This document shows, one piece after another, positions 1-64,000 of a DNA stretch of 64,000 nucleotides. The stretch covers positions 1,984,001 to 2,048,000 of the forward strand of contig NZ_JAQNDL010000001.1 in assembly GCF_028368995.1 (NCBI RefSeq), written 5' to 3'. Numbering within the stretch: the stretch's first letter is position 1; each line of letters starts with the position of its first letter. Below the pieces are notes generated by a model. That model did not search any database. It worked only from the letters and a program-made list of their open reading frames with translations, and was not told the DNA's origin. This DNA comes from Nannocystis bainbridge (GTDB lineage Bacteria; Myxococcota_A; Polyangia; Nannocystales; Nannocystaceae). A program made the translations under genes and the position numbers.

Positions 1-1
1 G

Positions 2-88
2 GTCGTGGGCGCGCCGGTGACGGTCCATCTCAAGGGCAAATCGCGCCCCACGGCGGTGTTCCCGCTGCTGGGCCTGAAGACCTCGTAA
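2..88 (+). CDS. 3' end of probable class III adenylate/guanylate cyclase (partial)
   Basis: Frame reads VVGAPVTVHLKGKSRPTAVFPLLGLKTS*; LKGKxxPxxV(F/Y) is the typical C-terminal cyclase motif. Confidence 0.6.
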   Translation, partial: VVGAPVTVHLKGKSRPTAVFPLLGLKTS

Positions 89-406
89 GCCCGCGAGGTC
101 GTCTGCGGGGGCCGGCGAGCGGATCGCCATGCAGGTCACCGGGGGGAATGGCGGGTCGCGCTCGCACGTAGTCGCCGCGGGGCGCCGGGCGAGCGCCGGG
201 CGAACGTGGCAAACCGCGCTCGGGCTCGCCGCGTCGGCACCTCGTGAGCGCGAATGATTCGCGGCGCTCGGCTCGCTCGGAATGCGCGCTCGGGGTCGCC
301 GCGCCAGACCGCCGCGCCCGCTCCGCGCGGCCTCGATCGCCATCGTGTTCGCGCCCGGGGCGGCCGCGGTGGACGGGACGTTCGCCTGCGGGTAAAAAGA
401 TCTGTC

Positions 407-1078
407 ATGGGGACGAGCGACCTGAACTACCAGTGGGCGGTCCGGCGCCCGGCGTGGACAGTGCGCCAGGCCGGGGAGCTCGTACGCAACGTCGCCAATA
501 CCGTCGAGGACGCGTGCCAGGTGCACTTCCCGCCCTCGGAGGGCTTCCGCACCGAGGCCACCGAGCTGAACGGACTGATCGAGGGTGTGCGCCTGTCGGT
601 GTCCCGCGGCGAGTTCTCGGCGGTCGTCAGCGCCCAATGTTACGCCGAGAACCTATCCCTGGAGACATGTCCATCACGCCAGGTCGCGGTTCGCCTGGTC
701 GCCGCCCGCCGCGACGGCGCGCCGCCGCCACCGAGCGTGGTCCGCCTGGTCCAGATCGCCGGCCCGGTCGCCCTGCTGCTCGGGGTCAGCGCGCTGGTGT
801 TCGCGCTCATCTGCGCCGCCGCGGTCCCGGGCGTGGGCGGCTACTTCCGCCTGTCGCTATGGATGAGCTTCATGCTGATGATGGCCCCCGCGGTGGCCTG
901 GCTGGCGGGCGCCCGCACCTCGATGCAGCTCGAGGCCGTCGAGGCCAGCCAGTCGGCGCTGTCGACCCGCGTGGCCGCCCTCGCCGACGCCAACGCCCGC
1001 TGGCAACGCCTGCTCGCCGTGGTCCACGATCAGCAGGTGGTGGTCGCCCAGTACAAGGCGCTGCCGTTCCGCCGGTGA
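407..1078 (+). CDS. hypothetical membrane protein (two TM helices followed by a coiled-coil-like tail)
   Basis: ORF 254..1078, GC3-rich from ATG 407 (MGTSDLNYQW); two hydrophobic stretches. Confidence 0.7.
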   Translation: MGTSDLNYQWAVRRPAWTVRQAGELVRNVANTVEDACQVHFPPSEGFRTEATELNGLIEGVRLSVSRGEFSAVVSAQCYAENLSLETCPSRQVAVRLVAARRDGAPPPPSVVRLVQIAGPVALLLGVSALVFALICAAAVPGVGGYFRLSLWMSFMLMMAPAVAWLAGARTSMQLEAVEASQSALSTRVAALADANARWQRLLAVVHDQQVVVAQYKALPFRR

Positions 1079-1100
1079 GCCGGGCGAGGTTCGTGGTGCG

Positions 1101-1126
1101 ATGATATGTCCCTTTGGACATATCAT
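1101..1126. repeat. perfect inverted repeat ATGATATGTCC-CTTT-GGACATATCAT (member of the TGTCC-N4-GGACA family)
   Basis: 11-bp stem, 4-nt loop, between convergent genes. Confidence 0.85.
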
Positions 1127-1270
1127 CATGGTTTCGCTAGAAAATCTGAACACCTCGACCTGCCGAGGTCCATGCCGGTGGATGCTTCGCTGCTGCTTGC
1201 TGCGTCAGCCGACTGGCTCGAGCCGCGGCACGCTTGTTGTCGGAGCAGCGAGCTCCTGCTGTGAGCAGGA

Positions 1271-3763
1271 TCAGCGCAGTACCAGGACCAGCACGATCAC
1301 CACGATCAGCACCGCATTGACGGTGAAGAGGAGCAGCTTGACCGGCGACCCCGATGCCTTCCCCGGCAGCGGCGCGCCGCGGGTCGCGGGCCGCGCGACC
1401 TCCGATGTGGGCCTCGGCTGCGCGGGGCCTGTCGCCGCGCTTTCGGGGGCGTGCTCGAGGTTCGCCGGCGTGCGCGGCGGCTCGGTGAAGTTCGGCCCGG
1501 GTGACAGCTGCTCGGTGCGCTCCGAGCGAGCCGCCGGCGTCGCGTGATTGCCGACGAAGAGCTCGGTGCGGCCGGTCCTTCCGCTCGCGGGATCGCCGAC
1601 GAAGATCTCGGTGCGCTCGGCGCTCGTGGTCGCGCCATGGCCGAAGAAGATCTCGGTGCGAGCGGCCCGGTTGGCCGGCGCCGGTTCGTCCGCGTGAAAC
1701 GCCTCCGTCCGTTCGGCCGGCCTTTCCTCTGGCGAAAGGGGACGCGCCGGTGACGACGTGAAAATCTCCGTCCGTGGCGCGGCGGGGCTCACCGACGACG
1801 ACGTGAACATCTCCGTCCGTGGCGCGCCAGAGCTCACCGACGACGTGAACATCTCCGTCCGTGGCGCGGCAGGGCTCACCGACGACGACGTAAACATCTC
1901 CGTCCGCGCTCCCGCCGTGCTCGCCGGTGGTGACGACAAAATCTGCGTCCGCGCCCCCGCCGAGCTCGCCGGCGGTGACGACAAAATCTCCGTCCGCGCT
2001 CCCACCGTGCTCGCCGGCGGTGACGACAAAATCTGCGTCCGCGCCCCCGCCAAGCTCGCCGGCGGTGACGACAAAATCTCCGTCCGCGCTCCCACCGTGC
2101 TCGCCGGCGGTGACGACAAAATCTGCGTCCGCGCCCCCACCGTGCTCGTCGGTGGTGACGTGAATATCTCCGTCCGCGCCCCCACCGTGCTCGCCGGCGG
2201 TGACGACAAAATCTCTGTCCGCGCTCCCACCGGGCTCGTCGGTGATGGCGGCAGCAGCTCCGTCTTCACGGGCGTGAAGGCCGCCTGCGCGGGTGATGGT
2301 GGCAGCAGCTCCGTCTTCGCCGCGGGCGGCCGGATCGGGTCCTCCGGCACCGCGAGGATGTCGGTCTTCTCGGCGCCCACCAGCTTCGAGTACCGCAGCG
2401 AACCGGAGCTCGCGGACGACGACGAGTCGGGGCGCGGCCGCGTCCAGTCGATCTCCGTCTTGCTCACGGGCGCCTCGCCGCTCGCTGGCGACGACGCCGG
2501 CGTGACGGCCCGCGGCTGGATGGGCGGCAGCAGCGATCCGCGCGGCGGCGCCGAATCGGCCGGGCGCGTGGGGACCGGCGACGACGGCAGCCCCAGCGGC
2601 GCGAGCAGAGACCCGCGCGGCGGCGATGCGAACGAGCTCGCGGGGCTCGGCGCTGCCGCGAGTGCGACCCCACCCGGCGGCGCCGATACGATCGAGCTCG
2701 CGAGGCTCGACGACGCCGACGGTGCGACCCCACCGGGCGGCGCCGACACGATCGAGCTCACCGGCGCCGACGCGACCGCGCCCGGCGAGGTCGGCGCGAT
2801 CCACCGCTCCCGGACCGGCGGCACCACGCTCGCGGGGCCAGGTGCGCCCGGCGAGCCCGGCAAGATCGGCAGGTCGCTGCGCGGGAGCACGGCCTCCGGA
2901 TCGTGCTCCGCCGAGACGCTCGCAGGCGGCTCGTATCGAGCCTCAGGCGCGACCGAGACCGCCGGCGCCGGTCCGAGGCCGAGGACCTCGCGCATCGCCG
3001 CCCGCAGCTCCGCCATGTCCGCGTAGCGCTGCCAGGGCTCGGTCGCCAGCGCCTCGGCGAACAGCTCGTCGACGGCCTGCGGCACCCCCGGGACCAGCGA
3101 TCGCAGCCGCGACGGAGACCTCGGCGACGGCCGCTCGCCCGCGATCAGCTCGAACACCACCGACGCGAGCGAGAACACGTCGCTGCGGGCATCGCCGGCG
3201 CACGTGGCCTGTTCGGGCGCACGGTAGCCGCAATCATCGGCCCGGCCGGCGACCGGCTCGAGCTCGCCGACGCCGAAGTCGAGGATCGTCAGCTCGTCGT
3301 TCTCGGTGACGACGAGGCGCTGCGGCGTCAGGGCGCGGTGCGGCACGCCGAGCGCCGCGTGGGCGCGCTCCAGCAGCGCCGCCGCGCGCTCGCCGAGGCG
3401 GAGCGCGCGATCCCAGCGCGGCGTGGTCTGCTTGAGCCACCACGCCGGACCGCCCTGGCGCAGGCGATCGAAGCTCCAGCCGACCGGCGATTCGGCGAGG
3501 CAAAACGGCGGATCGGGCGGCGTCGTCGGGACGTTGCGCAGCGCCCCCAGGCCGGCCTCCGCCGCCGCGTGCACGACCCGCAGAAAGGCGGCCCAGGCGC
3601 TCGGGCTGCAAGCAGACGGATCGAACAACACGAGCACGAGCGGTCTGGCGGCCCCGTCGGCGGCCATGAACACGCGCGCGGGTCCGCTGCCGCGCAGCAG
3701 CTCTTGCAGCTCGAAGCGACCGGCGAAGCGGTGACCGACAGCGGGTGCGAAGGCTTCGGGCAC
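1271..3763 (-). CDS. Ser/Thr pseudokinase with Pro-rich linker, RTE-motif repeat array and C-terminal TM anchor
   Basis: Kinase-like N-terminus (LDFG, YRAPEQ, SDVFSL) but no Gly loop, no VAIK Lys, HRD->HRA; hydrophobic C-terminus; starts 13 bp after the vgrG stop. Confidence 0.85.
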   Translation of the reverse strand: MPEAFAPAVGHRFAGRFELQELLRGSGPARVFMAADGAARPLVLVLFDPSACSPSAWAAFLRVVHAAAEAGLGALRNVPTTPPDPPFCLAESPVGWSFDRLRQGGPAWWLKQTTPRWDRALRLGERAAALLERAHAALGVPHRALTPQRLVVTENDELTILDFGVGELEPVAGRADDCGYRAPEQATCAGDARSDVFSLASVVFELIAGERPSPRSPSRLRSLVPGVPQAVDELFAEALATEPWQRYADMAELRAAMREVLGLGPAPAVSVAPEARYEPPASVSAEHDPEAVLPRSDLPILPGSPGAPGPASVVPPVRERWIAPTSPGAVASAPVSSIVSAPPGGVAPSASSSLASSIVSAPPGGVALAAAPSPASSFASPPRGSLLAPLGLPSSPVPTRPADSAPPRGSLLPPIQPRAVTPASSPASGEAPVSKTEIDWTRPRPDSSSSASSGSLRYSKLVGAEKTDILAVPEDPIRPPAAKTELLPPSPAQAAFTPVKTELLPPSPTSPVGARTEILSSPPASTVGARTEIFTSPPTSTVGARTQILSSPPASTVGARTEILSSPPASLAGARTQILSSPPASTVGARTEILSSPPASSAGARTQILSSPPASTAGARTEMFTSSSVSPAAPRTEMFTSSVSSGAPRTEMFTSSSVSPAAPRTEIFTSSPARPLSPEERPAERTEAFHADEPAPANRAARTEIFFGHGATTSAERTEIFVGDPASGRTGRTELFVGNHATPAARSERTEQLSPGPNFTEPPRTPANLEHAPESAATGPAQPRPTSEVARPATRGAPLPGKASGSPVKLLLFTVNAVLIVVIVLVLVLR
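1505..2462 (-). repeat. intragenic tandem repeats (core 45-bp/15-aa unit GARTEILSSPPASTV); 20 [RK]T[EQD]-hydrophobic motifs
   Basis: Visible directly in DNA and in translation. Confidence 0.9.
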
Positions 3764-3776
3764 GGACGCTCGCGGC

Positions 3777-5693
3777 TCAGCAGTTGATCTTCACCAGCTT
3801 ACCATTGAGGATAAGCTGCTCGGTCGCAAGGACGCTGATGTTGCCGCCCGCGGCCAGGGTGATGTTGGCGGTCGCCGACACCGCGACGCTGCCCTCGGCG
3901 ATGATGAAGACGTCGGGCCCGTTGAGGACGATGCGCGCGGCCCCGCTGGTGACCTTGTAGAACGTGTCCTGCATGGTCGTGCCGGTCGCCGGCACGCTCG
4001 GCGGGGGCGTCGACGGCTGGGCGATCGTCACCGAGTGGACCGCGCCGACCAGGCACGAGTCGTTGCTGCCGATCGTCGTCGTGCGGTTGGAGCCGACCGA
4101 CGTGGTCAGGTTGGAGCCGATGGTTTCGGTGCAGTCGACGCCGACCGACTCGGTCATGTTGTTGAGGATCTGGGTGTTCCAGTCCTTCTGCGCGTGGAGG
4201 AAGATCTCCTCGGAGCCCTTGCGGTCCTCGAAGCGCAGCTCGTTGAAGCCGCCGCCGCCCGGCGAGCTGTCGCTCTTGATCGTGCTCTTCGTCTTCTCGG
4301 CCGGCAGCGGATACGGCGTGTCGTTGCCGCCGTGATAGATGCGGCCGATGACGATCGGTCGGTCCGGGTCGCCCTCGATGAAGTCGACCAGCACCTCGTG
4401 GCCGATCCGCGGCAGGAACATCGAGCCGTAGCCGTTGCCGGCCCAGGCCTGGCTGACGCGGACCCACGTCGTGCTGGTCTCGTTGTGCAGGCCCTCGCGG
4501 TCCCAGTGGAACTGCACGCGCACGCGGCCCTCGGCGTCGGTGTGCACCTCCTCGCCCTCGGGGCCGACCACCGTCGCGGTCTGCACGCCGCGCATGACCG
4601 GCCGCGGGGTCTGACGCGCCGGGCGGAACGGCAGCCGCAGCTCGGTCACCGTGAAGCGGTTGCGGTACTCGCTCGCGCCCGACTCGTCCTGGCCGAGCGT
4701 CTGCGGCTGGCTGCCGGTGTGCTCGACCTGGATGATGCGATACTCGGCGTTGAGCTCGTGCTTCGGGTGGCCCGCGAGGGTCATCGTGCGCCCCGCCGAC
4801 AGCCGCGGGCAGTCGCTCACGCCGGAGCCGAACCTGCGATGGGACTGCAGCTCCTCGAGCCGCGTCTTGGCCAAGAATTGGCCCTGATGCGGGCCGCCGC
4901 GCCCGGGCTCCTGGTACTCGCCCGGGAACTCGTAGACCTCGAGGTCGGTGTTGGTGCGGGCCGCCTCCTGGGCCTCGAGCCCGAGGTCGGGCCGGTGGAG
5001 GTTGAAGTCCCGCAGCGACAGCTTGCCGGGCCGCAGGCGCCCGCCGAAGCGGAACTCGTGCACGTGCTCGCGGTCCTGCACCGCCCCCGTCGGCGGGTTG
5101 TAGTCGACCGTCGGCGTGCCGTCGATCGGCTGGTGCGCCTGCACGTGGTCGGCCATCAGCCACACGTGCCGCGCCTCCTCGTGCTTGAAGTAATAGAAGA
5201 TCCCGTCCTCCTCGAGCAGCCGGTGGACGAACGCGAGGTCGGTCTCACGGTATTGCACGCAGTAGTTCCGCGGCCCGTACTCGGCGGTCAGGTTGAAGGC
5301 GAAGAAGTCGCGCGGGATCCCGGCCGCGACCAGCACGTCGGTCACGATCTGCTCGGTCGTCTTGTTCTGGAACACCCGGCAGCCCTCGCGCAGGGCCAGG
5401 CGGTGGGCCAGCGGCGCGATCGTGAGCTCGTAGAGCTGGTGGCTGCGCGTCTGGCCGACGTACTCGGCCTCGGTGACGATCCCCTGGACCAGCCGCGGCG
5501 CGTCCAGGGCCCGGATCTCGAGCAGCGCGGGCTGACCGAGCAGCGTCTCGGGGTCGAGGTCGAGGTCGGCGACCTCGACGTGGAACTCGAACAGGCTCGA
5601 GAGGGCCTCGCGCCCGGCCATTCGGACCACCCCCATCGGCGTCCCGGCGACCTTCAGCTCGAATACGGTGAGACGTGAATTATCGACAGTCAT
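3777..5693 (-). CDS. vgrG: T6SS spike protein VgrG/TssI (no evolved C-terminal domain)
   Basis: YCVQYRETDLAFVHRLLEEDGIFYYF, WVRVSQAWAGNGYG, PRIGHEVLVDFIEGDPDRP, NELRFED, HAQKD, short gp5-like repeats. Confidence 0.95.
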   Translation of the reverse strand: MTVDNSRLTVFELKVAGTPMGVVRMAGREALSSLFEFHVEVADLDLDPETLLGQPALLEIRALDAPRLVQGIVTEAEYVGQTRSHQLYELTIAPLAHRLALREGCRVFQNKTTEQIVTDVLVAAGIPRDFFAFNLTAEYGPRNYCVQYRETDLAFVHRLLEEDGIFYYFKHEEARHVWLMADHVQAHQPIDGTPTVDYNPPTGAVQDREHVHEFRFGGRLRPGKLSLRDFNLHRPDLGLEAQEAARTNTDLEVYEFPGEYQEPGRGGPHQGQFLAKTRLEELQSHRRFGSGVSDCPRLSAGRTMTLAGHPKHELNAEYRIIQVEHTGSQPQTLGQDESGASEYRNRFTVTELRLPFRPARQTPRPVMRGVQTATVVGPEGEEVHTDAEGRVRVQFHWDREGLHNETSTTWVRVSQAWAGNGYGSMFLPRIGHEVLVDFIEGDPDRPIVIGRIYHGGNDTPYPLPAEKTKSTIKSDSSPGGGGFNELRFEDRKGSEEIFLHAQKDWNTQILNNMTESVGVDCTETIGSNLTTSVGSNRTTTIGSNDSCLVGAVHSVTIAQPSTPPPSVPATGTTMQDTFYKVTSGAARIVLNGPDVFIIAEGSVAVSATANITLAAGGNISVLATEQLILNGKLVKINC

Positions 5694-5937
5694 ACGTCAA
5701 TCGAGCGAGGCGCTCCACATTCCGAGGTTACACCCGGGCCGGAGCCGAGGTCAAACGTGCGCGCCGGCGGCCTCATGCGCGGAGATGAATGCACAGTGGC
5801 GAATGCGAGCAGTCGCCCGGCGAACGATCGCGCGCGCGGGCCGGCGCGTTCGCGCGCCCGGCCGCGGCGCATGACTCGGCCGCGGCGGGCTGATATCGTG
5901 GCCGCTCGACGCGACCCCGCGCGATGGCGGCGACGAT

Positions 5938-6396
5938 ATGAAGACGGACGAGAAGGAATTCGAGGAGATGTCGGCCGGCGAGGGCATGTTCCTGCCGATA
6001 CCGAAGACGTGGGGCAAGAAGGCGCTGGTCGCATTCACCAACGGCGTCGAGGGCGAAGAGGGCGCGAGCGTCGTCGTGCGCGTCGAGTCGATCGACGCCC
6101 GCACCAAGCTGACGCGCTTCGTCGACGGGCTGATGATCGAGCTGGCGCGCACGCTGCCGGGGTTCTCGCTGATCGAGCGGCGCGACTCGAAGCTCGGCGG
6201 GCAGCCGGCGCTCGAGATCGAGTTCACGTGGACCGCCCAGGGCACGGTGTACCGGCAGACCCACACCAGCGTGATGTACTCCCCCGGGCAGGTCGCGTGC
6301 GTGATCACCTCGGCCTCGCAGCGCCACCTGCCGGAGTTCAAGGAGACGTTCGAGGCGGTGCTGCGGGGCGCACGATTCACGCCGGCGGGGAAGTGA
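5938..6396 (+). CDS. DUF1795/DcrB-like (Eag-type) effector chaperone
   Basis: LARTLPGF...LGGQPALEIEFTW...YRQ pattern; lies directly upstream of a prePAAR effector. Confidence 0.75.
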   Translation: MKTDEKEFEEMSAGEGMFLPIPKTWGKKALVAFTNGVEGEEGASVVVRVESIDARTKLTRFVDGLMIELARTLPGFSLIERRDSKLGGQPALEIEFTWTAQGTVYRQTHTSVMYSPGQVACVITSASQRHLPEFKETFEAVLRGARFTPAGK

Positions 6397-6397
6397 C

Positions 6398-7471
6398 ATG
6401 ACCGGGGCAGCCGTCGCGCGCGTCCTGGACCCGATCGAGCACAGCCCCGGGCTGATGGGCTTCGCCATCGGCGCGGTGGTCGGCGCCGTCGCGGTGGTGG
6501 CGATCGCCGTGGCGACGGCCGCGACCGGCGGCGCGGCGCTCATCGCCCTGGCCGCCGCGGGCGCGGTCGGAGGCGGCATCGCCGGCGAGCTGATCGCCCG
6601 CGCCTTCGGCTCCAACATCACGACCGGCGCGCTGTCGCAGGGCTACCCGGACGTGCACGTCAACAACCAGCACATCGTCGCCGTCGGCCGCAAAGCCGAG
6701 CCGTGCTGGATCCCGGTCGTGTTCCCGCACGGCGAGACCGTGGTCGTCGAGGGCAGCGGCACGGTGCTCGTCCACTGCGCCCCGGTCACGCGGGTCGGCG
6801 ATCAGCTGCTGTGCGACGCGATCGTCGGCGCCGGCTCGCCGAACGTGTTCGTCGGCGGCCCCAAGCACCGCGTCAAGGGCACGGAGAAGGGGCTGATCGA
6901 CTTCATCCTGCCGCGCCTCGGCTTCGTCCTGACGGCGACGACGATCGCGATCTACCCGGCGTCGGCGCTCGGCTCGCTGGCCGCGGTCGGGCTGTACCAG
7001 TCGGACTACGGCACCTACAAGGCGATCAACACGACCGTCGGCAACGCCCTCGGCGTCGACCCCGGGTACGCCGCGATCGGCATCGAGCTGACCCTCGGGA
7101 TGTTCGGCGGGGCGGCGGCCGGCAAGCTGCCCCGCGTCGGCTCGTGGAGCGCGACCAGCTCGGTGGCGCGGTCGCAGTCATGGCAGCGCTACCTCACCAG
7201 GAAGGCCGCCGAGGGCAAGACCCCGTGGTCGTACCAGCGGTGGTCGCAGAACTGGACCCACCTGGTCGGCAAGGAGGGCGTCAGACCGGGCGTGACGCGC
7301 AACCAGCGGGTCAACAATGTGATGACCTCGCTGATGTCGGCCGGCCCGCTCGAGCTCGGCACGCCCGACCTGCTCGGCGCGCTCAACTCGGCGTTCCAAA
7401 AGGCGATCGAAGCCAAGCCCCCCGAGGGCCACAACTGCGACACGTCGTGGCATGCTCCGGCAGGGGGATGA
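6398..7471 (+). CDS. prePAAR-TMD-PAAR T6SS effector with short unassigned C-terminal domain
   Basis: AVARVLDPIEH prePAAR motif, Gly/Ala TM segment, PAAR-like VVEGSGTVLV..RVGD..C.A.V.AGSPNVFVGG, second hydrophobic segment. Confidence 0.85.
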   Translation: MTGAAVARVLDPIEHSPGLMGFAIGAVVGAVAVVAIAVATAATGGAALIALAAAGAVGGGIAGELIARAFGSNITTGALSQGYPDVHVNNQHIVAVGRKAEPCWIPVVFPHGETVVVEGSGTVLVHCAPVTRVGDQLLCDAIVGAGSPNVFVGGPKHRVKGTEKGLIDFILPRLGFVLTATTIAIYPASALGSLAAVGLYQSDYGTYKAINTTVGNALGVDPGYAAIGIELTLGMFGGAAAGKLPRVGSWSATSSVARSQSWQRYLTRKAAEGKTPWSYQRWSQNWTHLVGKEGVRPGVTRNQRVNNVMTSLMSAGPLELGTPDLLGALNSAFQKAIEAKPPEGHNCDTSWHAPAGG

Positions 7472-7475
7472 CGCC

Positions 7476-7940
7476 ATGCCGCACACGGACGAAGACGAGG
7501 TCGACGATCTGCTCGAGGGCTTCATCGTCGAGGCCGACCTGGCCGGACGCTGGCTCGAGCGGAATTACATGCCGCCGCGGCTGATGTTCTGGCGGCAGAA
7601 CCTCGACTTCAGCCGCGCCTCGCTGGCCAAGCTGGCGCCGATCGTGGCCCAGGTGCTGGCTGAGGGCTCGCCCGACGCGCTCGAGGAGGTGTCGCGCCGC
7701 GCCGCGCAGTACCTCGGCGAGACGATCCAGGCCCACGCCCGCTCGTTCTGGCAGCGCACCGACGGCCGCTTCGAGCTCCGCATCGAGCGCGCGACCGGAG
7801 TCGTCGACGTGCTGCCGATCGCCGAGCCGATCGCCCGCCTGCTGCTCGCCGTACGCAACGGCGACCCCAAGGCGGCCGAGCTGCTCGGGCAGGTGTTCGA
7901 CGACGCGGTGCGCGACGGCAACCCGCCGGTCGGGCGCTGA
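7476..7940 (+). CDS. putative immunity protein (DUF3806-like)
   Basis: Starts 4 bp after the effector stop; LDFSxxSLxxL...AAxYLGE...W pattern. Confidence 0.6.
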   Translation: MPHTDEDEVDDLLEGFIVEADLAGRWLERNYMPPRLMFWRQNLDFSRASLAKLAPIVAQVLAEGSPDALEEVSRRAAQYLGETIQAHARSFWQRTDGRFELRIERATGVVDVLPIAEPIARLLLAVRNGDPKAAELLGQVFDDAVRDGNPPVGR

Positions 7941-7972
7941 AGCTGTCCTCAGAGCCAGGCGAGGCGGTCGCC

Positions 7973-9763
7973 TCAGCGCAATGCGAGGACCAGCGCGACC
8001 AGCAATAGCAGGACCGTGTTGACGACGATCAGCGCGACCTTGACGGGCGACCTGGCCGCTTTTTCGGGCGCGGGCGCTGCCGAGGGGCTCGGCGGCCCGG
8101 AGCGCGCCGGCGGGGCCGCGGCGGGAGCGAGCGAGCGCTCGCGGTCAGGCTGGGGTTGCCCGGCGGTGAAAGAGACGGAGGGCGGCAGCAGCTCGGTGCG
8201 ATCGTTGCGCGCGCCGGACTGGCCGCTGTTGCCCATGAAGATCTCCGTGCGCGCGCCGGACTGGCCGCTGTTGCCCATGAAGATCTCGGTGCGGTCGTTG
8301 CGAACCGGCGCCGCTCCGCCGTCGCTGCGGGCCGCTGGCTTGCTGTCGACGAAGATCTCCGTGCGGGCCGCCGGCGCCGATTTGTTCTCGACGAAGATCT
8401 CCGTGCGAGCTGCCGGTTGTGACTTGTTCTCGACGAAGATCTCCGTGCGATCGCTGCGAGCTGCCGGCGGTGATTTGTTCTCGACGAAGATCTCCGTGCG
8501 AGCTACCGGCTGTGATTTGTCCTCGACGAAGATCTCCGTGCGGTCGCTACGGCCTGCCGGCGTCGCATTGGCCTCCGGCAGGAGTTCGGTCCGATCGATG
8601 CGCCCGGACGCGCTCGCGGCGGCGCTCGGGCCCGAGGCCATGCGCGCGGCGGGGACCTCCGACATGCGCAGGGCCGCCGCGCCGCGCACCGTCGACGGCA
8701 GCGGCTCGCTGCGCGGTGGGCCTGCCAGCGGGGCCGAGGGGCCGCGCAGTCGCTCGAACAGCCCTGACGTCCGCGGCTCCTCCAGCGGCGCCAGGCCGGC
8801 CGCCAGCGAGCGGACCGAGCTCGCCCCGGCGGGTGGGGCCGGCAGCGCCTGCGAGCTCCCGCCGATCGTCAGCGTCGGCGGGGCGCTCGGCGCGATCGCG
8901 GGCTTGGCAGGGCCGGCGGCCGTCGGCTTCTCGCTCGCGGCCGACTCGAGGGTCGGCGACGCGCCCGGCAAGCCCGGCGCGGGGTCGATCCCGAGCACCT
9001 CGCGCAGCGAAGCACGCAGGGCCGCCGCGTTCGGCGGGCGCGCTTCGGGCTCGACGGCCAGCGCCTGCGCGAGCAGCTCGTCGACGGCCGGCGGCACCTC
9101 CGGCACCAGCGAGCGCAGGCTCCTGGCCTGCTTCGGCGAGGGCCGCTCGCCGGCGATCATTTCAAACAAGATCACCGCCAGCGAGAACACGTCGCTGGCC
9201 GCGTCGCCCGGGCCCTTCTGCTGCTCCGGCGCGCGGTACCCCAATTCGTCGGCGCGGCCCTCGATCGGCTCGAGCTCGGCGATCCCATAGTCCAGCAGCT
9301 TGACCTGGCCCTGCGCGCCGACCGAGCAGCGCGCGCCCGTCAGCGCGCGATGAGGCAGACCGATCGTCGCCTCGACCTCCTCGAGGATCGCCGCCGCCTG
9401 TTCGCCGAGGCTCAGCGCTCGCTGCCACGGGAGTCGGCCCTCCTCGGCGCGCAGGCTGTCGAAGCTGCGGCCGAGGTCCACCTCGGCCAGGCAGTGCGGC
9501 GGCGACGGCGGCGTCTCGCTCACGCCCTGCAGCAGCGACAAGCCGGGCAGCGCCGCCGCGGTCGTCACCTCGATAAGTTGCGCGAACGAGGCCCAGGTGT
9601 CCGGCTCGCAGCGCGCGGGGTCGAAGACCACGAGGACGACCCCGCCGCCCTGCGCGTCCTGGGCGCGGAAGACCTGGGCCGGACCGTCGCCGCGGACGAA
9701 CGCGGTGAGCTTGTAACGATTGGCGATCCGATCGCCGACGCGCGGTGGGAAGCTGCCGGACAA
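7973..9763 (-). CDS. second Ser/Thr pseudokinase paralogue with RTEIF repeats and C-terminal TM
   Basis: Collinear with 1271..3763 (FDP..C.P..WA.F, HRALT, LDYG, GYRAPEQ, SPVK..L.VN.VL); TTG start chosen by homology to the paralogue. Confidence 0.85.
   Translation of the reverse strand: MSGSFPPRVGDRIANRYKLTAFVRGDGPAQVFRAQDAQGGGVVLVVFDPARCEPDTWASFAQLIEVTTAAALPGLSLLQGVSETPPSPPHCLAEVDLGRSFDSLRAEEGRLPWQRALSLGEQAAAILEEVEATIGLPHRALTGARCSVGAQGQVKLLDYGIAELEPIEGRADELGYRAPEQQKGPGDAASDVFSLAVILFEMIAGERPSPKQARSLRSLVPEVPPAVDELLAQALAVEPEARPPNAAALRASLREVLGIDPAPGLPGASPTLESAASEKPTAAGPAKPAIAPSAPPTLTIGGSSQALPAPPAGASSVRSLAAGLAPLEEPRTSGLFERLRGPSAPLAGPPRSEPLPSTVRGAAALRMSEVPAARMASGPSAAASASGRIDRTELLPEANATPAGRSDRTEIFVEDKSQPVARTEIFVENKSPPAARSDRTEIFVENKSQPAARTEIFVENKSAPAARTEIFVDSKPAARSDGGAAPVRNDRTEIFMGNSGQSGARTEIFMGNSGQSGARNDRTELLPPSVSFTAGQPQPDRERSLAPAAAPPARSGPPSPSAAPAPEKAARSPVKVALIVVNTVLLLLVALVLALR
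8186..8595 (-). repeat. intragenic repeats RTEIFVENKSxPAA / RTEIFMGNSGQSGA (9 RTE motifs)
   Basis: Repeated gacgaagatctccgtgcg with a 42-51 bp period. Confidence 0.9.
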
Positions 9764-9878
9764 GAGCGCTGTGCGACCGGAGGATAGGCCGCGGCCCGCG
9801 TGGCCGTCAACGCGAGCGGCCGCGAGCGAGGGCGCGCGTCGCCGGCCGAGCCGCGAGCGCGCACTGCTGTGATTGGTG

Positions 9879-10002
9879 GCAGTCGCGGGGTGAGTCACCC
9901 GGCGAGGCCACGAGGCCATCCGCGGACGGCGGTCCGGCGTCGCTATCGATCGCAGTCGCGGGAGAATCACTCGGCGAGGCCACGAGGCCATCCGCGGACG
10001 GC
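9879..10002. repeat. two ~52-bp direct repeats (period ~72 bp) upstream of pseudokinase 2
   Basis: gcagtcgcggg..gaRtcacYcggcgaggccacgaggccatccgcggacggc occurs twice. Confidence 0.8.
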
Positions 10003-10055
10003 CGCCGCGCGGAGCCTCGCACGCGTAGCCCGACGAACCGAGCGCGGTCACGCAG

Positions 10056-10289
10056 CTACTTGCGCAGTCGCCGGAGCGGCGAGGCGTCCGCGGCCAGCCA
10101 GCGCTTGCCGTCCTTGGCGAACACCGCGCTCCCCGATCGCCGCGGCTCGACCGGCGGCTCGCAGGACGAAGACTTCAACGCCGCGCGGAGCTTCCGCCGC
10201 CGGCACCGGCTGTCACGCAGCCTGTCCTGCTTCTCGCTGCTCGCCGTGGTGACCGCGACCACCGGGTGCCGCTTGTAAGAACGTGCCAT
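10056..10289 (-). CDS. small basic conserved hypothetical protein
   Basis: MARSYKRHP...SEKQD...KDGKRW pattern of a widespread small Arg/Lys-rich family (recognised from memory); GAGG upstream. Confidence 0.65.
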   Translation of the reverse strand: MARSYKRHPVVAVTTASSEKQDRLRDSRCRRRKLRAALKSSSCEPPVEPRRSGSAVFAKDGKRWLAADASPLRRLRK

Positions 10290-10331
10290 CGGATCGCCTC
10301 TCAACATGTCCTTAGGAACATGTCCACAAGG

Positions 10332-12080
10332 TCAGCGCGACGTCGCCAGCGCGGCCGCGTCGGCGACCGGCTGCAGGACCACCCGCGCCAGCCCGCGCAG
10401 CAACGGCTCGCGGGCGATCACCCGCGCGAGCGGCGGGCTGTGGGCGTAGTAAAAGCGGACCAGGTCGACACCGGTCGGCGAGGCTTTGAGAAAATCGTCG
10501 CGGAACGCCCGCAGGGCCGCGACCTGGGCCGCCCACGGCGCGCCCCAGGCGGCGGTGGCGAGGAAGCAGAACGTGTCGACCGTCTGGAACTTCTGCGCCT
10601 CGGTGGTGATGTCCGCGGTCACCAGCGGGCTGCGGTTGGTGCACGCGTCCTCGTGGCGGACCGCGAACTGGTAGGTGTAATCGGCCCACAGCTCACCGAC
10701 CTCGACGCTCACCAGGCCCTCGGTGCGGCCCAGCTCGGCGGCGGAGAAGGTCGACTGGTGGGCCGCGCCGAGCAGCTCCTCGGTGAGCGGCGCGTTGCTG
10801 GCGATCGAGAACACGTGCACTTCCTTGAGCGCGATCGTCGGGTCGGCGGGCGGCGGCAGGCGAAAGCTGACCTGCACGCGATCGAACGACTCGCCGACCA
10901 GCGCGAGGTCCTCGATCGGCGCCAGCGCGTGGACCTGCGCGCACGAGCCCCAGCCGTCGCCGGGATCGCCGCCGGTCGTGCCGTCCGGACCGTCGGACTC
11001 GCCGCTGTCGCTGCCGCTCCCGCCGTCGCCGGTCGTGCCGCCCTCGCCCGGGCCGCCGTGCGAGTAGACGCCCCAGCGGAACGTCTCACCGTTCTTGCTC
11101 ATGAGCTTGAGGCGATCGGCGCCGCTGCCGTCGGCCGCGCTGATGGTCGGATCGGGCGGATGCAGCGCGCCGGTCGCCCCGTCCCAGTCGGCGTAGCCAG
11201 CGTAATCGACGGTGCCGCGAAAGCCCTGGGTGAACGGATCGAACGGCACGGCGTAGACCACCGAGGGCTGCCCGAGGTACTCGACGCCGTAGGCCGAGAG
11301 GTCGGGGTCGACATAATGATCGGCGTCGCGGTCGAAGCTGAAGGCCGAATTCTCGTCGGCCTCGACGCCGATCTCGAGGTAGGCCGTGAGCGGCGCCCCG
11401 GCCATCGCCTCGGGCGGCACCAGCACCGTCACGAACGCGGCCTGGTCGCCGGGCGGGGTCGCGGCCGTGACGGCGTCGAGGTCGTTGAGCGTCGCGTAGG
11501 TCTGGGTCTCCTCGGCGTCGAGCGCTGGGTCGAACGCGAGGATGTCGTTGCGCGGCGGGTACCAGCTGATGTCGCCCTCCGGATCGAACTGCCCCTTGTC
11601 CGAATTAAAGACCTTGGGCGAGGGGCAGGTCATGGTGTCGACGGCGACCGTCTCGTGCTCGGACGGCGACAGCGGCCGACAAAAGTAGGGCTCGTCCGAC
11701 GAGGTGTTCTCGTGAAAGCCGAGCGAGTCGAGGTCGCCAGGATCCTCGTCGTGAAGGATGATCTTCGGGTAGGTCTTGCCGCGCCGGTGAGCCCACACCG
11801 GCAGCACCGACACGCGCGGCCCGTACGGCGCGCGCCAGCTCGAGAGGAAGTTCCAGATCCCCGGCCGGTTGCCGATCCCGTACTTGCCGACCGCCTGGGT
11901 GACCATGACGTCCCGGACGTAATTGCCCTTGGCGTCCTCGAGCCAGATCGCAATCTGGGCGTTCTTCACCGGCGTGAAGTGAAACTCGACCAGCACCGGC
12001 TCGGCTGCTGCAGCGACGCGCACGGCCGACGTCGGCGCGAGCAGGAGCGCGGCGAGCAAGAGCGTCGGCGAGCGCGGCAC
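10332..12080 (-). CDS. secreted protein: DUF2271-like N-terminus, FN3-like region, CFI-box-CTERM tail
   Basis: Signal peptide; QIAIWLED..GNYV...LPVWAH; C-terminal CFLATAAWG...LRAFRD...FYY.HSPPLA. Confidence 0.8.
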   Translation of the reverse strand: MPRSPTLLLAALLLAPTSAVRVAAAAEPVLVEFHFTPVKNAQIAIWLEDAKGNYVRDVMVTQAVGKYGIGNRPGIWNFLSSWRAPYGPRVSVLPVWAHRRGKTYPKIILHDEDPGDLDSLGFHENTSSDEPYFCRPLSPSEHETVAVDTMTCPSPKVFNSDKGQFDPEGDISWYPPRNDILAFDPALDAEETQTYATLNDLDAVTAATPPGDQAAFVTVLVPPEAMAGAPLTAYLEIGVEADENSAFSFDRDADHYVDPDLSAYGVEYLGQPSVVYAVPFDPFTQGFRGTVDYAGYADWDGATGALHPPDPTISAADGSGADRLKLMSKNGETFRWGVYSHGGPGEGGTTGDGGSGSDSGESDGPDGTTGGDPGDGWGSCAQVHALAPIEDLALVGESFDRVQVSFRLPPPADPTIALKEVHVFSIASNAPLTEELLGAAHQSTFSAAELGRTEGLVSVEVGELWADYTYQFAVRHEDACTNRSPLVTADITTEAQKFQTVDTFCFLATAAWGAPWAAQVAALRAFRDDFLKASPTGVDLVRFYYAHSPPLARVIAREPLLRGLARVVLQPVADAAALATSR

Positions 12081-12348
12081 GCGAGGACGATAGCACAGGC
12101 CCGCGGCGGACTTCGTCGGCCGCGACGACGAGCAAGGCGGGCGTCGTGGCCAGGGCAGAGCGCCTCCCGGGTCACCCGTCGAAGGAATCCTCCGCGAGAG
12201 TCACTCGCGGCGCGCGAGGTCTCGCTCGCGAATCACTCCTCGGAGAAGATCCCGAAGCGCGAGCTCTGCACCGCATCCCGAATCATGCCCGCGAGAGTCG
12301 CTCGCGCGGCCGCGTACACGACCGTAGCGAATCACTCCGTGCGCCGCG

Positions 12349-13227
12349 TCAGAACCGCAGCGCCCATGTCACCCCGGCCGAGCGCAGCCCGAACGTCGGC
12401 GCCATGCTCATCCGCCGCTCCGCCGCGCGCCGCTTGAGCCCGACCGCCAGCAACGCCCCGCCCGCCCCGAGCAGCACCGGCGCCAGGAACACGCCGAGCG
12501 TCGCCGCCACGTCCCAAGCTTTGGCGCCGTCGTCGATCGCCTTGCACGCGCCTTGCGGGTCGTTCGGCGGACACGCGTTGGCGGGGTCGTCGAATTGCCG
12601 CTGGCCGTCGCGGACCCGCGCCAGCCCGCCAGCGAACAACCCGAGACTGGCGAGGCCGAGGCCGAGCGACACGCCGCCGCCGATCGCCAGGCCGCGCCAC
12701 GGCTTGCCTTGCTTCGGCGCGTCGACGGGCGCGCCGGGTGGCTCGCGCGGCCCCGTCACGGGCGGCTGCGGCGCTGCGGCGGCGTCGGCCGCGTCGCTGG
12801 CGGCCCGAAACCGATCGCGCGTCTCGATCACCTGGGCCGGCAGCGCCTCGCCCGGATAGGCGGCGGTGAACTGCGCGGCGTAGGCGTCGAGCACCGCCAG
12901 CCCCTCGCGCACGATGTCGAGGCCGGCGCCGTTCCGCGCCGACTTGCCGTAGGCGTCGGCGATGTAGCTGTAGACCGCCGCGCGGTTGTCCTTGTTGTCG
13001 GGCGACTCGTGGAGCCGCTCGACCGCGCCGCTCCACGTGCGCGCGGCCGACAGGTACTCGCCGCGGTTGAACTGGTCCTGCCCCTCGCGGAAGCCGCTGT
13101 CGAACTTCACGAGGTCGTCGGCCGGCGCCGGAGCGGCGCTCGTCACGGCCGGAGCGAGCGAGAGCGAAGCGCAAAGGGGCCAGACGAGGAGCGCCTGGAT
13201 GCGTCCTCGCACGCGACGAAATGCCAT
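12349..13227 (-). CDS. exported TPR-like protein with C-terminal hydrophobic segments
   Basis: Signal peptide, FREG..QFNRGEY..AA TPR-like helices, Pro linker, Gly-rich TM segments; divergent from the kinase. Confidence 0.7.
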   Translation of the reverse strand: MAFRRVRGRIQALLVWPLCASLSLAPAVTSAAPAPADDLVKFDSGFREGQDQFNRGEYLSAARTWSGAVERLHESPDNKDNRAAVYSYIADAYGKSARNGAGLDIVREGLAVLDAYAAQFTAAYPGEALPAQVIETRDRFRAASDAADAAAAPQPPVTGPREPPGAPVDAPKQGKPWRGLAIGGGVSLGLGLASLGLFAGGLARVRDGQRQFDDPANACPPNDPQGACKAIDDGAKAWDVAATLGVFLAPVLLGAGGALLAVGLKRRAAERRMSMAPTFGLRSAGVTWALRF

Positions 13228-13355
13228 GCCGCGACCGTAACACGTCCCGCGGCCGCGCCTGCGCCGCGCCGCGAGCCACGATATCGCGCCGCGCATTAGT
13301 GCACCTGGTCGCCCGCGTTGCTGCTGCCCGCGCAGGGGTGGTAGAGAGCCCTGAA

Positions 13356-15206
13356 ATGGTGGCCGACCGCGACGCCCAGGTGATCGGCACGGTGCTCGAG
13401 AATCGGTACCGCGTGATCGGCCTGCTCGGCCGCGGCGGCATGGGCGACGTGTACGTCGGCGAGGACACCCGGCTGCGCCGCCGCTGCGCCCTGAAGATCC
13501 TCCACGCCAAGCTCGCCGAGGATCGCACCAGCGTCGAGCGGTTCCTGCGCGAGGCGCAGATGATCGCCTCGCTCGACCACCCCAACATCGTCGACATCTA
13601 CGCGTTCGGCGAGGAGCCGTCGGGGCTGGTGTACTTCGCGATGGAGCTGCTGCAGGGCGAGGACCTCGACGCCCGCGTGCGCCGCCGCGGCGAGCGACCG
13701 TTCACGGTCCACGAGGCCTGCGCGTGGTCCAGCCAGATCGCCCGGGCCGTCGCCTGCGTCCACGACAACGGCCTCATTCACCGCGACCTCAAGGTCTCGA
13801 ACGTGTTCCTGGCCCAGAAGCGCGACGGCGAGGAGATCTGCAAGCTGCTCGACTTCGGCATCGCCCGCGCCGAGGACGACTCCGAGCTGACCGAGACCGG
13901 CATCACGCTCGGCACGCCGAGCTACATGTCGCCGGAGCAGGTCCGCAACGCCAACCTCGACCGCCGCAGCGACATCTATTCGTTCGGGGTGGTGATGTTC
14001 AAGCTGCTGACCGGCCGCGTGCCGTTCACCGGCGAGCCGATCCAGGTCGCCATGCAGCACTGCGAGTCCGCGCCACCGGCCCCGTCGAGCCTCGCGCCCG
14101 CGGCCGGCATCTCGCCGGCGCTCGACGCCATCGTCCTCAAGGCCATGGCCAAGAGGCCAGGTGATCGCTTTCAATCGATGCAGGAGGTCGGCCTGGCGCT
14201 GGCCGAGCTGCTGCAGCGCGAGGCGCCCGCGCTCGCGCCCATCACCACTTCCAATCGGTTCTCGCGCGACTTGCAGAGCCCGGTGACGCAGCCGGGCACG
14301 AACCGGCTCGAAGACCTCGCCCGCCCCGCGACCGCGCCCACGCAAGAGGCGGCCCGCCCCGAGGCCGCGACGGCGCACGCGCCGAAGCAGCCCGTCGCCG
14401 AGGGCGCACACGAGCCGCAGCACGCCACCACCGCACCGACGGCGCCGCAGCACGCCGCGACGGCCGCGGCACACGAAGCCAGGACGCCCGTCACCACCCC
14501 CGTGCACGAGCCGCAGGCGGGCCGGTCCGCAGGCGGGCTCACGTCCGACGCCGCGACCCCGGGCGAGGGCACGCGGACCAGCCCGACCACCGCCTTCGCG
14601 CCGCCGCAGCCCCGTCGCTCGCGTCCGCTGCTCGTGCTCGCCGCGGCAGGGGTGCTCGGCGCCGCCGCCGTCGCGTTCGCGCTGACCCGCGGCGACGACC
14701 CGACGCCCGCGCAGCCGCAGCGCGTCGAGACCCCGCCGAGCGCCGCGCTCTCACCGTCTCCGCCGTCCCCTCCTCCCGCGCCCTCATCCCCGTCGGATCC
14801 GGCGCCCGAGCAGACCCCACCGAGCAACCCGCCCGCCGTCGCCTCGCCCGAGCCTTCGACGCCCGACGCCGAGCCGCCCACGCCCACGCCCGAGCAGGCC
14901 CTGCCGCCGCTCGAGCCCGAGGTCACGCCGCCCACGCCCGCGGTCGAGAAGAAGCGCGGCGTCGCCAAGCCCGCGGCGCCGGTCGACCCGCTCAAGCAGA
15001 TCGAGCGCAAGGCCCAGAAGTGTCGCAAGACCCACGGCGCGATCGAAGGGCCGAAGATCGTCATCGACTACGCGATCGGCCTCGACGGCAAAGTCACCCG
15101 CTCGGTGCCCTCGGTCCACGACGCCCTCGGCAAGTGCCTGGCCGACGCGGTGCTTTCGACCGCCTTCGAGCCGAAGATGGTCCTCGGCCGCAAGGTCTCG
15201 CTATAG
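13356..15206 (+). CDS. membrane-anchored Hanks-type Ser/Thr protein kinase (catalytically intact)
   Basis: GRGGMG, CALK, HRDLKVSN, DFG, GTPSYMSPEQ, SDIYSFG; TM; Pro-rich extracellular part. Confidence 0.95.
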   Translation: MVADRDAQVIGTVLENRYRVIGLLGRGGMGDVYVGEDTRLRRRCALKILHAKLAEDRTSVERFLREAQMIASLDHPNIVDIYAFGEEPSGLVYFAMELLQGEDLDARVRRRGERPFTVHEACAWSSQIARAVACVHDNGLIHRDLKVSNVFLAQKRDGEEICKLLDFGIARAEDDSELTETGITLGTPSYMSPEQVRNANLDRRSDIYSFGVVMFKLLTGRVPFTGEPIQVAMQHCESAPPAPSSLAPAAGISPALDAIVLKAMAKRPGDRFQSMQEVGLALAELLQREAPALAPITTSNRFSRDLQSPVTQPGTNRLEDLARPATAPTQEAARPEAATAHAPKQPVAEGAHEPQHATTAPTAPQHAATAAAHEARTPVTTPVHEPQAGRSAGGLTSDAATPGEGTRTSPTTAFAPPQPRRSRPLLVLAAAGVLGAAAVAFALTRGDDPTPAQPQRVETPPSAALSPSPPSPPPAPSSPSDPAPEQTPPSNPPAVASPEPSTPDAEPPTPTPEQALPPLEPEVTPPTPAVEKKRGVAKPAAPVDPLKQIERKAQKCRKTHGAIEGPKIVIDYAIGLDGKVTRSVPSVHDALGKCLADAVLSTAFEPKMVLGRKVSL

Positions 15207-15220
15207 GCTCGCGCGAGGCC

Positions 15221-15335
15221 GCTGTCCGCGAGGACAGGTCCGCGAGCCTGCCCCTTGCGACATGCCCTTCGAGACATGCCCCGAAGCACATGCCCTCGGG
15301 AGCATGCCCGAACGAGCATGTCCCGGAGGACAGGC
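15221..15335. repeat. longest array of the 14-bp phased palindromic element (7 units in exact register)
   Basis: CCTG/CATG/CAGG cores at 15247, 15261, 15275, 15289, 15303, 15317, 15331; between convergent kinase and recN. Confidence 0.9.
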
Positions 15336-15340
15336 CGCCC

Positions 15341-17077
15341 TCAGGACTGAGGGGCCTGCGCGCGCCGACCGGCGCGCGGCTCTTTCTTGCGCGGCGGCGT
15401 CGCCCGGGCCTCGGCGATCAGCGCGTGCGCGTGTTCGCGGGCGCTGGTGGTCACGCGCGAGCCGCCGAGCATGCGCGCCAGCTCCTCGACGCGCTCCTCG
15501 TCGGACAGCTTGACCACGCGGGTGATCGTGCGGCCGGCCTGGGTGTGCTTCTCGACCCGGAAGTGGGCGTCGGCGAACGCGGCGATCTGCGGCAGGTGGG
15601 TGATGCAGAGCACCTGGCGCTGGCGCGACGCCGCGTGCAGGCGGCGGCCGATCGCCTCGGCCACCGCGCCGCCGACCCCCGCGTCGACCTCGTCGAACAC
15701 GTAGGTCGTGACCGCGTCGCCGGTCGACAGCACGCTCTTGACCGCCAGCAGCACGCGCGACAGCTCGCCGCCCGAGGCCACGCGGTTGAGCGGCGCCACC
15801 GGCTCGCCCGGGTTGGCCGAGAACATGAACTCGACCCGGTCGAGCCCGCGCGGCCCGAGCTGCGCCGGCGGCAGCTCTTCCACCCTGGCCTCGAGCCGGG
15901 CCCGCGGGATGTGCAGCGCCGCCAGCTCGGCCTCGACCGCGCGCGCCAGCCCCTCGGCGGCCGCGGCCCGGCGCGCGTGCAGCTGGCCCGCGCGCTGCAG
16001 GCACTTGCCGCGCAGCTCCTGCTCGCGGGCGTCGAGCGCCTCGAGGTGCGAATCGGCGTGCTCGAGCTGCGACAGCTCCTCGCGCATCGCCGTCAGCTTG
16101 GCCGGCAGCGCCTCGAGGTCGCCGCCGTGCTTGCGCTTCAGCGTCTCGAGGTCGTGCAGGCGCTCCTCGACCTGCTCGAGGTCACCTGGCTCGAAGGACA
16201 TCTCGTTGGCGAACCGGGCCGCCGCCGCCGCCGCCTCCTCGCACGCCACCTGGGCCGCCACCAGCTGCTCCTGGATCTCCCCCAGCAGGCGCGAGCTGTC
16301 GGCCCCGCGCCGGGCCTCGTCGAGCAGCATCGCCAGGCGGCCCGCGATCGCGTCGTCCGACTCGTACAGCACGTCGTGAGCCTGGCGGGCGAACGCGGCC
16401 CAGCGGTGGGCGTCGCGCAGCAGCAGCGCCCGCTGGCGCAGCCCGACCAGCTCCCCCGGCTCCGGGCTCACGCGATCGATCTCCTCGATCTGGAAGCGCA
16501 GGAAATCGGCCCGCGCCGCCCCCTCGGCCGCGCGCCGGCGCAGGTCGGCCGCCGCCTGGGCCGCCGCCTGCCACTCGCGGTACTGCTCGGCGTAGGTCGT
16601 CGCATCGCCGTCGAGCCCGGCGTAGGCGTCGAGCAGGTCGATGTGGCGGGCCACGTGCGTCAGCGAGTGGTGCTCGTGCTGGCTGCAGATGTCGATCAGC
16701 TGCTCGCCGACCCGCTCGAGCATGCCCTGCGTGGTCAGCACCGCCTGGACCACCGAGCGCCCGCGGCCGGCCCGGCCGACCACGCGCTCCAGCACCAGCG
16801 CCTCGCGGCCCTCGGCGATCCCCAGCTCGTCGAGCGCCGGGGCCAGCCGCCGCAGCGTCCCGGCGTCGAGCTCGAACTGCGCGCTGGTCCGGGCCGCGTC
16901 GGCCCCCTGGCGCACGATCTCGGCCCGTCCGCGGGCCCCTCGCAGCAGCGCCAGGGCGTCGACGATGATCGACTTGCCCGCGCCGGTCTCACCGGTGAGG
17001 ACGTTCATCCCGCGCCCCAGCTCGAGGCCGACGTCGTCGAGCAGGGCGAGCCCGCGGATGTGCAAGTAGCTGAGCAC
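15341..17077 (-). CDS. recN: DNA repair protein RecN
   Basis: [10 protein letters not shown] Walker [29 protein letters not shown]. Confidence 0.97.
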
Positions 17078-17116
17078 GACGGCGCTATAGCATGCGCACA
17101 GCCGCGCGTCAGCGCG

Positions 17117-18034
17117 TCAGCGGGTCCGCCCGCTCATACCGGCGCTCCAGCCCAGCTTGGTGGCCAGGACCCGGAACACGCTGTACTCCGGGGGGCACAG
17201 GCGCAGCGGGTCAGGCGCGGCGCCGATGGTGATGCGGTCGCCGAGCTCGAGCGACACGCTGGTCTGGCCGTCGATCGTCAGGAAGGCGCCGCCCTCCTCC
17301 GGGCCCTCGTAGGTGATCTCGATCAGCGACGCCGCGTCGACCACCACGGGCCGGTGCGTGAGGCTGTGCGGGCAGATCGGCGTGATCGTGAAGGCGGTCG
17401 CGCTGGGCGCCACGATCGGACCGCCGGCGGCCAGGTTGTAGGCGGTCGAGCCCATCGGCGTGCACACGATCAGCCCGTCGGCCTTGTACGTGGCCATGAA
17501 CTGACCGCCGACGTCGGTCGCCAGCGCCAGCAGCCGCGGGAACTCGCCGTGCTTGATGTACGCGTCGTTGCAGGCCGCCTCGCGCAGGAACACCCGGCCG
17601 CCGCGCAGCAGCTCGATCTGCATGCGCAGCCGCGGCTCCCACGCCAGCTGCCCCTGCACCGCCGCCGCCAGCCCGACCTCCCCCTGCTCCGCCTGGTACG
17701 CGGTCAGGAAGCCGAGGTCGCCGAGGTTGATGCCCAGCACCGGCACCCCGGCCTCCGCCGCCCACCGGCTGGCGCGCAGCAGCGTGCCGTCGCCGCCGAG
17801 CGCCACCACCAGGTCGCAGCCCTCGGCCAACCCCTCGCAGCTCTCCACCACCTCCGCGCCCTCGCGTCGCAGCGCCGCGGCGCCGCTGTCGTCGGGCAGC
17901 GCGCAGACCTTGACCGCGACCGCGTGCTCGCGCAGCCAGCGGGTCGCGTTGACGGTCGCCTCGAACGCCCGCGCACCGTCGCGCGGGTAGAGGAGGACGC
18001 GGCGGACCGCGGCGATCGGTACACGCTTCGACAT
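17117..18034 (-). CDS. nadK: NAD+ kinase
   Basis: LGGDGTLL, GINLGDLGFL, ND, DGLIVCTPMGSTAYNLAAGGP; ATG overlaps the upstream stop. Confidence 0.95.
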   Translation of the reverse strand: MSKRVPIAAVRRVLLYPRDGARAFEATVNATRWLREHAVAVKVCALPDDSGAAALRREGAEVVESCEGLAEGCDLVVALGGDGTLLRASRWAAEAGVPVLGINLGDLGFLTAYQAEQGEVGLAAAVQGQLAWEPRLRMQIELLRGGRVFLREAACNDAYIKHGEFPRLLALATDVGGQFMATYKADGLIVCTPMGSTAYNLAAGGPIVAPSATAFTITPICPHSLTHRPVVVDAASLIEITYEGPEEGGAFLTIDGQTSVSLELGDRITIGAAPDPLRLCPPEYSVFRVLATKLGWSAGMSGRTR

Positions 18035-18972
18035 CAGTCGTCGGGCGAGTAGAGGTAACCCTGGTGCTGGAACAGGCAGATCTTGCCACCCTGCTCGCGC
18101 CGGGCCCGCTCGAGCGCGGCGTCGACGAGGTCGAGCAGGTCCTGCAGCGAGCGGGTGTCCTTGTTGGGATAAAACGACACGCCGATCGACACCGAGAACC
18201 CGCTCGTCGCCGCGGTGCGGACCGCCGAGGGGTGCAGCAGCGGCCGCCGGGCCTCGCGCGCGACCCGTTCGGCGACCGTCAGCGCCCCCGGGAAGTGCGT
18301 GTTGGGCAGCACCAGCAAGTACCCGCGATCGTCGGTGCGCTGCACGAGGTCGATCTTGCGGACGTTGCCCTCGATGATCGCGTGCAGCGCCGGCGTCAGC
18401 TCCGCCGCCGGCCGCGCGCCCTCGGGCTCGTCGACCTCGATGCGCAAGCAGGCCAGCGGGTCGCTGTAGCGCTCGGCCCGCTCGAACTCCTCCTGCAGGC
18501 GCCGGCGGAACTCGTCGGCGCCCAGCTCGACCCGCCGCGCCCGCGGGCCGTCGCCCTCGGCGCCGTCGCCGAGCGAGAACTGCGCCCGCGTCCGCAGCAG
18601 CACGTCGATGCGCGCGCGCAGCTCGTCGGGGTTGTAGGGCTTGCCGAGGTAGTCGTCGGCGCCGCTGCGGAGGCCCTCGACGCGGGCGTTGACCGAGTTG
18701 CGGGTGCTGACCATGAGGACCGGCAGGAACCCGCTGGCCTTGGCCTTGAGGATCCGGCACACCTCGAGGCCGCCGATCCTGGGCATGACGACGTCGAGCA
18801 TGACCAGCGCCGGGCGCTCCCTGTTGAACAGCTCCAGCACCTGCTGGCCGTCGTTCGCCTCGACCACCACGAAGCCGGCTTCGGTGAGCACCGAGCGCGC
18901 CGTGGCCCGCTCGCCCGGCGAGTCGTCGGCGACCAGGATCTTCACGCCGGAGCTGGACTGGCCCGCGGTCAC
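18034..18972 (-). CDS. response regulator: REC plus degenerate GGDEF domain
   Basis: ILVADD, LDVVMP, GADDYLGKP; EEFERAERY..PL, RTDDRGY at the GGDEF position, VSIGVS. Confidence 0.85.
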   Translation of the reverse strand: MTAGQSSSGVKILVADDSPGERATARSVLTEAGFVVVEANDGQQVLELFNRERPALVMLDVVMPRIGGLEVCRILKAKASGFLPVLMVSTRNSVNARVEGLRSGADDYLGKPYNPDELRARIDVLLRTRAQFSLGDGAEGDGPRARRVELGADEFRRRLQEEFERAERYSDPLACLRIEVDEPEGARPAAELTPALHAIIEGNVRKIDLVQRTDDRGYLLVLPNTHFPGALTVAERVAREARRPLLHPSAVRTAATSGFSVSIGVSFYPNKDTRSLQDLLDLVDAALERARREQGGKICLFQHQGYLYSPDD

Positions 18973-19224
18973 CCCGTTCAGCTCACCTTCCGGCCCGCCG
19001 GGCCGACGCCTTCGGGCCCGGGGCGCCGAGGGGATTGTGTCTGCCCGGAAACCACTCGCCCCAGTATGTCCGAGTCGTCGCCAGGGGCCCAGCCCTCTCC
19101 CCGCCGGCGACCCCGGCGGAGATCGCCCACCCGCTCCCCGCCCGGAATGTGAGTCTGAGCCCGAACCTCCCGCCCCATCGCAGCCAGGAGCCTCCCAGGG
19201 CGACGCCGACGCCGCGACCCGCGC

Positions 19225-19253
19225 TTGACAGCCCCGGAGGGCTCGCGTATCCA
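19225..19253 (+). promoter_or_regulatory. sigma70-like promoter for rplM-rpsI
   Basis: TTGACA-17 bp-TATCCA, 10 nt upstream of the rplM ATG; -10 element imperfect. Confidence 0.5.
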
Positions 19254-19263
19254 TCCCCGGCCC

Positions 19264-19698
19264 ATGGGTACGCACTACCCCAATCCCGCCGATATCCGCC
19301 GCGACTGGCTGCTGATCGATCTCACCGGTCTGACCCTCGGTCGCGCTGCGAGTCAGATCGCCAACATCCTTCGCGGCAAGCACAAGGCCACGTTCACCCC
19401 GCATCTCGATGTGGGTGACTTCGTGATCTGCGTCAACGCCGACAAGGTCAAGCTCACCGGCGACAAGCTCGACAAGAAGTTTTACTACTTCAACTCGGGC
19501 TTCCCGGGCGGCATGAAGTCCGCTTCGGCGCGCACCCTGCTCGGCAAGAAGCCGGAAGAGCTGATCACCATCGCGGTCCGCCGCATGCTTCCCCGCTCGC
19601 CGCTGGGTCGCGCCACCGTGAGCAAGCTCAAGGTGTTCGCCGGGCCCGAGCACAATCACCAGGCGCAGCAGCCCAAGCCCTACAAGCTCCCGTTCTGA
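19264..19698 (+). CDS. rplM: 50S ribosomal protein L13
   Basis: [43 protein letters not shown]. Confidence 0.98.
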
Positions 19699-19723
19699 CA
19701 CTCCAGCACCCACGGTTCGTCTC

Positions 19724-20122
19724 ATGGCCAAAGACACGATGAAGTACTACGCCACCGGCCGTCGCAAGAGCGCGATTGCCCGCGTGTGGCTGTTCCCCGG
19801 CGAGGGCAAGATCCTGATCAACCGCCGCGAGGCCGACAGCTACCTCTGCCGCCCGACCAACCTCAAGCTCATCGAGCAGCCCCTGGTCGCCGCCGGTAGC
19901 CGCGAGAAGTACGACATTTGGGCCACCGCCAACGGCGGCGGTCTGTCCGGCCAGGCCGGCGCGATCCGCCTCGGCATCGCTCGCGCCCTCCTGCAGATCG
20001 ACCCCGAGGCTCGCTCGTCGCTCAAGAGCGCCGGCTACCTCACCCGTGACTCCCGCGCCGTCGAGCGCAAGAAGTACGGCCGCGCCGGCGCCCGCCGTCG
20101 CTTCCAGTTCAGCAAGCGCTGA
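19724..20122 (+). CDS. rpsI: 30S ribosomal protein S9
   Basis: [46 protein letters not shown]. Confidence 0.98.
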
Positions 20123-20209
20123 GCCCCCTGGCGCTCGCGCCCCCGAGAGCGGAGCTTCACAGCTCCGCTCTCGCTGCTTTCGGCGCCCGAGATACCGACT
20201 GTCTCTCGG

Positions 20210-20262
20210 GGGCATGTCCCCTGCGACCTGCACGTTCGGACATGTCCTCAGGAGCATGTCTG
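20210..20262. repeat. 14-bp phased palindrome array
   Basis: Cores at 20213, 20227, 20241, 20255. Confidence 0.85.
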
Positions 20263-20310
20263 GTCGTACCCGGGATGCTCCCGCAGCGGCGACCCGCGGC
20301 TGGACTCCAC

Positions 20311-20535
20311 CCGGTTCCGCGGCCTCATGCTTCAGTCCCCGCCGCGCGGCTGGACCTCGACGCGGATCCGCGGCCTCGTGCCTCAGTGCCCGTAGCGACT
20401 GGGCCCGACCCGGATCCGCGGCCTCATGCCTCAGTCCCCGCCGCGCGGCTGGGCTCGCTCCGGACCCGCGGCCTCGTGCTCCGGTCCCCGTCGCGCGGCT
20501 GGGCTCGGCCGGGCCCGCGGCCTCGTGCTTCACAG
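20311..20535. repeat. ~50-bp degenerate tandem repeat, about 4.5 copies
   Basis: cgg..ccgcggcctcRtgc.tcagtcccc..cgcggctggg units at ~20311, 20363, 20411, 20461, 20511. Confidence 0.85.
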
Positions 20536-20684
20536 GCGAGGGAACCTCGCGGCGTATCCCGACGGGTGAGCTCTACGCGGGTCGTTCGACCCCACTCGCC
20601 CCTGCGACCCGCATGCTCCGCCCCGGTCCGTGCATCCGCAACGACGGCCACGGTCGTCGGCGCCAGGGATCGCCTCCTCGATTC

Positions 20685-20762
20685 GCCCCGTGCCCTCGGA
20701 CACGCCTGCGCCCGCCGCCGCATGGCCCCGTGCTCTCGGACACGCCTGCGCCCGTCGCATGG
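20685..20762. repeat. 40-bp direct repeat, two copies
   Basis: gccccgtgcYctcggacacgcctgcgcccg..gcatgg twice. Confidence 0.8.
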
Positions 20763-20817
20763 GCCCCGCGACGGCGGCCTCGCGGACCGCCGTCACCTCT
20801 CTCCGAGCTCCTGACCC

Positions 20818-21513
20818 CTAGTCCAGGTCGAGGTCGCCGTCGCCTTCCTCGTGGCGTCGACGCCCGCGGCCGGCGCGTTTCTTCGGGCCGTCGCTCTCGT
20901 CGCGGTCCCGGTCCCGGTCCCGGTCCCGGTCCTTCCGCCCGCGGCCCTCGGCGGGTGGGGGTTCCGGAGGTGGCGCCGCCACGAAGCCTCGCGCGGGCGG
21001 CCCGCCGCGGTCGTGGCTCGGGCCTGAATCGAAGTTGCGAGACGGCCGCCCCGGTCCGGCGGGCGGGCCCGGCGGACGCGAGCCGAACCCGCGATCGTTC
21101 GGCGGGCCTGGCGGGCGCGAGCCGAACCCGCGGTCGCCCGGCGATCCCTCGCGCGGCGGCAGCGGGCGCGAGTCGGGTCCGCCGCGATCATTGAAAGAAC
21201 GGCCCGGCCCACCGGGGCGCGGGCCATCGCCCGGGCGCGGCGGGCCATCGAGGCGCGGTCCACGGGGCTTGTCCTCGGCCACGCTCACGCGGATCTGCCG
21301 CATGTCGAGCGTCGCGCCGTCCATCGCTTGCATCGCCGCTTCGGTGTCGGCCGGGTCCTGGAACGCGACGAAGCCGAAGCCCCGCGATCGTCCGGTCTCA
21401 CGGTCGGTCACGACCTTCGCTTCGGTCACGGCGCCGAAGTTTGCAAATGCGGCTCTCAATCCCTCGTCGGTCGTGTTCCAGCTCAGGCCACCGACAAATA
21501 ATTTCCTCGCCAT
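20818..21513 (-). CDS. RRM RNA-binding protein with low-complexity R/G/P and RD tail
   Basis: RNP2 LFVGGL, RNP1 RGFGFVAF; DRGFGSRPPGPP repeats; (RD)n. Confidence 0.95.
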   Translation of the reverse strand: MARKLFVGGLSWNTTDEGLRAAFANFGAVTEAKVVTDRETGRSRGFGFVAFQDPADTEAAMQAMDGATLDMRQIRVSVAEDKPRGPRLDGPPRPGDGPRPGGPGRSFNDRGGPDSRPLPPREGSPGDRGFGSRPPGPPNDRGFGSRPPGPPAGPGRPSRNFDSGPSHDRGGPPARGFVAAPPPEPPPAEGRGRKDRDRDRDRDRDESDGPKKRAGRGRRRHEEGDGDLDLD

Positions 21514-21709
21514 TCTCTCTTCGCTCTGCGCGTGCGCGCGGCGCCTCACTTCGGATGCTGCGCGCGAACCATGCCTTCTGTCAATCGGCGCCCCGGCGGC
21601 GCCGACAGCCAGACCGTCTTCCTGCTTCCATCTGCTCTCGGTCCTCTCGTCTCCCGTCCTCTCGGCCTCTCCTCTCGGCCTCTCGTCTCCGGCCACAAGC
21701 GGGGCAGAA

Positions 21710-23673
<1,964 letters not shown>

Positions 23674-23677
<4 letters not shown>

Positions 23678-25002
23678 GCGCCCCGGCCCACTGGGTGCGC
23701 TGCACCCTCGACGCCATCAAGGCCGAGACCGACAACGCGATCGCCGGCGGCCCGTTCGGCTCCGACCTCACCCAGGCCGACTACGTCGACGACCCCGACG
23801 GCGTGCCGGTGATCCGCGGCTGCAACCTCGGCCACGGCGAGCGGCGCTTCTACCCTGACGAGCTGGTGTTCGTGCACCCGGACAAGGCCGACGCGCTGCG
23901 CCGCTCGCAGGCCTACCCCGGCGACGTCATCTTCACCCAGCGCGGCACCGTCTCGCAGGTCGGCCTCGTGCCCGACGACCTGCCGTGGCGGCGCTTCGTG
24001 CTGTCGCAGAGCCAGATGAAGCTGACCTGCGACCTCGCCCGCGCCGACCCCGAGTACGTCTATTACTGGTGCCGCTCGCCCGAGGTCCAGCGCTACGTCG
24101 AGAACTGGACCATCGCCGCCGGCGTCCCGCACACCAACCTCAGCACCCTGCGCCAGACCCCGCTGCTGCTCCCGCCGCTCGCCGAGCAGCGGGCCATCGC
24201 CGCCGCCCTCTCGGCCCTCGACCGCCGGATCAGCCTGTGCGACGACCAGCGGGCCGTGCTCGTCCAGCTCGTCGACCTGCTCTTTCGGACATGGTTCATC
24301 GAACATGCGCCGACCGCCGCCAAGGAGAGCGGCCTGCGCCACCCGTCGGTCGACGAGGCGCTCCACTCGCGGCTCGCGCCCGCGTTCACCGTCGAGGCCG
24401 ACCGCAAGTTCCCGCTCGCCTACCGCCTGCTGCCGCTGACCGACCTGGCCGAGTTCCAGAACGGCAGCGCCTTCGGCCTCCCCGACTTCAGCCCGACCGG
24501 TCAGGGCCTGCCGGTCATCAAGATCGGCGAGCTCAAGCAAGGCATCACCCGCCAGACCCGCTACTGCGAGCGCCGCGACGGCGGGCGGCGCATCGATCGC
24601 GGCGACCTGCTGCTGTCCTGGTCGGGCAACCCCGACACCTCGATCGACACCTTCCTCTACTTCGGCGGCCCCGCCTGGCTCAACCAGCACATCTTCAAGA
24701 TCGCCGGCAAGCGCCCCGAGGACCGCGCCTACCTGTTCGGCCTCCTGCGCAGCCTCAAGCCGCAGCTGCTCGCCTTCGCCCGCGCCAAGCAGACCACCGG
24801 CCTCGGCCACGTCACCCTCAAGGACCTGCGCACGCTCATCATCGAGTTCCCGCCGGTGATGATGCGCGACGCCTTCGACGCCCTCACCGCCCCCTACTTC
24901 GCCAAGATCGGCGCCTGCGACGAGCTCCGCGCCGCCCTCGTCACCACCCGCGACGAGCTGCTGCTCCGCCTCATGTCGGCCCAGGCCCGCCTGCGCCCGT
25001 GA
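23674..25002 (+). CDS. hsdS: type I R-M specificity subunit (two TRDs)
   Basis: GPFGSDL, PPLAEQRAIA..L..LD, second TRD, RDELL.RLMS; GTGA overlap with hsdM. Confidence 0.9.
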
Positions 25003-25008
25003 GCCGCA

Positions 25009-25032
25009 CGACATGTCCCCGAGGACATGTCC
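25009..25032. repeat. 14-bp phased palindrome (GACATGTCC-CCGA-GGACATGTCC)
   Basis: Cores at 25012 and 25026. Confidence 0.85.
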
Positions 25033-25107
25033 CGCCGCCGCCGACCGCGTGACCCGGACCGCGCCCCGGGGTTATCGTGGTGGCCCCCGGCCTGCGGAGG
25101 CTCCCCG

Positions 25108-25500
25108 ATGAAGAAGCTCGTACGGATCTGCGCCCTCTTCAACGCCAGCATGATCGCCGCGTTCCTCGTGCCCGGCGTCCTGCCGCTGCTCGGCATCACC
25201 GTCCCGCCCTCCCCGTTCTGGCTGTGGCTGCCGGCCCTGCTGGCGCTGTTCAGCGTGCTCGTGCTGTGGGTGTCGGCCTCGGACCTGCGCCGCTACGGCA
25301 CGTTCCCCTACTGGAGCGCGATCAGCCGCCTGGCGTTCTTCTTCCTCACCTTCGCCCTCGACTTCCCCGCCACCGCCGGCCGGATCGTCGTGCTGATCGC
25401 CCTCGTCGACCTCGTCCTCGGCGTCGCCTGCCTCCGCGGCCTGCCCCGCGCCACCGGCCGCACCCCGCTGCAGCTGCTGCTCCACCGCGGCGCCGGCTGA
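25108..25500 (+). CDS. small 4-TM membrane protein
   Basis: GGAGG RBS, four hydrophobic segments. Confidence 0.75.
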   Translation: MKKLVRICALFNASMIAAFLVPGVLPLLGITVPPSPFWLWLPALLALFSVLVLWVSASDLRRYGTFPYWSAISRLAFFFLTFALDFPATAGRIVVLIALVDLVLGVACLRGLPRATGRTPLQLLLHRGAG

Positions 25501-25580
25501 GCGCGGAGCCGGGTCCGCGCGGCGCCGACGTGCATTCACTTCTTCATGCGTATCCGACGACCTCGGCAATCGTAGCACCG

Positions 25581-25655
25581 CGAAATGCCTTGAAGAGCAT
25601 GTCCTTCGGGACATATCCCACATGCCCGCCACGACATGTCCCTGGGGACATACCC
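25581..25655. repeat. two 14-bp phased palindrome arrays
   Basis: Cores at 25584/25598/25612 and 25621/25635/25649. Confidence 0.85.
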
Positions 25656-25733
25656 GCAATCCCCTCCGTGCACCTCCCCGGCGCGCGCGCTCGCTCCTGC
25701 CCATCCGCCTCCGCCCGCGCTAGATTCGCCCGC

Positions 25734-26786
25734 ATGCTCGCCCGCCTGCGCCTCTGCGCCGCGACTCTCCTGCTCGGCGCCTGCCCAGCCGCCCCCGCGA
25801 CCACCACCGACGCGACCACCACCACGACCACCACGACTCTCACCACCGGTACCACCGACCCGACCACCGGCGAGCCCGCGGGCTGGCAGGTCGCGCTCGA
25901 GCTCGGCGTCGAAAAGGGCGCGCTGTTCAGCCTGTGGGGCCCGCAGCCCGACGACGTGATCGCCGTCGGCGGCCAGGGCGTCGGCCCGACCTCGAAGGGC
26001 CTCGCCCTGCGCTGGGACGGCATCGAGTGGACCGAGCTCGCCCTCCCCCCCGGCACCCCGCGCCTGCACTGGATCGCCGGCGTCGGCGACGGCATATGGG
26101 CCGTCGGCGAGGCCGGTGCGGCGCTCCGGCGTGACGGCGACACCTGGACCTCGACCGCGACCGGCTTCGAATTGCCGCTGTGGGGCGTCTGGGGCGCCGC
26201 TCCCGACGCCGTGTGGGCGGTCGGCGGCGACGGCTTCGTCGGCGGCCCCTCCGTGCTGCGCTGGGACGGCGAAGCCTGGGCCCCCGAAATCCTGCCGCCG
26301 CTGCCCGACGGCTGCCACGCCCTCTTTAAAATCGTCGGCACCGGCCCCGCCGACATCACCGCCGTCGGCGACCTCGGCGTCATCCTGCAGTACGACGGCG
26401 CCGCCTGGACGCAGCAGGACACCGGCTCGATCGCCGACCTCATCAGCGTCAGCGGCCCCGCCGCGCACCGCCTCGCCGTCGGCGGACGCGCGAACGCGCG
26501 ACTCGCCTGGTGGGACGGCCAGCAGTGGACCGGCACCACGCTCGATCGGCCCGGCCTGTCGGGCGTGTGGCTCGACGACAGCGGCGCGGGCTTCGTCACC
26601 GGCTCGGGCGGACAGATCCTCCGCGTCACCGCGGGCAGCCTCGAGCCTGAACCAGAGGACAGCCCGACGCACCTGCTGCTGCACGCCGCGTTCGGCTTCA
26701 CCGGCGGCCCGCGCTTCGCCGTCGGGGGCAACCTCGCCGGCATGCCGCCGCACGTCGGCGTCATCCTCCGCCACCCCGGTCCGTGA
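25734..26786 (+). CDS. lipoprotein with Thr-rich linker and WD40/YVTN-like beta-propeller
   Basis: LLGAC lipobox; repeats LWGVWG...VWAVG..G..LRWDG..W. Confidence 0.8.
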   Translation: MLARLRLCAATLLLGACPAAPATTTDATTTTTTTTLTTGTTDPTTGEPAGWQVALELGVEKGALFSLWGPQPDDVIAVGGQGVGPTSKGLALRWDGIEWTELALPPGTPRLHWIAGVGDGIWAVGEAGAALRRDGDTWTSTATGFELPLWGVWGAAPDAVWAVGGDGFVGGPSVLRWDGEAWAPEILPPLPDGCHALFKIVGTGPADITAVGDLGVILQYDGAAWTQQDTGSIADLISVSGPAAHRLAVGGRANARLAWWDGQQWTGTTLDRPGLSGVWLDDSGAGFVTGSGGQILRVTAGSLEPEPEDSPTHLLLHAAFGFTGGPRFAVGGNLAGMPPHVGVILRHPGP

Positions 26787-26803
26787 CCGCGTATCCTCGC
26801 CGC

Positions 26804-27505
26804 ATGCGCTTGCCTTCGCTGTCCGTCCTGCTCCTGCTCGGGGTCGCCGCCTGCACCCCCGACCCCGGCACCACCACCGACGTCGCCACGAGCACGACCA
26901 CCACTGACGGCACGAGCACGACCACCGACGCCACCACCTCCACCAGCTCGACCACCGCCCCGACCACCGGCACCCCGACCTCTGGCGAGCTCACCACGAC
27001 CAGCGACACCACCGCCAGCAGCACCACCGGCGACCCAGGTTATTGCTGGGGCTTCGACGCCGGCGCCCCCGCGCCCTTCCTCGATCTCTACGACTACCAG
27101 GACAACCAGCTCGCCAAGGGCGTCACCCTCCCGCTCGAGTGCGGCGGCCAGGGCTCGTGGATGTTCGGCCTCTACCCCGAGTTCGGCGGTTACCTGCCCG
27201 CCGGCGAGATGGTGATCTTCAACCTCACCGTCGACGTCGAGGGCTACGACATCAACCCCGCCGGCCATTTCTTCAGCGGCGAGGTCTACTACTACGTCGG
27301 CTGCGACGACGTGCTCGGCGGCGTGCTCGGCGTCGTCCCGATCATCCCGCCCGACGAGCTGCCCGATCCCGCCGTGCTCGACGGCCTGCTCGCCGAGGTC
27401 CACGTCGGGCTCGACGCCGCCGGCCAGACCCTCAGCTTCGACGCCACCATGCCGCTGTCGGCCCCGACCGAGCTGACCGAGGATGGCTGCATGTTCGGCC
27501 CCTGA
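26804..27505 (+). CDS. lipoprotein with Thr-rich linker
   Basis: VAAC lipobox, T/S-rich stalk, Cys-containing domain. Confidence 0.75.
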   Translation: MRLPSLSVLLLLGVAACTPDPGTTTDVATSTTTTDGTSTTTDATTSTSSTTAPTTGTPTSGELTTTSDTTASSTTGDPGYCWGFDAGAPAPFLDLYDYQDNQLAKGVTLPLECGGQGSWMFGLYPEFGGYLPAGEMVIFNLTVDVEGYDINPAGHFFSGEVYYYVGCDDVLGGVLGVVPIIPPDELPDPAVLDGLLAEVHVGLDAAGQTLSFDATMPLSAPTELTEDGCMFGP

Positions 27506-27556
27506 GCGCGCCTGTCCCTCGGGACATACGCCAAAACCTCGCGGAGGATCCGGCCC

Positions 27557-27862
27557 GTGAAGATGTACATTTTGATCCGCGCCAGCGTCCCGCTCGGGTT
27601 CGCCATGGTCGCCGCGGCCCACGCCTCCCTGGCCGCCTACCTGCGCTTCCGCGACGAGCCCGAGGTCACCGAGTGGCTCGCCGGTCCGTTCCGCAAGGTC
27701 GTGTGCAAGGTCGGCGACGCCGAGTTCGCCGCCGCCCGGGCCGCCGGTGATTTCGTCGTCCTCACCGAGTCCGCGCTGGACGGCGCCGAGGTGGCCCTCG
27801 CCTTCAAGCCGCGCGCCGAGTGGCCGCGCGCCTTCCAGTTCTTCCCGCTGTACCGCAGCTGA
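27557..27862 (+). CDS. peptidyl-tRNA hydrolase Pth2-like protein
   Basis: KMYILIR...G.A...AHA, W....F.KVVCKV, ALAFKPR; GGAGG RBS. Confidence 0.75.
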   Translation: MKMYILIRASVPLGFAMVAAAHASLAAYLRFRDEPEVTEWLAGPFRKVVCKVGDAEFAAARAAGDFVVLTESALDGAEVALAFKPRAEWPRAFQFFPLYRS

Positions 27863-27983
27863 ACCAACGGCGAATGCCACGACCCGCGCGCTCGCGCGAA
27901 TCGTGGCACTTCACGCCCGGGCGCCCGGGCGTCGGTGCGACCGCCGGCCTCCGTCCATCACGGAGCGGCCGGCGGCGCCGGGC

Positions 27984-28928
27984 TCACACGCCCTCGCAGA
28001 TCTTCGTCGTGCCGTCGAACACCTGCGCGTTCATGCAGACATCGACCGTCGAGCAGCCGCACGAGCCCTCGAAGCACGTGTCGGAGTACTGCGTGCCGGC
28101 GCAGTCGGAGTCCTGGCCGCAGCCGCAGACGCCGTTGTTGCAGACCGCGTAGCCCGGGATGCCCGCGCCGGAGCAGTCCGCGTCGCTGCCGCACTCGCAA
28201 CGACCGGAGCCGGTGTTGCACACCGGGTGGCCGCCCTGCGCCGGGCAGTCGGTGTTGGCCTCGCACGGGTCGAAGCAGGCCTCGTTCTCGCACTTGGCGC
28301 CGGTCTTGCCGCAGACCGCGACCTCCGCCCCGCCCTCGATCGGCGTGGCCATGATCTGCTCCTGCGTCAGCGTCTCGCACATGATGAAGTCGCTCGGCAC
28401 GATGGCGCACTTGCCGACGCCCTCGCCGATGTCGACGCAGGCGTAGCCCATCATGCAGTCGGCCTGCGCCGCGCAGTCGAGCACCCACCCGCTGATGGTC
28501 GCGTTGCACTGCGTGTCGGTCGAGCACTTGAACGAGTCGTTGACGCAGCGCTCGTTCTGGCAGGTGTAGCCCTGGTCGAGGCCCATCAGCTTGCAGTCGT
28601 CGTCGCCCGCGCAGGCCTCCTGGCAGAACTGACCGTTGCCGCCCGCCGTCGGGTCTTCGGTCGTCGGGCCCGCGGTCGTCGGCACCGTCTCGGTGTCGGT
28701 GCCGGCAGTTCCGTCGGTGCCGGCAGTTCCGTCGGTGCCCGCGGTCGCGTCGGTGCCCGCGGTCGCGTCGGTGCCCTGGGTGCCCTGGGTGCCCTGGGTG
28801 CCGGCGGTCGAATCGGTGGCGACGCCGGAGGTCTCCGTATCGCCGCCCTTGTCGTCACCGCAGCCGGCAGCGAGCATGGCCACGAACAGGGAAATCACCG
28901 GCGTCTTCACAAGAAATGAGAGTTGCAT
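27984..28928 (-). CDS. Cys-rich repeat lipoprotein
   Basis: AAGC lipobox, TQG/TAG linker, repeated C..D.DC modules. Confidence 0.8.
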   Translation of the reverse strand: MQLSFLVKTPVISLFVAMLAAGCGDDKGGDTETSGVATDSTAGTQGTQGTQGTDATAGTDATAGTDGTAGTDGTAGTDTETVPTTAGPTTEDPTAGGNGQFCQEACAGDDDCKLMGLDQGYTCQNERCVNDSFKCSTDTQCNATISGWVLDCAAQADCMMGYACVDIGEGVGKCAIVPSDFIMCETLTQEQIMATPIEGGAEVAVCGKTGAKCENEACFDPCEANTDCPAQGGHPVCNTGSGRCECGSDADCSGAGIPGYAVCNNGVCGCGQDSDCAGTQYSDTCFEGSCGCSTVDVCMNAQVFDGTTKICEGV

Positions 28929-29389
28929 GGCCGCGAGGGTACATCACGTGCCCGCCGCCGGCCACGGGCGGGATCGCAATGTGCGATGTGTTCTTTGAGA
29001 CATATAGAACACGTTTCCCCGGCGGCCGGCGTTTGCATGATTTTTTCGTGCGGCCGTGAATATTGCCTGCCAGCGCCGAGCTTCGCCGCCACGGCGCGCC
29101 TCGTCGAACGCGCAGCGGGCTCGACCATGATGTTGCGAGCGCGAGCGCAACCACGAACAGGGCTGGTGTGGCGCAATGCGAGCTATCCTGTGAATGCACG
29201 CTGCTCGCTGTTTGCGGGCGTTACCGCGGTTTCAGCAGGATCTGCGATTTGCCGGCTTGCGCGATCCGCCGGCGCGGACGAGCGACCGCGACGATTGTCC
29301 GTGCGCGCAGGTGCCCGCCTCCCGCGCACGCTCGCGCGCCAGCGGTCCCGTCATTCTCGCGACGCTCGTCGCTCGCCCGGCGCTCGCTC

Positions 29390-29839
29390 TCACATCGCCG
29401 CCACCGCGTCATGGAAGCGCTCGAGCACCAGCCCGAACAAGAACCACACCGGCATGTAATCGAAGCGGATGAGGCCGTGGAGGTGATAGCGCGAATAGCT
29501 GTAGTCCCACGGGCAGCGCCCGGTCAATCGACAGAGCGCCGCCCCGGCCACGTATTCGACGACGAAGATCAGCACCATCCACAGCGCCCCGCGCCCGAGC
29601 CACGGCCAGCCGCGGATCGCCTCGTGGATCGGCTCGAACAGCAGCCCGCCCGCCCCGTACAGCGGGAACATCCACACATACGTGTGACCGAGCAGCCGCA
29701 GCCGCTGCTCCCGGCTCAGCTTCAGCTGCCCCGAATCGCCGCCCAAATCGCCGCGCACGCCGGTGACGAGCGCGTACGACGCCGTCCACAGGATCTCCAT
29801 GCACCAGCCGAACGCGCCGTACACGACAAGACGGACCAT
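29390..29839 (-). CDS. small membrane protein (putative ABC-permease CmpB-like family)
   Basis: YG..GWCME, WMFPLYG, EY..G, CPWDYS, GLIR..Y. Confidence 0.75.
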   Translation of the reverse strand: MVRLVVYGAFGWCMEILWTASYALVTGVRGDLGGDSGQLKLSREQRLRLLGHTYVWMFPLYGAGGLLFEPIHEAIRGWPWLGRGALWMVLIFVVEYVAGAALCRLTGRCPWDYSYSRYHLHGLIRFDYMPVWFLFGLVLERFHDAVAAM

Positions 29840-30085
29840 GAACTCCTCGCACACGCCCGGCCAGACATGACGGCGACCCGCCCCCGCGCAAGCGGCCGCG
29901 CCGGTTTGCCCGCGCCGCGCGGCCCCGCGTTCGACCGGCGCGCCAACGCCAGCGCGGCCGCTCGCCGGCGGCCTCGTGGACCTCGGCGCCGCGCAGCCGG
30001 CGACGGCGCGCCAGCCGGCCGTGACGGCTGCCGGCTGCTCGCCGGGCGCAAGCCCCGGCGCCGCGCGAGCGGTCGCCCGCTCTCA

Positions 30086-30136
30086 TGACATTCCCCTTCG
30101 GGCATGCCTGAAGCAGCATGTCCCAAGGGACATTCG
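30086..30136. repeat. 14-bp phased palindrome array
   Basis: Cores at 30089, 30103, 30117, 30131. Confidence 0.85.
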
Positions 30137-30252
30137 CAAGCCCGGCCCGGGCGCGCCCAGCATTGTGGCCGCGCCTGGACCGAGGTCATCCTTATATTCG
30201 CCCGCCCGCCGAGCGGCCGTCGACCTGCATCGGGATCTCTGAAACTCGCCGC

Positions 30253-31767
30253 TCAGATCGCCGCTGGCAGGTCCCAGCTCTGGACCATCCCCTCCTGCGC
30301 TTGCAGCAGCTTCGCCGGCACGTAGTAAAGCTTGCCGCTCGGGCTCACCGCCACCCGGCCCACGTCCGGCATCATCGCGAACACCTCGAACACCCCGGTG
30401 AACGGCTCGATCGCCAGCACCTCGAGCGACGACATCGAGGCGTACACCAGTCCCGTGAACGAATCGTGGCTCAGCCCGGTCACGTGCGCACCCAGCTCGG
30501 TGACCGGCTCCGACAGCTGCGTCACCACGTTGTAGCGGAACAGCGCCCCGCCCTCGACCGCCACCAGCAGGTGCGCCGGGCTCACCGGCGCCGACGCCGT
30601 CACGCGCGCCGGGAAGTTGTGCACCACCGCCACCGTCGCCTGCTCGAGATCGGCCGTGTTGTACTCACCGTTCGCCGTGCTGTTGCCGACGTACAGCACC
30701 CGGTCCTCGCCCCACGTCAGCCCTTGCGGTCCCGCGTCGGCGACCGGCGCCATGAACGGCCCGCCCCCCATCGTCTCGGTCGCGGGGATGACGATCGGCA
30801 GCGGATTTATCGCGTCGTCCTCGACCAGGCGGGCGACGCCCTGGATGATGTCGCCGAAGCAGCCGCCGATGCACGTGTACGTGATCGCCACCTCGCCCAG
30901 CCCCTCGACCGGCTGCGGCGGCGGCACCGGCCCCGCGGCCACCGGCGGCACCTCGGTCAGCTGCGGGATCGTCAACCGCCGCAGCACCTTCACCTCGCCC
31001 ATGTCGAGGTTCGACACACCTGGCCATTCGGTCAGCTCGCCGTCCGGCCGCAGGCGCCGCAGATAGTCGGTCCCGCTGCGCAGCGTCACCATCCACGCGG
31101 TGCAGTCGTCGGCGAAATCGATGCCGATGATCTTCTCCGCGAACGGCCCGTTCAGCTGCTCGAGGCTCGGGTCCTGGCACTCCACCGGGCGGTCGCACGC
31201 GCACGCGGAGCCCCAGCACGCGCCGTCGCTCGTGCACGCCACTCCGGCGCACGGCGCCACCGGCACGCACGCGCCCTGGCCGTCGCACGCGCTGCCGGGG
31301 CCGCACTCGCGGTCGCCGCACGCCTCGCTCGCGCCGGCCAGCGTGCACGCGTCCGCGGGCGCGTGACAGCTGCCGGAGATGAAGTCACAGACCTGTCCCT
31401 CGGGACATGGATCGGGGCTCTGGCCCTGACACAGGGTCACGCACTGGTCGTCGACGCACTGCTGATTGGGCTCGCTGCAGGCCCCGCAGCCGGCCGGCGT
31501 GGTGGTGGCCGTCGCGCTGTCGGAGGTCGGCCCCGTCGTGCTCGAGGTCGAGGCCGCGGCGCTATCCGAGTCACCCTCGCTGGTGGTCGTCGGCGCCGTC
31601 GCCCCGGTGTCCGTGGTCGTCGCAGTCACCTCGCTCGCGCCGCTCGTCGGCGTCGTCGTCGGACCCGTCGTCTGCGTCGCCGACCCCGAATCGGCGCGCC
31701 CGTCGTCGCCGCAACCCGCCACGCCCGCGCAACCAATCAACCCGCCCAGAACCCATCGCTGCATCAT
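30253..31767 (-). CDS. lipoprotein with Cys-rich region and probable beta-propeller
   Basis: VAGC lipobox, T/S linker, Cys repeats, PQGLTW..D.VLYV blades. Confidence 0.75.
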   Translation of the reverse strand: MMQRWVLGGLIGCAGVAGCGDDGRADSGSATQTTGPTTTPTSGASEVTATTTDTGATAPTTTSEGDSDSAAASTSSTTGPTSDSATATTTPAGCGACSEPNQQCVDDQCVTLCQGQSPDPCPEGQVCDFISGSCHAPADACTLAGASEACGDRECGPGSACDGQGACVPVAPCAGVACTSDGACWGSACACDRPVECQDPSLEQLNGPFAEKIIGIDFADDCTAWMVTLRSGTDYLRRLRPDGELTEWPGVSNLDMGEVKVLRRLTIPQLTEVPPVAAGPVPPPQPVEGLGEVAITYTCIGGCFGDIIQGVARLVEDDAINPLPIVIPATETMGGGPFMAPVADAGPQGLTWGEDRVLYVGNSTANGEYNTADLEQATVAVVHNFPARVTASAPVSPAHLLVAVEGGALFRYNVVTQLSEPVTELGAHVTGLSHDSFTGLVYASMSSLEVLAIEPFTGVFEVFAMMPDVGRVAVSPSGKLYYVPAKLLQAQEGMVQSWDLPAAI

Positions 31768-32192
31768 CCCGCCGCTCTCCGGCGGCGAAGCTATCACTTC
31801 GCCGCGAGCGACGGCGCGCACCTGCGCTCGCGGACGGGCGCGTCTTTCTTACGGTTCACGGCGCCCTCGCAGCGGCGCTCCAGCCCGTCACCATCAGCAC
31901 GCGCCGACCACCCGTCATCGACCCTGCGATCCTCACCGTCGCGGCCTGCCTACTCGTCACGCTCGCCCCGAGGAGCCGCTCGCGTCCCCGGCGCACCCGG
32001 TCTCCGCGACCTGGCTCTTCGGACAGAATCATCCGCGACCGACCTCGCGAGCCCGCGCAGGGAAAATTGTCCCCGGGTCCTATGATGATCCCGCCCATCG
32101 CGGACCTCCTGCCGGCCGCCATTCTCGTGCCCAGCTTCCCCTCACGCGGCACCAACATGTCTCTTCGGACACTTCACGCGCAGACCCGGCCG

Positions 32193-33299
32193 TCACGCGG
32201 GCGTGAGCACCTCGTAGGTCGCGCGCAGCGCCTGCCATGATTCGTCCGCCAGCTCGGACGGCCGGAAGCACCACAGCTCCTGCAGCCGCGCCAGCCGCGG
32301 CCGCGCGGCCACCAGCGCCGCCACCGTCTCCGCGTCGAACTCCGTCCCCGGCAGCTCGAGCCGCTCGAGCGTGCCGGCCCACGGCGCCCTGGTCATCCGC
32401 CGCAGCAGCTCGTCACCCTGAGTGCAGTAGCGCAGCTCCACGTGGCGCAGGCCCGGCATCCCCTCGGCGGCGCACAGCGCCGCCAGGTCGGCCGACTGCC
32501 AGCCCACGTACCAGTCGTACTGAAAATCGATCGCCAGCCGCTCGAGCGCCGGCAGCCGCGCCGTCGCCAGGAACTCGAGCCCCGACCCGCGCGGCGTCGG
32601 GCCCGGCCCCCAATCGCGGCGGTCCGAGGGCCCGAGCGGCGTTTTCCCCAGCCACCCGAGCTCGAGCTCCTGCAGCGTCGCGTGCTGCAGCCCATCGAGC
32701 CCCAGCTCGGCCCGCGGCAGGCTCAACTTCGTCAGCCCCGGGCACTGCGCCAGCACCTGCGCGACCTTGTCGGTCGCCAACCACTGCACCCAATCGCGCT
32801 CGTGCGAGCGCTCGCACGTCAACGCCAGCGATCGCAGCGCTGGCCACGGCCCGCCCGCGATCACGAGCGCCAGCGCCGGGTCGATGTCGTTGCGCCCGCG
32901 GGCGTTGCTGCCCAGATCGAGCTGCACGAGCCCTGGCGTCCGCGCCAGCATGGCCCGCAGCGCCGCCAGGATCGGCGCCGCGTCGTCCGGATCGTCGATC
33001 GCCAGCGACATCGAGGTCCTCGCCGCGTCGAGCTCGAGCACGTCGTCCCAGCGGTCGCTCCAGTGCCGCCGACGATCGAGCGTCAGCTGCTGCAGCCCCG
33101 GCGGCAGCCCGACCGCCGCGATCGCGTCGGTCAGCGCCGCGAACTCCTCCTCGTTGCCGCCGAGGTCGCAGGCGAGCGTCAGCGCGCGCAGCCGCGGCTC
33201 CGCGCACAGCCGCGGCCACGCCTCCAGCCCGCGCTCGATCGCCAGCGTCAGCGAATCACCCGCCTGCAGCAGCTCCTCCGCCGGTTCGTCCGCGCTCAC
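32193..33299 (-). CDS. leucine-rich-repeat-like protein
   Basis: Repeated P.L..L.L motifs (LPALERLAI, MPGLRHVEL, LERLEL). Confidence 0.65.
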   Translation of the reverse strand: MSADEPAEELLQAGDSLTLAIERGLEAWPRLCAEPRLRALTLACDLGGNEEEFAALTDAIAAVGLPPGLQQLTLDRRRHWSDRWDDVLELDAARTSMSLAIDDPDDAAPILAALRAMLARTPGLVQLDLGSNARGRNDIDPALALVIAGGPWPALRSLALTCERSHERDWVQWLATDKVAQVLAQCPGLTKLSLPRAELGLDGLQHATLQELELGWLGKTPLGPSDRRDWGPGPTPRGSGLEFLATARLPALERLAIDFQYDWYVGWQSADLAALCAAEGMPGLRHVELRYCTQGDELLRRMTRAPWAGTLERLELPGTEFDAETVAALVAARPRLARLQELWCFRPSELADESWQALRATYEVLTPA

Positions 33300-33610
33300 C
33301 GCCCCAGTGTACCCCCCGGCCGAGCGCGCCGCGACCCGTCGTCACCGCGCAGCTTCGAGCGATCACGGACTGCCCTCATTGCCACGCTACTGTCATTGGC
33401 GATCGCCCCGCCAATGTCGTGACGGCCCGCCCTGTCACGACCCGGTGACGCCGCGCCGCCGTCGCGTCACCGACCTTCACCGCATTGCCGCCTGGCCTCC
33501 GCGGTAGTTGACACGAACGTCGCCGAATCTCCCGCAGGGCGTCGGCCGGGTGCAACCTTCGCCTCGTAGCGTCCCCGCGCCGGCGCTCGATCGACGGCAG
33601 GAGACCCTCG

Positions 33611-35998
33611 ATGCCTCGCACTCGCTTCACGCTCCGCCTCACCCTCCCCGCCTTGTGGCTCGGCCTGTTCGGCGCGCCCGCGTGCGGCGACGACTCCGCC
33701 GCCATGACCGACTCCGCCGGCAGCGACACCGGCGGCCAGCCCGGCGAGCCTGGCGAACCGGGCCAGCCCGGTCAGCCCGGCCAGCCTGGCGAACCTGGCC
33801 AGCCCGGCGGCCCTGGCGATCCTGGCGACCCCGGTGATCCGGGGCAGCCCGGCGATCCCGGCGAGCCGGGCGACCCGGGCGAGCCTGGCGACCCCGGCCT
33901 CGACTTCGAACGGGCCCCGCGCTCGAGCGTCGTCGCCCTCCACTTCGCCGACGATCTCGGCACTGGCGCCGCCGACATCGCCGAGCTCGTCAAGACGCTC
34001 ACGGGACATGTCGCAACGGACAGCTTGCCGCCCGGCCTGCAGTTCCCGCTCGCCCCCGCCTCGACCGACACCGTGCGCGTCATCGCCGGCCTGCGGTCCA
34101 ACGTCCTCGTGCGCTGGCTCGACCCGCTCGGCCACGACGACCTGCCCGAATCGCCGCGGTTCGGCGCCAACAATGATTATATCGCCTACTTCGGCGACGG
34201 CTGGAACGACTCGCCCGAGAATGTCCCGCAGTGGCACGGCAGCGGCAGCGGCGCGTGGCTGTGGGTCAATCACGAGTACATCTCCGGCAGCAGCCCGACC
34301 AGCACCTCCGCGCCCGACGGCCAGCACCGCACCCTCGCCCAGTTCCTCCGCCGCCTCGAGCTGCTCGCCCTCGACATCGGCGGCGACCTCTGGGACGACG
34401 CCTCGCTCGTCACCTACGGCGCCGAGTACAAGCGGCAGGTCGGCGGCTCCTGGCTGCACGCCGTGCAGGACCCCGCCACCGGCGAGTGGGCCCTCGACCG
34501 CAGCCGCCCCGCCGTGCGCTACGACGCCACCAGCGCCACCCTCACCAAGATCACCGGCCTCGCGGGCCTCAGCAGCGACAAGGACGACGCCGGCGCCGAC
34601 CTGCCCGCGAATGTCGTGTCCGGCATCCTCGGCGACTGCTCCGGCGGCCAGACCCCGTGGGGCACCGTCATCACCGCCGAGGAGAACGTGCAGGACTATT
34701 ACGGCGACATGGAGACCTGCTGGAACGGCCAGCAGTTCGTCGCTGGCGCCGGCTGTGACGCCGGCCAGGACCTCACCTTCGAAGTCGTCGCCAGCGACAG
34801 CAGCGAGTTCGGCCGCTCGCCCGACGCCGACGCCAGCCACCCGCGCGACCTCTACGGCTACCTCGTCGAGATCGATCCGGGCGCGCCCGCCGACGAATAT
34901 TACGAGAAGACCACCCCCGGCGTCGGTCACCGCAAGCTCGGCGCCATCGGCCGCGCGCGCTGGGAGAACGCCACCTTCGCCGTCGACGATCAGTGGCGGC
35001 CGCTGGTCGGCGAGCCGCTCGTCATCTACGGCGGCGACGATCGCCGCAGCGGGCGGATCTTCAAGTTCGTCTCGAAAAATCCGTACACCGCCGGCATGAC
35101 GAAGGCCCAGGCGCGCGCGCTGCTCGACGAGGGAGACCTCTACGTCGCGCACTTCGCCGACCTCGACAACACCACCGGCACCGAGCTCGCCGGTGGCGTC
35201 GAGCCGACCGAGCAGAACCCTGGCCAGGGCGCGTGGATCCGCCTCTCCGTCGACAACACCAGCGACGACGCCCCCAACGCCGGCACCGCCGCCGGGCCGG
35301 CCGGCACCAAGGTCGGCGCCGCGCTGAAGTCGACCGAGTGGAACGCCATCGGTGGCTTGCCGACCGACGACGACGTGCGGCGGGTCCTGTTCACCAGCTG
35401 CAACAAGCTCGGGATCATGGAGCTCAACCGGCCCGAAGATCTCGAGTGGAACCCCAACGATCCGAGCGGCACTCCGCGGCTCTACGTCGCCTTCACCAAG
35501 CACGGCGGGCAGACCGCTCTCGACGGTGACGGCGTCCTGTTCGCCCCCGACGAATACGCCATGAACTCGCCCAAGCGCAGCGACGCCGTCGGCACCATCT
35601 TCGCCATGCAGGAGGCCGACCCGGCCAAGCCTGCCAGCTCCGCCAGCTTCACCTACTTCAAGGCCTTCCACGGCAGCGAGGGCGACGGTGTGTTCGACGC
35701 TGCCGACCCGGACAACCTCGTCATCGATCGCAGCGGCGGCGTGTGGTTCGGCACCGACGGCAACTTCGGCGTCAGCGGCCACGCCGACGCCGTCTACTAC
35801 CTCGACCTCGATCCGGCCCACAAAGCCGGTCAGCCTGGCGTCGTCACCCCCACGTGGGGCAAGGCCCTGCGCGTGGTCGCCGGTCCGAGCGACAGCGAGG
35901 CCACCGGCCCGGCTTTGAGCAGCGACATGCGCACGCTGTTCTTCTCGGTCCAGCACCCCGGCGAGGCCGTCTTCTCGACCTGGCCCGGCACCCCGTAG
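33611..35998 (+). CDS. phoX: PhoX-family alkaline phosphatase lipoprotein with collagen-like linker
   Basis: FGANNDY, WVNHEY, CSGGQTPWGTVITAEEN, GRARWE, NRPED, PDNL, EATGP, SVQHPG. Confidence 0.88.
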   Translation: MPRTRFTLRLTLPALWLGLFGAPACGDDSAAMTDSAGSDTGGQPGEPGEPGQPGQPGQPGEPGQPGGPGDPGDPGDPGQPGDPGEPGDPGEPGDPGLDFERAPRSSVVALHFADDLGTGAADIAELVKTLTGHVATDSLPPGLQFPLAPASTDTVRVIAGLRSNVLVRWLDPLGHDDLPESPRFGANNDYIAYFGDGWNDSPENVPQWHGSGSGAWLWVNHEYISGSSPTSTSAPDGQHRTLAQFLRRLELLALDIGGDLWDDASLVTYGAEYKRQVGGSWLHAVQDPATGEWALDRSRPAVRYDATSATLTKITGLAGLSSDKDDAGADLPANVVSGILGDCSGGQTPWGTVITAEENVQDYYGDMETCWNGQQFVAGAGCDAGQDLTFEVVASDSSEFGRSPDADASHPRDLYGYLVEIDPGAPADEYYEKTTPGVGHRKLGAIGRARWENATFAVDDQWRPLVGEPLVIYGGDDRRSGRIFKFVSKNPYTAGMTKAQARALLDEGDLYVAHFADLDNTTGTELAGGVEPTEQNPGQGAWIRLSVDNTSDDAPNAGTAAGPAGTKVGAALKSTEWNAIGGLPTDDDVRRVLFTSCNKLGIMELNRPEDLEWNPNDPSGTPRLYVAFTKHGGQTALDGDGVLFAPDEYAMNSPKRSDAVGTIFAMQEADPAKPASSASFTYFKAFHGSEGDGVFDAADPDNLVIDRSGGVWFGTDGNFGVSGHADAVYYLDLDPAHKAGQPGVVTPTWGKALRVVAGPSDSEATGPALSSDMRTLFFSVQHPGEAVFSTWPGTP
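33734..33898 (+). repeat. (Gly-X-Pro)18 collagen-like repeat
   Basis: GQP/GEP/GDP triplets with 9-bp periodicity. Confidence 0.9.
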
Positions 35999-36010
35999 GG
36001 AATCCAGGAC

Positions 36011-37687
36011 ATGCTCCGCTCGCACCGCCCCGGCTTTCACCTCGCCTCTGCCCTCGCCCTGCTCGGCCTCGTCGCCGTGCAGTGGTGGCTGCCCGCGCGC
36101 GCGAGCTCCGAGGCCGCGGCAGCGCCCGCGCATGTCCCAGACCCGTCGTACGACCCGCTGGCCGTCGCGCGCGCCGCCGGCTCGCGCGTCGACAACCTCG
36201 AGGCCTCGATCCCCCCGCAGTGTTACACGCGGACCGGCGCGACCTCGAACCCTTGCTTTGCCTGTCATACTGCCTCGCAAGATCCGAACGGCATGAACGA
36301 CTGGCACCTCCAGCAGGAGTACGCCTTCTCGGACGAGGGTCGCCTCAATCACTGGACCAACCTCTTCGTCGATCGGCGCCCGGCGATCGCCGCCATCGCC
36401 GACGACGACATCCTCCGCCACGTGCGCGAGGACAACTACGGCCCGCTGCGCGCCGCCCTGCGCGATCGGCCCGACTTCCCCGGTTACGCCCCCGACCTCG
36501 ACCTCGCCGCCGGCTTCGGCCCTGACGGCCTGGCGCGCGACGGCAGCATGTGGCGGACCTACGCCTACAAGCCGTTCGTCGGCGCCTTCTGGCCGACCAA
36601 TGGCAGCACCGGCGACGCCTTCGTCCGCCTGCCCGAGACTTTTCGGACATGTCCCGAAGGACATGTCTCCGAGGCCATCTACAAGATCAACCTCGCCGTG
36701 CTCGAGGCCGCCGTCGCCGGCCCGGCCAAGCCGCCCGCCGGGTTCGCCTGGCCGACCGAGCCGCTCGACGAGCGCAGCGTCGGCGTCGACCTCGACCGCG
36801 ACGGTCGGCTCGCCACCGCCACCGTCCTGCGCGGCCTGCCCACCCATTACTTCGGCGGCGCCGCGCGGCGCCCGGTGCGCCGCGGCGTCTACCCCGAGGG
36901 CACCGAGTTCTTGCACAGCGTGCGCTACCTCGACCCCGACGCGCCCGGCCTGCTCGCCGCGCGCATGAAGGAGCTGCGCTACGCGAAGAAGGTCGACGAG
37001 CTCGATCGCTGGGCCACCCAGCGCGCCTACGAAGAGGAGTTCGACAGCCGCCAGGAGGGTCAGCTGCCGCGCTGGCGCGGCTCGCCCGAGGTCGGCCTGC
37101 TCGGCGATTTCGGCTGGCAGCTGCAGGGCTTCATCGAGGACGAGCGGGGCCGCCTGCGCCTCCAGACCGCCGAGGAGCACCGCTTCTGCATGGGCTGTCA
37201 CAACGGCATCGGCATCACCGTCGACCAGACCTTCTCGTTCCCGCGCAAGCTCCCGGGCGCGTCCGGCTGGAAGTACCAGGACCTGCGCGGCACGAGCGAC
37301 GTGCCGGCCGCCGGCCACGCCGAGCCCGAGTACCTCACGTACATGCGCCGCGTCGGCGGCGGCGACGAGCTGCGGGCCAACGACGAGATGCTGGCGCGCT
37401 TCTTCCCCGGCGGCGCCCTCGACGAGGCCGAGGTCCGCCGCGCCGCCCCCGGAGGCGACCGCGACCTCGCCTGGCTGCTCGCCCCCTCGCGCGCCCGCGC
37501 CCTCGCGCTCGACAAGGCCTACCTGCTGATCGTGCGCGAGCAGTCGTTCACCCGCGGCCGCGACGCCACCCTCGCCCCCGCCGCCAACGTCCACCGCGAG
37601 ATCGGCAGCAAGACCACCGAGCTGGCCGCCGCCGAGACCCGCTGGCTCGACGCCCGCCTCCAGCTCGCCTGGCCCGCGACGCCGTGA
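36011..37687 (+). CDS. exported protein with two CxxCH motifs (putative diheme c-type cytochrome)
   Basis: CFACH and CMGCH; N-terminal hydrophobic segment; starts 12 bp after phoX. Confidence 0.75.
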   Translation: MLRSHRPGFHLASALALLGLVAVQWWLPARASSEAAAAPAHVPDPSYDPLAVARAAGSRVDNLEASIPPQCYTRTGATSNPCFACHTASQDPNGMNDWHLQQEYAFSDEGRLNHWTNLFVDRRPAIAAIADDDILRHVREDNYGPLRAALRDRPDFPGYAPDLDLAAGFGPDGLARDGSMWRTYAYKPFVGAFWPTNGSTGDAFVRLPETFRTCPEGHVSEAIYKINLAVLEAAVAGPAKPPAGFAWPTEPLDERSVGVDLDRDGRLATATVLRGLPTHYFGGAARRPVRRGVYPEGTEFLHSVRYLDPDAPGLLAARMKELRYAKKVDELDRWATQRAYEEEFDSRQEGQLPRWRGSPEVGLLGDFGWQLQGFIEDERGRLRLQTAEEHRFCMGCHNGIGITVDQTFSFPRKLPGASGWKYQDLRGTSDVPAAGHAEPEYLTYMRRVGGGDELRANDEMLARFFPGGALDEAEVRRAAPGGDRDLAWLLAPSRARALALDKAYLLIVREQSFTRGRDATLAPAANVHREIGSKTTELAAAETRWLDARLQLAWPATP

Positions 37688-37688
37688 G

Positions 37689-37736
37689 CGACGTGCTCTT
37701 CAAGACATGTCCATGCAGACATGTCTCGAAAGACTA
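37689..37736. repeat. 14-bp phased palindrome array between convergent genes
   Basis: Cores at 37692, 37706, 37720. Confidence 0.85.
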
Positions 37737-39407
37737 TTAAAGATCCGGGCAGTCCGCGGTCGGATTCCACGCCTGCCAGCAGCTCGCCAAATACCACGAG
37801 CCCGGTGGCTCCGCCTCGGTCGACCGCAGCTCGAACTCCGCGTTGGAGCCCTTTGCGGCGCAGCGCGGGCTGATGTCCGGACCGGTGTGGACGATGATGC
37901 AGCGCGGCGAGCCGCCCTGGCTGACCCATTCGCCATCCTGGCGCACGCACGTCGGCACCGGGGTCGATCCTTCGCCCAGCTGGTACAGCGAGAAGTCGCA
38001 GACCGCGTCGATCTCCGGCGTATCCGGATCGGCGTCGCGCACACAGTATCGGAAGCATTGCGACCCGAGGTTGGCGCTCGCCACCGTGGCGGCCTGCGCG
38101 AACGCGTCCGACCAATCGTCCTCGCAGATCGACGCAGCATTCAGCCCGAACTCGCGGCTCGCCGCCAAGAGCCGCACCGCCGGCGGCGCGGCCATCGCAT
38201 CGCCGCTGCAGGCCGGCCCGATCCCGTGCTGGGTCTGGAACGCCGGGTCGTCGGCGTCCGCGTACGTGATCGCCTGCCCCTCGGCGTAGTCGGGCGGGAC
38301 CCCGCCGACGGTCCACAGCCGCACCTCCGCGCCGATCGCGATCGAATTGCGGAGCAAATACTGCCGCGTCAGCAGGTCGGCGAAGTGCCGCGTCGGAGTC
38401 AGCACCGCCGCGTCGGCGCTGGTCCGCTCGCCATCGTCGCCGCGATCGACCGGCGAGCAATTGTCGTAGACCGGCCCGGGGCCGCCGCAGACGGCGCCAG
38501 CGCGCCAGCAGATCGCGGGCGACAGATCCGGCGGCTGCAGGTCGCCCCAGAAGACCTCGTTGTCGCCGAAGATCGCCTCGTGCCCGGGCGCGACCGAACA
38601 GTCGTTGCCCGCGCTGATCACGATCACCAGCAGGTCGGCGGTCTCGCGCAGGAAGCCGTACGCCGGATCGCCCGCGTCCTCCGAGCGCGTGATGACCTGC
38701 TCGAGGCTGGCGAGCGGGCTCGTGAACTCGCAGCCCGCCACGCCTTGCGGCACCGCGCAGCGCAGCGCCTCCGCCAGCTCGACTCCGTCTGGCAGGTTGT
38801 CGCCACTCGGCGCCACCTCGAGCCAAGGCCGTACTGCGACCTCGCCCTCGCGCCCGGGCGTCGGCCTCAGCGTCAGCGAATCGAGCGAGCACCCCGCCGT
38901 GCACGCCGTCCGCGCATCGATCCCCTCGGCCACGAACTCGCCCAGCCGCGCGCGACAGCTCTCCATGCGCAGCGCCCCGCGCTCGGCCGTCGTCGCGCAC
39001 TGCGGATTGCCGGCGTCGGTGGTCGTGACCGCGAACCGCAGCGACGGCGCCGGCCTGACCGCGCGCAGCACCTCCACGAGCGGCGCCATCGCCCCCGCCA
39101 GCTGCGCCAGCCGCGGCGCGATCGCCGGGCTGTCGTCGACGATGAACAGCACGTCGAGCTCGTCATGAAACTCGACGTCGATCGGGAACGGACCGGGACC
39201 CGGGAATCCCGGCGTCGAGGTCGCCTGGACGCAGGTCCCGTCGCGCTCGTCCGCGCCCAAAAACACGCAGCGCTGTCTCTCGGTACAGTCTTCCTGGACC
39301 CGACAGGCACCCACCGCCGCCGCCTCGTCGGCGCACGCGAGCGAGACAGCGAGGCTCGCGGACATCAGGACCCTCGCCGCCGCGCCTGCGTCCTTGAACC
39401 CGATCAC
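37737..39407 (-). CDS. myxobacterial vWA-like Cys-rich lipoprotein (degenerate MIDAS)
   Basis: LDVLFIVDDS, AVTTTD.GNP.C, PQG..GCE, GFLR..A.L.V, SIC..DW; start may be 39365. Confidence 0.7.
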   Translation of the reverse strand: MIGFKDAGAAARVLMSASLAVSLACADEAAAVGACRVQEDCTERQRCVFLGADERDGTCVQATSTPGFPGPGPFPIDVEFHDELDVLFIVDDSPAIAPRLAQLAGAMAPLVEVLRAVRPAPSLRFAVTTTDAGNPQCATTAERGALRMESCRARLGEFVAEGIDARTACTAGCSLDSLTLRPTPGREGEVAVRPWLEVAPSGDNLPDGVELAEALRCAVPQGVAGCEFTSPLASLEQVITRSEDAGDPAYGFLRETADLLVIVISAGNDCSVAPGHEAIFGDNEVFWGDLQPPDLSPAICWRAGAVCGGPGPVYDNCSPVDRGDDGERTSADAAVLTPTRHFADLLTRQYLLRNSIAIGAEVRLWTVGGVPPDYAEGQAITYADADDPAFQTQHGIGPACSGDAMAAPPAVRLLAASREFGLNAASICEDDWSDAFAQAATVASANLGSQCFRYCVRDADPDTPEIDAVCDFSLYQLGEGSTPVPTCVRQDGEWVSQGGSPRCIIVHTGPDISPRCAAKGSNAEFELRSTEAEPPGSWYLASCWQAWNPTADCPDL

Positions 39408-39431
39408 CGGGCCACGTTACCTTGGGCGCCG

Positions 39432-39866
39432 ATGCGCTCCAAGCCCGCTCGCCACCGGTGCGCCCTCGCGCTCGGCCTCGGCCTGGTCGCCTGTCACGAG
39501 CCCACGGACGGAGCGACGTGCTTGCCGCCCGCACGCCCGCTCGACGATGTCGTCGAGATCCCCCTCGACGACATCGCCGCGAACGCGCCGCCTTGGGCCC
39601 AGACGCTGCGCTGGTACTGCGAGGACCCGCCGCCGGACGAGCTGCTCGACGGCTGGTACACCAGCGCGCTGATCTGGGTCGACGGCGAGGACTGCGACCC
39701 GTGCGACCGCGAGCGGATCGCCAGCCTCGCGGTCACCCAGGTCTGCGACGCCGAAGGCCCGCCGGCCCTGCGCCTGCTGTGTGGGCCGATCCCGCTGTCG
39801 CTGGAGCCGTGGCAGCGCAAGGGCTGTGTCTACGCCGTCGCCACCACCAGCGGCTGCGTGTATTGA
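39432..39866 (+). CDS. small Cys-containing lipoprotein
   Basis: LVAC lipobox; GC3-biased frame. Confidence 0.6.
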   Translation: MRSKPARHRCALALGLGLVACHEPTDGATCLPPARPLDDVVEIPLDDIAANAPPWAQTLRWYCEDPPPDELLDGWYTSALIWVDGEDCDPCDRERIASLAVTQVCDAEGPPALRLLCGPIPLSLEPWQRKGCVYAVATTSGCVY

Positions 39867-39968
39867 TCGCGCTGCCCGCGATCGCCAGCACCGCGGCACG
39901 CACCGCGGGTCGTGCCAATCGCATGACCCTCGCGAATCACCACACTCTGGCCTCGTGCCGGCCGCGCC

Positions 39969-40484
39969 TCACGCCGCCGCCGGCGCTTCGCGCAGCCCGG
40001 CGACCACCGCTTCCATCCGGTCGTACGACACCTGCATCCCGCTCTCCATCCCCGAGTTGATGTGCCCGTCGCGGTGCTCCTGGCACGAGTGCTTGACCAG
40101 CGTGCGCATCGTCGTCACCCCGTCGACCTCCTCCAGCGTCATCGTGTTGAGCGCCTCTCCGTCGGGGAAGCCCTCGAACACCTCCGTCGACACCACCCGG
40201 TGCGGCCGATCGATCTGGCGATATTCGCCGTGGAAGCCGACCTCCATGTCCTGCTCACGGACCACGTAGCGCCAGCGCCCGCCCTCGCGCAGGTCGACCT
40301 CGCAGACCAGCCACTCCCCCGTCTCGAAGCCCCACCAGCGCTTGATCAGCGCCGGCGTCGTGCAGGCCTTGAAGATCAGCTCGGCCGGGTAATCGAACAC
40401 GCGGGTGATGAGGATCTCGGTGTCGGACGGCAGGGTGACGACGGCCGAACCATGGCGATTGGGGACATTCTTGGGGCTTGTCAT
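39969..40484 (-). CDS. SRPBCC/AHSA1-like protein
   Basis: ITRVFD.P.ELIF.A.T.P...KRWW, DLR.GG.WRY, GME.G...YDR. Confidence 0.9.
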   Translation of the reverse strand: MTSPKNVPNRHGSAVVTLPSDTEILITRVFDYPAELIFKACTTPALIKRWWGFETGEWLVCEVDLREGGRWRYVVREQDMEVGFHGEYRQIDRPHRVVSTEVFEGFPDGEALNTMTLEEVDGVTTMRTLVKHSCQEHRDGHINSGMESGMQVSYDRMEAVVAGLREAPAAA

Positions 40485-40825
40485 GACTGCTTCTTCTCCT
40501 GGGATTGGAGCTCGGCGAGGAGATCGTCGAGCCGATCGAGGCGGGTGTTCCAGGTCCGCTCGAAGCGGCGGACCCACTCGTGGATGGGCTTCAGCGCCGG
40601 ACCGTTCAGGCGGTACCAGCGGTGCTTCCCGTCGACTCGCACGTGCACGACACCGACCGCCCGCAGCACGCCGAGGTGCTTGGACACCGTCGGTTGACTG
40701 AGGCCCAGCCGCTCCGCGAGCTCGCCGACCGTCGCCTCCCCGCTGCCCAGGGCATCGAGGAGGTCGCGTCGGCTCGCCTCGGCGACGGCGTTGAAAACGT
40801 CGGTGGTCGTGGGCGTTCGAGCCAC
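40481..40825 (-). CDS. ArsR/SmtB family regulator
   Basis: VFNAVAE..RR, SQP.VSKHL.VLR.VG; ATGA overlap with the SRPBCC gene. Confidence 0.92.
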   Translation of the reverse strand: MARTPTTTDVFNAVAEASRRDLLDALGSGEATVGELAERLGLSQPTVSKHLGVLRAVGVVHVRVDGKHRWYRLNGPALKPIHEWVRRFERTWNTRLDRLDDLLAELQSQEKKQS

Positions 40826-40834
40826 TTCGATATC

Positions 40835-40854
40835 ATATTCCCATATCGGAATAT
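40835..40854. promoter_or_regulatory. probable ArsR operator
   Basis: ATATTCC-CATATC-GGAATAT inverted repeat just upstream of arsR. Confidence 0.7.
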
Positions 40855-40930
40855 GTCAAGCCCGAAAGCGCCGCCGCCCCGACCGGGCGGTCGAGGCGGC
40901 GGAAGAAGGGGCCCTGGCGCGGCCCTGGGC

Positions 40931-41707
40931 TCAGCTCCAGCGGACGCGCGCGCGCAGGCCGGCGAGGCTGCCGTCGGGCGCCACGCCGACGATGAACACC
41001 GGGTGGACCGGCCCGCCCTCGGGGTCGGCGCCGACGATGTACACCTGCAGGTCGGCCAGCGACGACTGCATCGACTGCGCCAGCGCCACGGCCTGCGCGG
41101 TCTGGCCGGGCGTGTGGTGGTCGACCAGGCGGCGGAAGAAATCGGCCGCCGACTCGATGCGGGCGATCTGGTCCTTCGGGTCGTCGAGCTTGAGCCCGAG
41201 CGTGGCCACGAAGCTCTGCGCCGTCAGGCTCTCGAGCTGCGCCGGCGCGTGGAAGCTCAGGAACTGCTCGTTCGTCAGCTCGGTGCCGTAGTCGTCGAAC
41301 ACGAGGTTGTAGGCCAGCGACTCGAAGTGGTTGGCCAGCTCCTCGCCGCCGCGCTGGCGGTGGCGCGCGACCTTGACGGCGAGCCGCCCGAGCGGGGGCA
41401 TGGTCGCGACCTCGGCGGCGGACAGGCCGTTGTCGTTGGTGTCGAACGCGGCCACCAGCTGCTCGCGGGCCACGACCAGCGCCTTCTCGATGTCGCCGCG
41501 GTCGACCCGCTCGCTCGGGTTGCCGTCCTGGCGGACGATGAAGCGGTAGAAGAAATCGACGAGATCGCGCTCGGCTCCGGTGAGCTCGGCGATCTTGCGC
41601 CGGATCTCCGCGCGGCTGGTGATCTTGTCGCGGCCGCCCGCTTCAATGATCTGGGCGGCCGCCCACTCGAACGCTGCATTGACCTCGGACTTGGCGATGC
41701 GTGTCAC
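40931..41707 (-). CDS. helical/EF-hand-like domain plus nuclease A inhibitor (NuiA)-like C-terminus
   Basis: DTNDNGLSAAE loop; DFF..L...L.DLQVY.VG.....VFIVG..DG..AGL. Confidence 0.55.
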   Translation of the reverse strand: MTRIAKSEVNAAFEWAAAQIIEAGGRDKITSRAEIRRKIAELTGAERDLVDFFYRFIVRQDGNPSERVDRGDIEKALVVAREQLVAAFDTNDNGLSAAEVATMPPLGRLAVKVARHRQRGGEELANHFESLAYNLVFDDYGTELTNEQFLSFHAPAQLESLTAQSFVATLGLKLDDPKDQIARIESAADFFRRLVDHHTPGQTAQAVALAQSMQSSLADLQVYIVGADPEGGPVHPVFIVGVAPDGSLAGLRARVRWS

Positions 41708-42031
41708 CGCGCGAGTGTGCCCCGGCTGCGCCCCCCGGCCAAGCGAAATCACCGCCCGCCCGCAGCCCTCGCAGGCCCCGCAGGAGGCGTCCAGGAGCCG
41801 AACCGCGGGTCCGTTGCAGATCGCGCATGGACCTCGGGTCGGGCCACGCCCCACGCGTCCACGCCGCGATCCCTCGCGCGCCGACACCTCCGCGCCCGCC
41901 CGCGTTCGGAGTCCCCGGAACTGCCTGTCTCTTCGGCCAGATTACATGTCCTTTCAGACACCCTATCCGGGCACGCCGCAAGCTGACCGTTCGGACATGT
42001 CCCTCGGCACCGCCCGGCGATCGCCGGCGCC

Positions 42032-42982
42032 TCAGCAGCGCGCGAGCGCGGCGATCGCCAGCGCCACCAGCCCCGCTCCGCCGAGCAACCACGGCCCGGC
42101 CCTCGTCCGCCGCGCCTCGGCCTGCTGACGGGTGATCGCTCGCTGGCGCCGCGCCGCGCGGCCCGGCGGCAAAAAAGCCTGCACCTCCGCGACGCGCCAC
42201 CGCCTCGCGGCCGGCACCACGATCGGTCCTCCGCGCACCGTCACGTCGCCGCCCGAGCGCAGCGTGAAGGCCGGCTCCTCGATCCGAAGCGCCGCATGGC
42301 CGCCGGGCAGCTCGACCGTCTCACCCGTCGCGGTCGCCAGCGCCGCCACCAGCGACTCCGCCAGCGCGCGTCGCTCGGCCGCGAGCGCATCGATCTCCGC
42401 CAGCTCGGCCTCGAAGTCGGCGAACTGCGCCGGCGACAGCCGGGCCGCCAGCTCCGCCAGCTCGACGTCGAACAGCGACAGCGCCCCGCCGGTCAGCGCC
42501 TGCAGCACGCGGTCGTACACCACGTCGACCGAGCAGCGCCACGCCGCGTCCTCGTCGTCGCTCGCGCCGACCACCTGGCGGAACAGCCCCGCGTTGTCGG
42601 CCTCGAAGCCGCGCGTCTCGCCGTTCGTATCGACCTCGAGGCTGCCCCCGCCGACTCCGCGGTGATACGCGAGGTAGATCGCCGCCTCCGCGGTCGCCCC
42701 CGCGCGCCGTCCGGCCTCGTCGACCACCACCAGGGCCGCCTCCGCCAGTCGGGCGCGCAGCCGCGGACACTCCGCGAGCGCCGGATGCTGCTCGGGCAAC
42801 CGCAGCCCGCGGCGCACCGCCACCGCGCGCGGCACCAGCCATCGCTCGCCCTTGGTGTCCGCCAGCTCGAAGCGCGTCGCCTTGCCCGCCAGCGGCCCGA
42901 GCACGATCTCGGCCGGTCCCTGGCCGTCCCACCGCCACGGATCGATGGCCACGAGCCCGGGGACTACCAGCGCTGCGGGCAT
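42032..42982 (-). CDS. hypothetical protein with C-terminal TM
   Basis: GC3-biased frame, GGAGG RBS, hydrophobic tail. Confidence 0.6.
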   Translation of the reverse strand: MPAALVVPGLVAIDPWRWDGQGPAEIVLGPLAGKATRFELADTKGERWLVPRAVAVRRGLRLPEQHPALAECPRLRARLAEAALVVVDEAGRRAGATAEAAIYLAYHRGVGGGSLEVDTNGETRGFEADNAGLFRQVVGASDDEDAAWRCSVDVVYDRVLQALTGGALSLFDVELAELAARLSPAQFADFEAELAEIDALAAERRALAESLVAALATATGETVELPGGHAALRIEEPAFTLRSGGDVTVRGGPIVVPAARRWRVAEVQAFLPPGRAARRQRAITRQQAEARRTRAGPWLLGGAGLVALAIAALARC

Positions 42983-43384
42983 CCTGCCTCCATCGGCGCG
43001 CAACCTACCACGCCGCCGTCCCAGCCTCCAGACCCCTGCGCGCCCGCCGGGCGGCCATACGCCTGTCCTGAAGTACAGGTCAATATTTGGGTCCTGCTGC
43101 CAATCGCGCGAATGGAATCACTCACCGCCAGGTTGAACTCGCCGAGAGATCGAGCCGCCGCGCCCCGAGGGTGCTCGCCCCATGGGCCACCCCATGCGGT
43201 CGCCCCATGGGGCCGGCTCCTTCCGCGCTCGCTTCGTGGCGCCCTCGTGTCGACATCGCAGGGGTTTCGCCGCGGCGTGTCGCTTGCTGAAAGCGCGACC
43301 GAGCCCGCGGCCGTCGCCGCGCTCGGGCCCGGCCCGAATGCGACGACTCCCCGAACTCGGCTCAAAAGGGAGTACTGTCGATCC

Positions 43385-44872
43385 ATGTCTTCGCAAATCA
43401 GAAATTATAGCCTCCGCTCTCTCATCGCGTCGAGCGCCTTCGTGGCCACGTTCGCCGCCCTCGTGCCCGCGGCGCACGCCGACCCCACCCGGCTCTGGGG
43501 CACCTACGATGGTGGTTCCGAGTTCGAGGCCGGCCGGGGCGTCGTCATCGACGACGAATTCAACGTCGTGTGTGTCGGTGACACCGCCTCCGAGACCGGC
43601 ATCGCCGCCGTGACCGAGCAGGGTGATGCCTACATCTCCAGCCACGACGCCTTCATCACCATGTTCGACTCGATCGGCCAGCAGATCTGGGGCCGCTACT
43701 ACGGCGGCGCTGGCGACGACGTGTTCCACGACGTCGTGTTCGACGAGGACGACGGCGTCTTCTTCGCCGCCGGCGGCACCCGCTCGCCGAACACCGGCAA
43801 CGCCATCGCCTCCGCCGGGACCCACCAGACCGCCCTCGACGGCGACGGCGACGCGATGCTCGTCAGGTTCCGCAACAACGGCTGGCGGATGTGGGGCACC
43901 TACTTCGGCGGCGACGAGCACGAGGAGGCGTTCGCCACGTGCATCGATTCGGAGGGCGATGTCTACATCGTCGGCACCACCACCTCCGACGATCTGTTCA
44001 CCGGCATGCTCGGCTTCACCCCGTGGGACGACGATCTCGACGGCTCGGTCGACGCCTTCGTCGCCAAGTTCGACGGCGACACGGGGACGCTGCTGTGGGG
44101 CACCTACTACGGCGGTTCGGGCGGCCAGACGCGGGCGCTCGACTGCGCCGTCGGCTCGGACGACGCGGTCTACGTCGCCGGCTACTCGACCTCGGCCAAC
44201 AACGAGCTCGACGGGATCCACGCCGACAGCCACGGCGGCGGGCAGGACGGCTTCCTCGTCCGCTACGACTCGCTGGGCGACCTCGAGTGGGCCACCTACT
44301 ACGGCGGCAGCGGCGACGACCAGGCCCGCGGGGTCGCGGTCGACGTCGAGGGCCTCGACGATCACGTGTACCTCGTCGGCGTCACCGGCTCGAGCGGCGG
44401 GATCAACTCCGGCCTCTCGACGAGCCTCAGCGGCACCACCGACGCGTTCGTGGCCCGGTTCGAGGTCGACGGCGACCTCACGTGGGGGCGCTACTTCGGC
44501 GGCACCGGCTTCGAGCAATTCGACGGCGTCTACGCCTCGAACACCATCGAGGTGTCGGGCGCGACTTCGTCGTCCGGGCTGTTCTCGAGCGGCTTCGACA
44601 ACACCTACTCCAGCGCGGGCTGGGACGGCATGTTCGTCACCTTCCTCGACGACGGCGGCATCGATTGGGGCTCGTACAACGGCGGCGACGGGACCGACGA
44701 GTCGGTGCTCGCGGTCGACCGCCGCTACGACTCGCTCGTCGGCGTCGGGGCCACGCTGTCGACCAGCAACACCGGCATCAACGCCTCGACCTCGCCGGGC
44801 ACGATCCACGACGCGACGTACAACGGCGATTACGACATCTTCATGACGTTCGTGCGCATGTTCTCGACGTGA
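43385..44872 (+). CDS. secreted SBBP-repeat beta-propeller protein
   Basis: Signal peptide (AHA-D); repeats W.TY(Y/F)GG...D......D..G.VY..G.T.S...DAF..(K/R)F. Confidence 0.85.
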   Translation: MSSQIRNYSLRSLIASSAFVATFAALVPAAHADPTRLWGTYDGGSEFEAGRGVVIDDEFNVVCVGDTASETGIAAVTEQGDAYISSHDAFITMFDSIGQQIWGRYYGGAGDDVFHDVVFDEDDGVFFAAGGTRSPNTGNAIASAGTHQTALDGDGDAMLVRFRNNGWRMWGTYFGGDEHEEAFATCIDSEGDVYIVGTTTSDDLFTGMLGFTPWDDDLDGSVDAFVAKFDGDTGTLLWGTYYGGSGGQTRALDCAVGSDDAVYVAGYSTSANNELDGIHADSHGGGQDGFLVRYDSLGDLEWATYYGGSGDDQARGVAVDVEGLDDHVYLVGVTGSSGGINSGLSTSLSGTTDAFVARFEVDGDLTWGRYFGGTGFEQFDGVYASNTIEVSGATSSSGLFSSGFDNTYSSAGWDGMFVTFLDDGGIDWGSYNGGDGTDESVLAVDRRYDSLVGVGATLSTSNTGINASTSPGTIHDATYNGDYDIFMTFVRMFST

Positions 44873-44930
44873 CCTGCGGCGCGGGCCCCGGCCGCGCCGG
44901 CGGGGCCCGGTGAGCGAGCGAGGTGACGTA

Positions 44931-44962
44931 GTTCGGGCATGACCTTCGGGACATGCCCGAAC
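44931..44962. repeat. extended palindrome GTTCGGGCATGACC-TTCG-GGACATGCCCGAAC (14-bp family)
   Basis: Cores at 44938 and 44952; between convergent genes. Confidence 0.85.
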
Positions 44963-44970
44963 AGTCAGCC

Positions 44971-46338
44971 TCACGGGCCGACGTGCTTCACCTCGCCCGC
45001 GATCACCATCCCGACCCACTCCGACAGCTGGACCCCGTCCACCGCCGTCGTCCAGAACGACGGCGAGCGCAGGGCCGTGTGGCCCTGACCGAAGTTGTAG
45101 AGCACCTGTCCCTGGCCGATGTAGTAGGTCGCCGCCGCCTCCTCGTGGTCGGCGCGCAGCGACAGCAGCCCGTCCTCGTAGACATCGGCCGGCACGATCA
45201 GCGGCAGCCCGTCGCACGTATCGTGCTGACCGTTGCCCCAGCCGAACGCCATAAACGCCCGGATGACCGCGTCCGCCGTGTTCGAGAACAGCCCGAAGCG
45301 GATCTCCGGGTACGCGCTCAGCGTGTGGGCCAGGATCTCCGTGGCGAAATCGTCGGGGTCGGTGCAGTCCGGCCCGCACGCCGCCAGGATCGTCTCGTCG
45401 AGCCCCCACACCTCGCGGAACGTCCGCTGCAGGCACGGCGGGATCACCGAGTTGGACACCGGCGGGCCCGAATCGTCGATCACGATCATCTGCGGCCCCG
45501 GCCCGAACGCCTCGGCCACCTGCGCCGCGTTGAGCCCCGCCCCGAACCCGCCCGCGCTGATGCCCGTCAGCAGCACCCTCTCCGCGCCCACGAACGTCGG
45601 CACCCACTGCTGCAGGTACTTCGTGATGTTGGCGTAGCCGCGGAAGTGGCGGACCTGCCCGCCGAGCAGCGTGTCACGGTCGCCCCCGTGAATGTCGCCG
45701 GTGCAGTACGGCACGTAGATCATGCTCCAATCCTTGACCGGGTTGCCCGGATTGTTGCGATTGAAGATCCCGTCCGGCGGCGGGATGAACGGGATGTTGA
45801 ACGCCGAGAAGTCGCACACGTCGTTGAAGCAGGCCCCGCCGCCCTCGAGGTAGATCATCACGTTCTTCGACGCCGGGTTCAGGCTGGCGCCGAAGCCCGC
45901 GGTCGCGCCGTTCATGCACATCGTGCCCGGCACCTCGAAGTATTTCCATTGCAGCGGCGGCGCGTCGATGGGTTCGACCGCCGTGCAGTCGGCCAGGCAG
46001 CCGTCGAACGGGTCATCGTCGCCGTCGTCGCACGCCTCGCCGGGGTCGACGTGACCGTCGCCGCAACCCGGCGCCGGCGGCTCGCCGGTCGTGCTCGATC
46101 CGCTCGAGCTCGAGTCCTCTCCGTGTGAGCCGCTGCCGCTGTCCGGCTGCGTCGTGGCGGCCTCGGTCGGCGCTCCGCTGCTCGACGTGCCCGCCGTCGT
46201 CCCGTCGGTCTCGCTGCCGGACGCCTCCGAGTCCGACGCGCCCTGACCCGACGACTCCGCCGCCTCGCCGCAGCCGACCAGGATGCCCGCGCCGCACACG
46301 ACCCGCGCGAGCGAGGATGAAAGCACTGTCTTCCTCAT
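44971..46338 (-). CDS. pectin acetylesterase-family hydrolase lipoprotein with myxococcal Cys-rich repeat
   Basis: LVGC lipobox, CGDG.VDPGEACDDG, YLEGGGAC, YVPYCTGDIH, LTGISAGGFG. Confidence 0.85.
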   Translation of the reverse strand: MRKTVLSSSLARVVCGAGILVGCGEAAESSGQGASDSEASGSETDGTTAGTSSSGAPTEAATTQPDSGSGSHGEDSSSSGSSTTGEPPAPGCGDGHVDPGEACDDGDDDPFDGCLADCTAVEPIDAPPLQWKYFEVPGTMCMNGATAGFGASLNPASKNVMIYLEGGGACFNDVCDFSAFNIPFIPPPDGIFNRNNPGNPVKDWSMIYVPYCTGDIHGGDRDTLLGGQVRHFRGYANITKYLQQWVPTFVGAERVLLTGISAGGFGAGLNAAQVAEAFGPGPQMIVIDDSGPPVSNSVIPPCLQRTFREVWGLDETILAACGPDCTDPDDFATEILAHTLSAYPEIRFGLFSNTADAVIRAFMAFGWGNGQHDTCDGLPLIVPADVYEDGLLSLRADHEEAAATYYIGQGQVLYNFGQGHTALRSPSFWTTAVDGVQLSEWVGMVIAGEVKHVGP

Positions 46339-46732
46339 GAACAACCCTCCTGCGGCAGTGATATCGCCGAGCACACCCGACGATCGTCCCACGCCCGCGA
46401 GAATGCAAGGAGGAGCGTCGCCCCCAACCCTCTGCAAATGTCGGCCGCCGAGCAATGCGGCGATCCTTGCACATGTCCCGAGGGACATCTGATTCTCCAC
46501 CGGCTCCCGCGCCGCAGCGCCGCTCGCGTGACCACGCACTCGAGCGCCTCGCCCGCCCCGCTCGCGCCATCCTCCCTCGGCGCCACCGGTCCTCGCCGCC
46601 GTCGTGATGACAGTGCCCGTCGCGCCGGCGCGTCCTCGCAGCCCCCTGCCACCCTGCGTCGGCCCGTTGTTCCGCCGCACAGGTGCGGCCCGACCGCCCG
46701 GTTATGCACAGCAGACTGGGGAGGCGAAGGCG

Positions 46733-48592
46733 ATGCTCGGGCGCAGACAGTTCGGCAAGCTCGGTGGGTGGTTGGCGCTCGGGTTCGCCTGCGATTTCGA
46801 CCGCGGCGGCGATTCGCAGCTCGACGGCGATCGCTGGCACAAGGCCAAGCAGATCGCCCGCGACCTGCTGCTCATCGGCCCCGACGGTCAGGATCTCAAG
46901 CTCGAATATCTAAAAATTCTGATCGACGATGGCCTGCCGCCGACGAACGCCCCCAAGAAGGTCCTGATCCTCGGCGCCGGCATCGCCGGCCTCACCGCCG
47001 CGCACCTGCTCAAGCAAGCCGGCCACCACGTCACCATCCTCGAGGCCAACCCCCGGCGGATCGGCGGCCGGATCAAGACCTTCCGCAAGGGCGACCCGCA
47101 GCAGCCGGCGCCGTTCGCCGACCCCGCGCTGTACGCCGAGGCCGGGGCCATGCGGCTCCCCGAGTTTCACCCGCTGGCGCTCGCCCTCGTCGACAAGCTC
47201 GGCCTCTCGCGGCGGCTGTTCTACAACGTCGACGTCGTCGCGCCCGCCGCCACCGCCGTCCCGCCGGTCCGCTACGTGTCCTTCACTGGCGCCACCTGGC
47301 AAAACGGCGCGCCGCTGCCCGGCTTTGTCCCGCCCGATCAGGCCCTGCGCACCTGGATCGCCGTCAACGGCTTGCTCGTGCGCCGCGACGAGTACGCCGC
47401 CGACCCCGCGCTCGTCAACGAGGGCTTTGGCATGTCCGGGGCCGACGTCGATCGCACCACCGCCACCATCTTCAACGACGCGCTCGACCCGGTGCGCGAC
47501 TACTACTCCGACCTGCTGCCCGACGGCACCCGCGAGAACAAGCCGACCGCCGCCTGGATCGACGGCTGGGCCCGCGCGATCTACGATTTCGACGGCTTCT
47601 CGATGAATCGTTACCTCACCGAGTACGCCCTGCTCGAAGAGGCCACCGTCGACGCCATCGGCACCGTCGAGAACGCCACCTCGCGCCTGCCGCTGTCGTT
47701 CATGCACACCTTCATCGGTCGCAGCGACATCGCCCCCGGCGCGCGCTACTGGGAGGTCGACGGCGGCCTGTGGCGCCTGCCCTACGCGTTCGAGCCGGGG
47801 CTGCACCCGCACATCGAGCTCGACCGCCGGGTCGTCCGGATCGTCACCGGCGACGGCCAGCACGGGCCCGCGGTCCGCGTCGAGACCATCGACGAGAGCG
47901 ACGCCCCCGGGCCCGAATACACCGCCGACCTGGCGATCGTCACGATCCCCTTCTCGAGCCTGCGCCACGTCGAGTTCGAGCCCATGCTGTCGTACGGCAA
48001 GCGCCGCGCGATCATCGAGATGCACTACGACGCCGCCACCAAGATCTTGCTCGAGTTTCGCCGCCGCTGGTGGGAGTTCACCGAGGCGGATTGGCAGCAC
48101 GAGCTCGACGCGATCGCGCCCGGCCTGTACGCCCAATACGGCGAGGAGCCCGTCACCCGCGTGTTCGGCGGCGGCTCGGTCACCGACAATCCCAATCGCA
48201 ACATCTATTATCCGTCGCACGCCGTCGCCGGCAGCCCGGGCGGGGTCGTGCTCGCCTCGTACACCTGGGCCGACGACGCCGCCCGCTGGGACTCCATGGC
48301 CGACGACGACCGCTACGGGTTCGCCTTGCGCGGCCTGCAGGACGTGCACGGCGACCGCATCGAGGCCTTTTATACCGGCCGCGGCCAGACCCATAGCTGG
48401 ATGAACGACAGCTACGCCTTCGGCGAGGCCGCCGTGTTCCTGCCCGGCCAGCTGATCGAGCTGCACCTCCACACCCTCAGCGTCGAGGGTCCGCTGCATT
48501 TCGCCGGCGAGCACACCTCGCTCAAACACGCCTGGGTCGAGGGCGCGCTCGAGTCCGCCGTGCGCGCGGCGCTCGAGGTCCATCGCCGCTGA
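46733..48592 (+). CDS. Tat-exported flavin amine oxidase, L-glutamate oxidase-like
   Basis: GRRQF Tat motif; [36 protein letters not shown]. Confidence 0.85.
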
Positions 48593-48765
48593 TTGCGCCG
48601 GAGTGCCGACGTCCCCTCTCCAGCGGCAGCATCGCCGGCCCCGATCTTCGCTGCGAACTGCAGCGACCTCACCGAAGCCAGATCTCTCATCCTCCCGACA
48701 ATCGATGTCGTCGGTGGAGACAATCCTGGCGCGCCCTCGCGTCCGACCCACGCTCCGGTCGCGCC

Positions 48766-50208
48766 ATGGTCATACGATTCGCCGCGGTCCTCGCATTCCT
48801 CGGGCTCGCCTGCCACGCCGCCGCGCCTGAAGTCGCTCCGCGCAGCGACCTGAGCCCGATCCGCGACGTCGTGTTCTCCCCGCAGCCGCTCGAAGCCAGC
48901 CACAACGCCCGGGTCGCGCGCCTCGTCGACGAGGCCGAGCGCAGCCTCGACATCGCCATGTACTCCTTCAACGACGCCGAGATCCGGGCCGCCCTCGCCG
49001 CGGCCGTCGAGCGCGGCGTCGAGGTCCGCCTCCTCTACGAGACCGCCCGCGAGGACCGCAAGCTGGACGGCGACGCGTTGCAGGACTCGCCCTCGGGCCG
49101 GCTCGAGCAGGACGGCGTCGACGTGCGATGGGTCAACAAGATCCTCCACCACAAGCTCATGATCGTCGACGGCCCGCGCGACGACCTCGAGGCGGCGGAC
49201 AGCGCCCACCTCGTCACCGGCAGCGGCAACTGGTCGCGCGGCGCCGCCACCCTCTACGACGAGAACACCCTGTTCCTGCGCGGCGAGCGAGCGCTTGTGC
49301 TGCGCATGCAACAGGAGTTCGAGCACCTGTGGCAGCACTCGCGCGATTTCGTCGGCGATCCCGCGCTCGCCAGCCGCGCCTCGACCCTGCTGCTCGACGA
49401 CGCGACGATCGACGACGAGCCGGACGCGCACGTGTACTTCACCTCGGCCAACTTCGACCTGCGCGGCGCCGACACCTTCGTCGCCAGCGGCCGCGAGACC
49501 GTCGCCGACGCCCTCGTGGCCGCCATCGCCGACGCCACCGAATCGATCGACATCGCCTCCGCCCACCTGCGCCTGCGCGCCGTCGCCGACGCCCTGATCG
49601 CCCGCGCCGACGAGCTGCCGATCCGCGTCTACCTCGACGGTCAGGAGTACATCGCCGCCGCCACCCACGCCGCCCAGGCCGAAGCGCTCGCGGCCTGCCT
49701 CGCGGCGGCCGGCGCCGATCCGGCGCGTCAGCGGGCCTGTGAAGCTCGCGGCGCTCGCTTCGGCTACCAGGTCGGCGCCGCCGGCGTCGCCGTCCGCTAC
49801 AAGGTCTACGCCTACCGCTGGCACGCCAGCTACGCCCTGCAGATGCACCACAAGTACATGCTGATCGACGGCGACGAGCTGTGGACCGGCAGCTTCAACC
49901 TGTCTGCCAACGCCGAGCACGACACCTTCGAGAACATGCTCGTGCTGCGCGGCCCCGCCTACGCCGGGCTCGTCGCCCGCTTCGCCGCCAACTTCGCCGC
50001 CATCTGGGACACCGGCCGCGAAGACGAGCGCCTGGCCGCCCTGCAGCGCGACCTCGACGACGGCGGCCCGGTCCCGCTGGTGTTCCCGGCCATGGCCCTG
50101 GAGCACGGCGAGATCGCCGATCTCAAGCGGCAGATCCGCGAGGCCTGCCCCGCCGTCGACTCCCCACATTACCGCGCCCACCCGGAGTCGCACCGGACCT
50201 GCGAGTGA
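48766..50208 (+). CDS. phospholipase D-family lipoprotein (two HKD motifs)
   Basis: LAC lipobox; HHKLMIVD...GSGN and HHKYMLID...GSFN. Confidence 0.9.
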
Positions 50209-50226
50209 GCTGTCCTTCGGGACAGC
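50209..50226. repeat. palindrome GCTGTCC-TTCG-GGACAGC (14-bp family)
   Basis: Immediately follows the PLD stop codon. Confidence 0.8.
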
Positions 50227-50545
50227 CTGCCTCCGCGGCCCCCGTCGCCGGCGGCACGGCGCCCGAGCGGGGCCCGCGCGGCTCGCCGTCACGTCGCGCC
50301 GCGGTCACGTGACCGCCTCGCGGGGTGACCCGAGAGTCATGTCGAGACCGACAGCTCGGTCGGGCCGGCGCTCGCCCACGCCGCGCCAGGCCCGGGCGCG
50401 CCCCTGCGCCGAGATCGCGCAGGGGGCCATTCTCGCGCGCGTAAACACCGTTCAACGATTGCTCTCGCCTTGCTCCCGCGGGCCGTCCTCGGCTACCGTC
50501 GCGGCCTCGTTCGCCAAGCAGTCTGCGGTGGTCGGGAGGGGTCGG

Positions 50546-52702
50546 ATGGCAGCGCTCGCATCTATTCTCGCGTTGATCGGCAACCGTCCGGTCTACACCT
50601 TCAATGTCGACGGGCTCGACGCCGAGGCCCGGGTGCTGCGGTTCACCGGCCAGGAGGGGGTCAGCGCGCTGTTCGAGTTCCGGCTCGAGCTCGCCTGCCC
50701 GCACATGCTCGAGGTCGACCAGCTCGTCGGCAAGACCGGCGTGCTCGAGATCGCCGGCGTCGACGAGCCGCGGTTCGTCCACGGCATCGTCGCCCACGCC
50801 GAGTACATCGGCGAGAGCCGCGAGTTCGCGCTGTTCGCCGTCACTCTGGTGCCGCGGGTGTGGCGGCTGTCGCTGCGCCAGGACTGCCGGATCTTCCAGG
50901 AGCAGCGCACGCCGGACATCATCCGCGCGGTGCTCGAGGTGGCCGGCTTCAAGCCCAGCGCGTACCGCTTCGACATCGTCGCCTCGTACGCCCCGCGGAA
51001 CTACTGCGTGCAGTACCGCGAGAGCGACTGGGACTTCATCAGCCGCCTGCTCGAGGAGGACGGCCTCTTCTATTACTTCGAGCACGAGGAGGACAAGCAC
51101 GTCCTCGTCATGTCCGACCACAAGGGCACCCACCGGCCGATCGCCGGCGACCCCGAGGTGTGGTGGAACAGCCAGGACGGGCACGTCGAGGATCGCGAGC
51201 ACATCCACGAGTTCCGGTTCGGCCAGCACATCCGCTCCGGCAAGGCCAGCCTGCGCGACTTCTACTTCCCGACCCCTGATCAGGGCATGGAGGTCCGCTC
51301 CGAGGCCAAGCACGACACCGACCTCGAGGTCTACGACTACCCCGGCGAGTACCGCTTCCCCGGCGGCAACGACCCTGACCGCGGCCCTGGCATCGCCAAG
51401 AACCGCATCGAGGCGCTGCAGGCCACCCGTCGCAGCGGCACCGGCAAGGGCGACTGCATGCGCCTCGTCCCCGGCTACGCCTTTACGCTCGCCAACCACC
51501 GGCGCAGCGAGCTCAATGGCGAGTACACCCTGCTGACCGTGCAGCACCGCGGCGAGCAGCCGCAGGTCCTCGACCAGGACGCCAACAGCGGCAACGCCTT
51601 CGTCTACGAGTCGCGCTTCACGTGCATCGAGCGGGCTGTCATCTACCGCCCGACGCGCGCCACCCCGCGGCCGTTCGTGCGCGGCCTGCAGTCGGCCGTC
51701 GTCGTCGGCCCGCCCGGCGAAGAGGTCCACGTCGACGAGCAGGCCCGCGTCATGGTCCAGTTCCACTGGGACCGCCAGGGTCGCTTCGACGATCACAGCA
51801 GCTGCTGGATCCGCGTCAGCCAGCTGTGGGCCGGCGCCGGCTGGGGCGCCATGTTCATCCCGCGGGTCGGCCACGAGGTCCTCGTCGACTTCCTCGAGGG
51901 CGACCCCGACAAGCCGATCATCACCGGCCGCGTCTATCACGGCAACAACAACATCCCCTACCCGCTGCCGGCCGAGAAGACCAAGAGCACCATCAAGTCG
52001 GAGAGCTCGCTCGGCGGCGGCGGCTACAACGAGTTCCGCTACGAGGACCTCAAGGGCTCCGAGCAGATCTTCATGCACGCCGAGCGCGACCTCGACATCC
52101 ACGTCAACCATGACCGGATGGAGAACGTGCTGCACGACCGCCACCTGCGGGTCGGCGACGCCGTCAACGGCGAGAAGGTCGGCGACTTCAACGAGCTCGT
52201 CATGCGCGACCGTCACGTCCGCGTCGACCGTCACCGCCACGAGCACATCGGCGGCGACGCCTTCGTGCACGTCGGCGGCATCGACGGCGACGGCAACCAG
52301 CACGTCATCATCGACAAGCACCAGTACACGCTGGTCCGCGTCGACCGCCACGACCACGTCGAGGGCTCGGCGATGGCCAAGGTCGACAAGACCACCTCGC
52401 TGACCATCGGCGACGAGGCTCACCTCAAGGTCGGCAGCAAGACCGCGATCGAGTCGGGCGCCGAGATCCACGTCAAGGCCCCGACGATCGTCATCGAGGC
52501 CGGCACCGGCATCACCGTCAAGGGCCCCGGCGGCTTCATCACCATCGACGCCTCGGGCGTCGTCATCCAGGGTCGCCTCGTCAAGGTCAACAGCGGCGGC
52601 GCTGCGCTGGCCGGCAGCGGTTGCGCCCCGATCGCCCCCGAGGACGCGCGCCCCGCCGAGCCCCAGTCACCCAAGCCCGCCGACCGCGGCGCGGAGACCT
52701 GA
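50546..52702 (+). CDS. vgrG: T6SS spike protein VgrG/TssI
   Basis: YCVQYRESDWDFISRLLEEDG, WIRVSQLWAG.GWG, PRVGHEVLVDFLEGDPD, HAERD, DUF2345-like tail. Confidence 0.95.
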   Translation: MAALASILALIGNRPVYTFNVDGLDAEARVLRFTGQEGVSALFEFRLELACPHMLEVDQLVGKTGVLEIAGVDEPRFVHGIVAHAEYIGESREFALFAVTLVPRVWRLSLRQDCRIFQEQRTPDIIRAVLEVAGFKPSAYRFDIVASYAPRNYCVQYRESDWDFISRLLEEDGLFYYFEHEEDKHVLVMSDHKGTHRPIAGDPEVWWNSQDGHVEDREHIHEFRFGQHIRSGKASLRDFYFPTPDQGMEVRSEAKHDTDLEVYDYPGEYRFPGGNDPDRGPGIAKNRIEALQATRRSGTGKGDCMRLVPGYAFTLANHRRSELNGEYTLLTVQHRGEQPQVLDQDANSGNAFVYESRFTCIERAVIYRPTRATPRPFVRGLQSAVVVGPPGEEVHVDEQARVMVQFHWDRQGRFDDHSSCWIRVSQLWAGAGWGAMFIPRVGHEVLVDFLEGDPDKPIITGRVYHGNNNIPYPLPAEKTKSTIKSESSLGGGGYNEFRYEDLKGSEQIFMHAERDLDIHVNHDRMENVLHDRHLRVGDAVNGEKVGDFNELVMRDRHVRVDRHRHEHIGGDAFVHVGGIDGDGNQHVIIDKHQYTLVRVDRHDHVEGSAMAKVDKTTSLTIGDEAHLKVGSKTAIESGAEIHVKAPTIVIEAGTGITVKGPGGFITIDASGVVIQGRLVKVNSGGAALAGSGCAPIAPEDARPAEPQSPKPADRGAET

Positions 52703-52705
52703 GCC

Positions 52706-54850
52706 ATGCCGCCCAGCGCACGCATCACGGACGCCCACACCTGCCCCGTTCACGGCGGCGGCCCGGTCTGCGTCGGCGACGCGACCATCATCGTCGGCAA
52801 CGTCCCCGCGGCCCGGTTGGGCGACGGGCTCATCTGCCCGTGCGGCCCCGACCTCATCTCGCAGGGCGAGAACACGGTGATCTTCGGCAACATGCCGGCC
52901 GCGCGCCTCGGCGACGCCACCGCCCACGGCGGCGCCCTGGCCCAGGGGTGCCCGACGGTGCTCATCGGCTCGACCGCGCAGACCGAGGCGCTCAAGACCG
53001 ACAAGCCGTTCTGCGAGAAGTGCCCCTACGAGCAGCGGCCGCCCGAGCTCGAGGGCTTCCCGCCGGTCATCATCGACGCCCACATGCACATCCAGAGCGG
53101 CAACTGTGCCCCGCTGCCGCCGCTGCGGGCCAAGGCCATGGGCGTGCGCATCGATCGCGGCACCGTCAACTTCATGGCCGGCGTCCCGATCCTCAGCTCG
53201 CTCATGGTCGGCGACATGGGGGAGGTCGCGCCCGAGCCGACCCACGTGGTCGGCGAGCGGCTCATCAGCGAGAACAACGGCATCGATTTCCTGGCCGGCG
53301 GCGCCGGTGGTTACTTCGTCGGCATCTCGATCGTGCTGACGATGGACATGGACTTCTGCCACCTCGACGGCTACGAGGGCCTGCACATCTATCAGGAGGA
53401 CGAAGAGGGCCGGCGCTGGTACGCCAACCGCAAGAACGGCACCCAGCGCTACGAGGACTGCCGGCGCGTCTACCTCGACAGCAACGAGGACCTGCCGATG
53501 GACCACGAGGAGGACAATCCTCAGGCCCAGGAGGGCGCGATCGACAGCTCGCGCCAGTTCGACCGCTACCTCAAGGACATGCGCTCCAACTGCTACGAGA
53601 CCTGGCGGCAGCAGCGGCGGCGCACCGAGATGGTGGCCGCGCAGAACCCCCTGCGCCTGCTCCCGCTCTACCACTACGAGCCGCGCCGCTACATCTCGAT
53701 GGAGGCGCCCGACGCCCCGTTCCAGAACCTGGTCGAGAACGGCGGCCTCTACGTCGGCCTCAAGATGTACACCTCGCAGGGCTACATGCCGAAGGAGTCG
53801 ACCGAGCGCGGCAAGAAGACCGGCGACGTCACCCGCGCCTTCTTCAGCCGGCTCGCCGGCGAGGGCCTGCCGCTCCAGACCCACTGCACCCCGGAGGGTT
53901 GGTACACCCACCACCGCGAGCTCTACATCGACCTCGCCAGCGACGAGATTCGCGACCAGTACAAGCACCCGATCGACGGCTCGCTCGACGACCGCGAGCG
54001 CATGCAGTACTTCCAGGACCACTTCGTGCACCCCGAGGCGTGGCGCCTGGTCATGCAGGACAACCCGTCGCTGCGGCTGTGCCTGGCCCACTGGGCCTCC
54101 GACAAGCGGCTGTGGCGCGACAACGTCGCCGACTTCAAGAAGCCGATCATGACGCGCGAGGAGCTGCGCGAGTTCCAGAAGTGGGCGATCGGCCGCAATG
54201 GTTCGCGGTACTACCGCAACATCCACGACCTGTGGTCCGAGTCGCCGTTCGCCAGCAAGGCCATGCCCTCGGTCGACGCCAAGGACACCATCTACGCCAA
54301 GAGCTGGATCCGCAGCATCGTCGAGATGTGCGGCGAATACCCCAACTTCTACACCGACCTGTCCTACCTGCCGATCTTCGAGAAGTACGAGGCGTGGGGC
54401 GGCGAGGACGTGCCCTACTGGCACCAGTTGGTCGAGATCCTGCGCGAATACCCGCACATGGTCGACAAGCTGATGTTCGGCACCGACTGGTACATGATCC
54501 TGATGGACAAGCTCGGCTACCGCAAATGGTACGAGGAGACCATCAAGGCGCTCGAGGAGGTCTCCAAGGCGCTCGAGGGCCAGTGGTCGGCCCACTTCCT
54601 GTTCCACCAGTTCGCCATCATCAACCCGATCAAGTTCTACCGGCTCGACAAGATCGTCGACAAGCTCAAGGCCAACCTCACCACCGCGATCGGCCGGCTC
54701 GACGGCGGCGACAAGGCCAAGATGTTGTCCGACCTCGAGCGCCGGCACCAGGTGCTCGCGGCCGCGTGCGACCAGGCCCGCCTGTCGCGGATGCAGAGCG
54801 CGGTCAAGCAGGGCCCGCTGCGCTTCACCGGACCGGAGGGCTGGCAGTGA
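52706..54850 (+). CDS. PAAR domain fused to an amidohydrolase TIM barrel (putative T6SS effector)
   Basis: SARITDAHTCP, PAARLGD x2, PFCEKC; IDAHMH, GLKMY, THC, CLAHW, YTDLSY, MFGTDW. Confidence 0.85.
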   Translation: MPPSARITDAHTCPVHGGGPVCVGDATIIVGNVPAARLGDGLICPCGPDLISQGENTVIFGNMPAARLGDATAHGGALAQGCPTVLIGSTAQTEALKTDKPFCEKCPYEQRPPELEGFPPVIIDAHMHIQSGNCAPLPPLRAKAMGVRIDRGTVNFMAGVPILSSLMVGDMGEVAPEPTHVVGERLISENNGIDFLAGGAGGYFVGISIVLTMDMDFCHLDGYEGLHIYQEDEEGRRWYANRKNGTQRYEDCRRVYLDSNEDLPMDHEEDNPQAQEGAIDSSRQFDRYLKDMRSNCYETWRQQRRRTEMVAAQNPLRLLPLYHYEPRRYISMEAPDAPFQNLVENGGLYVGLKMYTSQGYMPKESTERGKKTGDVTRAFFSRLAGEGLPLQTHCTPEGWYTHHRELYIDLASDEIRDQYKHPIDGSLDDRERMQYFQDHFVHPEAWRLVMQDNPSLRLCLAHWASDKRLWRDNVADFKKPIMTREELREFQKWAIGRNGSRYYRNIHDLWSESPFASKAMPSVDAKDTIYAKSWIRSIVEMCGEYPNFYTDLSYLPIFEKYEAWGGEDVPYWHQLVEILREYPHMVDKLMFGTDWYMILMDKLGYRKWYEETIKALEEVSKALEGQWSAHFLFHQFAIINPIKFYRLDKIVDKLKANLTTAIGRLDGGDKAKMLSDLERRHQVLAAACDQARLSRMQSAVKQGPLRFTGPEGWQ

Positions 54851-55905
54851 TCGTCCAGCCCGGCCCCGACGTCGAGCGCCGCGAGCTGCTCGCCGTCGCC
54901 TTCCACAACTACCCCCTCGACGACGCCCTCGTCGCCTGCCAGATCCCCATCGGCACCCCCGGCGGCGCCGCCGTCATCTCCTACGAGAACGCCCTCTGCT
55001 CGCTCCACGTCGACGAGCACGGCGCCGCCATCCGCGAGCTCATCACCGACGTCGTCCCCGCGATCGCCCCCGGCGACCTCGCCCCGGTCCACCCCGCCGT
55101 CCCGGGCCCGGTCTGCACCTACCTGCAGAGCCGACGCATGATCCGCTACGACCTCGCGGCCCACGCGACCCGCCAGCTGCGCATGCTCCACGGCGACAAC
55201 ACCCTGCTCGCGGGCGCATGGCTCTCGGGCCAGGAGACGCGCCTCGCCGTGCAGGTCGAGGACACCAGCCGCTACGACGACGGCGGCCTGGTGCTCGGGC
55301 GCATCGAGGTGTTCGACCTCGCCACCGACCGCCGCCTCGGCGCCGCTCCGCTGCCGCGGGCCCGCGACGCCGGCCAGGGCTGGGCGGCCGGCGCCGACAT
55401 CGTGGCGATCGCCCAGAATGGCGGCCTGGCGGTGTTCACCGCCGATTTCGCCCTGCTCATCGAGCACCCGCTGACCCGCGCCGCCCGGGACGCGCTCGCC
55501 GAGGCTGGCGCGTCCGAGGTCCACTCCTTGCGGATCCACCCCACGCAGCCGCTCGCGGTCCTCGCCGCCTGCACCGCCGACACGATGGGCGTCCGCGACT
55601 TCACGCTCCACCGGATCACGTGGAGCGCGACCGGCAGCTTCGAGGTGCGCCGCCTGGCCAAGCTGCACGCCGTCGGCGACGTCGGCTTCGGCGCGTTCGC
55701 CCCCGCCGGCGACGCCCTCGACGTCCGCATCGCCACCGGCGGCGTCACCTGGATGATGCTCGCCGTCGGCCCGCACGCGCTGCTCGACCTCGGCCCCTCG
55801 CGCGGCCTGCAGGGCGCCGGTTGGTCGGGCCCGCGGCGGTTCCTCGCGTTCGAGCGCGGCGCGGCCCAGATCGCCGTATGGAACCTGCCCGAAGGGACAG
55901 CATGA
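54847..55905 (+). CDS. putative immunity protein (beta-rich, unassigned)
   Basis: GTGA overlap with the effector and ATGA overlap with the next gene; GC3-biased frame. Confidence 0.65.
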   Translation: MIVQPGPDVERRELLAVAFHNYPLDDALVACQIPIGTPGGAAVISYENALCSLHVDEHGAAIRELITDVVPAIAPGDLAPVHPAVPGPVCTYLQSRRMIRYDLAAHATRQLRMLHGDNTLLAGAWLSGQETRLAVQVEDTSRYDDGGLVLGRIEVFDLATDRRLGAAPLPRARDAGQGWAAGADIVAIAQNGGLAVFTADFALLIEHPLTRAARDALAEAGASEVHSLRIHPTQPLAVLAACTADTMGVRDFTLHRITWSATGSFEVRRLAKLHAVGDVGFGAFAPAGDALDVRIATGGVTWMMLAVGPHALLDLGPSRGLQGAGWSGPRRFLAFERGAAQIAVWNLPEGTA

Positions 55906-56735
55906 GCGCGCGCGGCATCGTCGAGCTGTGCTGGGGCCCGCAGCAGGGCGCCAAGGCGGTCGTCACGCCCGGGCGGCCGCTGACGCTCGGCCGCGACCCG
56001 GCGGCCTCGCTGGTGCTCGACGACCCGACCGTCGCCCCGGTGCACGCCGCCGTCGAGTGGGACGGCAGGACCGCGCGCCTGCGCCACCTCGGCGGCCCGG
56101 CCCTGACCTTGCTCTCGGGACAGGCCGTGACCACCGTCGCCCCGCTCGAGCACGCCGCGTGGATCCGCATCGGCGGCACCGACCTCAGCTTCCACGTCGA
56201 GGCGCTCACCCCGGCCCCCTGGTCGCGCGAGCCGGACGACGAGGTCGCCGCCGAGGCCGCGCTGGCGCACCTCCAGCGCGTCCCCGGCCCGCTGTTCGCC
56301 GTGCTCGACACCGCCTGCGAGCCGCGCATCGCCGAGCTCGTGCGCGAGTCGGTGGCCCCGTGGCGCTCGCTGTTCGACGGGGTCGAGGGCGCCCGCCTCG
56401 CCGACGCCGCCCCGCATGTGGTCTCGCTGTCGGCCGACCCGCGCCTGTGCGCCGACCTCGTGCGCGAGGGCTGGGGCTACCGCTGGGGCGTGCTGCTGAC
56501 CAGCGACCGCTCGCTGTTCGAGGTCCGCCAGCACCTGCGCAAGTTCCTCCTGGTCCAGCGCGAGGGCACCCCGGAGCCGACCTACTTCCGCTTCTACGAT
56601 CCCGGCGTGCTGCGCGTGTTCCTCGACACCTGCACCCCGACCGAGCTGTCGCAGTGGTTCGGCGGCGTGATCCGCTGCCACCTCGGCGAGGACCTCGACA
56701 GCCCGACCGGCTGGTGGCGCTTCGACGCCCGCTGA
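55902..56735 (+). CDS. FHA-DUF4123 fusion (T6SS effector adaptor)
   Basis: LTLGR..A.L.L.DP.V..VH; LFAVLD, SLF.G, AP..V, WG, HLRKFL.V, FRFYDP.VL. Confidence 0.85.
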   Translation: MSARGIVELCWGPQQGAKAVVTPGRPLTLGRDPAASLVLDDPTVAPVHAAVEWDGRTARLRHLGGPALTLLSGQAVTTVAPLEHAAWIRIGGTDLSFHVEALTPAPWSREPDDEVAAEAALAHLQRVPGPLFAVLDTACEPRIAELVRESVAPWRSLFDGVEGARLADAAPHVVSLSADPRLCADLVREGWGYRWGVLLTSDRSLFEVRQHLRKFLLVQREGTPEPTYFRFYDPGVLRVFLDTCTPTELSQWFGGVIRCHLGEDLDSPTGWWRFDAR

Positions 56736-56740
56736 CCGCC

Positions 56741-56782
56741 GTTCGGACATGTCCCTTGTGGCATGTCCGAACGGACATGCTC
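56741..56782. repeat. 14-bp phased palindrome array between convergent genes
   Basis: Cores at 56748, 56762, 56776. Confidence 0.85.
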
Positions 56783-56802
56783 TAAAATACAGGTGGCCCC
56801 GC

Positions 56803-57177
56803 TCACGGGGAGGCGAACGACGGGATGTCGATCTTGTCGAGGCCGCGCAGCGAGACGCTGACGCCGCCGCCGATCCAGATCACCGGCGCCGCGATCGTCA
56901 CCACCAGCCCCACGAGCACCGCCGCGAGCGCCGGGCCCCGCATCAGCCCCGCGCGATCGCCTCGCCACAGCCGCACCCCGGCGACCACGGCGACCACGCC
57001 CGCCGCCGCCTGGGCGACCGCCGGCACCAGCATCAGCGTCACGCCGGGCTCGCGCAGCCCAGACGCCAGCAACAACCACAGCAGCAGGTGCACCACCGCC
57101 AGGCCCGCGGCGATCTGCGTCCAGCGGGCCGCGAACACGCGCCCGGCCGCCAGCGAAACCTCGGGGTCGGAGCCCAT
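56803..57177 (-). CDS. small membrane protein
   Basis: Three hydrophobic segments. Confidence 0.55.
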   Translation of the reverse strand: MGSDPEVSLAAGRVFAARWTQIAAGLAVVHLLLWLLLASGLREPGVTLMLVPAVAQAAAGVVAVVAGVRLWRGDRAGLMRGPALAAVLVGLVVTIAAPVIWIGGGVSVSLRGLDKIDIPSFASP

Positions 57178-57264
57178 GCCCCAGCTTCGTCGATGTCGCG
57201 CAGCCCGTCGAGGCCCGGCTCCCAACGCTCCCCCGACACCTCGATGGAATCGCGCGCGCCCTCT

Positions 57265-58299
57265 TCACACCGTGATCACGACCTTGCCCTGCGTGTGTCC
57301 GGCCGCCACGTGCCCCAGCGCTGCCCCCGTCTCGGCCAGCGCGTACGTATGCTCGATCACCGGCCGGAGCTTGCCCGCCGCCACCAGCTCCGCCAGCAGC
57401 TGTAGATCGGCCTGGCGCGGCGCCGTCATCAGCGACGCCATGCGCGGCCCCGGCAGCGCGTTCCGCAGCATCATGCGCGTCAGCCGGCCCATCGGCCCCA
57501 GCCACTCGCCGCCTCCGCCCGCGCAGGCCACGTACACCCCCGTGGGCGTCAGCAGCGAGCGGCAGATCGCCAGCGACCGATCGCCGATCATGTCGAACAC
57601 CACGTCGTGGCGCTCGGGCAGCGCCGCGTAGTCCTCGCGGGTGTAGTCGATCACCCGCGCAGCCCCGAGCGACATGACCGTTTGCACATGTCGGGTGCTG
57701 CACACCGCCGTCACCTCGGCCCCGAGCGCCCGGGCCACCTGCACCGCCATCGTCCCGACCCCGCCCGACGCCCCGACGATCAGCGCCCGCTGCCCCGCCT
57801 GCAGCTTGCCGACGTCGCGCAGCCCCTGCAGCGCCGTCATCCCCGCGTCGGGCAGCGCGGCCGCCTCGGCGAAGCTCGCCTCCGCCGGCATCACCGCCCA
57901 CCGCTCCGCCGGCGCGCGCACGTACTCGGCGAAGCCCGCCTGCACCAGCCCGAACACCCGCTGGCCCGGCGCGAACGCGGTGACCCCCGGCCCGACCGCC
58001 GCCACCACCCCGGCCACGTTCTGCCCGGCCACCCGCTGCTTCGGCCGCCGCAGCCCGAACATCAGCCGCAGCAGATACGGCTTGCCCGTCAGCAAGTGCA
58101 CGTCGCCCCTGCTCACCGACGCCGCATGCACCCGCACCAGCACCTCGCCCGCGCCCACCTCCGGGCGCGCGACCTCCTCCAGGCGCAGCACCTCGGGCCC
58201 GCCGTAGGCCGACTGGACGATCGCGCGCATGCTCGCGGGCAGGGCCTGCACGGCCGTGGAAGGATGGATGGAAGCACTCGCGCCGTTCGCCATGGTCAT
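57265..58299 (-). CDS. NAD(P)-dependent MDR/quinone oxidoreductase-like protein (start may be 58230)
   Basis: YGGPEVL, AAALP.AG.TALQGL, GASGGVG..AVQ.A, GKVVI. Confidence 0.92.
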   Translation of the reverse strand: MTMANGASASIHPSTAVQALPASMRAIVQSAYGGPEVLRLEEVARPEVGAGEVLVRVHAASVSRGDVHLLTGKPYLLRLMFGLRRPKQRVAGQNVAGVVAAVGPGVTAFAPGQRVFGLVQAGFAEYVRAPAERWAVMPAEASFAEAAALPDAGMTALQGLRDVGKLQAGQRALIVGASGGVGTMAVQVARALGAEVTAVCSTRHVQTVMSLGAARVIDYTREDYAALPERHDVVFDMIGDRSLAICRSLLTPTGVYVACAGGGGEWLGPMGRLTRMMLRNALPGPRMASLMTAPRQADLQLLAELVAAGKLRPVIEHTYALAETGAALGHVAAGHTQGKVVITV

Positions 58300-58313
58300 G
58301 TCGTCTCCGCCGG

Positions 58314-58364
58314 AACTTACGCTGTAAGTTGACCGCCAGAAGAGTAAAGCTTACACCGTAAGTT
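58314..58364. promoter_or_regulatory. two TetR operators CTTAC-N3-GTAAG overlapping divergent promoters
   Basis: AACTTAC-GCT-GTAAGTT (58314-58330) and AGCTTAC-ACC-GTAAGTT (58348-58364) abutting the tetR ATG; TTGACC at 58329. Confidence 0.8.
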
Positions 58365-59066
58365 ATGGCAAGCACGAAAGCGCCGAAGCGGGCCCAGACC
58401 CGCCGCAAGCCGGCCCGGCGGGCCCCGCTGAGCCGCGAGCGGGTGCTCGCCACGGCCATCGAACTGGCCGACGCCGAGGGCCTCGAGGCGCTGTCGATGC
58501 GCAGGCTCGCGCAGGCGCTCGGGGTCGAGGCGATGTCGCTCTACAACCACGTGAAGAGCAAAGAGGACGTGCTCGACGCGATGGTCGACCTCGTGATCGG
58601 CGAGATCGAGGCGCCCGCGATCGGCGGCGACTGGAAGGCCGCGCTGCGTCGGCGCGCCGTCTCGGCCCACGCGGTCCTGATGCGCCACCGCTGGGCCCCG
58701 CAGCTGGTCGTGTCGACCCTCAACATCGGCCCGGCGATGCGCCGCTACGTCGACGCCACCCTCGGCTGCCTGCACGCCGCCGGCTTCTCCTACGCCGAGG
58801 CCGACCACGCCTGGAACGCGCTCGACAGCCACATCTACGGCTTCACCCTGCAGGCCCTGAACTTCCCGCTCGAGCCCTCCCAGTACGCCGGCGCCGCCGC
58901 CCAGTTCCTCCACCTCATCCCGCCCGAGCAGTTCCCCCACATGCACGCGCTGTCCCTGCTGGTCATCGACGGCGAACACGACGGCCTGCAAGACTTCACG
59001 TTCGGCCTCGATCTGCTGCTCGACGGCCTCGAGCGGCTGCTCGGCGCCAAGAAGCCGGCGGTCTAG
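58365..59066 (+). CDS. TetR family regulator (TetR_C type)
   Basis: LSMRRLAQALGVEAMSLYNHVKSK HTH; F.FGL.LLLDG. Confidence 0.93.
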   Translation: MASTKAPKRAQTRRKPARRAPLSRERVLATAIELADAEGLEALSMRRLAQALGVEAMSLYNHVKSKEDVLDAMVDLVIGEIEAPAIGGDWKAALRRRAVSAHAVLMRHRWAPQLVVSTLNIGPAMRRYVDATLGCLHAAGFSYAEADHAWNALDSHIYGFTLQALNFPLEPSQYAGAAAQFLHLIPPEQFPHMHALSLLVIDGEHDGLQDFTFGLDLLLDGLERLLGAKKPAV

Positions 59067-59067
59067 C

Positions 59068-59089
59068 TCCGCGTCCGCGTGGACGCGGA
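59068..59089. terminator. hairpin TCCGCGTCC-GCGT-GGACGCGGA between convergent genes
   Basis: 9-bp stem with no U-tract; resembles the GTCC-N4-GGAC family. Confidence 0.45.
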
Positions 59090-59126
59090 TCGGACGTGAC
59101 GACCCGTGACGGGGAGCGTCGTGGGT

Positions 59127-59642
59127 TCAGGATCCCGTCACCACGGTCACCCACTGGCTCGTGTATTTGTTGTTCTGAGTCGGCGGGCGCACGTAAAACA
59201 GGGTCTCGTAGGCGGACGCCCAGTTCGCTCCGGCCAGCAGCTTCCACTGGCGGACGAATTCGCTCGCGCTCTGCGGCGTGCTGATGCGGATGGAGCGGTC
59301 GAGGTAGGTTTGGATGAGGTAGGCGGAGCCACCGGCGTCGAAGAAGACGTTGAAGTTGTGATTGGCCCCGGAGACCTCGAATGACATCGAGAAGTTGACG
59401 AATGTCTGCGCGGCGAATTGATCGGGCCATTGCGACGGATCCACTCCGTAGTTCCGCTGGACCTGGGTGCCGCGTGACGCGGTCTCCACGAATTCCAGGT
59501 TCGCCCCGGCGAAGTAGTTGCAGGACCAGCCGCTATTGCTCATTTTATCGCTCGAGAGCGACGGCAGGCTGAAGTTCTTGTCCAGCTCGTGGAGAGCGTC
59601 GTTGGTGGCCGCGAGAACCAGAGAATTGGTGATGGTGGGCAT
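59127..59642 (-). CDS. hypothetical protein (171 aa, Asn/Ser/aromatic-rich)
   Basis: GGAGGA RBS before ATG 59642; protein-like composition. Confidence 0.7.
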   Translation of the reverse strand: MPTITNSLVLAATNDALHELDKNFSLPSLSSDKMSNSGWSCNYFAGANLEFVETASRGTQVQRNYGVDPSQWPDQFAAQTFVNFSMSFEVSGANHNFNVFFDAGGSAYLIQTYLDRSIRISTPQSASEFVRQWKLLAGANWASAYETLFYVRPPTQNNKYTSQWVTVVTGS

Positions 59643-60146
59643 GGATTCCTCCTGAGCCTCGGTGTTACCGAGAATGTCGTCGAGCCCGCGCCGGTGCACG
59701 ATGCGGATGTCCATCAGCAGAGCGCAGCTGCGGCCGGACGTCCAGCGATAAATGGCGTGGGGCAATGGGCGATTGCGATTCCTTCGGCGTATCGTTGTTC
59801 GCTCCCGCCGGCCGAGAACGCGGGAGGAGCCCGGGGTCAGTGGCCGACCCGCCAAAGCCCCTCCGGCCGCAGCTCCGCGGCGCTTCGGCAGCGGCCGGGA
59901 CGGCTCACGCCCTATTCTTTCGCGAGCGGTTCGTCCGGCAATGGCTGGCAATGCGCGTTTCAAGGGGCGGCATCGCTCGTCACACCGTCTGACCAGCGAG
60001 CGCCCATTGGGCGCCCCTCGGGCGCCCATGGGCGACGCGAACTCGCCGCGACGTCCGTGGTTCTGCCGCCGCCGGACGACGACGAACCCTCCGCGCCGGC
60101 ACGAACGCCGCCGCGGGTTCCCCCGCGCTTCGTGCTTTGCGCGTCG

Positions 60147-60353
60147 TCAGCCGGACGAGCGCCGGACCTCGTTCGACCGCTTGCGCAGCGCGTCGAGCTT
60201 GGACATCGCATCGGCGACCGTCGAGACGCTGTCGCGTGACAGTGTGAGCATTGCGCGACAGCCGGTGCAGACGAAGGTCTCGCCGCGGAGGAGCGCGTGG
60301 GCGTCGAAGACGATGATACCGCCGCAATCAGGGCAGGAGATCTGGCTGCTCAT
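60147..60353 (-). CDS. small zinc-ribbon protein
   Basis: CPDC...CTGC followed by a helical tail; GAGGTGAG RBS. Confidence 0.75.
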   Translation of the reverse strand: MSSQISCPDCGGIIVFDAHALLRGETFVCTGCRAMLTLSRDSVSTVADAMSKLDALRKRSNEVRRSSG

Positions 60354-60460
60354 GGCTCACCTCGTGGACTCGAGAACATACGCGGTGGGTTCGATCGTGA
60401 ACGGCCCACGCGCGACGCACACCGCGTCGTCGCGCGCGGGCCCGGGCCGCGAGAGCGGGC

Positions 60461-61135
60461 TCAGGCGCTCGACGGGTCGCTCGGCATCGTGATCGGCGTG
60501 ATCGAGTTGGTGAACGCCTGGATGATCGTCGTCACGCCCTGCGGCAGCGGCAGCTGGCCGGCGTGGACCCGCACGCCGTACTTCGCCGAGTTGCTCTTCT
60601 CGTAGTGGGTGTCGTGGCTGGTCGCCCGGGCGCTGTCGTACGACACGCTGCCGGTGACCGAGGCCGAGAACATGCCGAAGCCGACCTTGGCCGAGAAGGT
60701 CGACGAGGCCGCCATCTTGTCTTCGGTGGTCTCGTTGCTGGCCTCGCTGTAGCTCGACTTCACCTCCATGTCGAAGGTGATGTCGACGTTGTCGACCGCC
60801 AGCGAATTGAGCGGGAGGATCGTCAGCAGCGGCAGCGAGAAGGTGGTCGTGACCTGGTCGATGCTCGGCTTGCTGTCGGCCACATCCGGGTCGGCCGGGA
60901 TCAGCACGCCGCGCGTCAACTTCATGTCGATGATGATCGGCGAGTACGTATCGACCTTCTCGTCGCCCTCCCCCGTCGACTGGATCGCAAAGGCCGTGTC
61001 GAGCAAGAACCGCGTCTGCGTGACGGCCATCATGTTGTTGGCCTCGGCGGCCGCGAGCAGCGGGGCGCCGATGAGGTCGCTCATCGGGAGCCCGGTGAAT
61101 TGTTCTGCCATGGATACGAGTTGTGGTTCAGCCAT
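60461..61135 (-). CDS. DUF2589-family protein
   Basis: QF.GLPM..LIG.PL.AA..A, PLL.I.P.NSL.V..V...F.MEV, NSAKY.V.V.A.Q.P.P.G. Confidence 0.8.
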   Translation of the reverse strand: MAEPQLVSMAEQFTGLPMSDLIGAPLLAAAEANNMMAVTQTRFLLDTAFAIQSTGEGDEKVDTYSPIIIDMKLTRGVLIPADPDVADSKPSIDQVTTTFSLPLLTILPLNSLAVDNVDITFDMEVKSSYSEASNETTEDKMAASSTFSAKVGFGMFSASVTGSVSYDSARATSHDTHYEKSNSAKYGVRVHAGQLPLPQGVTTIIQAFTNSITPITMPSDPSSA

Positions 61136-61232
61136 TGTCGTCTTCCTCTCTCATGCCTGTGTTACGATTCGAAGCAAAAGGAAACCGATGCGGCCGGTTC
61201 CGGCCGCCGAACGATCCGCGCCGCGGCCCGGT

Positions 61233-61841
61233 TCAGCCGGGGATCTGGGCCCGGAGGGCGCGCTCGTAGCCCTCGACGATCAGCCGCAGCCCCTGGCTCG
61301 ACGGCATCTCGCCGAGCACGATCTCGAGGGTCGCCGGGCGCCTGCCGGACGCCTCGCCGTCGACCTCCGCGCCGGCGGAGCGGGTCGGCACGCCGGCCGC
61401 CAGCGACTCGCCCTGGACGCTGAGATCGAGGTCGGTCTTGAGGCGCAGCTCGGTGATCTGCGCGAACGAGATCGGCGCGAGGGCGATCAGCGGCACGTGC
61501 ACGGTGTGGACGGCCGGGCCCTCGCGGGTCATGTGCGGGTATTGAATGGCGGTGGTCTTGGGCCGCAGGGTGGTGGTGGCGCGTCGCTGCGACTTCAGGG
61601 CCCCCGCGGCCCGCTCGAGCGCCTCGGCGGCCTGACGAATCGCCTCGGGGTCGCCGGCGGCGCTGGCGGCCTCCGAGGCCGCCAGCGCGTCGGCGGTGGC
61701 CGCCGCGACCTCCGGCGACGGGTCGTCCTCGACGGGCTCGAAATAGCCGTGAAAGAGCTCGATATTGCGAGCGGCGAGCGCGTTCGCTGCCTCGGCCACG
61801 CTGCGCTGAACGGCCGCCACCAATCCGTCGAGGTTCAACAT
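61233..61841 (-). CDS. DUF2589-family protein (second subtype)
   Basis: VPLIAL.P....I.EL.L, C-terminal GL..I.EGY..AL..QIP. Confidence 0.7.
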   Translation of the reverse strand: MLNLDGLVAAVQRSVAEAANALAARNIELFHGYFEPVEDDPSPEVAAATADALAASEAASAAGDPEAIRQAAEALERAAGALKSQRRATTTLRPKTTAIQYPHMTREGPAVHTVHVPLIALAPISFAQITELRLKTDLDLSVQGESLAAGVPTRSAGAEVDGEASGRRPATLEIVLGEMPSSQGLRLIVEGYERALRAQIPG

Positions 61842-62497
61842 CGCGGCTGATTAGAGTCGATTCGCGGTGGCGGGTCAATACAATTCGCAGCGCGGCGCAT
61901 CGACTTAAAATGCACATTGACCGTGAGCAGCGCCGCTCATTTTGCTTACGCTGTTATGTCGTGACTCGGCGGCGCCGCGGCAGCGGCGGAACCACTATAA
62001 AGGACGCTGCCAGGGACGAGCCGCGCCGCCCTGTCCTCGCCTGCGCCCGCCCCCGAGGGCGCACGCGGCTTCACGGCCCGCGCCGCGCCGCGGCCGGGCT
62101 TGCGCGCACAGAAACGATCACCGGCCGATGAACCGGGGCCGCGATTGCGCATTCGCGGTGACGCGAATGCACAGAGCGTCCGCGTCGGCTCGGAGCTGCG
62201 CGCCGAGCCGATCGCGCGGGCGACGTCGAATCCCCTGAATCGGAGAGTACAACCATTATGGGCGCCTGGGGGCGCCTGGGCGCGCCCGGGCGCGCCCGGG
62301 CGTTCGAATGGGTGAGCGCGCTTTCGGGGTGACCTTGTCAGGCGATTTAAATAGGTGGTTGGCGCTTGACGGAAAGCGGGAGAACCAGCAATATCACGGC
62401 GGACGGGCCGCGTGTCGCGTGTCCGGCGATCCATTCGATTCTCATCGACGCCGCGTCGGTGTCAGGCCGTTGCGCCGCGATCATGAAGGAGCATCCC

Positions 62498-63127
62498 GTG
62501 CCATTCACAATGTATCGAGCCGACACCCGTACCCCAGGAGAGATCAAGAAAGCCGGGGGGTTCCAGGCCAAGGTCCCGCTGACCGTGGCGCAGGCCCAGG
62601 GCTTGATCCGACGCGTCTCTATCGACGCGAACTCCCCCGTCGACATCCCGCACCGGGCGATGGAGCTCAGGGACGCCTTCGCGGATCCCGCAATGGCCGG
62701 GAAGCTCTTCGGCCTCCTCGCCCTCTACCAGGGGATCCGCAAGGGGAAGAGCGGGACGACTGTGCACATTTCGACTTCGGCGAACCAGGGCACCGGCGGA
62801 TACGACGGCAACATCTACGAGATCGTGACGCCGTTCGATCAGCTCTACGAGACGCCGGCAAAGCGAAATGGCCTCGGCGATCCCCGGCTGGTGGCGTCGT
62901 ACGAGGACATGGCGAGAGGCGTCAACCCGAGCATCCTCACCGATCGTGACAATATCGACAGCGCAGCCGAGCTGATCGCCGTCTACAATTCCGGGCAGGG
63001 CTCGCAGGAGGTGGCGTTCTTGACCGACATCCCCCTGAAGTGGATCGAGCGCGTCAAGCTCGACGGCTCCCGGGATTGGCAGATGATGTCGGCCGTGCTC
63101 GCCGGGTCGTCGTCGGCCACGTCGTAA
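62498..63127 (+). CDS. cholera/pertussis-toxin-like (R-S-E) ADP-ribosyltransferase domain protein
   Basis: YRADTR.P.EI...GGF, ISTS, QEVAF...IP..WI; AAGGAG RBS before GTG 62498. Confidence 0.8.
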   Translation: MPFTMYRADTRTPGEIKKAGGFQAKVPLTVAQAQGLIRRVSIDANSPVDIPHRAMELRDAFADPAMAGKLFGLLALYQGIRKGKSGTTVHISTSANQGTGGYDGNIYEIVTPFDQLYETPAKRNGLGDPRLVASYEDMARGVNPSILTDRDNIDSAAELIAVYNSGQGSQEVAFLTDIPLKWIERVKLDGSRDWQMMSAVLAGSSSATS

Positions 63128-63682
63128 GATCGGCACGACGTGCGCTCAGCCGGCTCGAAGAGGCATGATCGTCGAGGCGTCGAGCTCGCGACGCCCCGAG
63201 GCCCATGACGCAGACCCGCTCGTGAACCCCGGCGCCTCGGTCGGCAGGTGCCGTCGACCCGGGCGCGATGGGCACGCCTCGGCGGGCAAAGACAAGGGAG
63301 GGCCGAGCGCGGTTCCGGAGCCAGCGCGGTCCACCGATGGCTCGCATGGATCGCCGCGCCCTGCAGCCTGGCGGGCGACCATTCCGCCGAATTTGAACAT
63401 CGGGAGGCTCCTCGTTTCTCGGGTGGGCTGTCCTGCGACCGCTCATTGCGGGTGTCTCGGTGGATCGGGCCGCTCCGTCCAGGCTCGTCGGAGGATGACC
63501 AGCCAGCGCGACGCCCACGGGTGAAGAGCGACGGCCGTCCCGTTGCGATCCAAAATTCTTCGATCTTTTTTCTCGCCCTTCGAATGGCTCATCTTCGCGC
63601 CGGGGCAGGGCGAATCGACCCCATCTCGATCGAGCTCGTTCACCCCGCAACCGCCGCCGCGCCCCCGGCATCCGGCGCGCCC

Positions 63683-64000
63683 TCAAGGCTCGCCGGGCCA
63701 CGTCTGCAGCGAGCCGCTCGGCGAGCCGTCGTGGATCCGCGGCCAGCCGTTCTCCCACCACACCCGATCGACCAGCACCGTCCTGCCCTTGCCCCCGTCT
63801 TGGGTGCCGTTCCCGGCGTTCGTCCACGCGTGATAGACGAAATAATCGAGCCCGCCGACCGGCAGCAGCGTGCCGTGGCCCGGCCCGACCCACCGATCGT
63901 TGTTGACGAGGATCGGCGGCCCCAGCTTCTCATAAGGCCCGAGCAGCGACGCCGAGCGGGCGACGCCGGTGCGGTAGCGGTGATCGTAGACGTTGCCGCT
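63683..64000 (-). CDS. glycoside hydrolase family 43, C-terminal part (partial)
   Basis: My translation: YRTGVARS.S..GPYEK..PIL....WVGPGH.....YFVYHAW...R..LVDR..W..GWP. Confidence 0.85.
   Translation of the reverse strand, partial: SGNVYDHRYRTGVARSASLLGPYEKLGPPILVNNDRWVGPGHGTLLPVGGLDYFVYHAWTNAGNGTQDGGKGRTVLVDRVWWENGWPRIHDGSPSGSLQTWPGEP

Follow-up and report, generated by a model that had tools for sequence, protein, structure and literature searches.

The genome of Nannocystis bainbridge is populated by a 14-bp dyad, TGTCC-N4-GGACA, which tiles in exact phase, accumulates at the 3' ends of genes, persists at the same loci in related species and has arms kept by sequence rather than by pairing. 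We give a probability of roughly 45% to the reading that the dyad is a double-stranded DNA site which would be read by a symmetric dimer and is repeated with a 14-bp period at the 3' ends of genes. Though similar to REP, HIP1 and DUS, the dyad is a member of none of these groups. No description of the motif was found in the literature searched, including that on palindromic repeats of Nannocystis or other myxobacteria (main texts, with few subscription journals); the repeat family is apparently undescribed, as the original prediction had supposed.

Exact copies of TGTCCNNNNGGACA were counted in the window, that is, the whole stretch of 64 kb analysed, and in 100 dinucleotide-preserving shuffles of it: the window holds 13 copies, the shuffles averaged 0.02 and never held more than one, and the clusters first noticed by eye are real. 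The genome-wide count proposed with them gave the same answer: 1,987 exact units and only three of the reversed pattern are present in the 11,048,555 bp of the genome. A profile score of at least 10 was reached by 10,823 units, compared with 596 in the reversed genome, and these approximately 10,800 units make up about 1.4% of the DNA of the 11-Mb genome. The over-representation amounts to tens to hundreds of fold, both in and between reading frames.

A free 4-bp core makes the unit bipartite, in contrast to the contiguous short palindromes of the HIP type. Its spacing is strict: genome-wide, 1,987 units have a gap of 4 bp, 16 a gap of 3 bp and 5 a gap of 5 bp. The unit begins with TG and ends with CA almost without exception, and at inner arm positions 4 and 9 the commonest one-base deviants are C>T and G>A. 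As originally described, conserved arms enclose a free spacer, whose entropy is 6.7 of 8 bits; position 1 of the spacer avoids A, position 4 avoids T and the centre is A+T-rich. The spacers TTCG, CGAA, CTCG and CGAG, said to occur often, are indeed among the commonest, but jointly they account for just 316 of 2,151 3'-UTR units.

The 14-bp phasing seen in the window extends to the whole genome: 3,736 CATG-CATG distances fall at 14 bp, compared with 72 at 13 and 262 at 15, and harmonics follow at 28 (2,073), 42 (1,584) and 56 bp (742). The control tetramers CGCG, GATC and GGCC showed codon periodicity alone. Because the tiling is exactly 14 bp, three units span four helical turns, and tiling increases as motif abundance rises. 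The junction between tiled units, GGACATGTCC, was considered as the true unit and rejected: just 75 of 956 junctions occur without a flanking unit. In isolated units the flank preferences reach past the 14-mer, with R-C-[C/A] on one side and [G/T]-G-Y on the other; taken with the preferences at the spacer edges they define a dyad of about 20 bp, which was derived by pooling both sides, so that its symmetry is assumed.

All 26 positions listed in the original prediction carry a unit with at most two arm mismatches, which starts 2 nt after the CATG-like core quoted. The unit counts given for the larger arrays hold as well: seven at 15247, the unit at 15223 included, and three to four at 20213. 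The main occurrences are collected in Table 1. The array at 56750 forms one long palindrome, because its outer spacers are reverse complements. The first vgrG cassette ends with a gene at 1271-3763 (minus strand), and the unit at 1107 is found shortly downstream of it.

Table 1. Units of the dyad in the window and their surroundings (positions in nt of the window).
Position	Units	Location and relatives
1107..1120	Exact unit inside longer palindrome (12-bp stem, -18.2 kcal/mol)	Convergent junction
7944..7957	One degenerate unit with 2 mismatches in the arms	32-bp convergent gap 7941-7972
10307..10334	Two tiled units	Convergent gap 10279-10331
15223..15332	Largest array of the window: one exact unit and six tiled at exactly 14 bp	Fills gap between convergent Ser/Thr kinase and SMC_N/AAA genes
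20215..20256	Three-unit array	Start of long gap 20123-20817
23419..23446	Two units	In type I HsdM methylase reading frame; loop variable among homologues; same place in five relatives
25014..25027	Exact unit	12 nt past hsdS stop codon; kept in 4/5 relatives, spacers changed
25586..25650	Two tiled pairs (25586-25613, 25623-25650)	Tandem gap; arrays of relatives differ in unit number and spacers
27513..27526	Exact unit	Right after stop codon; kept in 5/5 relatives, flanks diverge
30105..30132	Two tiled units, second exact	Gap 29855-30252
31394..31407	Exact unit	In cysteine-rich reading frame (30253-31629, minus strand); arms kept, spacer variable in four relatives
32158..32171	Single unit, one mismatch	Gap 31630-32192
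34009..34022	Single unit, one mismatch	Inside PhoX-like reading frame 33611-35998
36650..36677	Two units, weaker third flanking	Inside reading frame 36011-37687, which stays open
37694..37721	Two tiled units	Fill 49-bp convergent gap 37688-37736
41926..42011	Loose four-unit cluster (starts 41926, 41947, 41984, 41998)	Gap 41708-42031
43064..43077	Single unit, one mismatch	Divergent gap
44940..44967	Two tiled units	Convergent gap 44873-44970
46474..46487	Single exact unit	Divergent gap
50211..50224	Exact unit	Starts 3 nt past stop codon, upstream of second vgrG gene
55886..55899	Single unit, one mismatch	End of second vgrG cassette
56750..56791	Three tiled units	Fill convergent gap 56736-56802

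Genes were located with a crude caller of our own (84% coding), which erred at least once in the window. Unit density between genes was found to be about eight times that inside predicted genes, and it depends on the type of gap: 3.03 units per kb in convergent, 1.13 in tandem and 0.43 in divergent gaps. Eight of the ten largest arrays are convergent in location, and in tandem gaps the preceding stop codon is the nearer neighbour of a unit (median distance 79 nt versus 183 nt). Among convergent gaps of 44-450 bp, about two-thirds (782 of 1,183) carry a unit, and 272 of these 782 have no unit-free stretch of 44 nt. The statement that nearly every convergent junction carries a copy was therefore too strong: 8 of 12 do so in the window and, by the strict pattern, 657 of 1,474 in the genome. 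The reported gaps in the distribution stood in part. No unit scoring at least 11 lies between 1121 and 7943, a span that includes the first vgrG cassette, or past 56791, but one weak match is located inside the second cassette (53021) and one unit scoring at least 9 occurs at 60365, within the 59.1-63.6 kb interval said to be free of copies.

Exact units are intergenic in 1,170 of 1,987 cases and lie wholly inside predicted genes in 800 (about 40%), two examples being in genes supported by Pfam; the original prediction had made no mention of copies within reading frames. The GC3 phase is unchanged across units within genes (0.915 for single units versus 0.974 for controls), and neither 14- nor 28-bp units put the reading frames, which remain open, out of phase. 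These copies occupy variable, indel-prone spots: the 14-mer is interrupted by an alignment gap in 46% of cases, compared with 18% of controls. An origin as a peptide motif was rejected, the encoded peptides being diverse and the commonest occurring four times.

Comparison of orthologous intergenic regions showed that the relative is occupied at 45 of 49 regions occupied here and at 9 of 75 unoccupied here; for regions with a single unit it is occupied in 10 of 11 comparisons. Equal unit counts were found in 12 of the 45 shared occupied regions. Identity between species is 0.63 for the arms, 0.49 for the spacers and 0.57 for the flanks. For coding units, one relative showed better conserved arms (approximately 0.96 versus 0.90, 21 units); in the other this excess was absent (approximately 0.91 versus 0.90, 13 units).

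The pairing of the arms was analyzed in arrays and in isolated units. In arrays, mirrored arm positions gave observed/expected Watson-Crick ratios of 0.98-1.03. In isolated units (n=3,415), eight of nine mirrored pairs showed no excess pairing, the exception being the -1/+14 flank pair, with a ratio of 1.17-1.25. Arm covariation is absent: the arms are kept by sequence rather than by pairing. Downstream of genes the spacers have no transcribed-strand bias, TTCG being found 90 times and CGAA 89 times, CTTC 84 times and GAAG 78 times.

These observations bear on the possibility that the units act as hairpins of RNA or single-stranded DNA which, in a genome with few U-tailed terminators, would end transcription in both directions or protect the 3' ends of mRNAs. 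The proximity of units to stop codons and the occupied or entirely filled convergent gaps would fit such a role, as would predicted folding: arrays are stable as RNA on both strands (z of -4.5 and -5.4) and extended single units also fold well on both. Canonical U-tailed terminators were not enriched in the 20 kb from 13000 to 32999 (6 versus 3.8 expected), none of these six terminator-like sites coincides with a unit, and other strong hairpins are somewhat less frequent in short occupied convergent gaps (8.6% versus 18%; 37% versus 51%). In longer gaps, however, other hairpins are equally frequent. A terminator does not need identical arms recurring thousands of times, its stems would be expected to covary and its loops to show a strand bias, a lone 5-bp stem is weak, and some 40% of exact copies lie within reading frames. 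Unlike intrinsic (Rho-independent) terminators, the units do not consist of a GC-rich stem and a U tract, and Rfam 15 gave no match at gathering score in the 64-kb window. Sequencing runs searched for RNA data yielded just metagenome contigs, in which 5-11% of the sampled words were present. A hairpin function is, in our judgement, quite unlikely.

Alternatively, the units could be REP-like: selfish or domesticated mini-palindromes, spread or regenerated by an enzyme other than a RAYT, which accumulated where they did least harm and acquired a 3'-end role later. REP/BIME sequences and REPINs, with their RAYT transposases, are found in enterobacteria and Pseudomonas, and like the motif they are short, clustered palindromes of hundreds to thousands of copies, located mostly at gene 3' ends and convergent junctions, each kind being restricted to one species or genus. 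A history of this kind agrees with the order of densities (convergent, tandem, divergent), with unit numbers that vary by species at the same locus, with the indel-prone spots of in-gene units and with an abundance that varies up to about 100-fold among related genera, and also within one of them (genus 4, see below). Recent tandem duplication is evident in some arrays, whose spacers are near-identical, and neighbouring units share the same spacer 103 times where 46 cases are expected. Against it, PF01797 (Y1 transposase; RAYT, IS200/IS605-like) was found in none of 11 Nannocystis genomes, the present one included, compared with 6 of 14 control genomes. A RAYT-driven REP was rejected on this ground, and the 800 exact units inside genes do not match the extragenic location of REPs either. 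Two-unit haplotypes are nearly all unique (2,821 of 2,849 distinct), so that there are no master copies surrounded by near-identical populations; neither target-site duplication nor conserved edge was seen at the units; recent gains and losses are few (4 of 49 and 9 of 75); and frames remain in phase across the units. In structure, too, REPs are different: they are imperfect palindromes of about 20-40 bp kept as hairpins, whereas the unit here has just 14 bp, a free 4-bp core, exact-phase tiling and arm pairing at chance level. We regard a REP-like origin as unlikely.

The distribution of the motif among genomes is graded. Exact units number 333-2,090 per genome in genus 1, 67-696 in genus 4 and 87-169 in genus 2, and 0-20 in the remaining genera, against controls of 0-10. 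Enrichment is thus limited to three genera of the family and strongest in Nannocystis; at least 12 genera lack the motif. Such clade specificity is shared by the DUS of Neisseriaceae and the USS of Pasteurellaceae, asymmetric 9-12-mers acting in DNA uptake. The motif could likewise be a tag of 'self', preferred by an uptake receptor or recognition system and spread by biased uptake and recombination with no benefit at each site. Its density of about 0.9 units per kb (17.7 per 20 kb on contig 1) is close to the one copy per kb of DUS and USS, which also differ between genera, occur in genes and at terminators and are scarce in foreign DNA. In agreement with this, the motif occurs in and between genes, its in-gene copies occupy variable segments and low-GC 20-kb bins are depleted (4-9 units below 70% GC versus 22-26 above 72%; rho 0.51). 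However, uptake sequences are not known to be palindromic or to tile in phase, as the dyad does, and the variance/mean ratio of the units per 20 kb, 3.8-5.9, indicates overdispersion. We hold an uptake tag to be improbable.

Other systems share some features with the motif. In the met-boxes of MetJ, one of the ribbon-helix-helix repressors with tandem operator boxes, short palindromic boxes abut head-to-tail and each binds one dimer that contacts its neighbours; met-boxes, unlike the motif, number a handful per genome. The dRS3 elements of Neisseria (dRS3/NIME) have conserved short inverted arms, a variable core, hundreds of copies and intergenic arrays; they are 20 bp long with an 8-bp core, flank longer repeat blocks and are a target of phage integration, and neither flanked blocks nor such a target were seen for the motif. 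CRISPR repeats of about 23-47 bp alternate with unique spacers of about their own length and form few arrays, unlike thousands of loci with 5-bp arms, a 4-bp core and a 14-bp period. The analogy with matS, NBS, SBS and ram sites, suggested in the original prediction, fits poorly by number: these count tens of sites, compared with about ten thousand here.

HIP1 of cyanobacteria, GCGATCGC, is described in two reports as a contiguous 8-mer tied to cognate methyltransferases, over-represented tens to hundreds of fold in and between reading frames and retained between genomes, with a proposed role in chromosome structure (PMC5861425, PMC4390886). The motif resembles HIP1, as portrayed there, in being a hyper-abundant palindrome in and between frames that is retained between genomes; it differs in its bipartite form with a free core, in its tandem arrays and in having no methylase that tracks it among the classes surveyed (C5 and D12). 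It could be an inert by-product of sequence-specific modification and repair, in which near-matches are converted to matches by biased repair; the C>T and G>A deviants at positions 4 and 9 would fit this. Yet neither Vsr nor a C5 methyltransferase was found in the genome itself, and methyl-directed repair as proposed for HIP1 was rejected. A single D12-class methylase is present family-wide (59 of 61 genomes), irrespective of motif load, and therefore does not track the motif. Repair bias also leaves the exact 14-bp tiling unexplained, and we hold this origin to be very improbable.

Taken together, the evidence favours a symmetric, sequence-specific reader of double-stranded DNA over the REP or UUCG-hairpin alternative, given that arm covariation, spacer strand bias and a RAYT are all absent; to this extent the dimeric protein originally suggested gains in plausibility. 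Reading by a protein, cooperative binding and the action of bound arrays are what we infer from the pattern of the sites. The core TGTCC-N4-GGACA and its flanks would constitute a recognition site of about 20 bp, and the putative reader would be a symmetric homodimer specific to the three-genus clade. Sites could overlap and tile exactly every 14 bp because the arm of the neighbour (..ACA / TGT..) would provide acceptable flank bases. Adjacent dimers would then coat the arrays that fill convergent gaps, and the coated arrays may be boundary elements at gene 3' ends that either halt transcription, by roadblock or termination, or form a topological barrier; single sites would persist where sequence can change freely, including the variable linker segments of proteins. 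The distribution is compatible with a transcription-boundary role at 3' ends. A more elaborate version, which we put forward as tentative and on balance doubtful, is that an abundant, clade-specific dimeric protein polymerises on the tiled sites of convergent ends, forming thousands of boundaries that stop read-through or confine supercoils, and that dispersed sites, those in genes included, mark 'self'. CdbA, a nucleoid protein of a myxobacterium, has a preference for sequence and hundreds of sites in and between genes (PMC7156744). As the reader CdbA of Myxococcus was rejected, its motif there being a GC-rich direct repeat with 4-bp separation and not a dyad.

Some observations speak against the dimer reading. 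Around 10,000 sites would need a very abundant protein, and the arms are just modestly better kept than the flanks (0.63 versus 0.57). The order of convergent, tandem and divergent gaps is also expected from tolerance of inserted or selfish DNA, and the predicted RNA folding of arrays and the somewhat lower frequency of other strong hairpins in short occupied gaps would fit an RNA-level role.

A genome that devotes about 1.4% of its 11 Mb to one 14-bp dyad, kept by sequence in three related genera, and in which this dyad fills most gaps between convergent genes without a RAYT, a cognate methylase or a U-tailed terminator among the hallmarks tested, is a clean case for how and why bacteria maintain hyper-abundant short palindromes, a question partly answered for REPs and still to be answered for HIP1. 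With the motif present in three genera and missing from at least 12, comparative genomics together with pulldown could find the reader. For Nannocystis, known as a source of natural products, the arrays will in practice affect assembly, primer design and the annotation of 3' ends.

Two further occurrences were followed up. In the Mesorhizobium matches from a public scan, the pattern is a coincidental part of another palindrome, which is long and perfect. In a low-copy relative, the motif was considered as the boundary of a duplicated 9-kb segment, and this was rejected, as the motifs lie inside the segment and not at its ends. The genes adjoining this segment encode proteins without a Pfam family and an AbiEi/AbiEii pair.

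Exact matches to TGTCC-N4-GGACA occurred 13 times in the window, far above the 100 dinucleotide-preserving shuffles (mean 0.02, maximum 1). In the assembly containing the window (11,048,555 bp in five contigs, G+C 71.5%) the pattern was counted 1,987 times, compared with 3 times when read backwards. When up to two arm mismatches were allowed, 68 matches were found in the window, and a unit lay at each of the 26 positions listed in the original prediction, offset by 2 nt (from the CATG-like core to the T of TGTCC). Genome-wide, 3,736 CATG-to-CATG distances measured 14 bp, against counts of 72 and 262 for 13 and 15 bp, with harmonics at 28, 42 and 56 bp; the control palindromic tetramers CGCG, GATC and GGCC displayed the 3-bp codon rhythm only. 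A position weight matrix derived from the arrays, used with a cut-off score of at least 10, identified 10,823 units in the genome and 596 in the reversed genome. Chained into arrays, the units occupy 157,990 bp, approximately 1.4% of the genome. These counts confirm both the motif and its 14-bp phasing.

One genome from each of 185,579 species was scanned for the exact two-unit form. The matches came from Nannocystis-titled records and, besides these, from three single chance-like sites and an unrelated palindrome of Mesorhizobium. The latter was ruled out as a family member: a perfect palindrome of ~44 bp, CCCCCCTCTGTCCTGCCGGACATGTCCGGCAGGACAGAGGGGGG, present in many species of that genus (L037, L039, L041, L045 and 10 further loci), contains the pattern by coincidence and seems to be a distinct family of REP or MITE type. 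Within the Nannocystaceae the core 14-mer was enriched in three genera, with 333-2,090 copies per genome in Nannocystis (genus 1), 67-696 in genus 4 (7 of 7 genomes) and 87-169 in genus 2 (5 of 5 genomes). Genus 26, with 5-20 copies, barely exceeded the reversed controls (0-10), and the other thirteen genera had 0-11. The extended isolated form showed the same genus distribution, and tiling tracked abundance: the present genome has 311 tandem matches among 1,987 units, a genus-4 genome with 696 units has 82, and the genus-2 genomes have 0-3. The observation made in one window therefore extends to a clade. A tag for DNA uptake or self-recognition, spread by molecular drive, is an improbable explanation of the repeat.

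The layout of the unit is CA/TG-Y-C-C-NNNN-G-G-R-CA/TG, slashes marking its ends. Among one-mismatch variants the terminal TG and CA were almost never altered, the third base of each arm tolerating most change, and the distance from TGTCC to GGACA was strict (1,987 at 4 nt, 16 at 3 nt, 5 at 5 nt). The junction palindrome GGACATGTCC was ruled out as the basic unit: 75 of 956 junctions lacked a flanking unit and 888 of the 1,987 exact 14-mers had no CATG on either side, indicating that the 14-mer is the basic unit, since few junctions stand alone and many 14-mers do. Isolated units prefer R-C-[C/A] before and [G/T]-G-Y after, which suggests that the site reaches ~20 bp, its symmetry being assumed because the preference was derived with both sides pooled. 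A neighbour's arm supplies ..ACA, which matches this preference and makes exact abutment possible. The spacer is nearly random (246 of 256 tetramers occur; entropy 6.7 of 8 bits), its first base avoiding A, its last base avoiding T and its centre being A+T-rich.

If a hairpin were important, mirrored arm positions would co-vary, and this was not observed. In 1,670 array triplets the Watson-Crick observed/expected ratios were 1.01, 1.03 and 0.98 at the three variable arm pairs. Among 3,415 isolated units excess pairing was absent in eight of nine mirrored pairs, the exception being the first flank pair (ratio 1.17-1.25). Mirrored complementary changes in two-mismatch variants (596 of 7,530) showed no excess over the reversed control (321 of 3,152). 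In gaps between co-directional genes the strand of transcription is known; there, each spacer tetramer 3' of a gene was about as frequent as its reverse complement (TTCG 90, CGAA 89; CTTC 84, GAAG 78; CTCG 75, CGAG 62), indicating that stable UUCG-type loops are not selected on the RNA strand. The C-UUCG-G hairpin family, which the original prediction had offered as its alternative, is thus the less favoured idea. As RNA, arrays have stable predicted folds whichever strand is transcribed. A minority of arrays have reverse-complementary spacers at a two-unit distance (52 times versus 17 expected), which turns the whole array into one long palindrome (see table). A role as hairpin terminators or RNA stabilisers would fit the lower frequency of other strong hairpins in convergent gaps that are short and occupied (8.6% versus 18%; 37% versus 51%), but longer gaps showed no such difference, and we consider this role distinctly unlikely. 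The U-tailed terminator was rejected as the identity of the unit, since none of the six terminator-like sites in 13000-32999 coincided with one, and no Rfam family was matched in the window.

Gene positions were taken from our own codon-usage caller, by which 84% of the genome is coding; all location figures depend on it, and it erred at least once in the window. Of the exact units, 1,170 were intergenic, 17 lay across a gene boundary and 800 were inside predicted genes, with densities of ~0.68 per kb in intergenic sequence versus 0.086 per kb in genes. Arrays of at least five units were intergenic in 271 cases, partly so in 67 and within genes in 11. By a strict degenerate pattern, elements were found in 657 of 1,474 convergent, 786 of 4,434 tandem and 174 of 1,497 divergent gaps (3.03, 1.13 and 0.43 elements per kb of gap, respectively). 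Convergent gaps of 44-450 bp contained a unit in 782 of 1,183 cases, 272 of these 782 having no unit-free stretch of 44 nt. Elements in tandem gaps lay at a median of 79 nt from the upstream stop codon versus 183 nt from the next start codon, and eight of the ten largest arrays were convergent. The claim that nearly every convergent junction carries a copy holds as a preference, but its wording was too strong, since 8 of the 12 convergent junctions in the window bear units. Unit density (~0.9 per kb) was similar across all contigs and rose with local G+C (Spearman 0.51; 4-9 per 20 kb below 70%, 22-26 above 72%), in agreement with the earlier impression that few if any copies lie in the vgrG cassettes or the final 5 kb.

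Features of the window, with strand where applicable
Position	Strand	Feature	Remarks
1271-3763	-	Gene	Called in error as 1758-3026 (+)
3777-5693	-	VgrG (Phage_GPD, Gp5_C, Phage_base_V)	Cassette almost repeat-free; followed by an 830-aa protein, kinase-like match weak
15207-15340		Array region, predicted RNA folding	-67 and -82 kcal/mol on the two strands, z -4.5 and -5.4
15223-15332		Array	One exact unit, then six more at exact 14-bp tiling
20330-20620		Several tandem copies of a different ~55-60 bp repeat (…CCGCGGCCTCRTGCYTCAG…)	In long gap 20123-20817; sequence differs in relatives compared
21710-25002	+	Type I restriction-modification pair	HsdM (N6_Mtase, HsdM_N), then HsdS (Methylase_S); units in both frames
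25014, 27513		Single units 3' of stop codons	Arms kept, spacers changed, in four to five species
27880-27925		Convergent junction without repeat	Ordinary long GC-rich hairpin (GCCACGACCCGCG…CGCGAATCGTGGC), conserved in relatives
28985-29015		A+T-rich palindrome TGTTCT…AGAACA around GAGACATAT	Near-invariant in six Nannocystis species, surrounding intergenic DNA variable; looks like a separate operator-type site outside the 14-mer family
33611-35998	+	PhoX-type alkaline phosphatase	Collagen triple-helix repeat region at N terminus
50573-54850	+	VgrG (Phage_GPD, Gp5_C, Phage_base_V)	Cassette almost repeat-free; followed by a PAAR-amidohydrolase fusion
56750-56791		Array	One long palindrome through reverse-complement outer spacers

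Thousands of copies, no pairing constraint, a fixed 4-bp core and exact tiling together call for something that reads a specific sequence in duplex DNA. The putative reader, most simply a homodimer, would recognise the 14-mer in double-stranded DNA; the 14-bp spacing would set successive dimers 120 degrees apart round the helix, three units making four turns. Arrays at convergent gene ends would be coated by the reader, and the coated arrays may serve as boundaries that limit transcription or supercoiling. We give this reading a probability of about 0.45, the boundary function by itself being considerably less probable. A dimeric DNA-binding protein, preferred in the original prediction, is thus the best supported of the readings, yet unproven. 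The repeat offers a tractable route to identifying its putative reader.

Between the Nannocystis species compared, genes are 75-94% identical and intergenic sequence is near-scrambled. Gaps occupied here were also occupied in the relative in 45 of 49 comparisons (10 of 11 for single-unit gaps), and gaps unoccupied here were occupied there in 9 of 75. Unit number was equal in 12 of the 45 occupied gap pairs, and identity around 113 aligned units was highest in the arms (0.63), lower in the flanks (0.57) and lowest in the spacers (0.49). Nearly all two-unit haplotypes were distinct (2,821 of 2,849), indicating that whole units are not copied around the genome. A self-propagating REP-like element, driven by some enzyme, is unlikely; the RAYT-type REP was ruled out, as no Y1 transposase was found in any of 11 Nannocystis genomes and control genomes gave matches. 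Identical adjacent spacers were found 103 times versus 46 expected, a few arrays being plainly recent tandem duplications. Local duplication thus seems to lengthen the arrays, the spacers then drifting while the arms are held. In two of the genomes compared (G007 and G005; L007/L011, L006/L013), the gap orthologous to 20123-20817 shows the 14-mer motif in a second arrangement: single units of the form TGTCTCTCGRGCCA recur at intervals of ~65 bp, and each lies within a longer block that is itself repeated.

The repeat belongs to an established class, that of hyper-abundant short palindromic repeats, and its architecture is unusual. It does not fit the HIP1 repair model: Vsr and C5 methylase were not found in this genome, and the sole D12 methylase does not track motif load. 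The gene for this D12-class adenine methyltransferase (G000:C1:3591256-3592293, L147) occurs in 59 of 61 Nannocystaceae genomes at any motif load, a distribution resembling that of a core orphan methylase. An origin as a repair by-product is very improbable. The CdbA motif of Myxococcus was also rejected as the identity of the unit. No published description of the motif, or of Nannocystis or myxobacterial repeats like it, was found in the literature searched, most subscription journals lying outside it.

The third-position G+C phase did not change across 91.5% of 2,293 single and 90.5% of 231 double in-gene units (97.4% for random in-gene positions). Inserting 14 or 28 bp and nothing else would alter the phase, and wrongly merged genes therefore do not account for the in-gene units. 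Two units of the window lie in HsdM, in a loop variable among solved homologues, and others in the PhoX-like gene and two other open frames; the peptides encoded by in-gene units are diverse. In a comparison of 82 in-gene units with one genus-4 relative (~72% nucleotide identity), controls were coding positions picked at random from the alignments used. A gap lay within 44 nt of 57% of units versus 34% of controls (Fisher p = 3e-5), and flank identity was 0.67 versus 0.72, indicating that these units sit where the protein tolerates change. Among ungapped in-gene units, 8 of 44 were also a unit in the relative, so that most either arose after the genera split or have disappeared from the relative's lineage.

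Follow-up and report, generated by a model that had tools for sequence, protein, structure and literature searches.

The closest described system to the locus analyzed here is the TsxE/TsxI pair of Myxococcus xanthus DK1622, in which TsxE (MXAN_5572), a protein with LysM and amidohydrolase 2 domains, and TsxI (MXAN_5571) are encoded downstream of vgrG2 (Troselj et al. 2018, PMC5801462). That paper describes the two as a genetically proven T6SS effector-immunity pair: T6SS killing requires TsxE, TsxI protects, and target cells round up. It already states that the TsxE homolog of Nannocystis exedens has a PAAR domain. A second point of reference is Tse1/Tsi1, a peptidoglycan-hydrolase effector with a periplasmic immunity protein (PMC3391265). 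We compare with these systems a vgrG cassette from Nannocystis bainbridge, found in a window of 64,000 nucleotides (GCF_028368995.1 NZ_JAQNDL010000001.1:1984001-2048000).

A tightly coupled four-gene cassette

Four tightly coupled ORFs on the + strand fill positions 50546-56735 of the window (Table 1), with a third-position GC of 0.94-0.99. The vgrG and PAAR::amidohydrolase genes are separated by a 3-bp gap (junction TGAGCCATG), and the PAAR::amidohydrolase/ORF3 and ORF3/ORF4 junctions are 4-bp overlaps, GTGA and ATGA, respectively. The operon vgrG > PAAR::amidohydrolase > unknown > FHA-DUF4123 put forward in the original prediction was confirmed in all its coordinates and junctions. The vgrG product is recognized by TIGR03361 (1.7e-185) and Phage_GPD (6.2e-90). 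Its frame is also open from an alternative GTG start at 50309, which would give a longer product and is less likely than the ATG at 50546.

A PLD-like gene at 48766-50205 was considered as part of the cassette and rejected. The matching fragment in N. punicea (L001) lies at the start of the locus, and because three other ORFs separate it from vgrG, we treat the PLD-like gene as a neighbor outside the cassette. A scan of 50100-57300, uninformative at 70% GC, returned no promoter-like sites and four terminator-like sites, all intragenic, versus 1.5 expected.

Table 1 Features of the Nannocystis cassette, in window coordinates
Feature	Position	Strand	Length	Basis
vgrG (T6SS spike)	50546..52702	+	718 aa from ATG	TIGR03361, Phage_GPD, Phage_base_V, Gp5_trimer_C; GC3 0.94
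PAAR::TsxE-like effector gene (P0002)	52706..54850	+	714 aa	Pfam PAAR_motif + Amidohydro_2; TsxE homology
PAAR spike-tip domain, two exact PAAR motifs	52706..53002	+	residues 1-99	PF05488 4.5e-15
Linker + amidohydrolase-fold (beta/alpha)8 cargo	53003..54847	+	residues 100-714	Conserved columns, model, structure matches
TsxI-like immunity gene ORF3 (P0003), beta-propeller, without signal peptide	54847..55905	+	352 aa	BLASTP to TsxI; model
ORF4, FHA-like + DUF4123 adaptor/chaperone gene	55902..56735	+	277 aa	PF13503, PF16697, PF00498
ORF4 FHA-like subdomain	about 55935-56195	+		Pfam
ORF4 DUF4123 subdomain	about 56292-56654	+		Pfam

Homology to vgrG2-tsxE-tsxI

All three core genes of the cassette are homologous to vgrG2-tsxE-tsxI. 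In BLASTP, residues 118-709 of P0002 align with M. xanthus TsxE (L006, 7767-9773) at 33% identity (E 9e-108), ORF3 aligns with TsxI (L006, 9788-10933) at 31% identity over 291 aa (E 6e-24), and the vgrG product is 37% identical to VgrG2 of the same locus (E 6e-135). The N-termini of the three L006 genes, MAAQFN, METYVVK, and MEPNKD, are those encoded by the vgrG2, tsxEI, and tsxI primers given in PMC5801462. Orthologs of the cargo are present in M. hansupus (P0033, E 2.7e-85) and in N. exedens (L003), the latter 91% identical. Since vgrG, the toxin domain, and the immunity gene all have homologs in M. xanthus that follow the same order, and the two cargo domains share the conserved amidohydrolase-2 site, the cassette very probably belongs to the TsxE/TsxI family.

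Despite these similarities, the two cassettes differ in several respects. The N-terminal LysM reported for M. xanthus TsxE is absent from P0002, which has PAAR there instead. Because PMC5801462 counts the N. exedens protein, with its PAAR domain, among the tsxE homologs, LysM is no defining feature of the family. M. xanthus VgrG2 is ~115 aa longer than Nannocystis VgrG, and the Nannocystis cassette has an additional FHA-DUF4123 gene; a profile search for such genes gave no match in the Myxococcus and Corallococcus loci. The original prediction had proposed a candidate new class of T6SS effector, knowing of no characterized T6SS toxin with this TIM-barrel fold. Neither claim holds, since TsxE was genetically proven as a T6SS effector in 2018, in a paper that covers TsxI and the PAAR-fused Nannocystis form as well (PMC5801462). 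An existing description of the family as an effector was among the outcomes that the prediction had itself named as refuting it.

The PAAR domain and its fusion to the cargo

The Pfam PAAR_motif covers residues 16-79 of P0002 (4.5e-15, 56.1 bits versus a cut-off of 27), and this match, adjoining vgrG, identifies a PAAR spike-tip domain (PF05488). A single-sequence search of the PDB with P0002 gave matches confined to the PAAR part (9rce SalCis10 at 2.8e-16, 8gra, 4jiv, and 7pq5). The fusion is no product of misassembly, as it recurs in other genomes. P0002 is 90% identical to a Nannocystis sp. protein annotated as 'PAAR domain-containing protein', the full 714-aa ORF with the same PAAR N-terminus is present in N. 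punicea and N. exedens, and a 715-codon open frame with a PAAR match is found at all four named Nannocystis loci. PF05488 and PF04909 also occur in the same layout in eight separate 90%-identity clusters (P0005-P0007, P0009-P0013).

In seven more ORFs of the genome, the N-domain is related to the PAAR domain of P0002, six of them with 49-63% identity and a weak seventh with 39% (E 4.3e-4); their open frames of 168-416 aa are far under the 714 aa of P0002. There are three TssC matches in the genome, and the cargo and immunity gene are each present in a single copy.

Fold and conserved site of the cargo

The Pfam match of P0002 to Amidohydro_2 (PF04909) is limited to residues 529-615 (9.4e-8, 32.6 bits versus a gathering threshold of 26.4). 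The AlphaFold model of the cargo (mean pLDDT 90.3, pTM 0.91) is a (beta/alpha)8 barrel in which HxH follows strand 1, a histidine follows each of strands 5 and 6, and an aspartate follows strand 8. When the cargo is aligned with 58 homologs (A1, 59 sequences, P0002 numbering), D124, H126, H128, D214, K353, H393, H462, and D551 are the same in every sequence, D594 reaches a conservation of at least 90%, and each of these residues lies at or directly after a predicted strand. Further conserved cargo residues are H323, R327, and R328. The amidohydrolase metal-site pattern that had been noted in the cargo is real and conserved. K353 lies inside predicted strand 4, where it may, if carbamylated, bridge two metals.

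Structure prediction followed by Foldseek had been suggested as a check, and it returned an amidohydrolase barrel with Amidohydro_2-type matches only, all weak (best E 1e-4, TM about 0.5 per target) and naming no specific activity. By VIA, the cargo aligns with 4dlf at Z 18.5 (259 residues, rmsd 3.1). The Amidohydro_2 enzymes (COG3618 lactonase-type 4dlf, LigI-type 4i6k, ACMSD, LigW, and IDCase) share the barrel and the HxH/His/His/Asp positions of the cargo, but their identity to it is 11-15%, and the cargo has roughly 300 extra insertion residues and the invariant strand-4 Lys. When PDB sequences were searched with an A1 profile, nothing scored below E 0.5, so that no solved relative is detectable by sequence, and the ESM Atlas returned generic Amidohydro_2 clusters only (scores 0.89-0.91).

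The TsxI-like protein and immunity export in the family

ORF3 matches no Pfam family and is 83% identical to an N. exedens hypothetical protein. Its model (pLDDT 95.5) is all-beta, with WD40-type Foldseek matches at about 3e-9, and its first residues form propeller strands (pLDDT about 93-97). Across the 79 loci fetched for a family survey (21 from Myxococcota and 58 from outside), a TsxI-family ORF is present in 75, some as tandem arrays, and in most of these the TsxI domain starts no more than about 150 nt past the toxin gene. These findings, together with the TsxI homology of ORF3 and the DUF4123 domain of ORF4, support the anticipated layout of spike, spike-tip-fused toxin, immunity gene, and adaptor. 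An upstream start giving ORF3 a signal peptide was considered and rejected; the in-frame sequence ahead of ORF3 shows the wrong GC by codon position and contains no hydrophobic segment. A complex prediction for the cargo and ORF3 (A1, A2) scored 0.00 versus a mark of 0.32, without controls, and speaks neither way.

The immunity proteins are split by lineage. At 51 of the 58 loci outside Myxococcota, the immunity ORF has a hydrophobic, signal- or lipobox-like N-terminus; two of the other seven have an ORF without one, one ORF is truncated, and four loci have no immunity ORF. Within Myxococcota, 20 of 21 immunity homologs are without a signal peptide, including ORF3 and M. xanthus TsxI. In this lineage, the alignment to the immunity profile starts 13-64 nt past the effector gene or overlaps with it, which leaves too little intergenic room for a signal peptide. 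These sequence features argue for a cytoplasmic immunity protein in Myxococcota, which in turn would place the site of effector action in that lineage in the cytoplasm.

The FHA-DUF4123 gene

PAAR toxins accompanied by DUF4123 chaperones include TseT with TecT in P. aeruginosa, and V. cholerae uses Tap-1/TEC adaptors. As in these systems, the Nannocystis cassette has a spike-tip-fused toxin beside a DUF4123 gene and vgrG, although its DUF4123 protein has an N-terminal FHA-like domain and its toxin has a different fold. ORF4 matches DUF4123 (PF13503) at 7.6e-29 (100.8 bits versus a cut-off of 25.8), Yop-YscD_cpl (PF16697) at 1.4e-9, FHA (PF00498) at 4.3e-7, and, weakly, the NCBIfam Tla1 chaperone (3e-7, far under the cut-off). 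With DUF4123 and a gene position next to vgrG and an effector gene, ORF4 fits the definition of a T6SS adaptor of the Tap/Tec type. The FHA-DUF4123 architecture recurs in Myxococcota; of the 15 out of 69 papers that our literature search listed, none contains both 'DUF4123' and 'FHA domain', which is not proof of absence. Phosphothreonine binding by the FHA-like domain is doubtful because the Ser of the FHA 'SxxH' motif is Ala in ORF4, as it is in the closest aligned homolog (P0234, N. radixulma).

Carriers and accessory modules among relatives

A survey for further fusions, also proposed at the outset, found TsxE-domain relatives joined to PAAR, Tox-PAAR-like, Hcp, or the VgrG C-terminal part, or preceded by a separate PAAR-like gene, and at least 52 of the 79 loci have such a T6SS marker. 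One locus (L005) represents an unfused form, with the order vgrG, PAAR, FHA-DUF4123, effector, immunity, that matches the classic vgrG-PAAR-adaptor-effector arrangement. Among the 60 relatives with an N-terminal extension of at least 60 aa, three have LysM, five PG_binding_1, and six OmpA-type modules, carried by 11 proteins when multi-type carriers are counted once. The Nannocystis cargo protein itself has no peptidoglycan-binding module. Additional fusions of these module types occur among relatives.

Proposed function and target of the cargo

We think it likely that the cassette is an orphan vgrG island encoding a Nannocystis TsxE/TsxI effector-immunity system that operates as follows. The four genes would form a single operon with coupled translation. 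In the 714-aa protein, the PAAR domain would cap the VgrG trimer, taking the position that LysM holds in M. xanthus TsxE as published, and the 615-aa amidohydrolase-fold cargo would thus ride the spike and be secreted, with the FHA-like/DUF4123 protein as its putative loading chaperone. Once fired, the cargo would intoxicate a neighboring cell through metal-dependent hydrolysis, and its ligands (HxH, Lys, His, His, and Asp) suggest a metal site of the binuclear kind. Its most likely target would be a cell-envelope, peptidoglycan-type substrate, and the beta-propeller TsxI homolog would neutralize it in kin cells.

We give about an even chance to a peptidoglycan-type envelope molecule as the substrate, because relatives carry peptidoglycan-binding modules and export their immunity proteins outside Myxococcota. 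On the same family evidence, the activities first suggested for the cargo (hydrolysis of nucleotides or cofactors, TatD-like nuclease activity, or signal degradation) appear less probable than action on the cell envelope. A probable functional likeness would then be to Tse1/Tsi1, as a wall-directed T6SS toxin with a dedicated immunity protein, exported in most phyla for the TsxI family. The two systems differ in that the folds are unrelated (a metal-dependent TIM barrel versus a papain-like amidase), the peptidoglycan target of TsxE-type cargo is putative, and immunity is apparently cytoplasmic in Myxococcota rather than periplasmic.

Three further observations concern the target. The nearest solved folds are Amidohydro_2 lactonases and decarboxylases, not peptidoglycan hydrolases, with TatD close behind (Z 15.0 versus 18.5), which counts against an envelope substrate, as does the absence of a peptidoglycan-binding module from P0002. 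The signal-less Myxococcota immunity proteins, including that of Nannocystis, count against a purely periplasmic wall target.

An effector that is cytoplasmic in Myxococcota and hydrolyzes a soluble or inner-leaflet molecule (a nucleotide, a cofactor, UDP-MurNAc-peptide, or lipid II) is possible, though we lean against it. It is consistent with the absence of a hydrophobic N-terminus from 20 of 21 Myxococcota immunity proteins, with the propeller strands that begin at the first residues of the ORF3 model, and perhaps with the rounding of M. xanthus target cells (PMC5801462), which would also fit a blocked supply of wall precursors. Outside Myxococcota, however, immunity proteins are signal- or lipobox-bearing at 51 of 58 loci, and three unrelated types of peptidoglycan-binding module occur on relatives, with LysM on M. 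xanthus TsxE itself as published. A plain nucleotide or cofactor target accounts for neither the exported immunity nor these modules.

It is very unlikely, in our view, that the cargo is delivered to the cytoplasm to work there as a metal-dependent nuclease of TatD type. TatD structures (1j6o, 2y1h, 1zzm, and 4pe8) do fit the barrel at Z 13.3-15.0, and the HxH...H...H...D pattern is common to the whole amidohydrolase superfamily, but they rank under the Amidohydro_2 lactonase-type entries (Z 16.6-18.5). In the Pfam scan, P0002 matches Amidohydro_2 but none of the TatD families, strand 4 bears an invariant Lys, and the exported immunity proteins and peptidoglycan-binding fusions of relatives also speak against such a nuclease. 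That the cargo is no toxin, whether through misassembly (a doubt raised in the original prediction) or as a housekeeping amidohydrolase lying beside vgrG by chance, is improbable in the extreme: the fusion recurs in four named Nannocystis genomes and eight independent 90% clusters, a cognate immunity gene accompanies the domain at 75 of 79 loci with some tandem arrays, and both cargo and immunity gene are single copy in the genome. The M. xanthus ortholog is, moreover, a proven toxin (PMC5801462).

Returning to an envelope target, we offer as a speculation, and an improbable one, that the TsxE domain is a so far unrecognized class of enzyme among T6SS toxins directed at the envelope. As a binuclear hydrolase of the amidohydrolase fold, it would act on a substrate that belongs to peptidoglycan chemistry and occurs on each side of the inner membrane, such as lipid II or a stem peptide. 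The beta-propeller immunity protein is exported in most phyla, whereas the Myxococcota forms, ORF3 included, have lost the signal peptide. Such a substrate would explain the LysM, PG_binding_1, and OmpA fusions together with the occurrence of exported and signal-less immunity proteins.

Implications

The discovery value of the cassette is small, the family, its immunity partner, and its PAAR-fused Nannocystis form having been published in 2018 (PMC5801462). Our analysis adds to the published system that the module is widespread (75 of 79 loci), that its carriers include PAAR, PAAR-like, Hcp, and VgrG fusions, often with peptidoglycan-binding modules, and that immunity export is split by lineage. 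Our literature search, including a 2023 review, found no work on TsxE chemistry. That chemistry is a well-defined problem with several points of attack: a metal site that is fully conserved and open to mutation, a family that spans several phyla and is tied to all three T6SS carrier types, repeated peptidoglycan-binding fusions, and the division of immunity proteins into exported and non-exported forms.

Should the cargo turn out to cleave a bond in the wall or in a wall precursor, the TsxE domain would be, to our knowledge and from our search of the literature, the first amidohydrolase-fold enzyme of this kind among T6SS toxins.

The cassette is of the TsxE/TsxI type

The four-gene cassette (50546-56735) is a T6SS effector-immunity cassette of the TsxE/TsxI type in which the effector is fused to a PAAR domain. 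Troselj et al. (2018) describe MXAN_5572 of Myxococcus xanthus as TsxE, a protein with predicted LysM and amidohydrolase 2 domains that is encoded downstream of the orphan vgrG2 and is needed for T6SS-dependent killing; MXAN_5571 (TsxI) gives protection from TsxE, and cells without tsxEI are killed by the parent and turn rounded (PMC5801462). A scan of one genome per species yielded 79 loci with homologs of the cargo (residues 100-714 of the 714-aa PAAR::amidohydrolase protein). One of them, L006 from M. xanthus AM003, has three consecutive genes starting MAAQFN, METYVVK, and MEPNKD, the peptides encoded by the vgrG2, tsxEI, and tsxI cloning primers of that paper (PMC5801462). By BLASTP, the cargo matches TsxE over residues 118-709 (E 9e-108, 33% identity), ORF3 matches TsxI over 291 aa (E 6e-24, 31% identity), and VgrG matches VgrG2 (E 6e-135, 37% identity). 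The original prediction had put the cassette forward as a candidate new class of T6SS effector. Because cargo, ORF3, and VgrG are all homologous to the system published in 2018 (PMC5801462), the family is one already described as an effector, and the proposal of a new class is refuted by prior work.

The coordinates, junctions, and domain calls proposed for the four genes are all correct on ORF, GC3, and Pfam evidence, and the functional layout of vgrG, PAAR-fused effector, immunity gene, and adaptor is supported by the TsxI homology of ORF3 and the DUF4123 domain of ORF4. GC3 is 0.94-0.99 in all four genes, in a host genome of ≈70% GC, and the codon-position GC pattern is that of real coding sequence. 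Three bases separate the end of vgrG from the start of the 714-aa gene, whose stop overlaps the ORF3 start via GTGA; the ORF3 stop in turn overlaps the ORF4 start via ATGA. The PAAR domain forms the first ≈90 residues of the 714-aa protein (PF05488, 4.5e-15), and the Amidohydro_2 match is confined to residues 529-615 (32.6 bits versus a cut-off of 26.4); the Pfam scan found no family for ORF3. The same gene is present in N. punicea, N. pusilla, N. exedens, and Nannocystis sp. RBIL2 with a cargo 91-92% identical. Its PAAR start could be read off the sequence in N. punicea and N. exedens, and phmmer matches it in all four Nannocystis loci. Among named proteins, the nearest match (90% identity) is a 'PAAR domain-containing protein' from Nannocystis sp. 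SCPEA4.

Coordinates of the cassette genes, their neighbors, and features of related loci and of the N. bainbridge genome
Feature	Position	Strand	Description
vgrG	50546-52702	+	TIGR03361 1.7e-185; also Phage_GPD, Phage_base_V, Gp5_trimer_C
PAAR::amidohydrolase gene	52706-54850	+	714 aa; PF05488 and Amidohydro_2
ORF3	54847-55905	+	352 aa; TsxI homolog
ORF4	55902-56735	+	277 aa; FHA-like domain and DUF4123
PLD-like protein	48766-50205	+	directly upstream of vgrG; two PLDc_2 stretches (2.6e-40)
Adjoining DUF2589 genes	60464-61135; 61236-61841	-	8.6e-30; 1.5e-8
L002 (N. pusilla Na p29)	9710-11734; 10584-10898		immunity and FHA-DUF4123 frames
L018	9811-11064		export-signal split, set against ORF3
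L075	9647-11068		export-signal split, set against ORF3
L026	1783-5403		effector variant with Peptidase_M19 segment
Related PAAR ORF, contig C4	3935-4264		
Related PAAR ORF, contig C2	1682353-1682628		
Related PAAR ORF, contig C1	1781441-1781812		
Related PAAR ORF, contig C1	1879144-1879521		
Related PAAR ORF, contig C1	1561907-1562287		
Related PAAR ORF, contig C1	1534833-1535198		
Related PAAR ORF, contig C1	704369-704608		

The cargo adopts an amidohydrolase fold

When cargo residues 100-714 are aligned with 58 homologs, D124-x-H126-x-H128, M213-D214, P326-R327-R328, G351-x-K353-x-Y355, H393, H462, and D551-x-S553 (numbered as in the 714-aa protein) are invariant, and conservation is 90% or higher for H323 and for D594 (within GTDW). 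In the AlphaFold2 model of the cargo derived from this alignment (mean pLDDT 90.3, pTM 0.91), the conserved residues map to successive barrel strands or to the positions immediately following them; insertions into the barrel amount to about 300 residues. The top fold matches among ≈48,000 PDB representatives are Amidohydro_2-type hydrolases, namely 4dlf (Z 18.5, 259 residues aligned, rmsd 3.1), 3irs (Z 18.4), 4i6k (Z 18.1), and 6uvz (Z 18.1), followed by isoaspartyl dipeptidase (Z 15.8) and then TatD (Z 15.0). Foldseek returns the same family weakly (best E 1e-4), and sequence searches of the PDB with the cargo detected no solved structure. The conserved columns, the confident model, and the Amidohydro_2-type matches together confirm the amidohydrolase fold and metal-site pattern first read from the sequence. 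We take the putative ligand set, HxH/Lys/His/His/Asp, to be that of the binuclear amidohydrolases with a carbamylated lysine.

Immunity proteins differ in their N-termini

An immunity HMM built from ORF3 and close homologs, iterated three times over the locus ORFs, finds a TsxI-family ORF in 75 of the 79 loci, and in most of these the immunity domain starts within ≈150 nt of the effector gene end. In the other four (L028, L030, L035, and L037), the effector match runs up to, or almost up to, the end of the locus or contig. Two to many immunity copies or fragments stand in tandem in L027, L042, L044, L055, L056, L063, L066, and L075; such genes and fragments downstream of one effector look like orphan-immunity arrays. 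The ORF3 model is a beta-propeller (pLDDT 95.5) with WD40-type Foldseek matches at ≈3e-9. In the N. pusilla locus L002, the immunity frame continues into the FHA-DUF4123 frame, and the final ≈35 residues of the immunity protein are encoded in a different frame; this suggests that the assembly has a frameshift or a sequencing error close to the 3' end of this gene.

The criterion for a signal-like N-terminus was a mean Kyte-Doolittle value of at least 2.0 in a 10-residue window ahead of the conserved domain. Outside the Myxococcota, 51 of 58 loci have a signal-like N-terminus, two have none, one is missing the N-terminus, and four have no immunity ORF; many of the hydrophobic N-termini there include a lipobox-like cysteine. 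Among the 21 Myxococcota loci, each with an immunity ORF and an intact N-terminus, a single one (L070) is signal-like. The remaining 20, among them ORF3 and the TsxI of M. xanthus (taken from its published start), have no such stretch; their conserved domain starts at most 64 nt past the effector gene or overlaps it, and there is therefore little room for a signal peptide. The Myxococcota group was assigned by record title, except for L009 and L010, placed there because their layout matches Myxococcus. The L009 record is titled Comamonas sp. KCTC 72670, a label that may not match its contig; its vgrG2-tsxE-tsxI locus is laid out exactly as in Myxococcus records.

Delivery and genomic context

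HMMER searches of 1.84 billion representatives return 556 clusters of cargo homologs at E ≤ 1e-3, 266 at ≤ 1e-10, and 101 at ≤ 1e-30. We surveyed the N-termini of the 151 proteins with the DxHxH pattern among 232 fetched, setting aside the window's proteins and ORF3 homologs. The pattern lies before residue 50 in 73 of these, between residues 50 and 99 in 28, and deeper in the protein in the others. By eye and by hydrophobicity, no signal-peptide-like stretch was found in the 78 homologs with an extension shorter than 60 aa. Sixty of the 65 with an extension of at least 60 aa were scanned against Pfam, five being left out by size. The carriers found are PAAR (2/60; P0016 and P0065), Tox-PAAR-like (2/60; P0044 and P0125), Hcp (3/60; P0075, P0162, and P0180), and, below cut-off, the VgrG C-terminal DUF2345 (1/60; P0107). 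Further matches in these extensions are to LysM (3/60; P0065, P0074, and P0189), PG_binding_1 (5/60; P0074, P0107, P0138, P0159, and P0181), OmpA (6/60; P0109, P0113, P0132, P0138, P0156, and P0189), or Peptidase_M19 (1/60; P0108), and the rest show mostly Amidohydro_2 alone or no match. P0108 and locus L026 represent an effector variant of ≈1200 aa in which a Peptidase_M19 segment, of the renal-dipeptidase type and likewise of amidohydrolase fold, lies ahead of the TsxE-like domain.

A phmmer survey of six-frame ORFs finds vgrG in 34 of the 79 loci, canonical PAAR in seven, a PAAR-like domain in 28 (in most cases encoded by its own gene immediately upstream of the effector), and Hcp in four with each of two Hcp queries. 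At least 52 loci have a T6SS marker, a lower bound because L075, counted as marker-less, has PAAR and LysM by Pfam; the 27 marker-less loci include short contigs and many Fibrobacterota loci. The order in L005, a Polyangiaceae MAG, is unfused: vgrG, PAAR, FHA-DUF4123, effector without PAAR, immunity. An N-terminal motif, hydrophilic and ≈20 residues long, '(K)VEQNDPxGxxLKSxKPDLL', is common to many Desulfobacterota-type effectors that have no carrier domain (stand-alone homologs P0045-P0062, P0145, P0172, P0178, and others; loci L018, L022, L031, L036, and L048) and may be a loading signal. Similar stand-alone genes in Desulfobacterota (e.g., L018 and L022) lie directly downstream of a separate Tox-PAAR-like gene.

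The cassette is an orphan vgrG island, and vgrG2 of M. xanthus is likewise an orphan. The cassette has no T6SS core gene next to it and is flanked upstream by the PLD-like gene and downstream by Zn-dehydrogenase and TetR genes; in N. punicea, the PLD-like homolog is separated from vgrG by other ORFs. The genome has three TssC matches elsewhere, and both cargo and immunity gene are single-copy. Another seven ORFs of the genome have a related PAAR N-domain; identity is 49-63% for six of them, and the seventh matches weakly (39%, E 4.3e-4). Their frames of 168-416 aa, one with an internal TGA, are far shorter than the 714-aa protein, and the set looks like a polymorphic PAAR-toxin repertoire.

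The architecture of ORF4 recurs in Myxococcota (Nannocystis, Archangium, Polyangiaceae, Polyangium, and Chondromyces), and most of the 56 ORF4 matches have PF13503 together with PF00498/PF16697. Among the 79 loci, full-length matches to the ORF4 profile occur solely in the four Nannocystis loci and L005; L058 matches weakly (E 4.9e-9) in the FHA-like part only. In an eight-sequence alignment, the FHA-like part has an invariant G30-R31 and an invariant H48, and the serine three residues before H48 is alanine in ORF4 and in P0234 (N. radixulma), its closest homolog there; we take these positions to be the canonical FHA residues. Phospho-dependent control of loading by this part is possible but unsupported.

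Likely activity and target

Searches of open-access papers and bioRxiv found no biochemical study of TsxE; the relevant literature there consists of the 2018 paper, the microreview on it, and reviews or mentions of later date (including PMC10433427 and PMC5961919). Searches of the same sources for T6SS amidohydrolase effectors with immunity and a TIM barrel found no paper on the cargo's fold, and the relevant section of Zhang et al. (2012) lists other TIM-barrel toxins with no amidohydrolase among them (PMC3482391).

The best-supported reading makes the effector a metal-dependent hydrolase that would act on the cell envelope, because its relatives are fused to three unrelated types of peptidoglycan-binding module, homologous immunity proteins look exported in most lineages, and M. 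xanthus targets round up in the published account (PMC5801462). The 2018 authors guessed that TsxE acts on the cell wall, with TsxI then expected to be periplasmic (PMC5801462). Against an envelope target, however, stand the immunity proteins of the window's own lineage, which have no export signal, and the window's effector itself, which has no peptidoglycan-binding module. One way to reconcile the two sets of observations would be a substrate, for example lipid II or stem-peptide chemistry, that occurs on either face of the inner membrane, a speculation that we consider rather unlikely to be correct. The residual interest of the cassette lies in which reaction the TsxE family catalyzes and where it acts.
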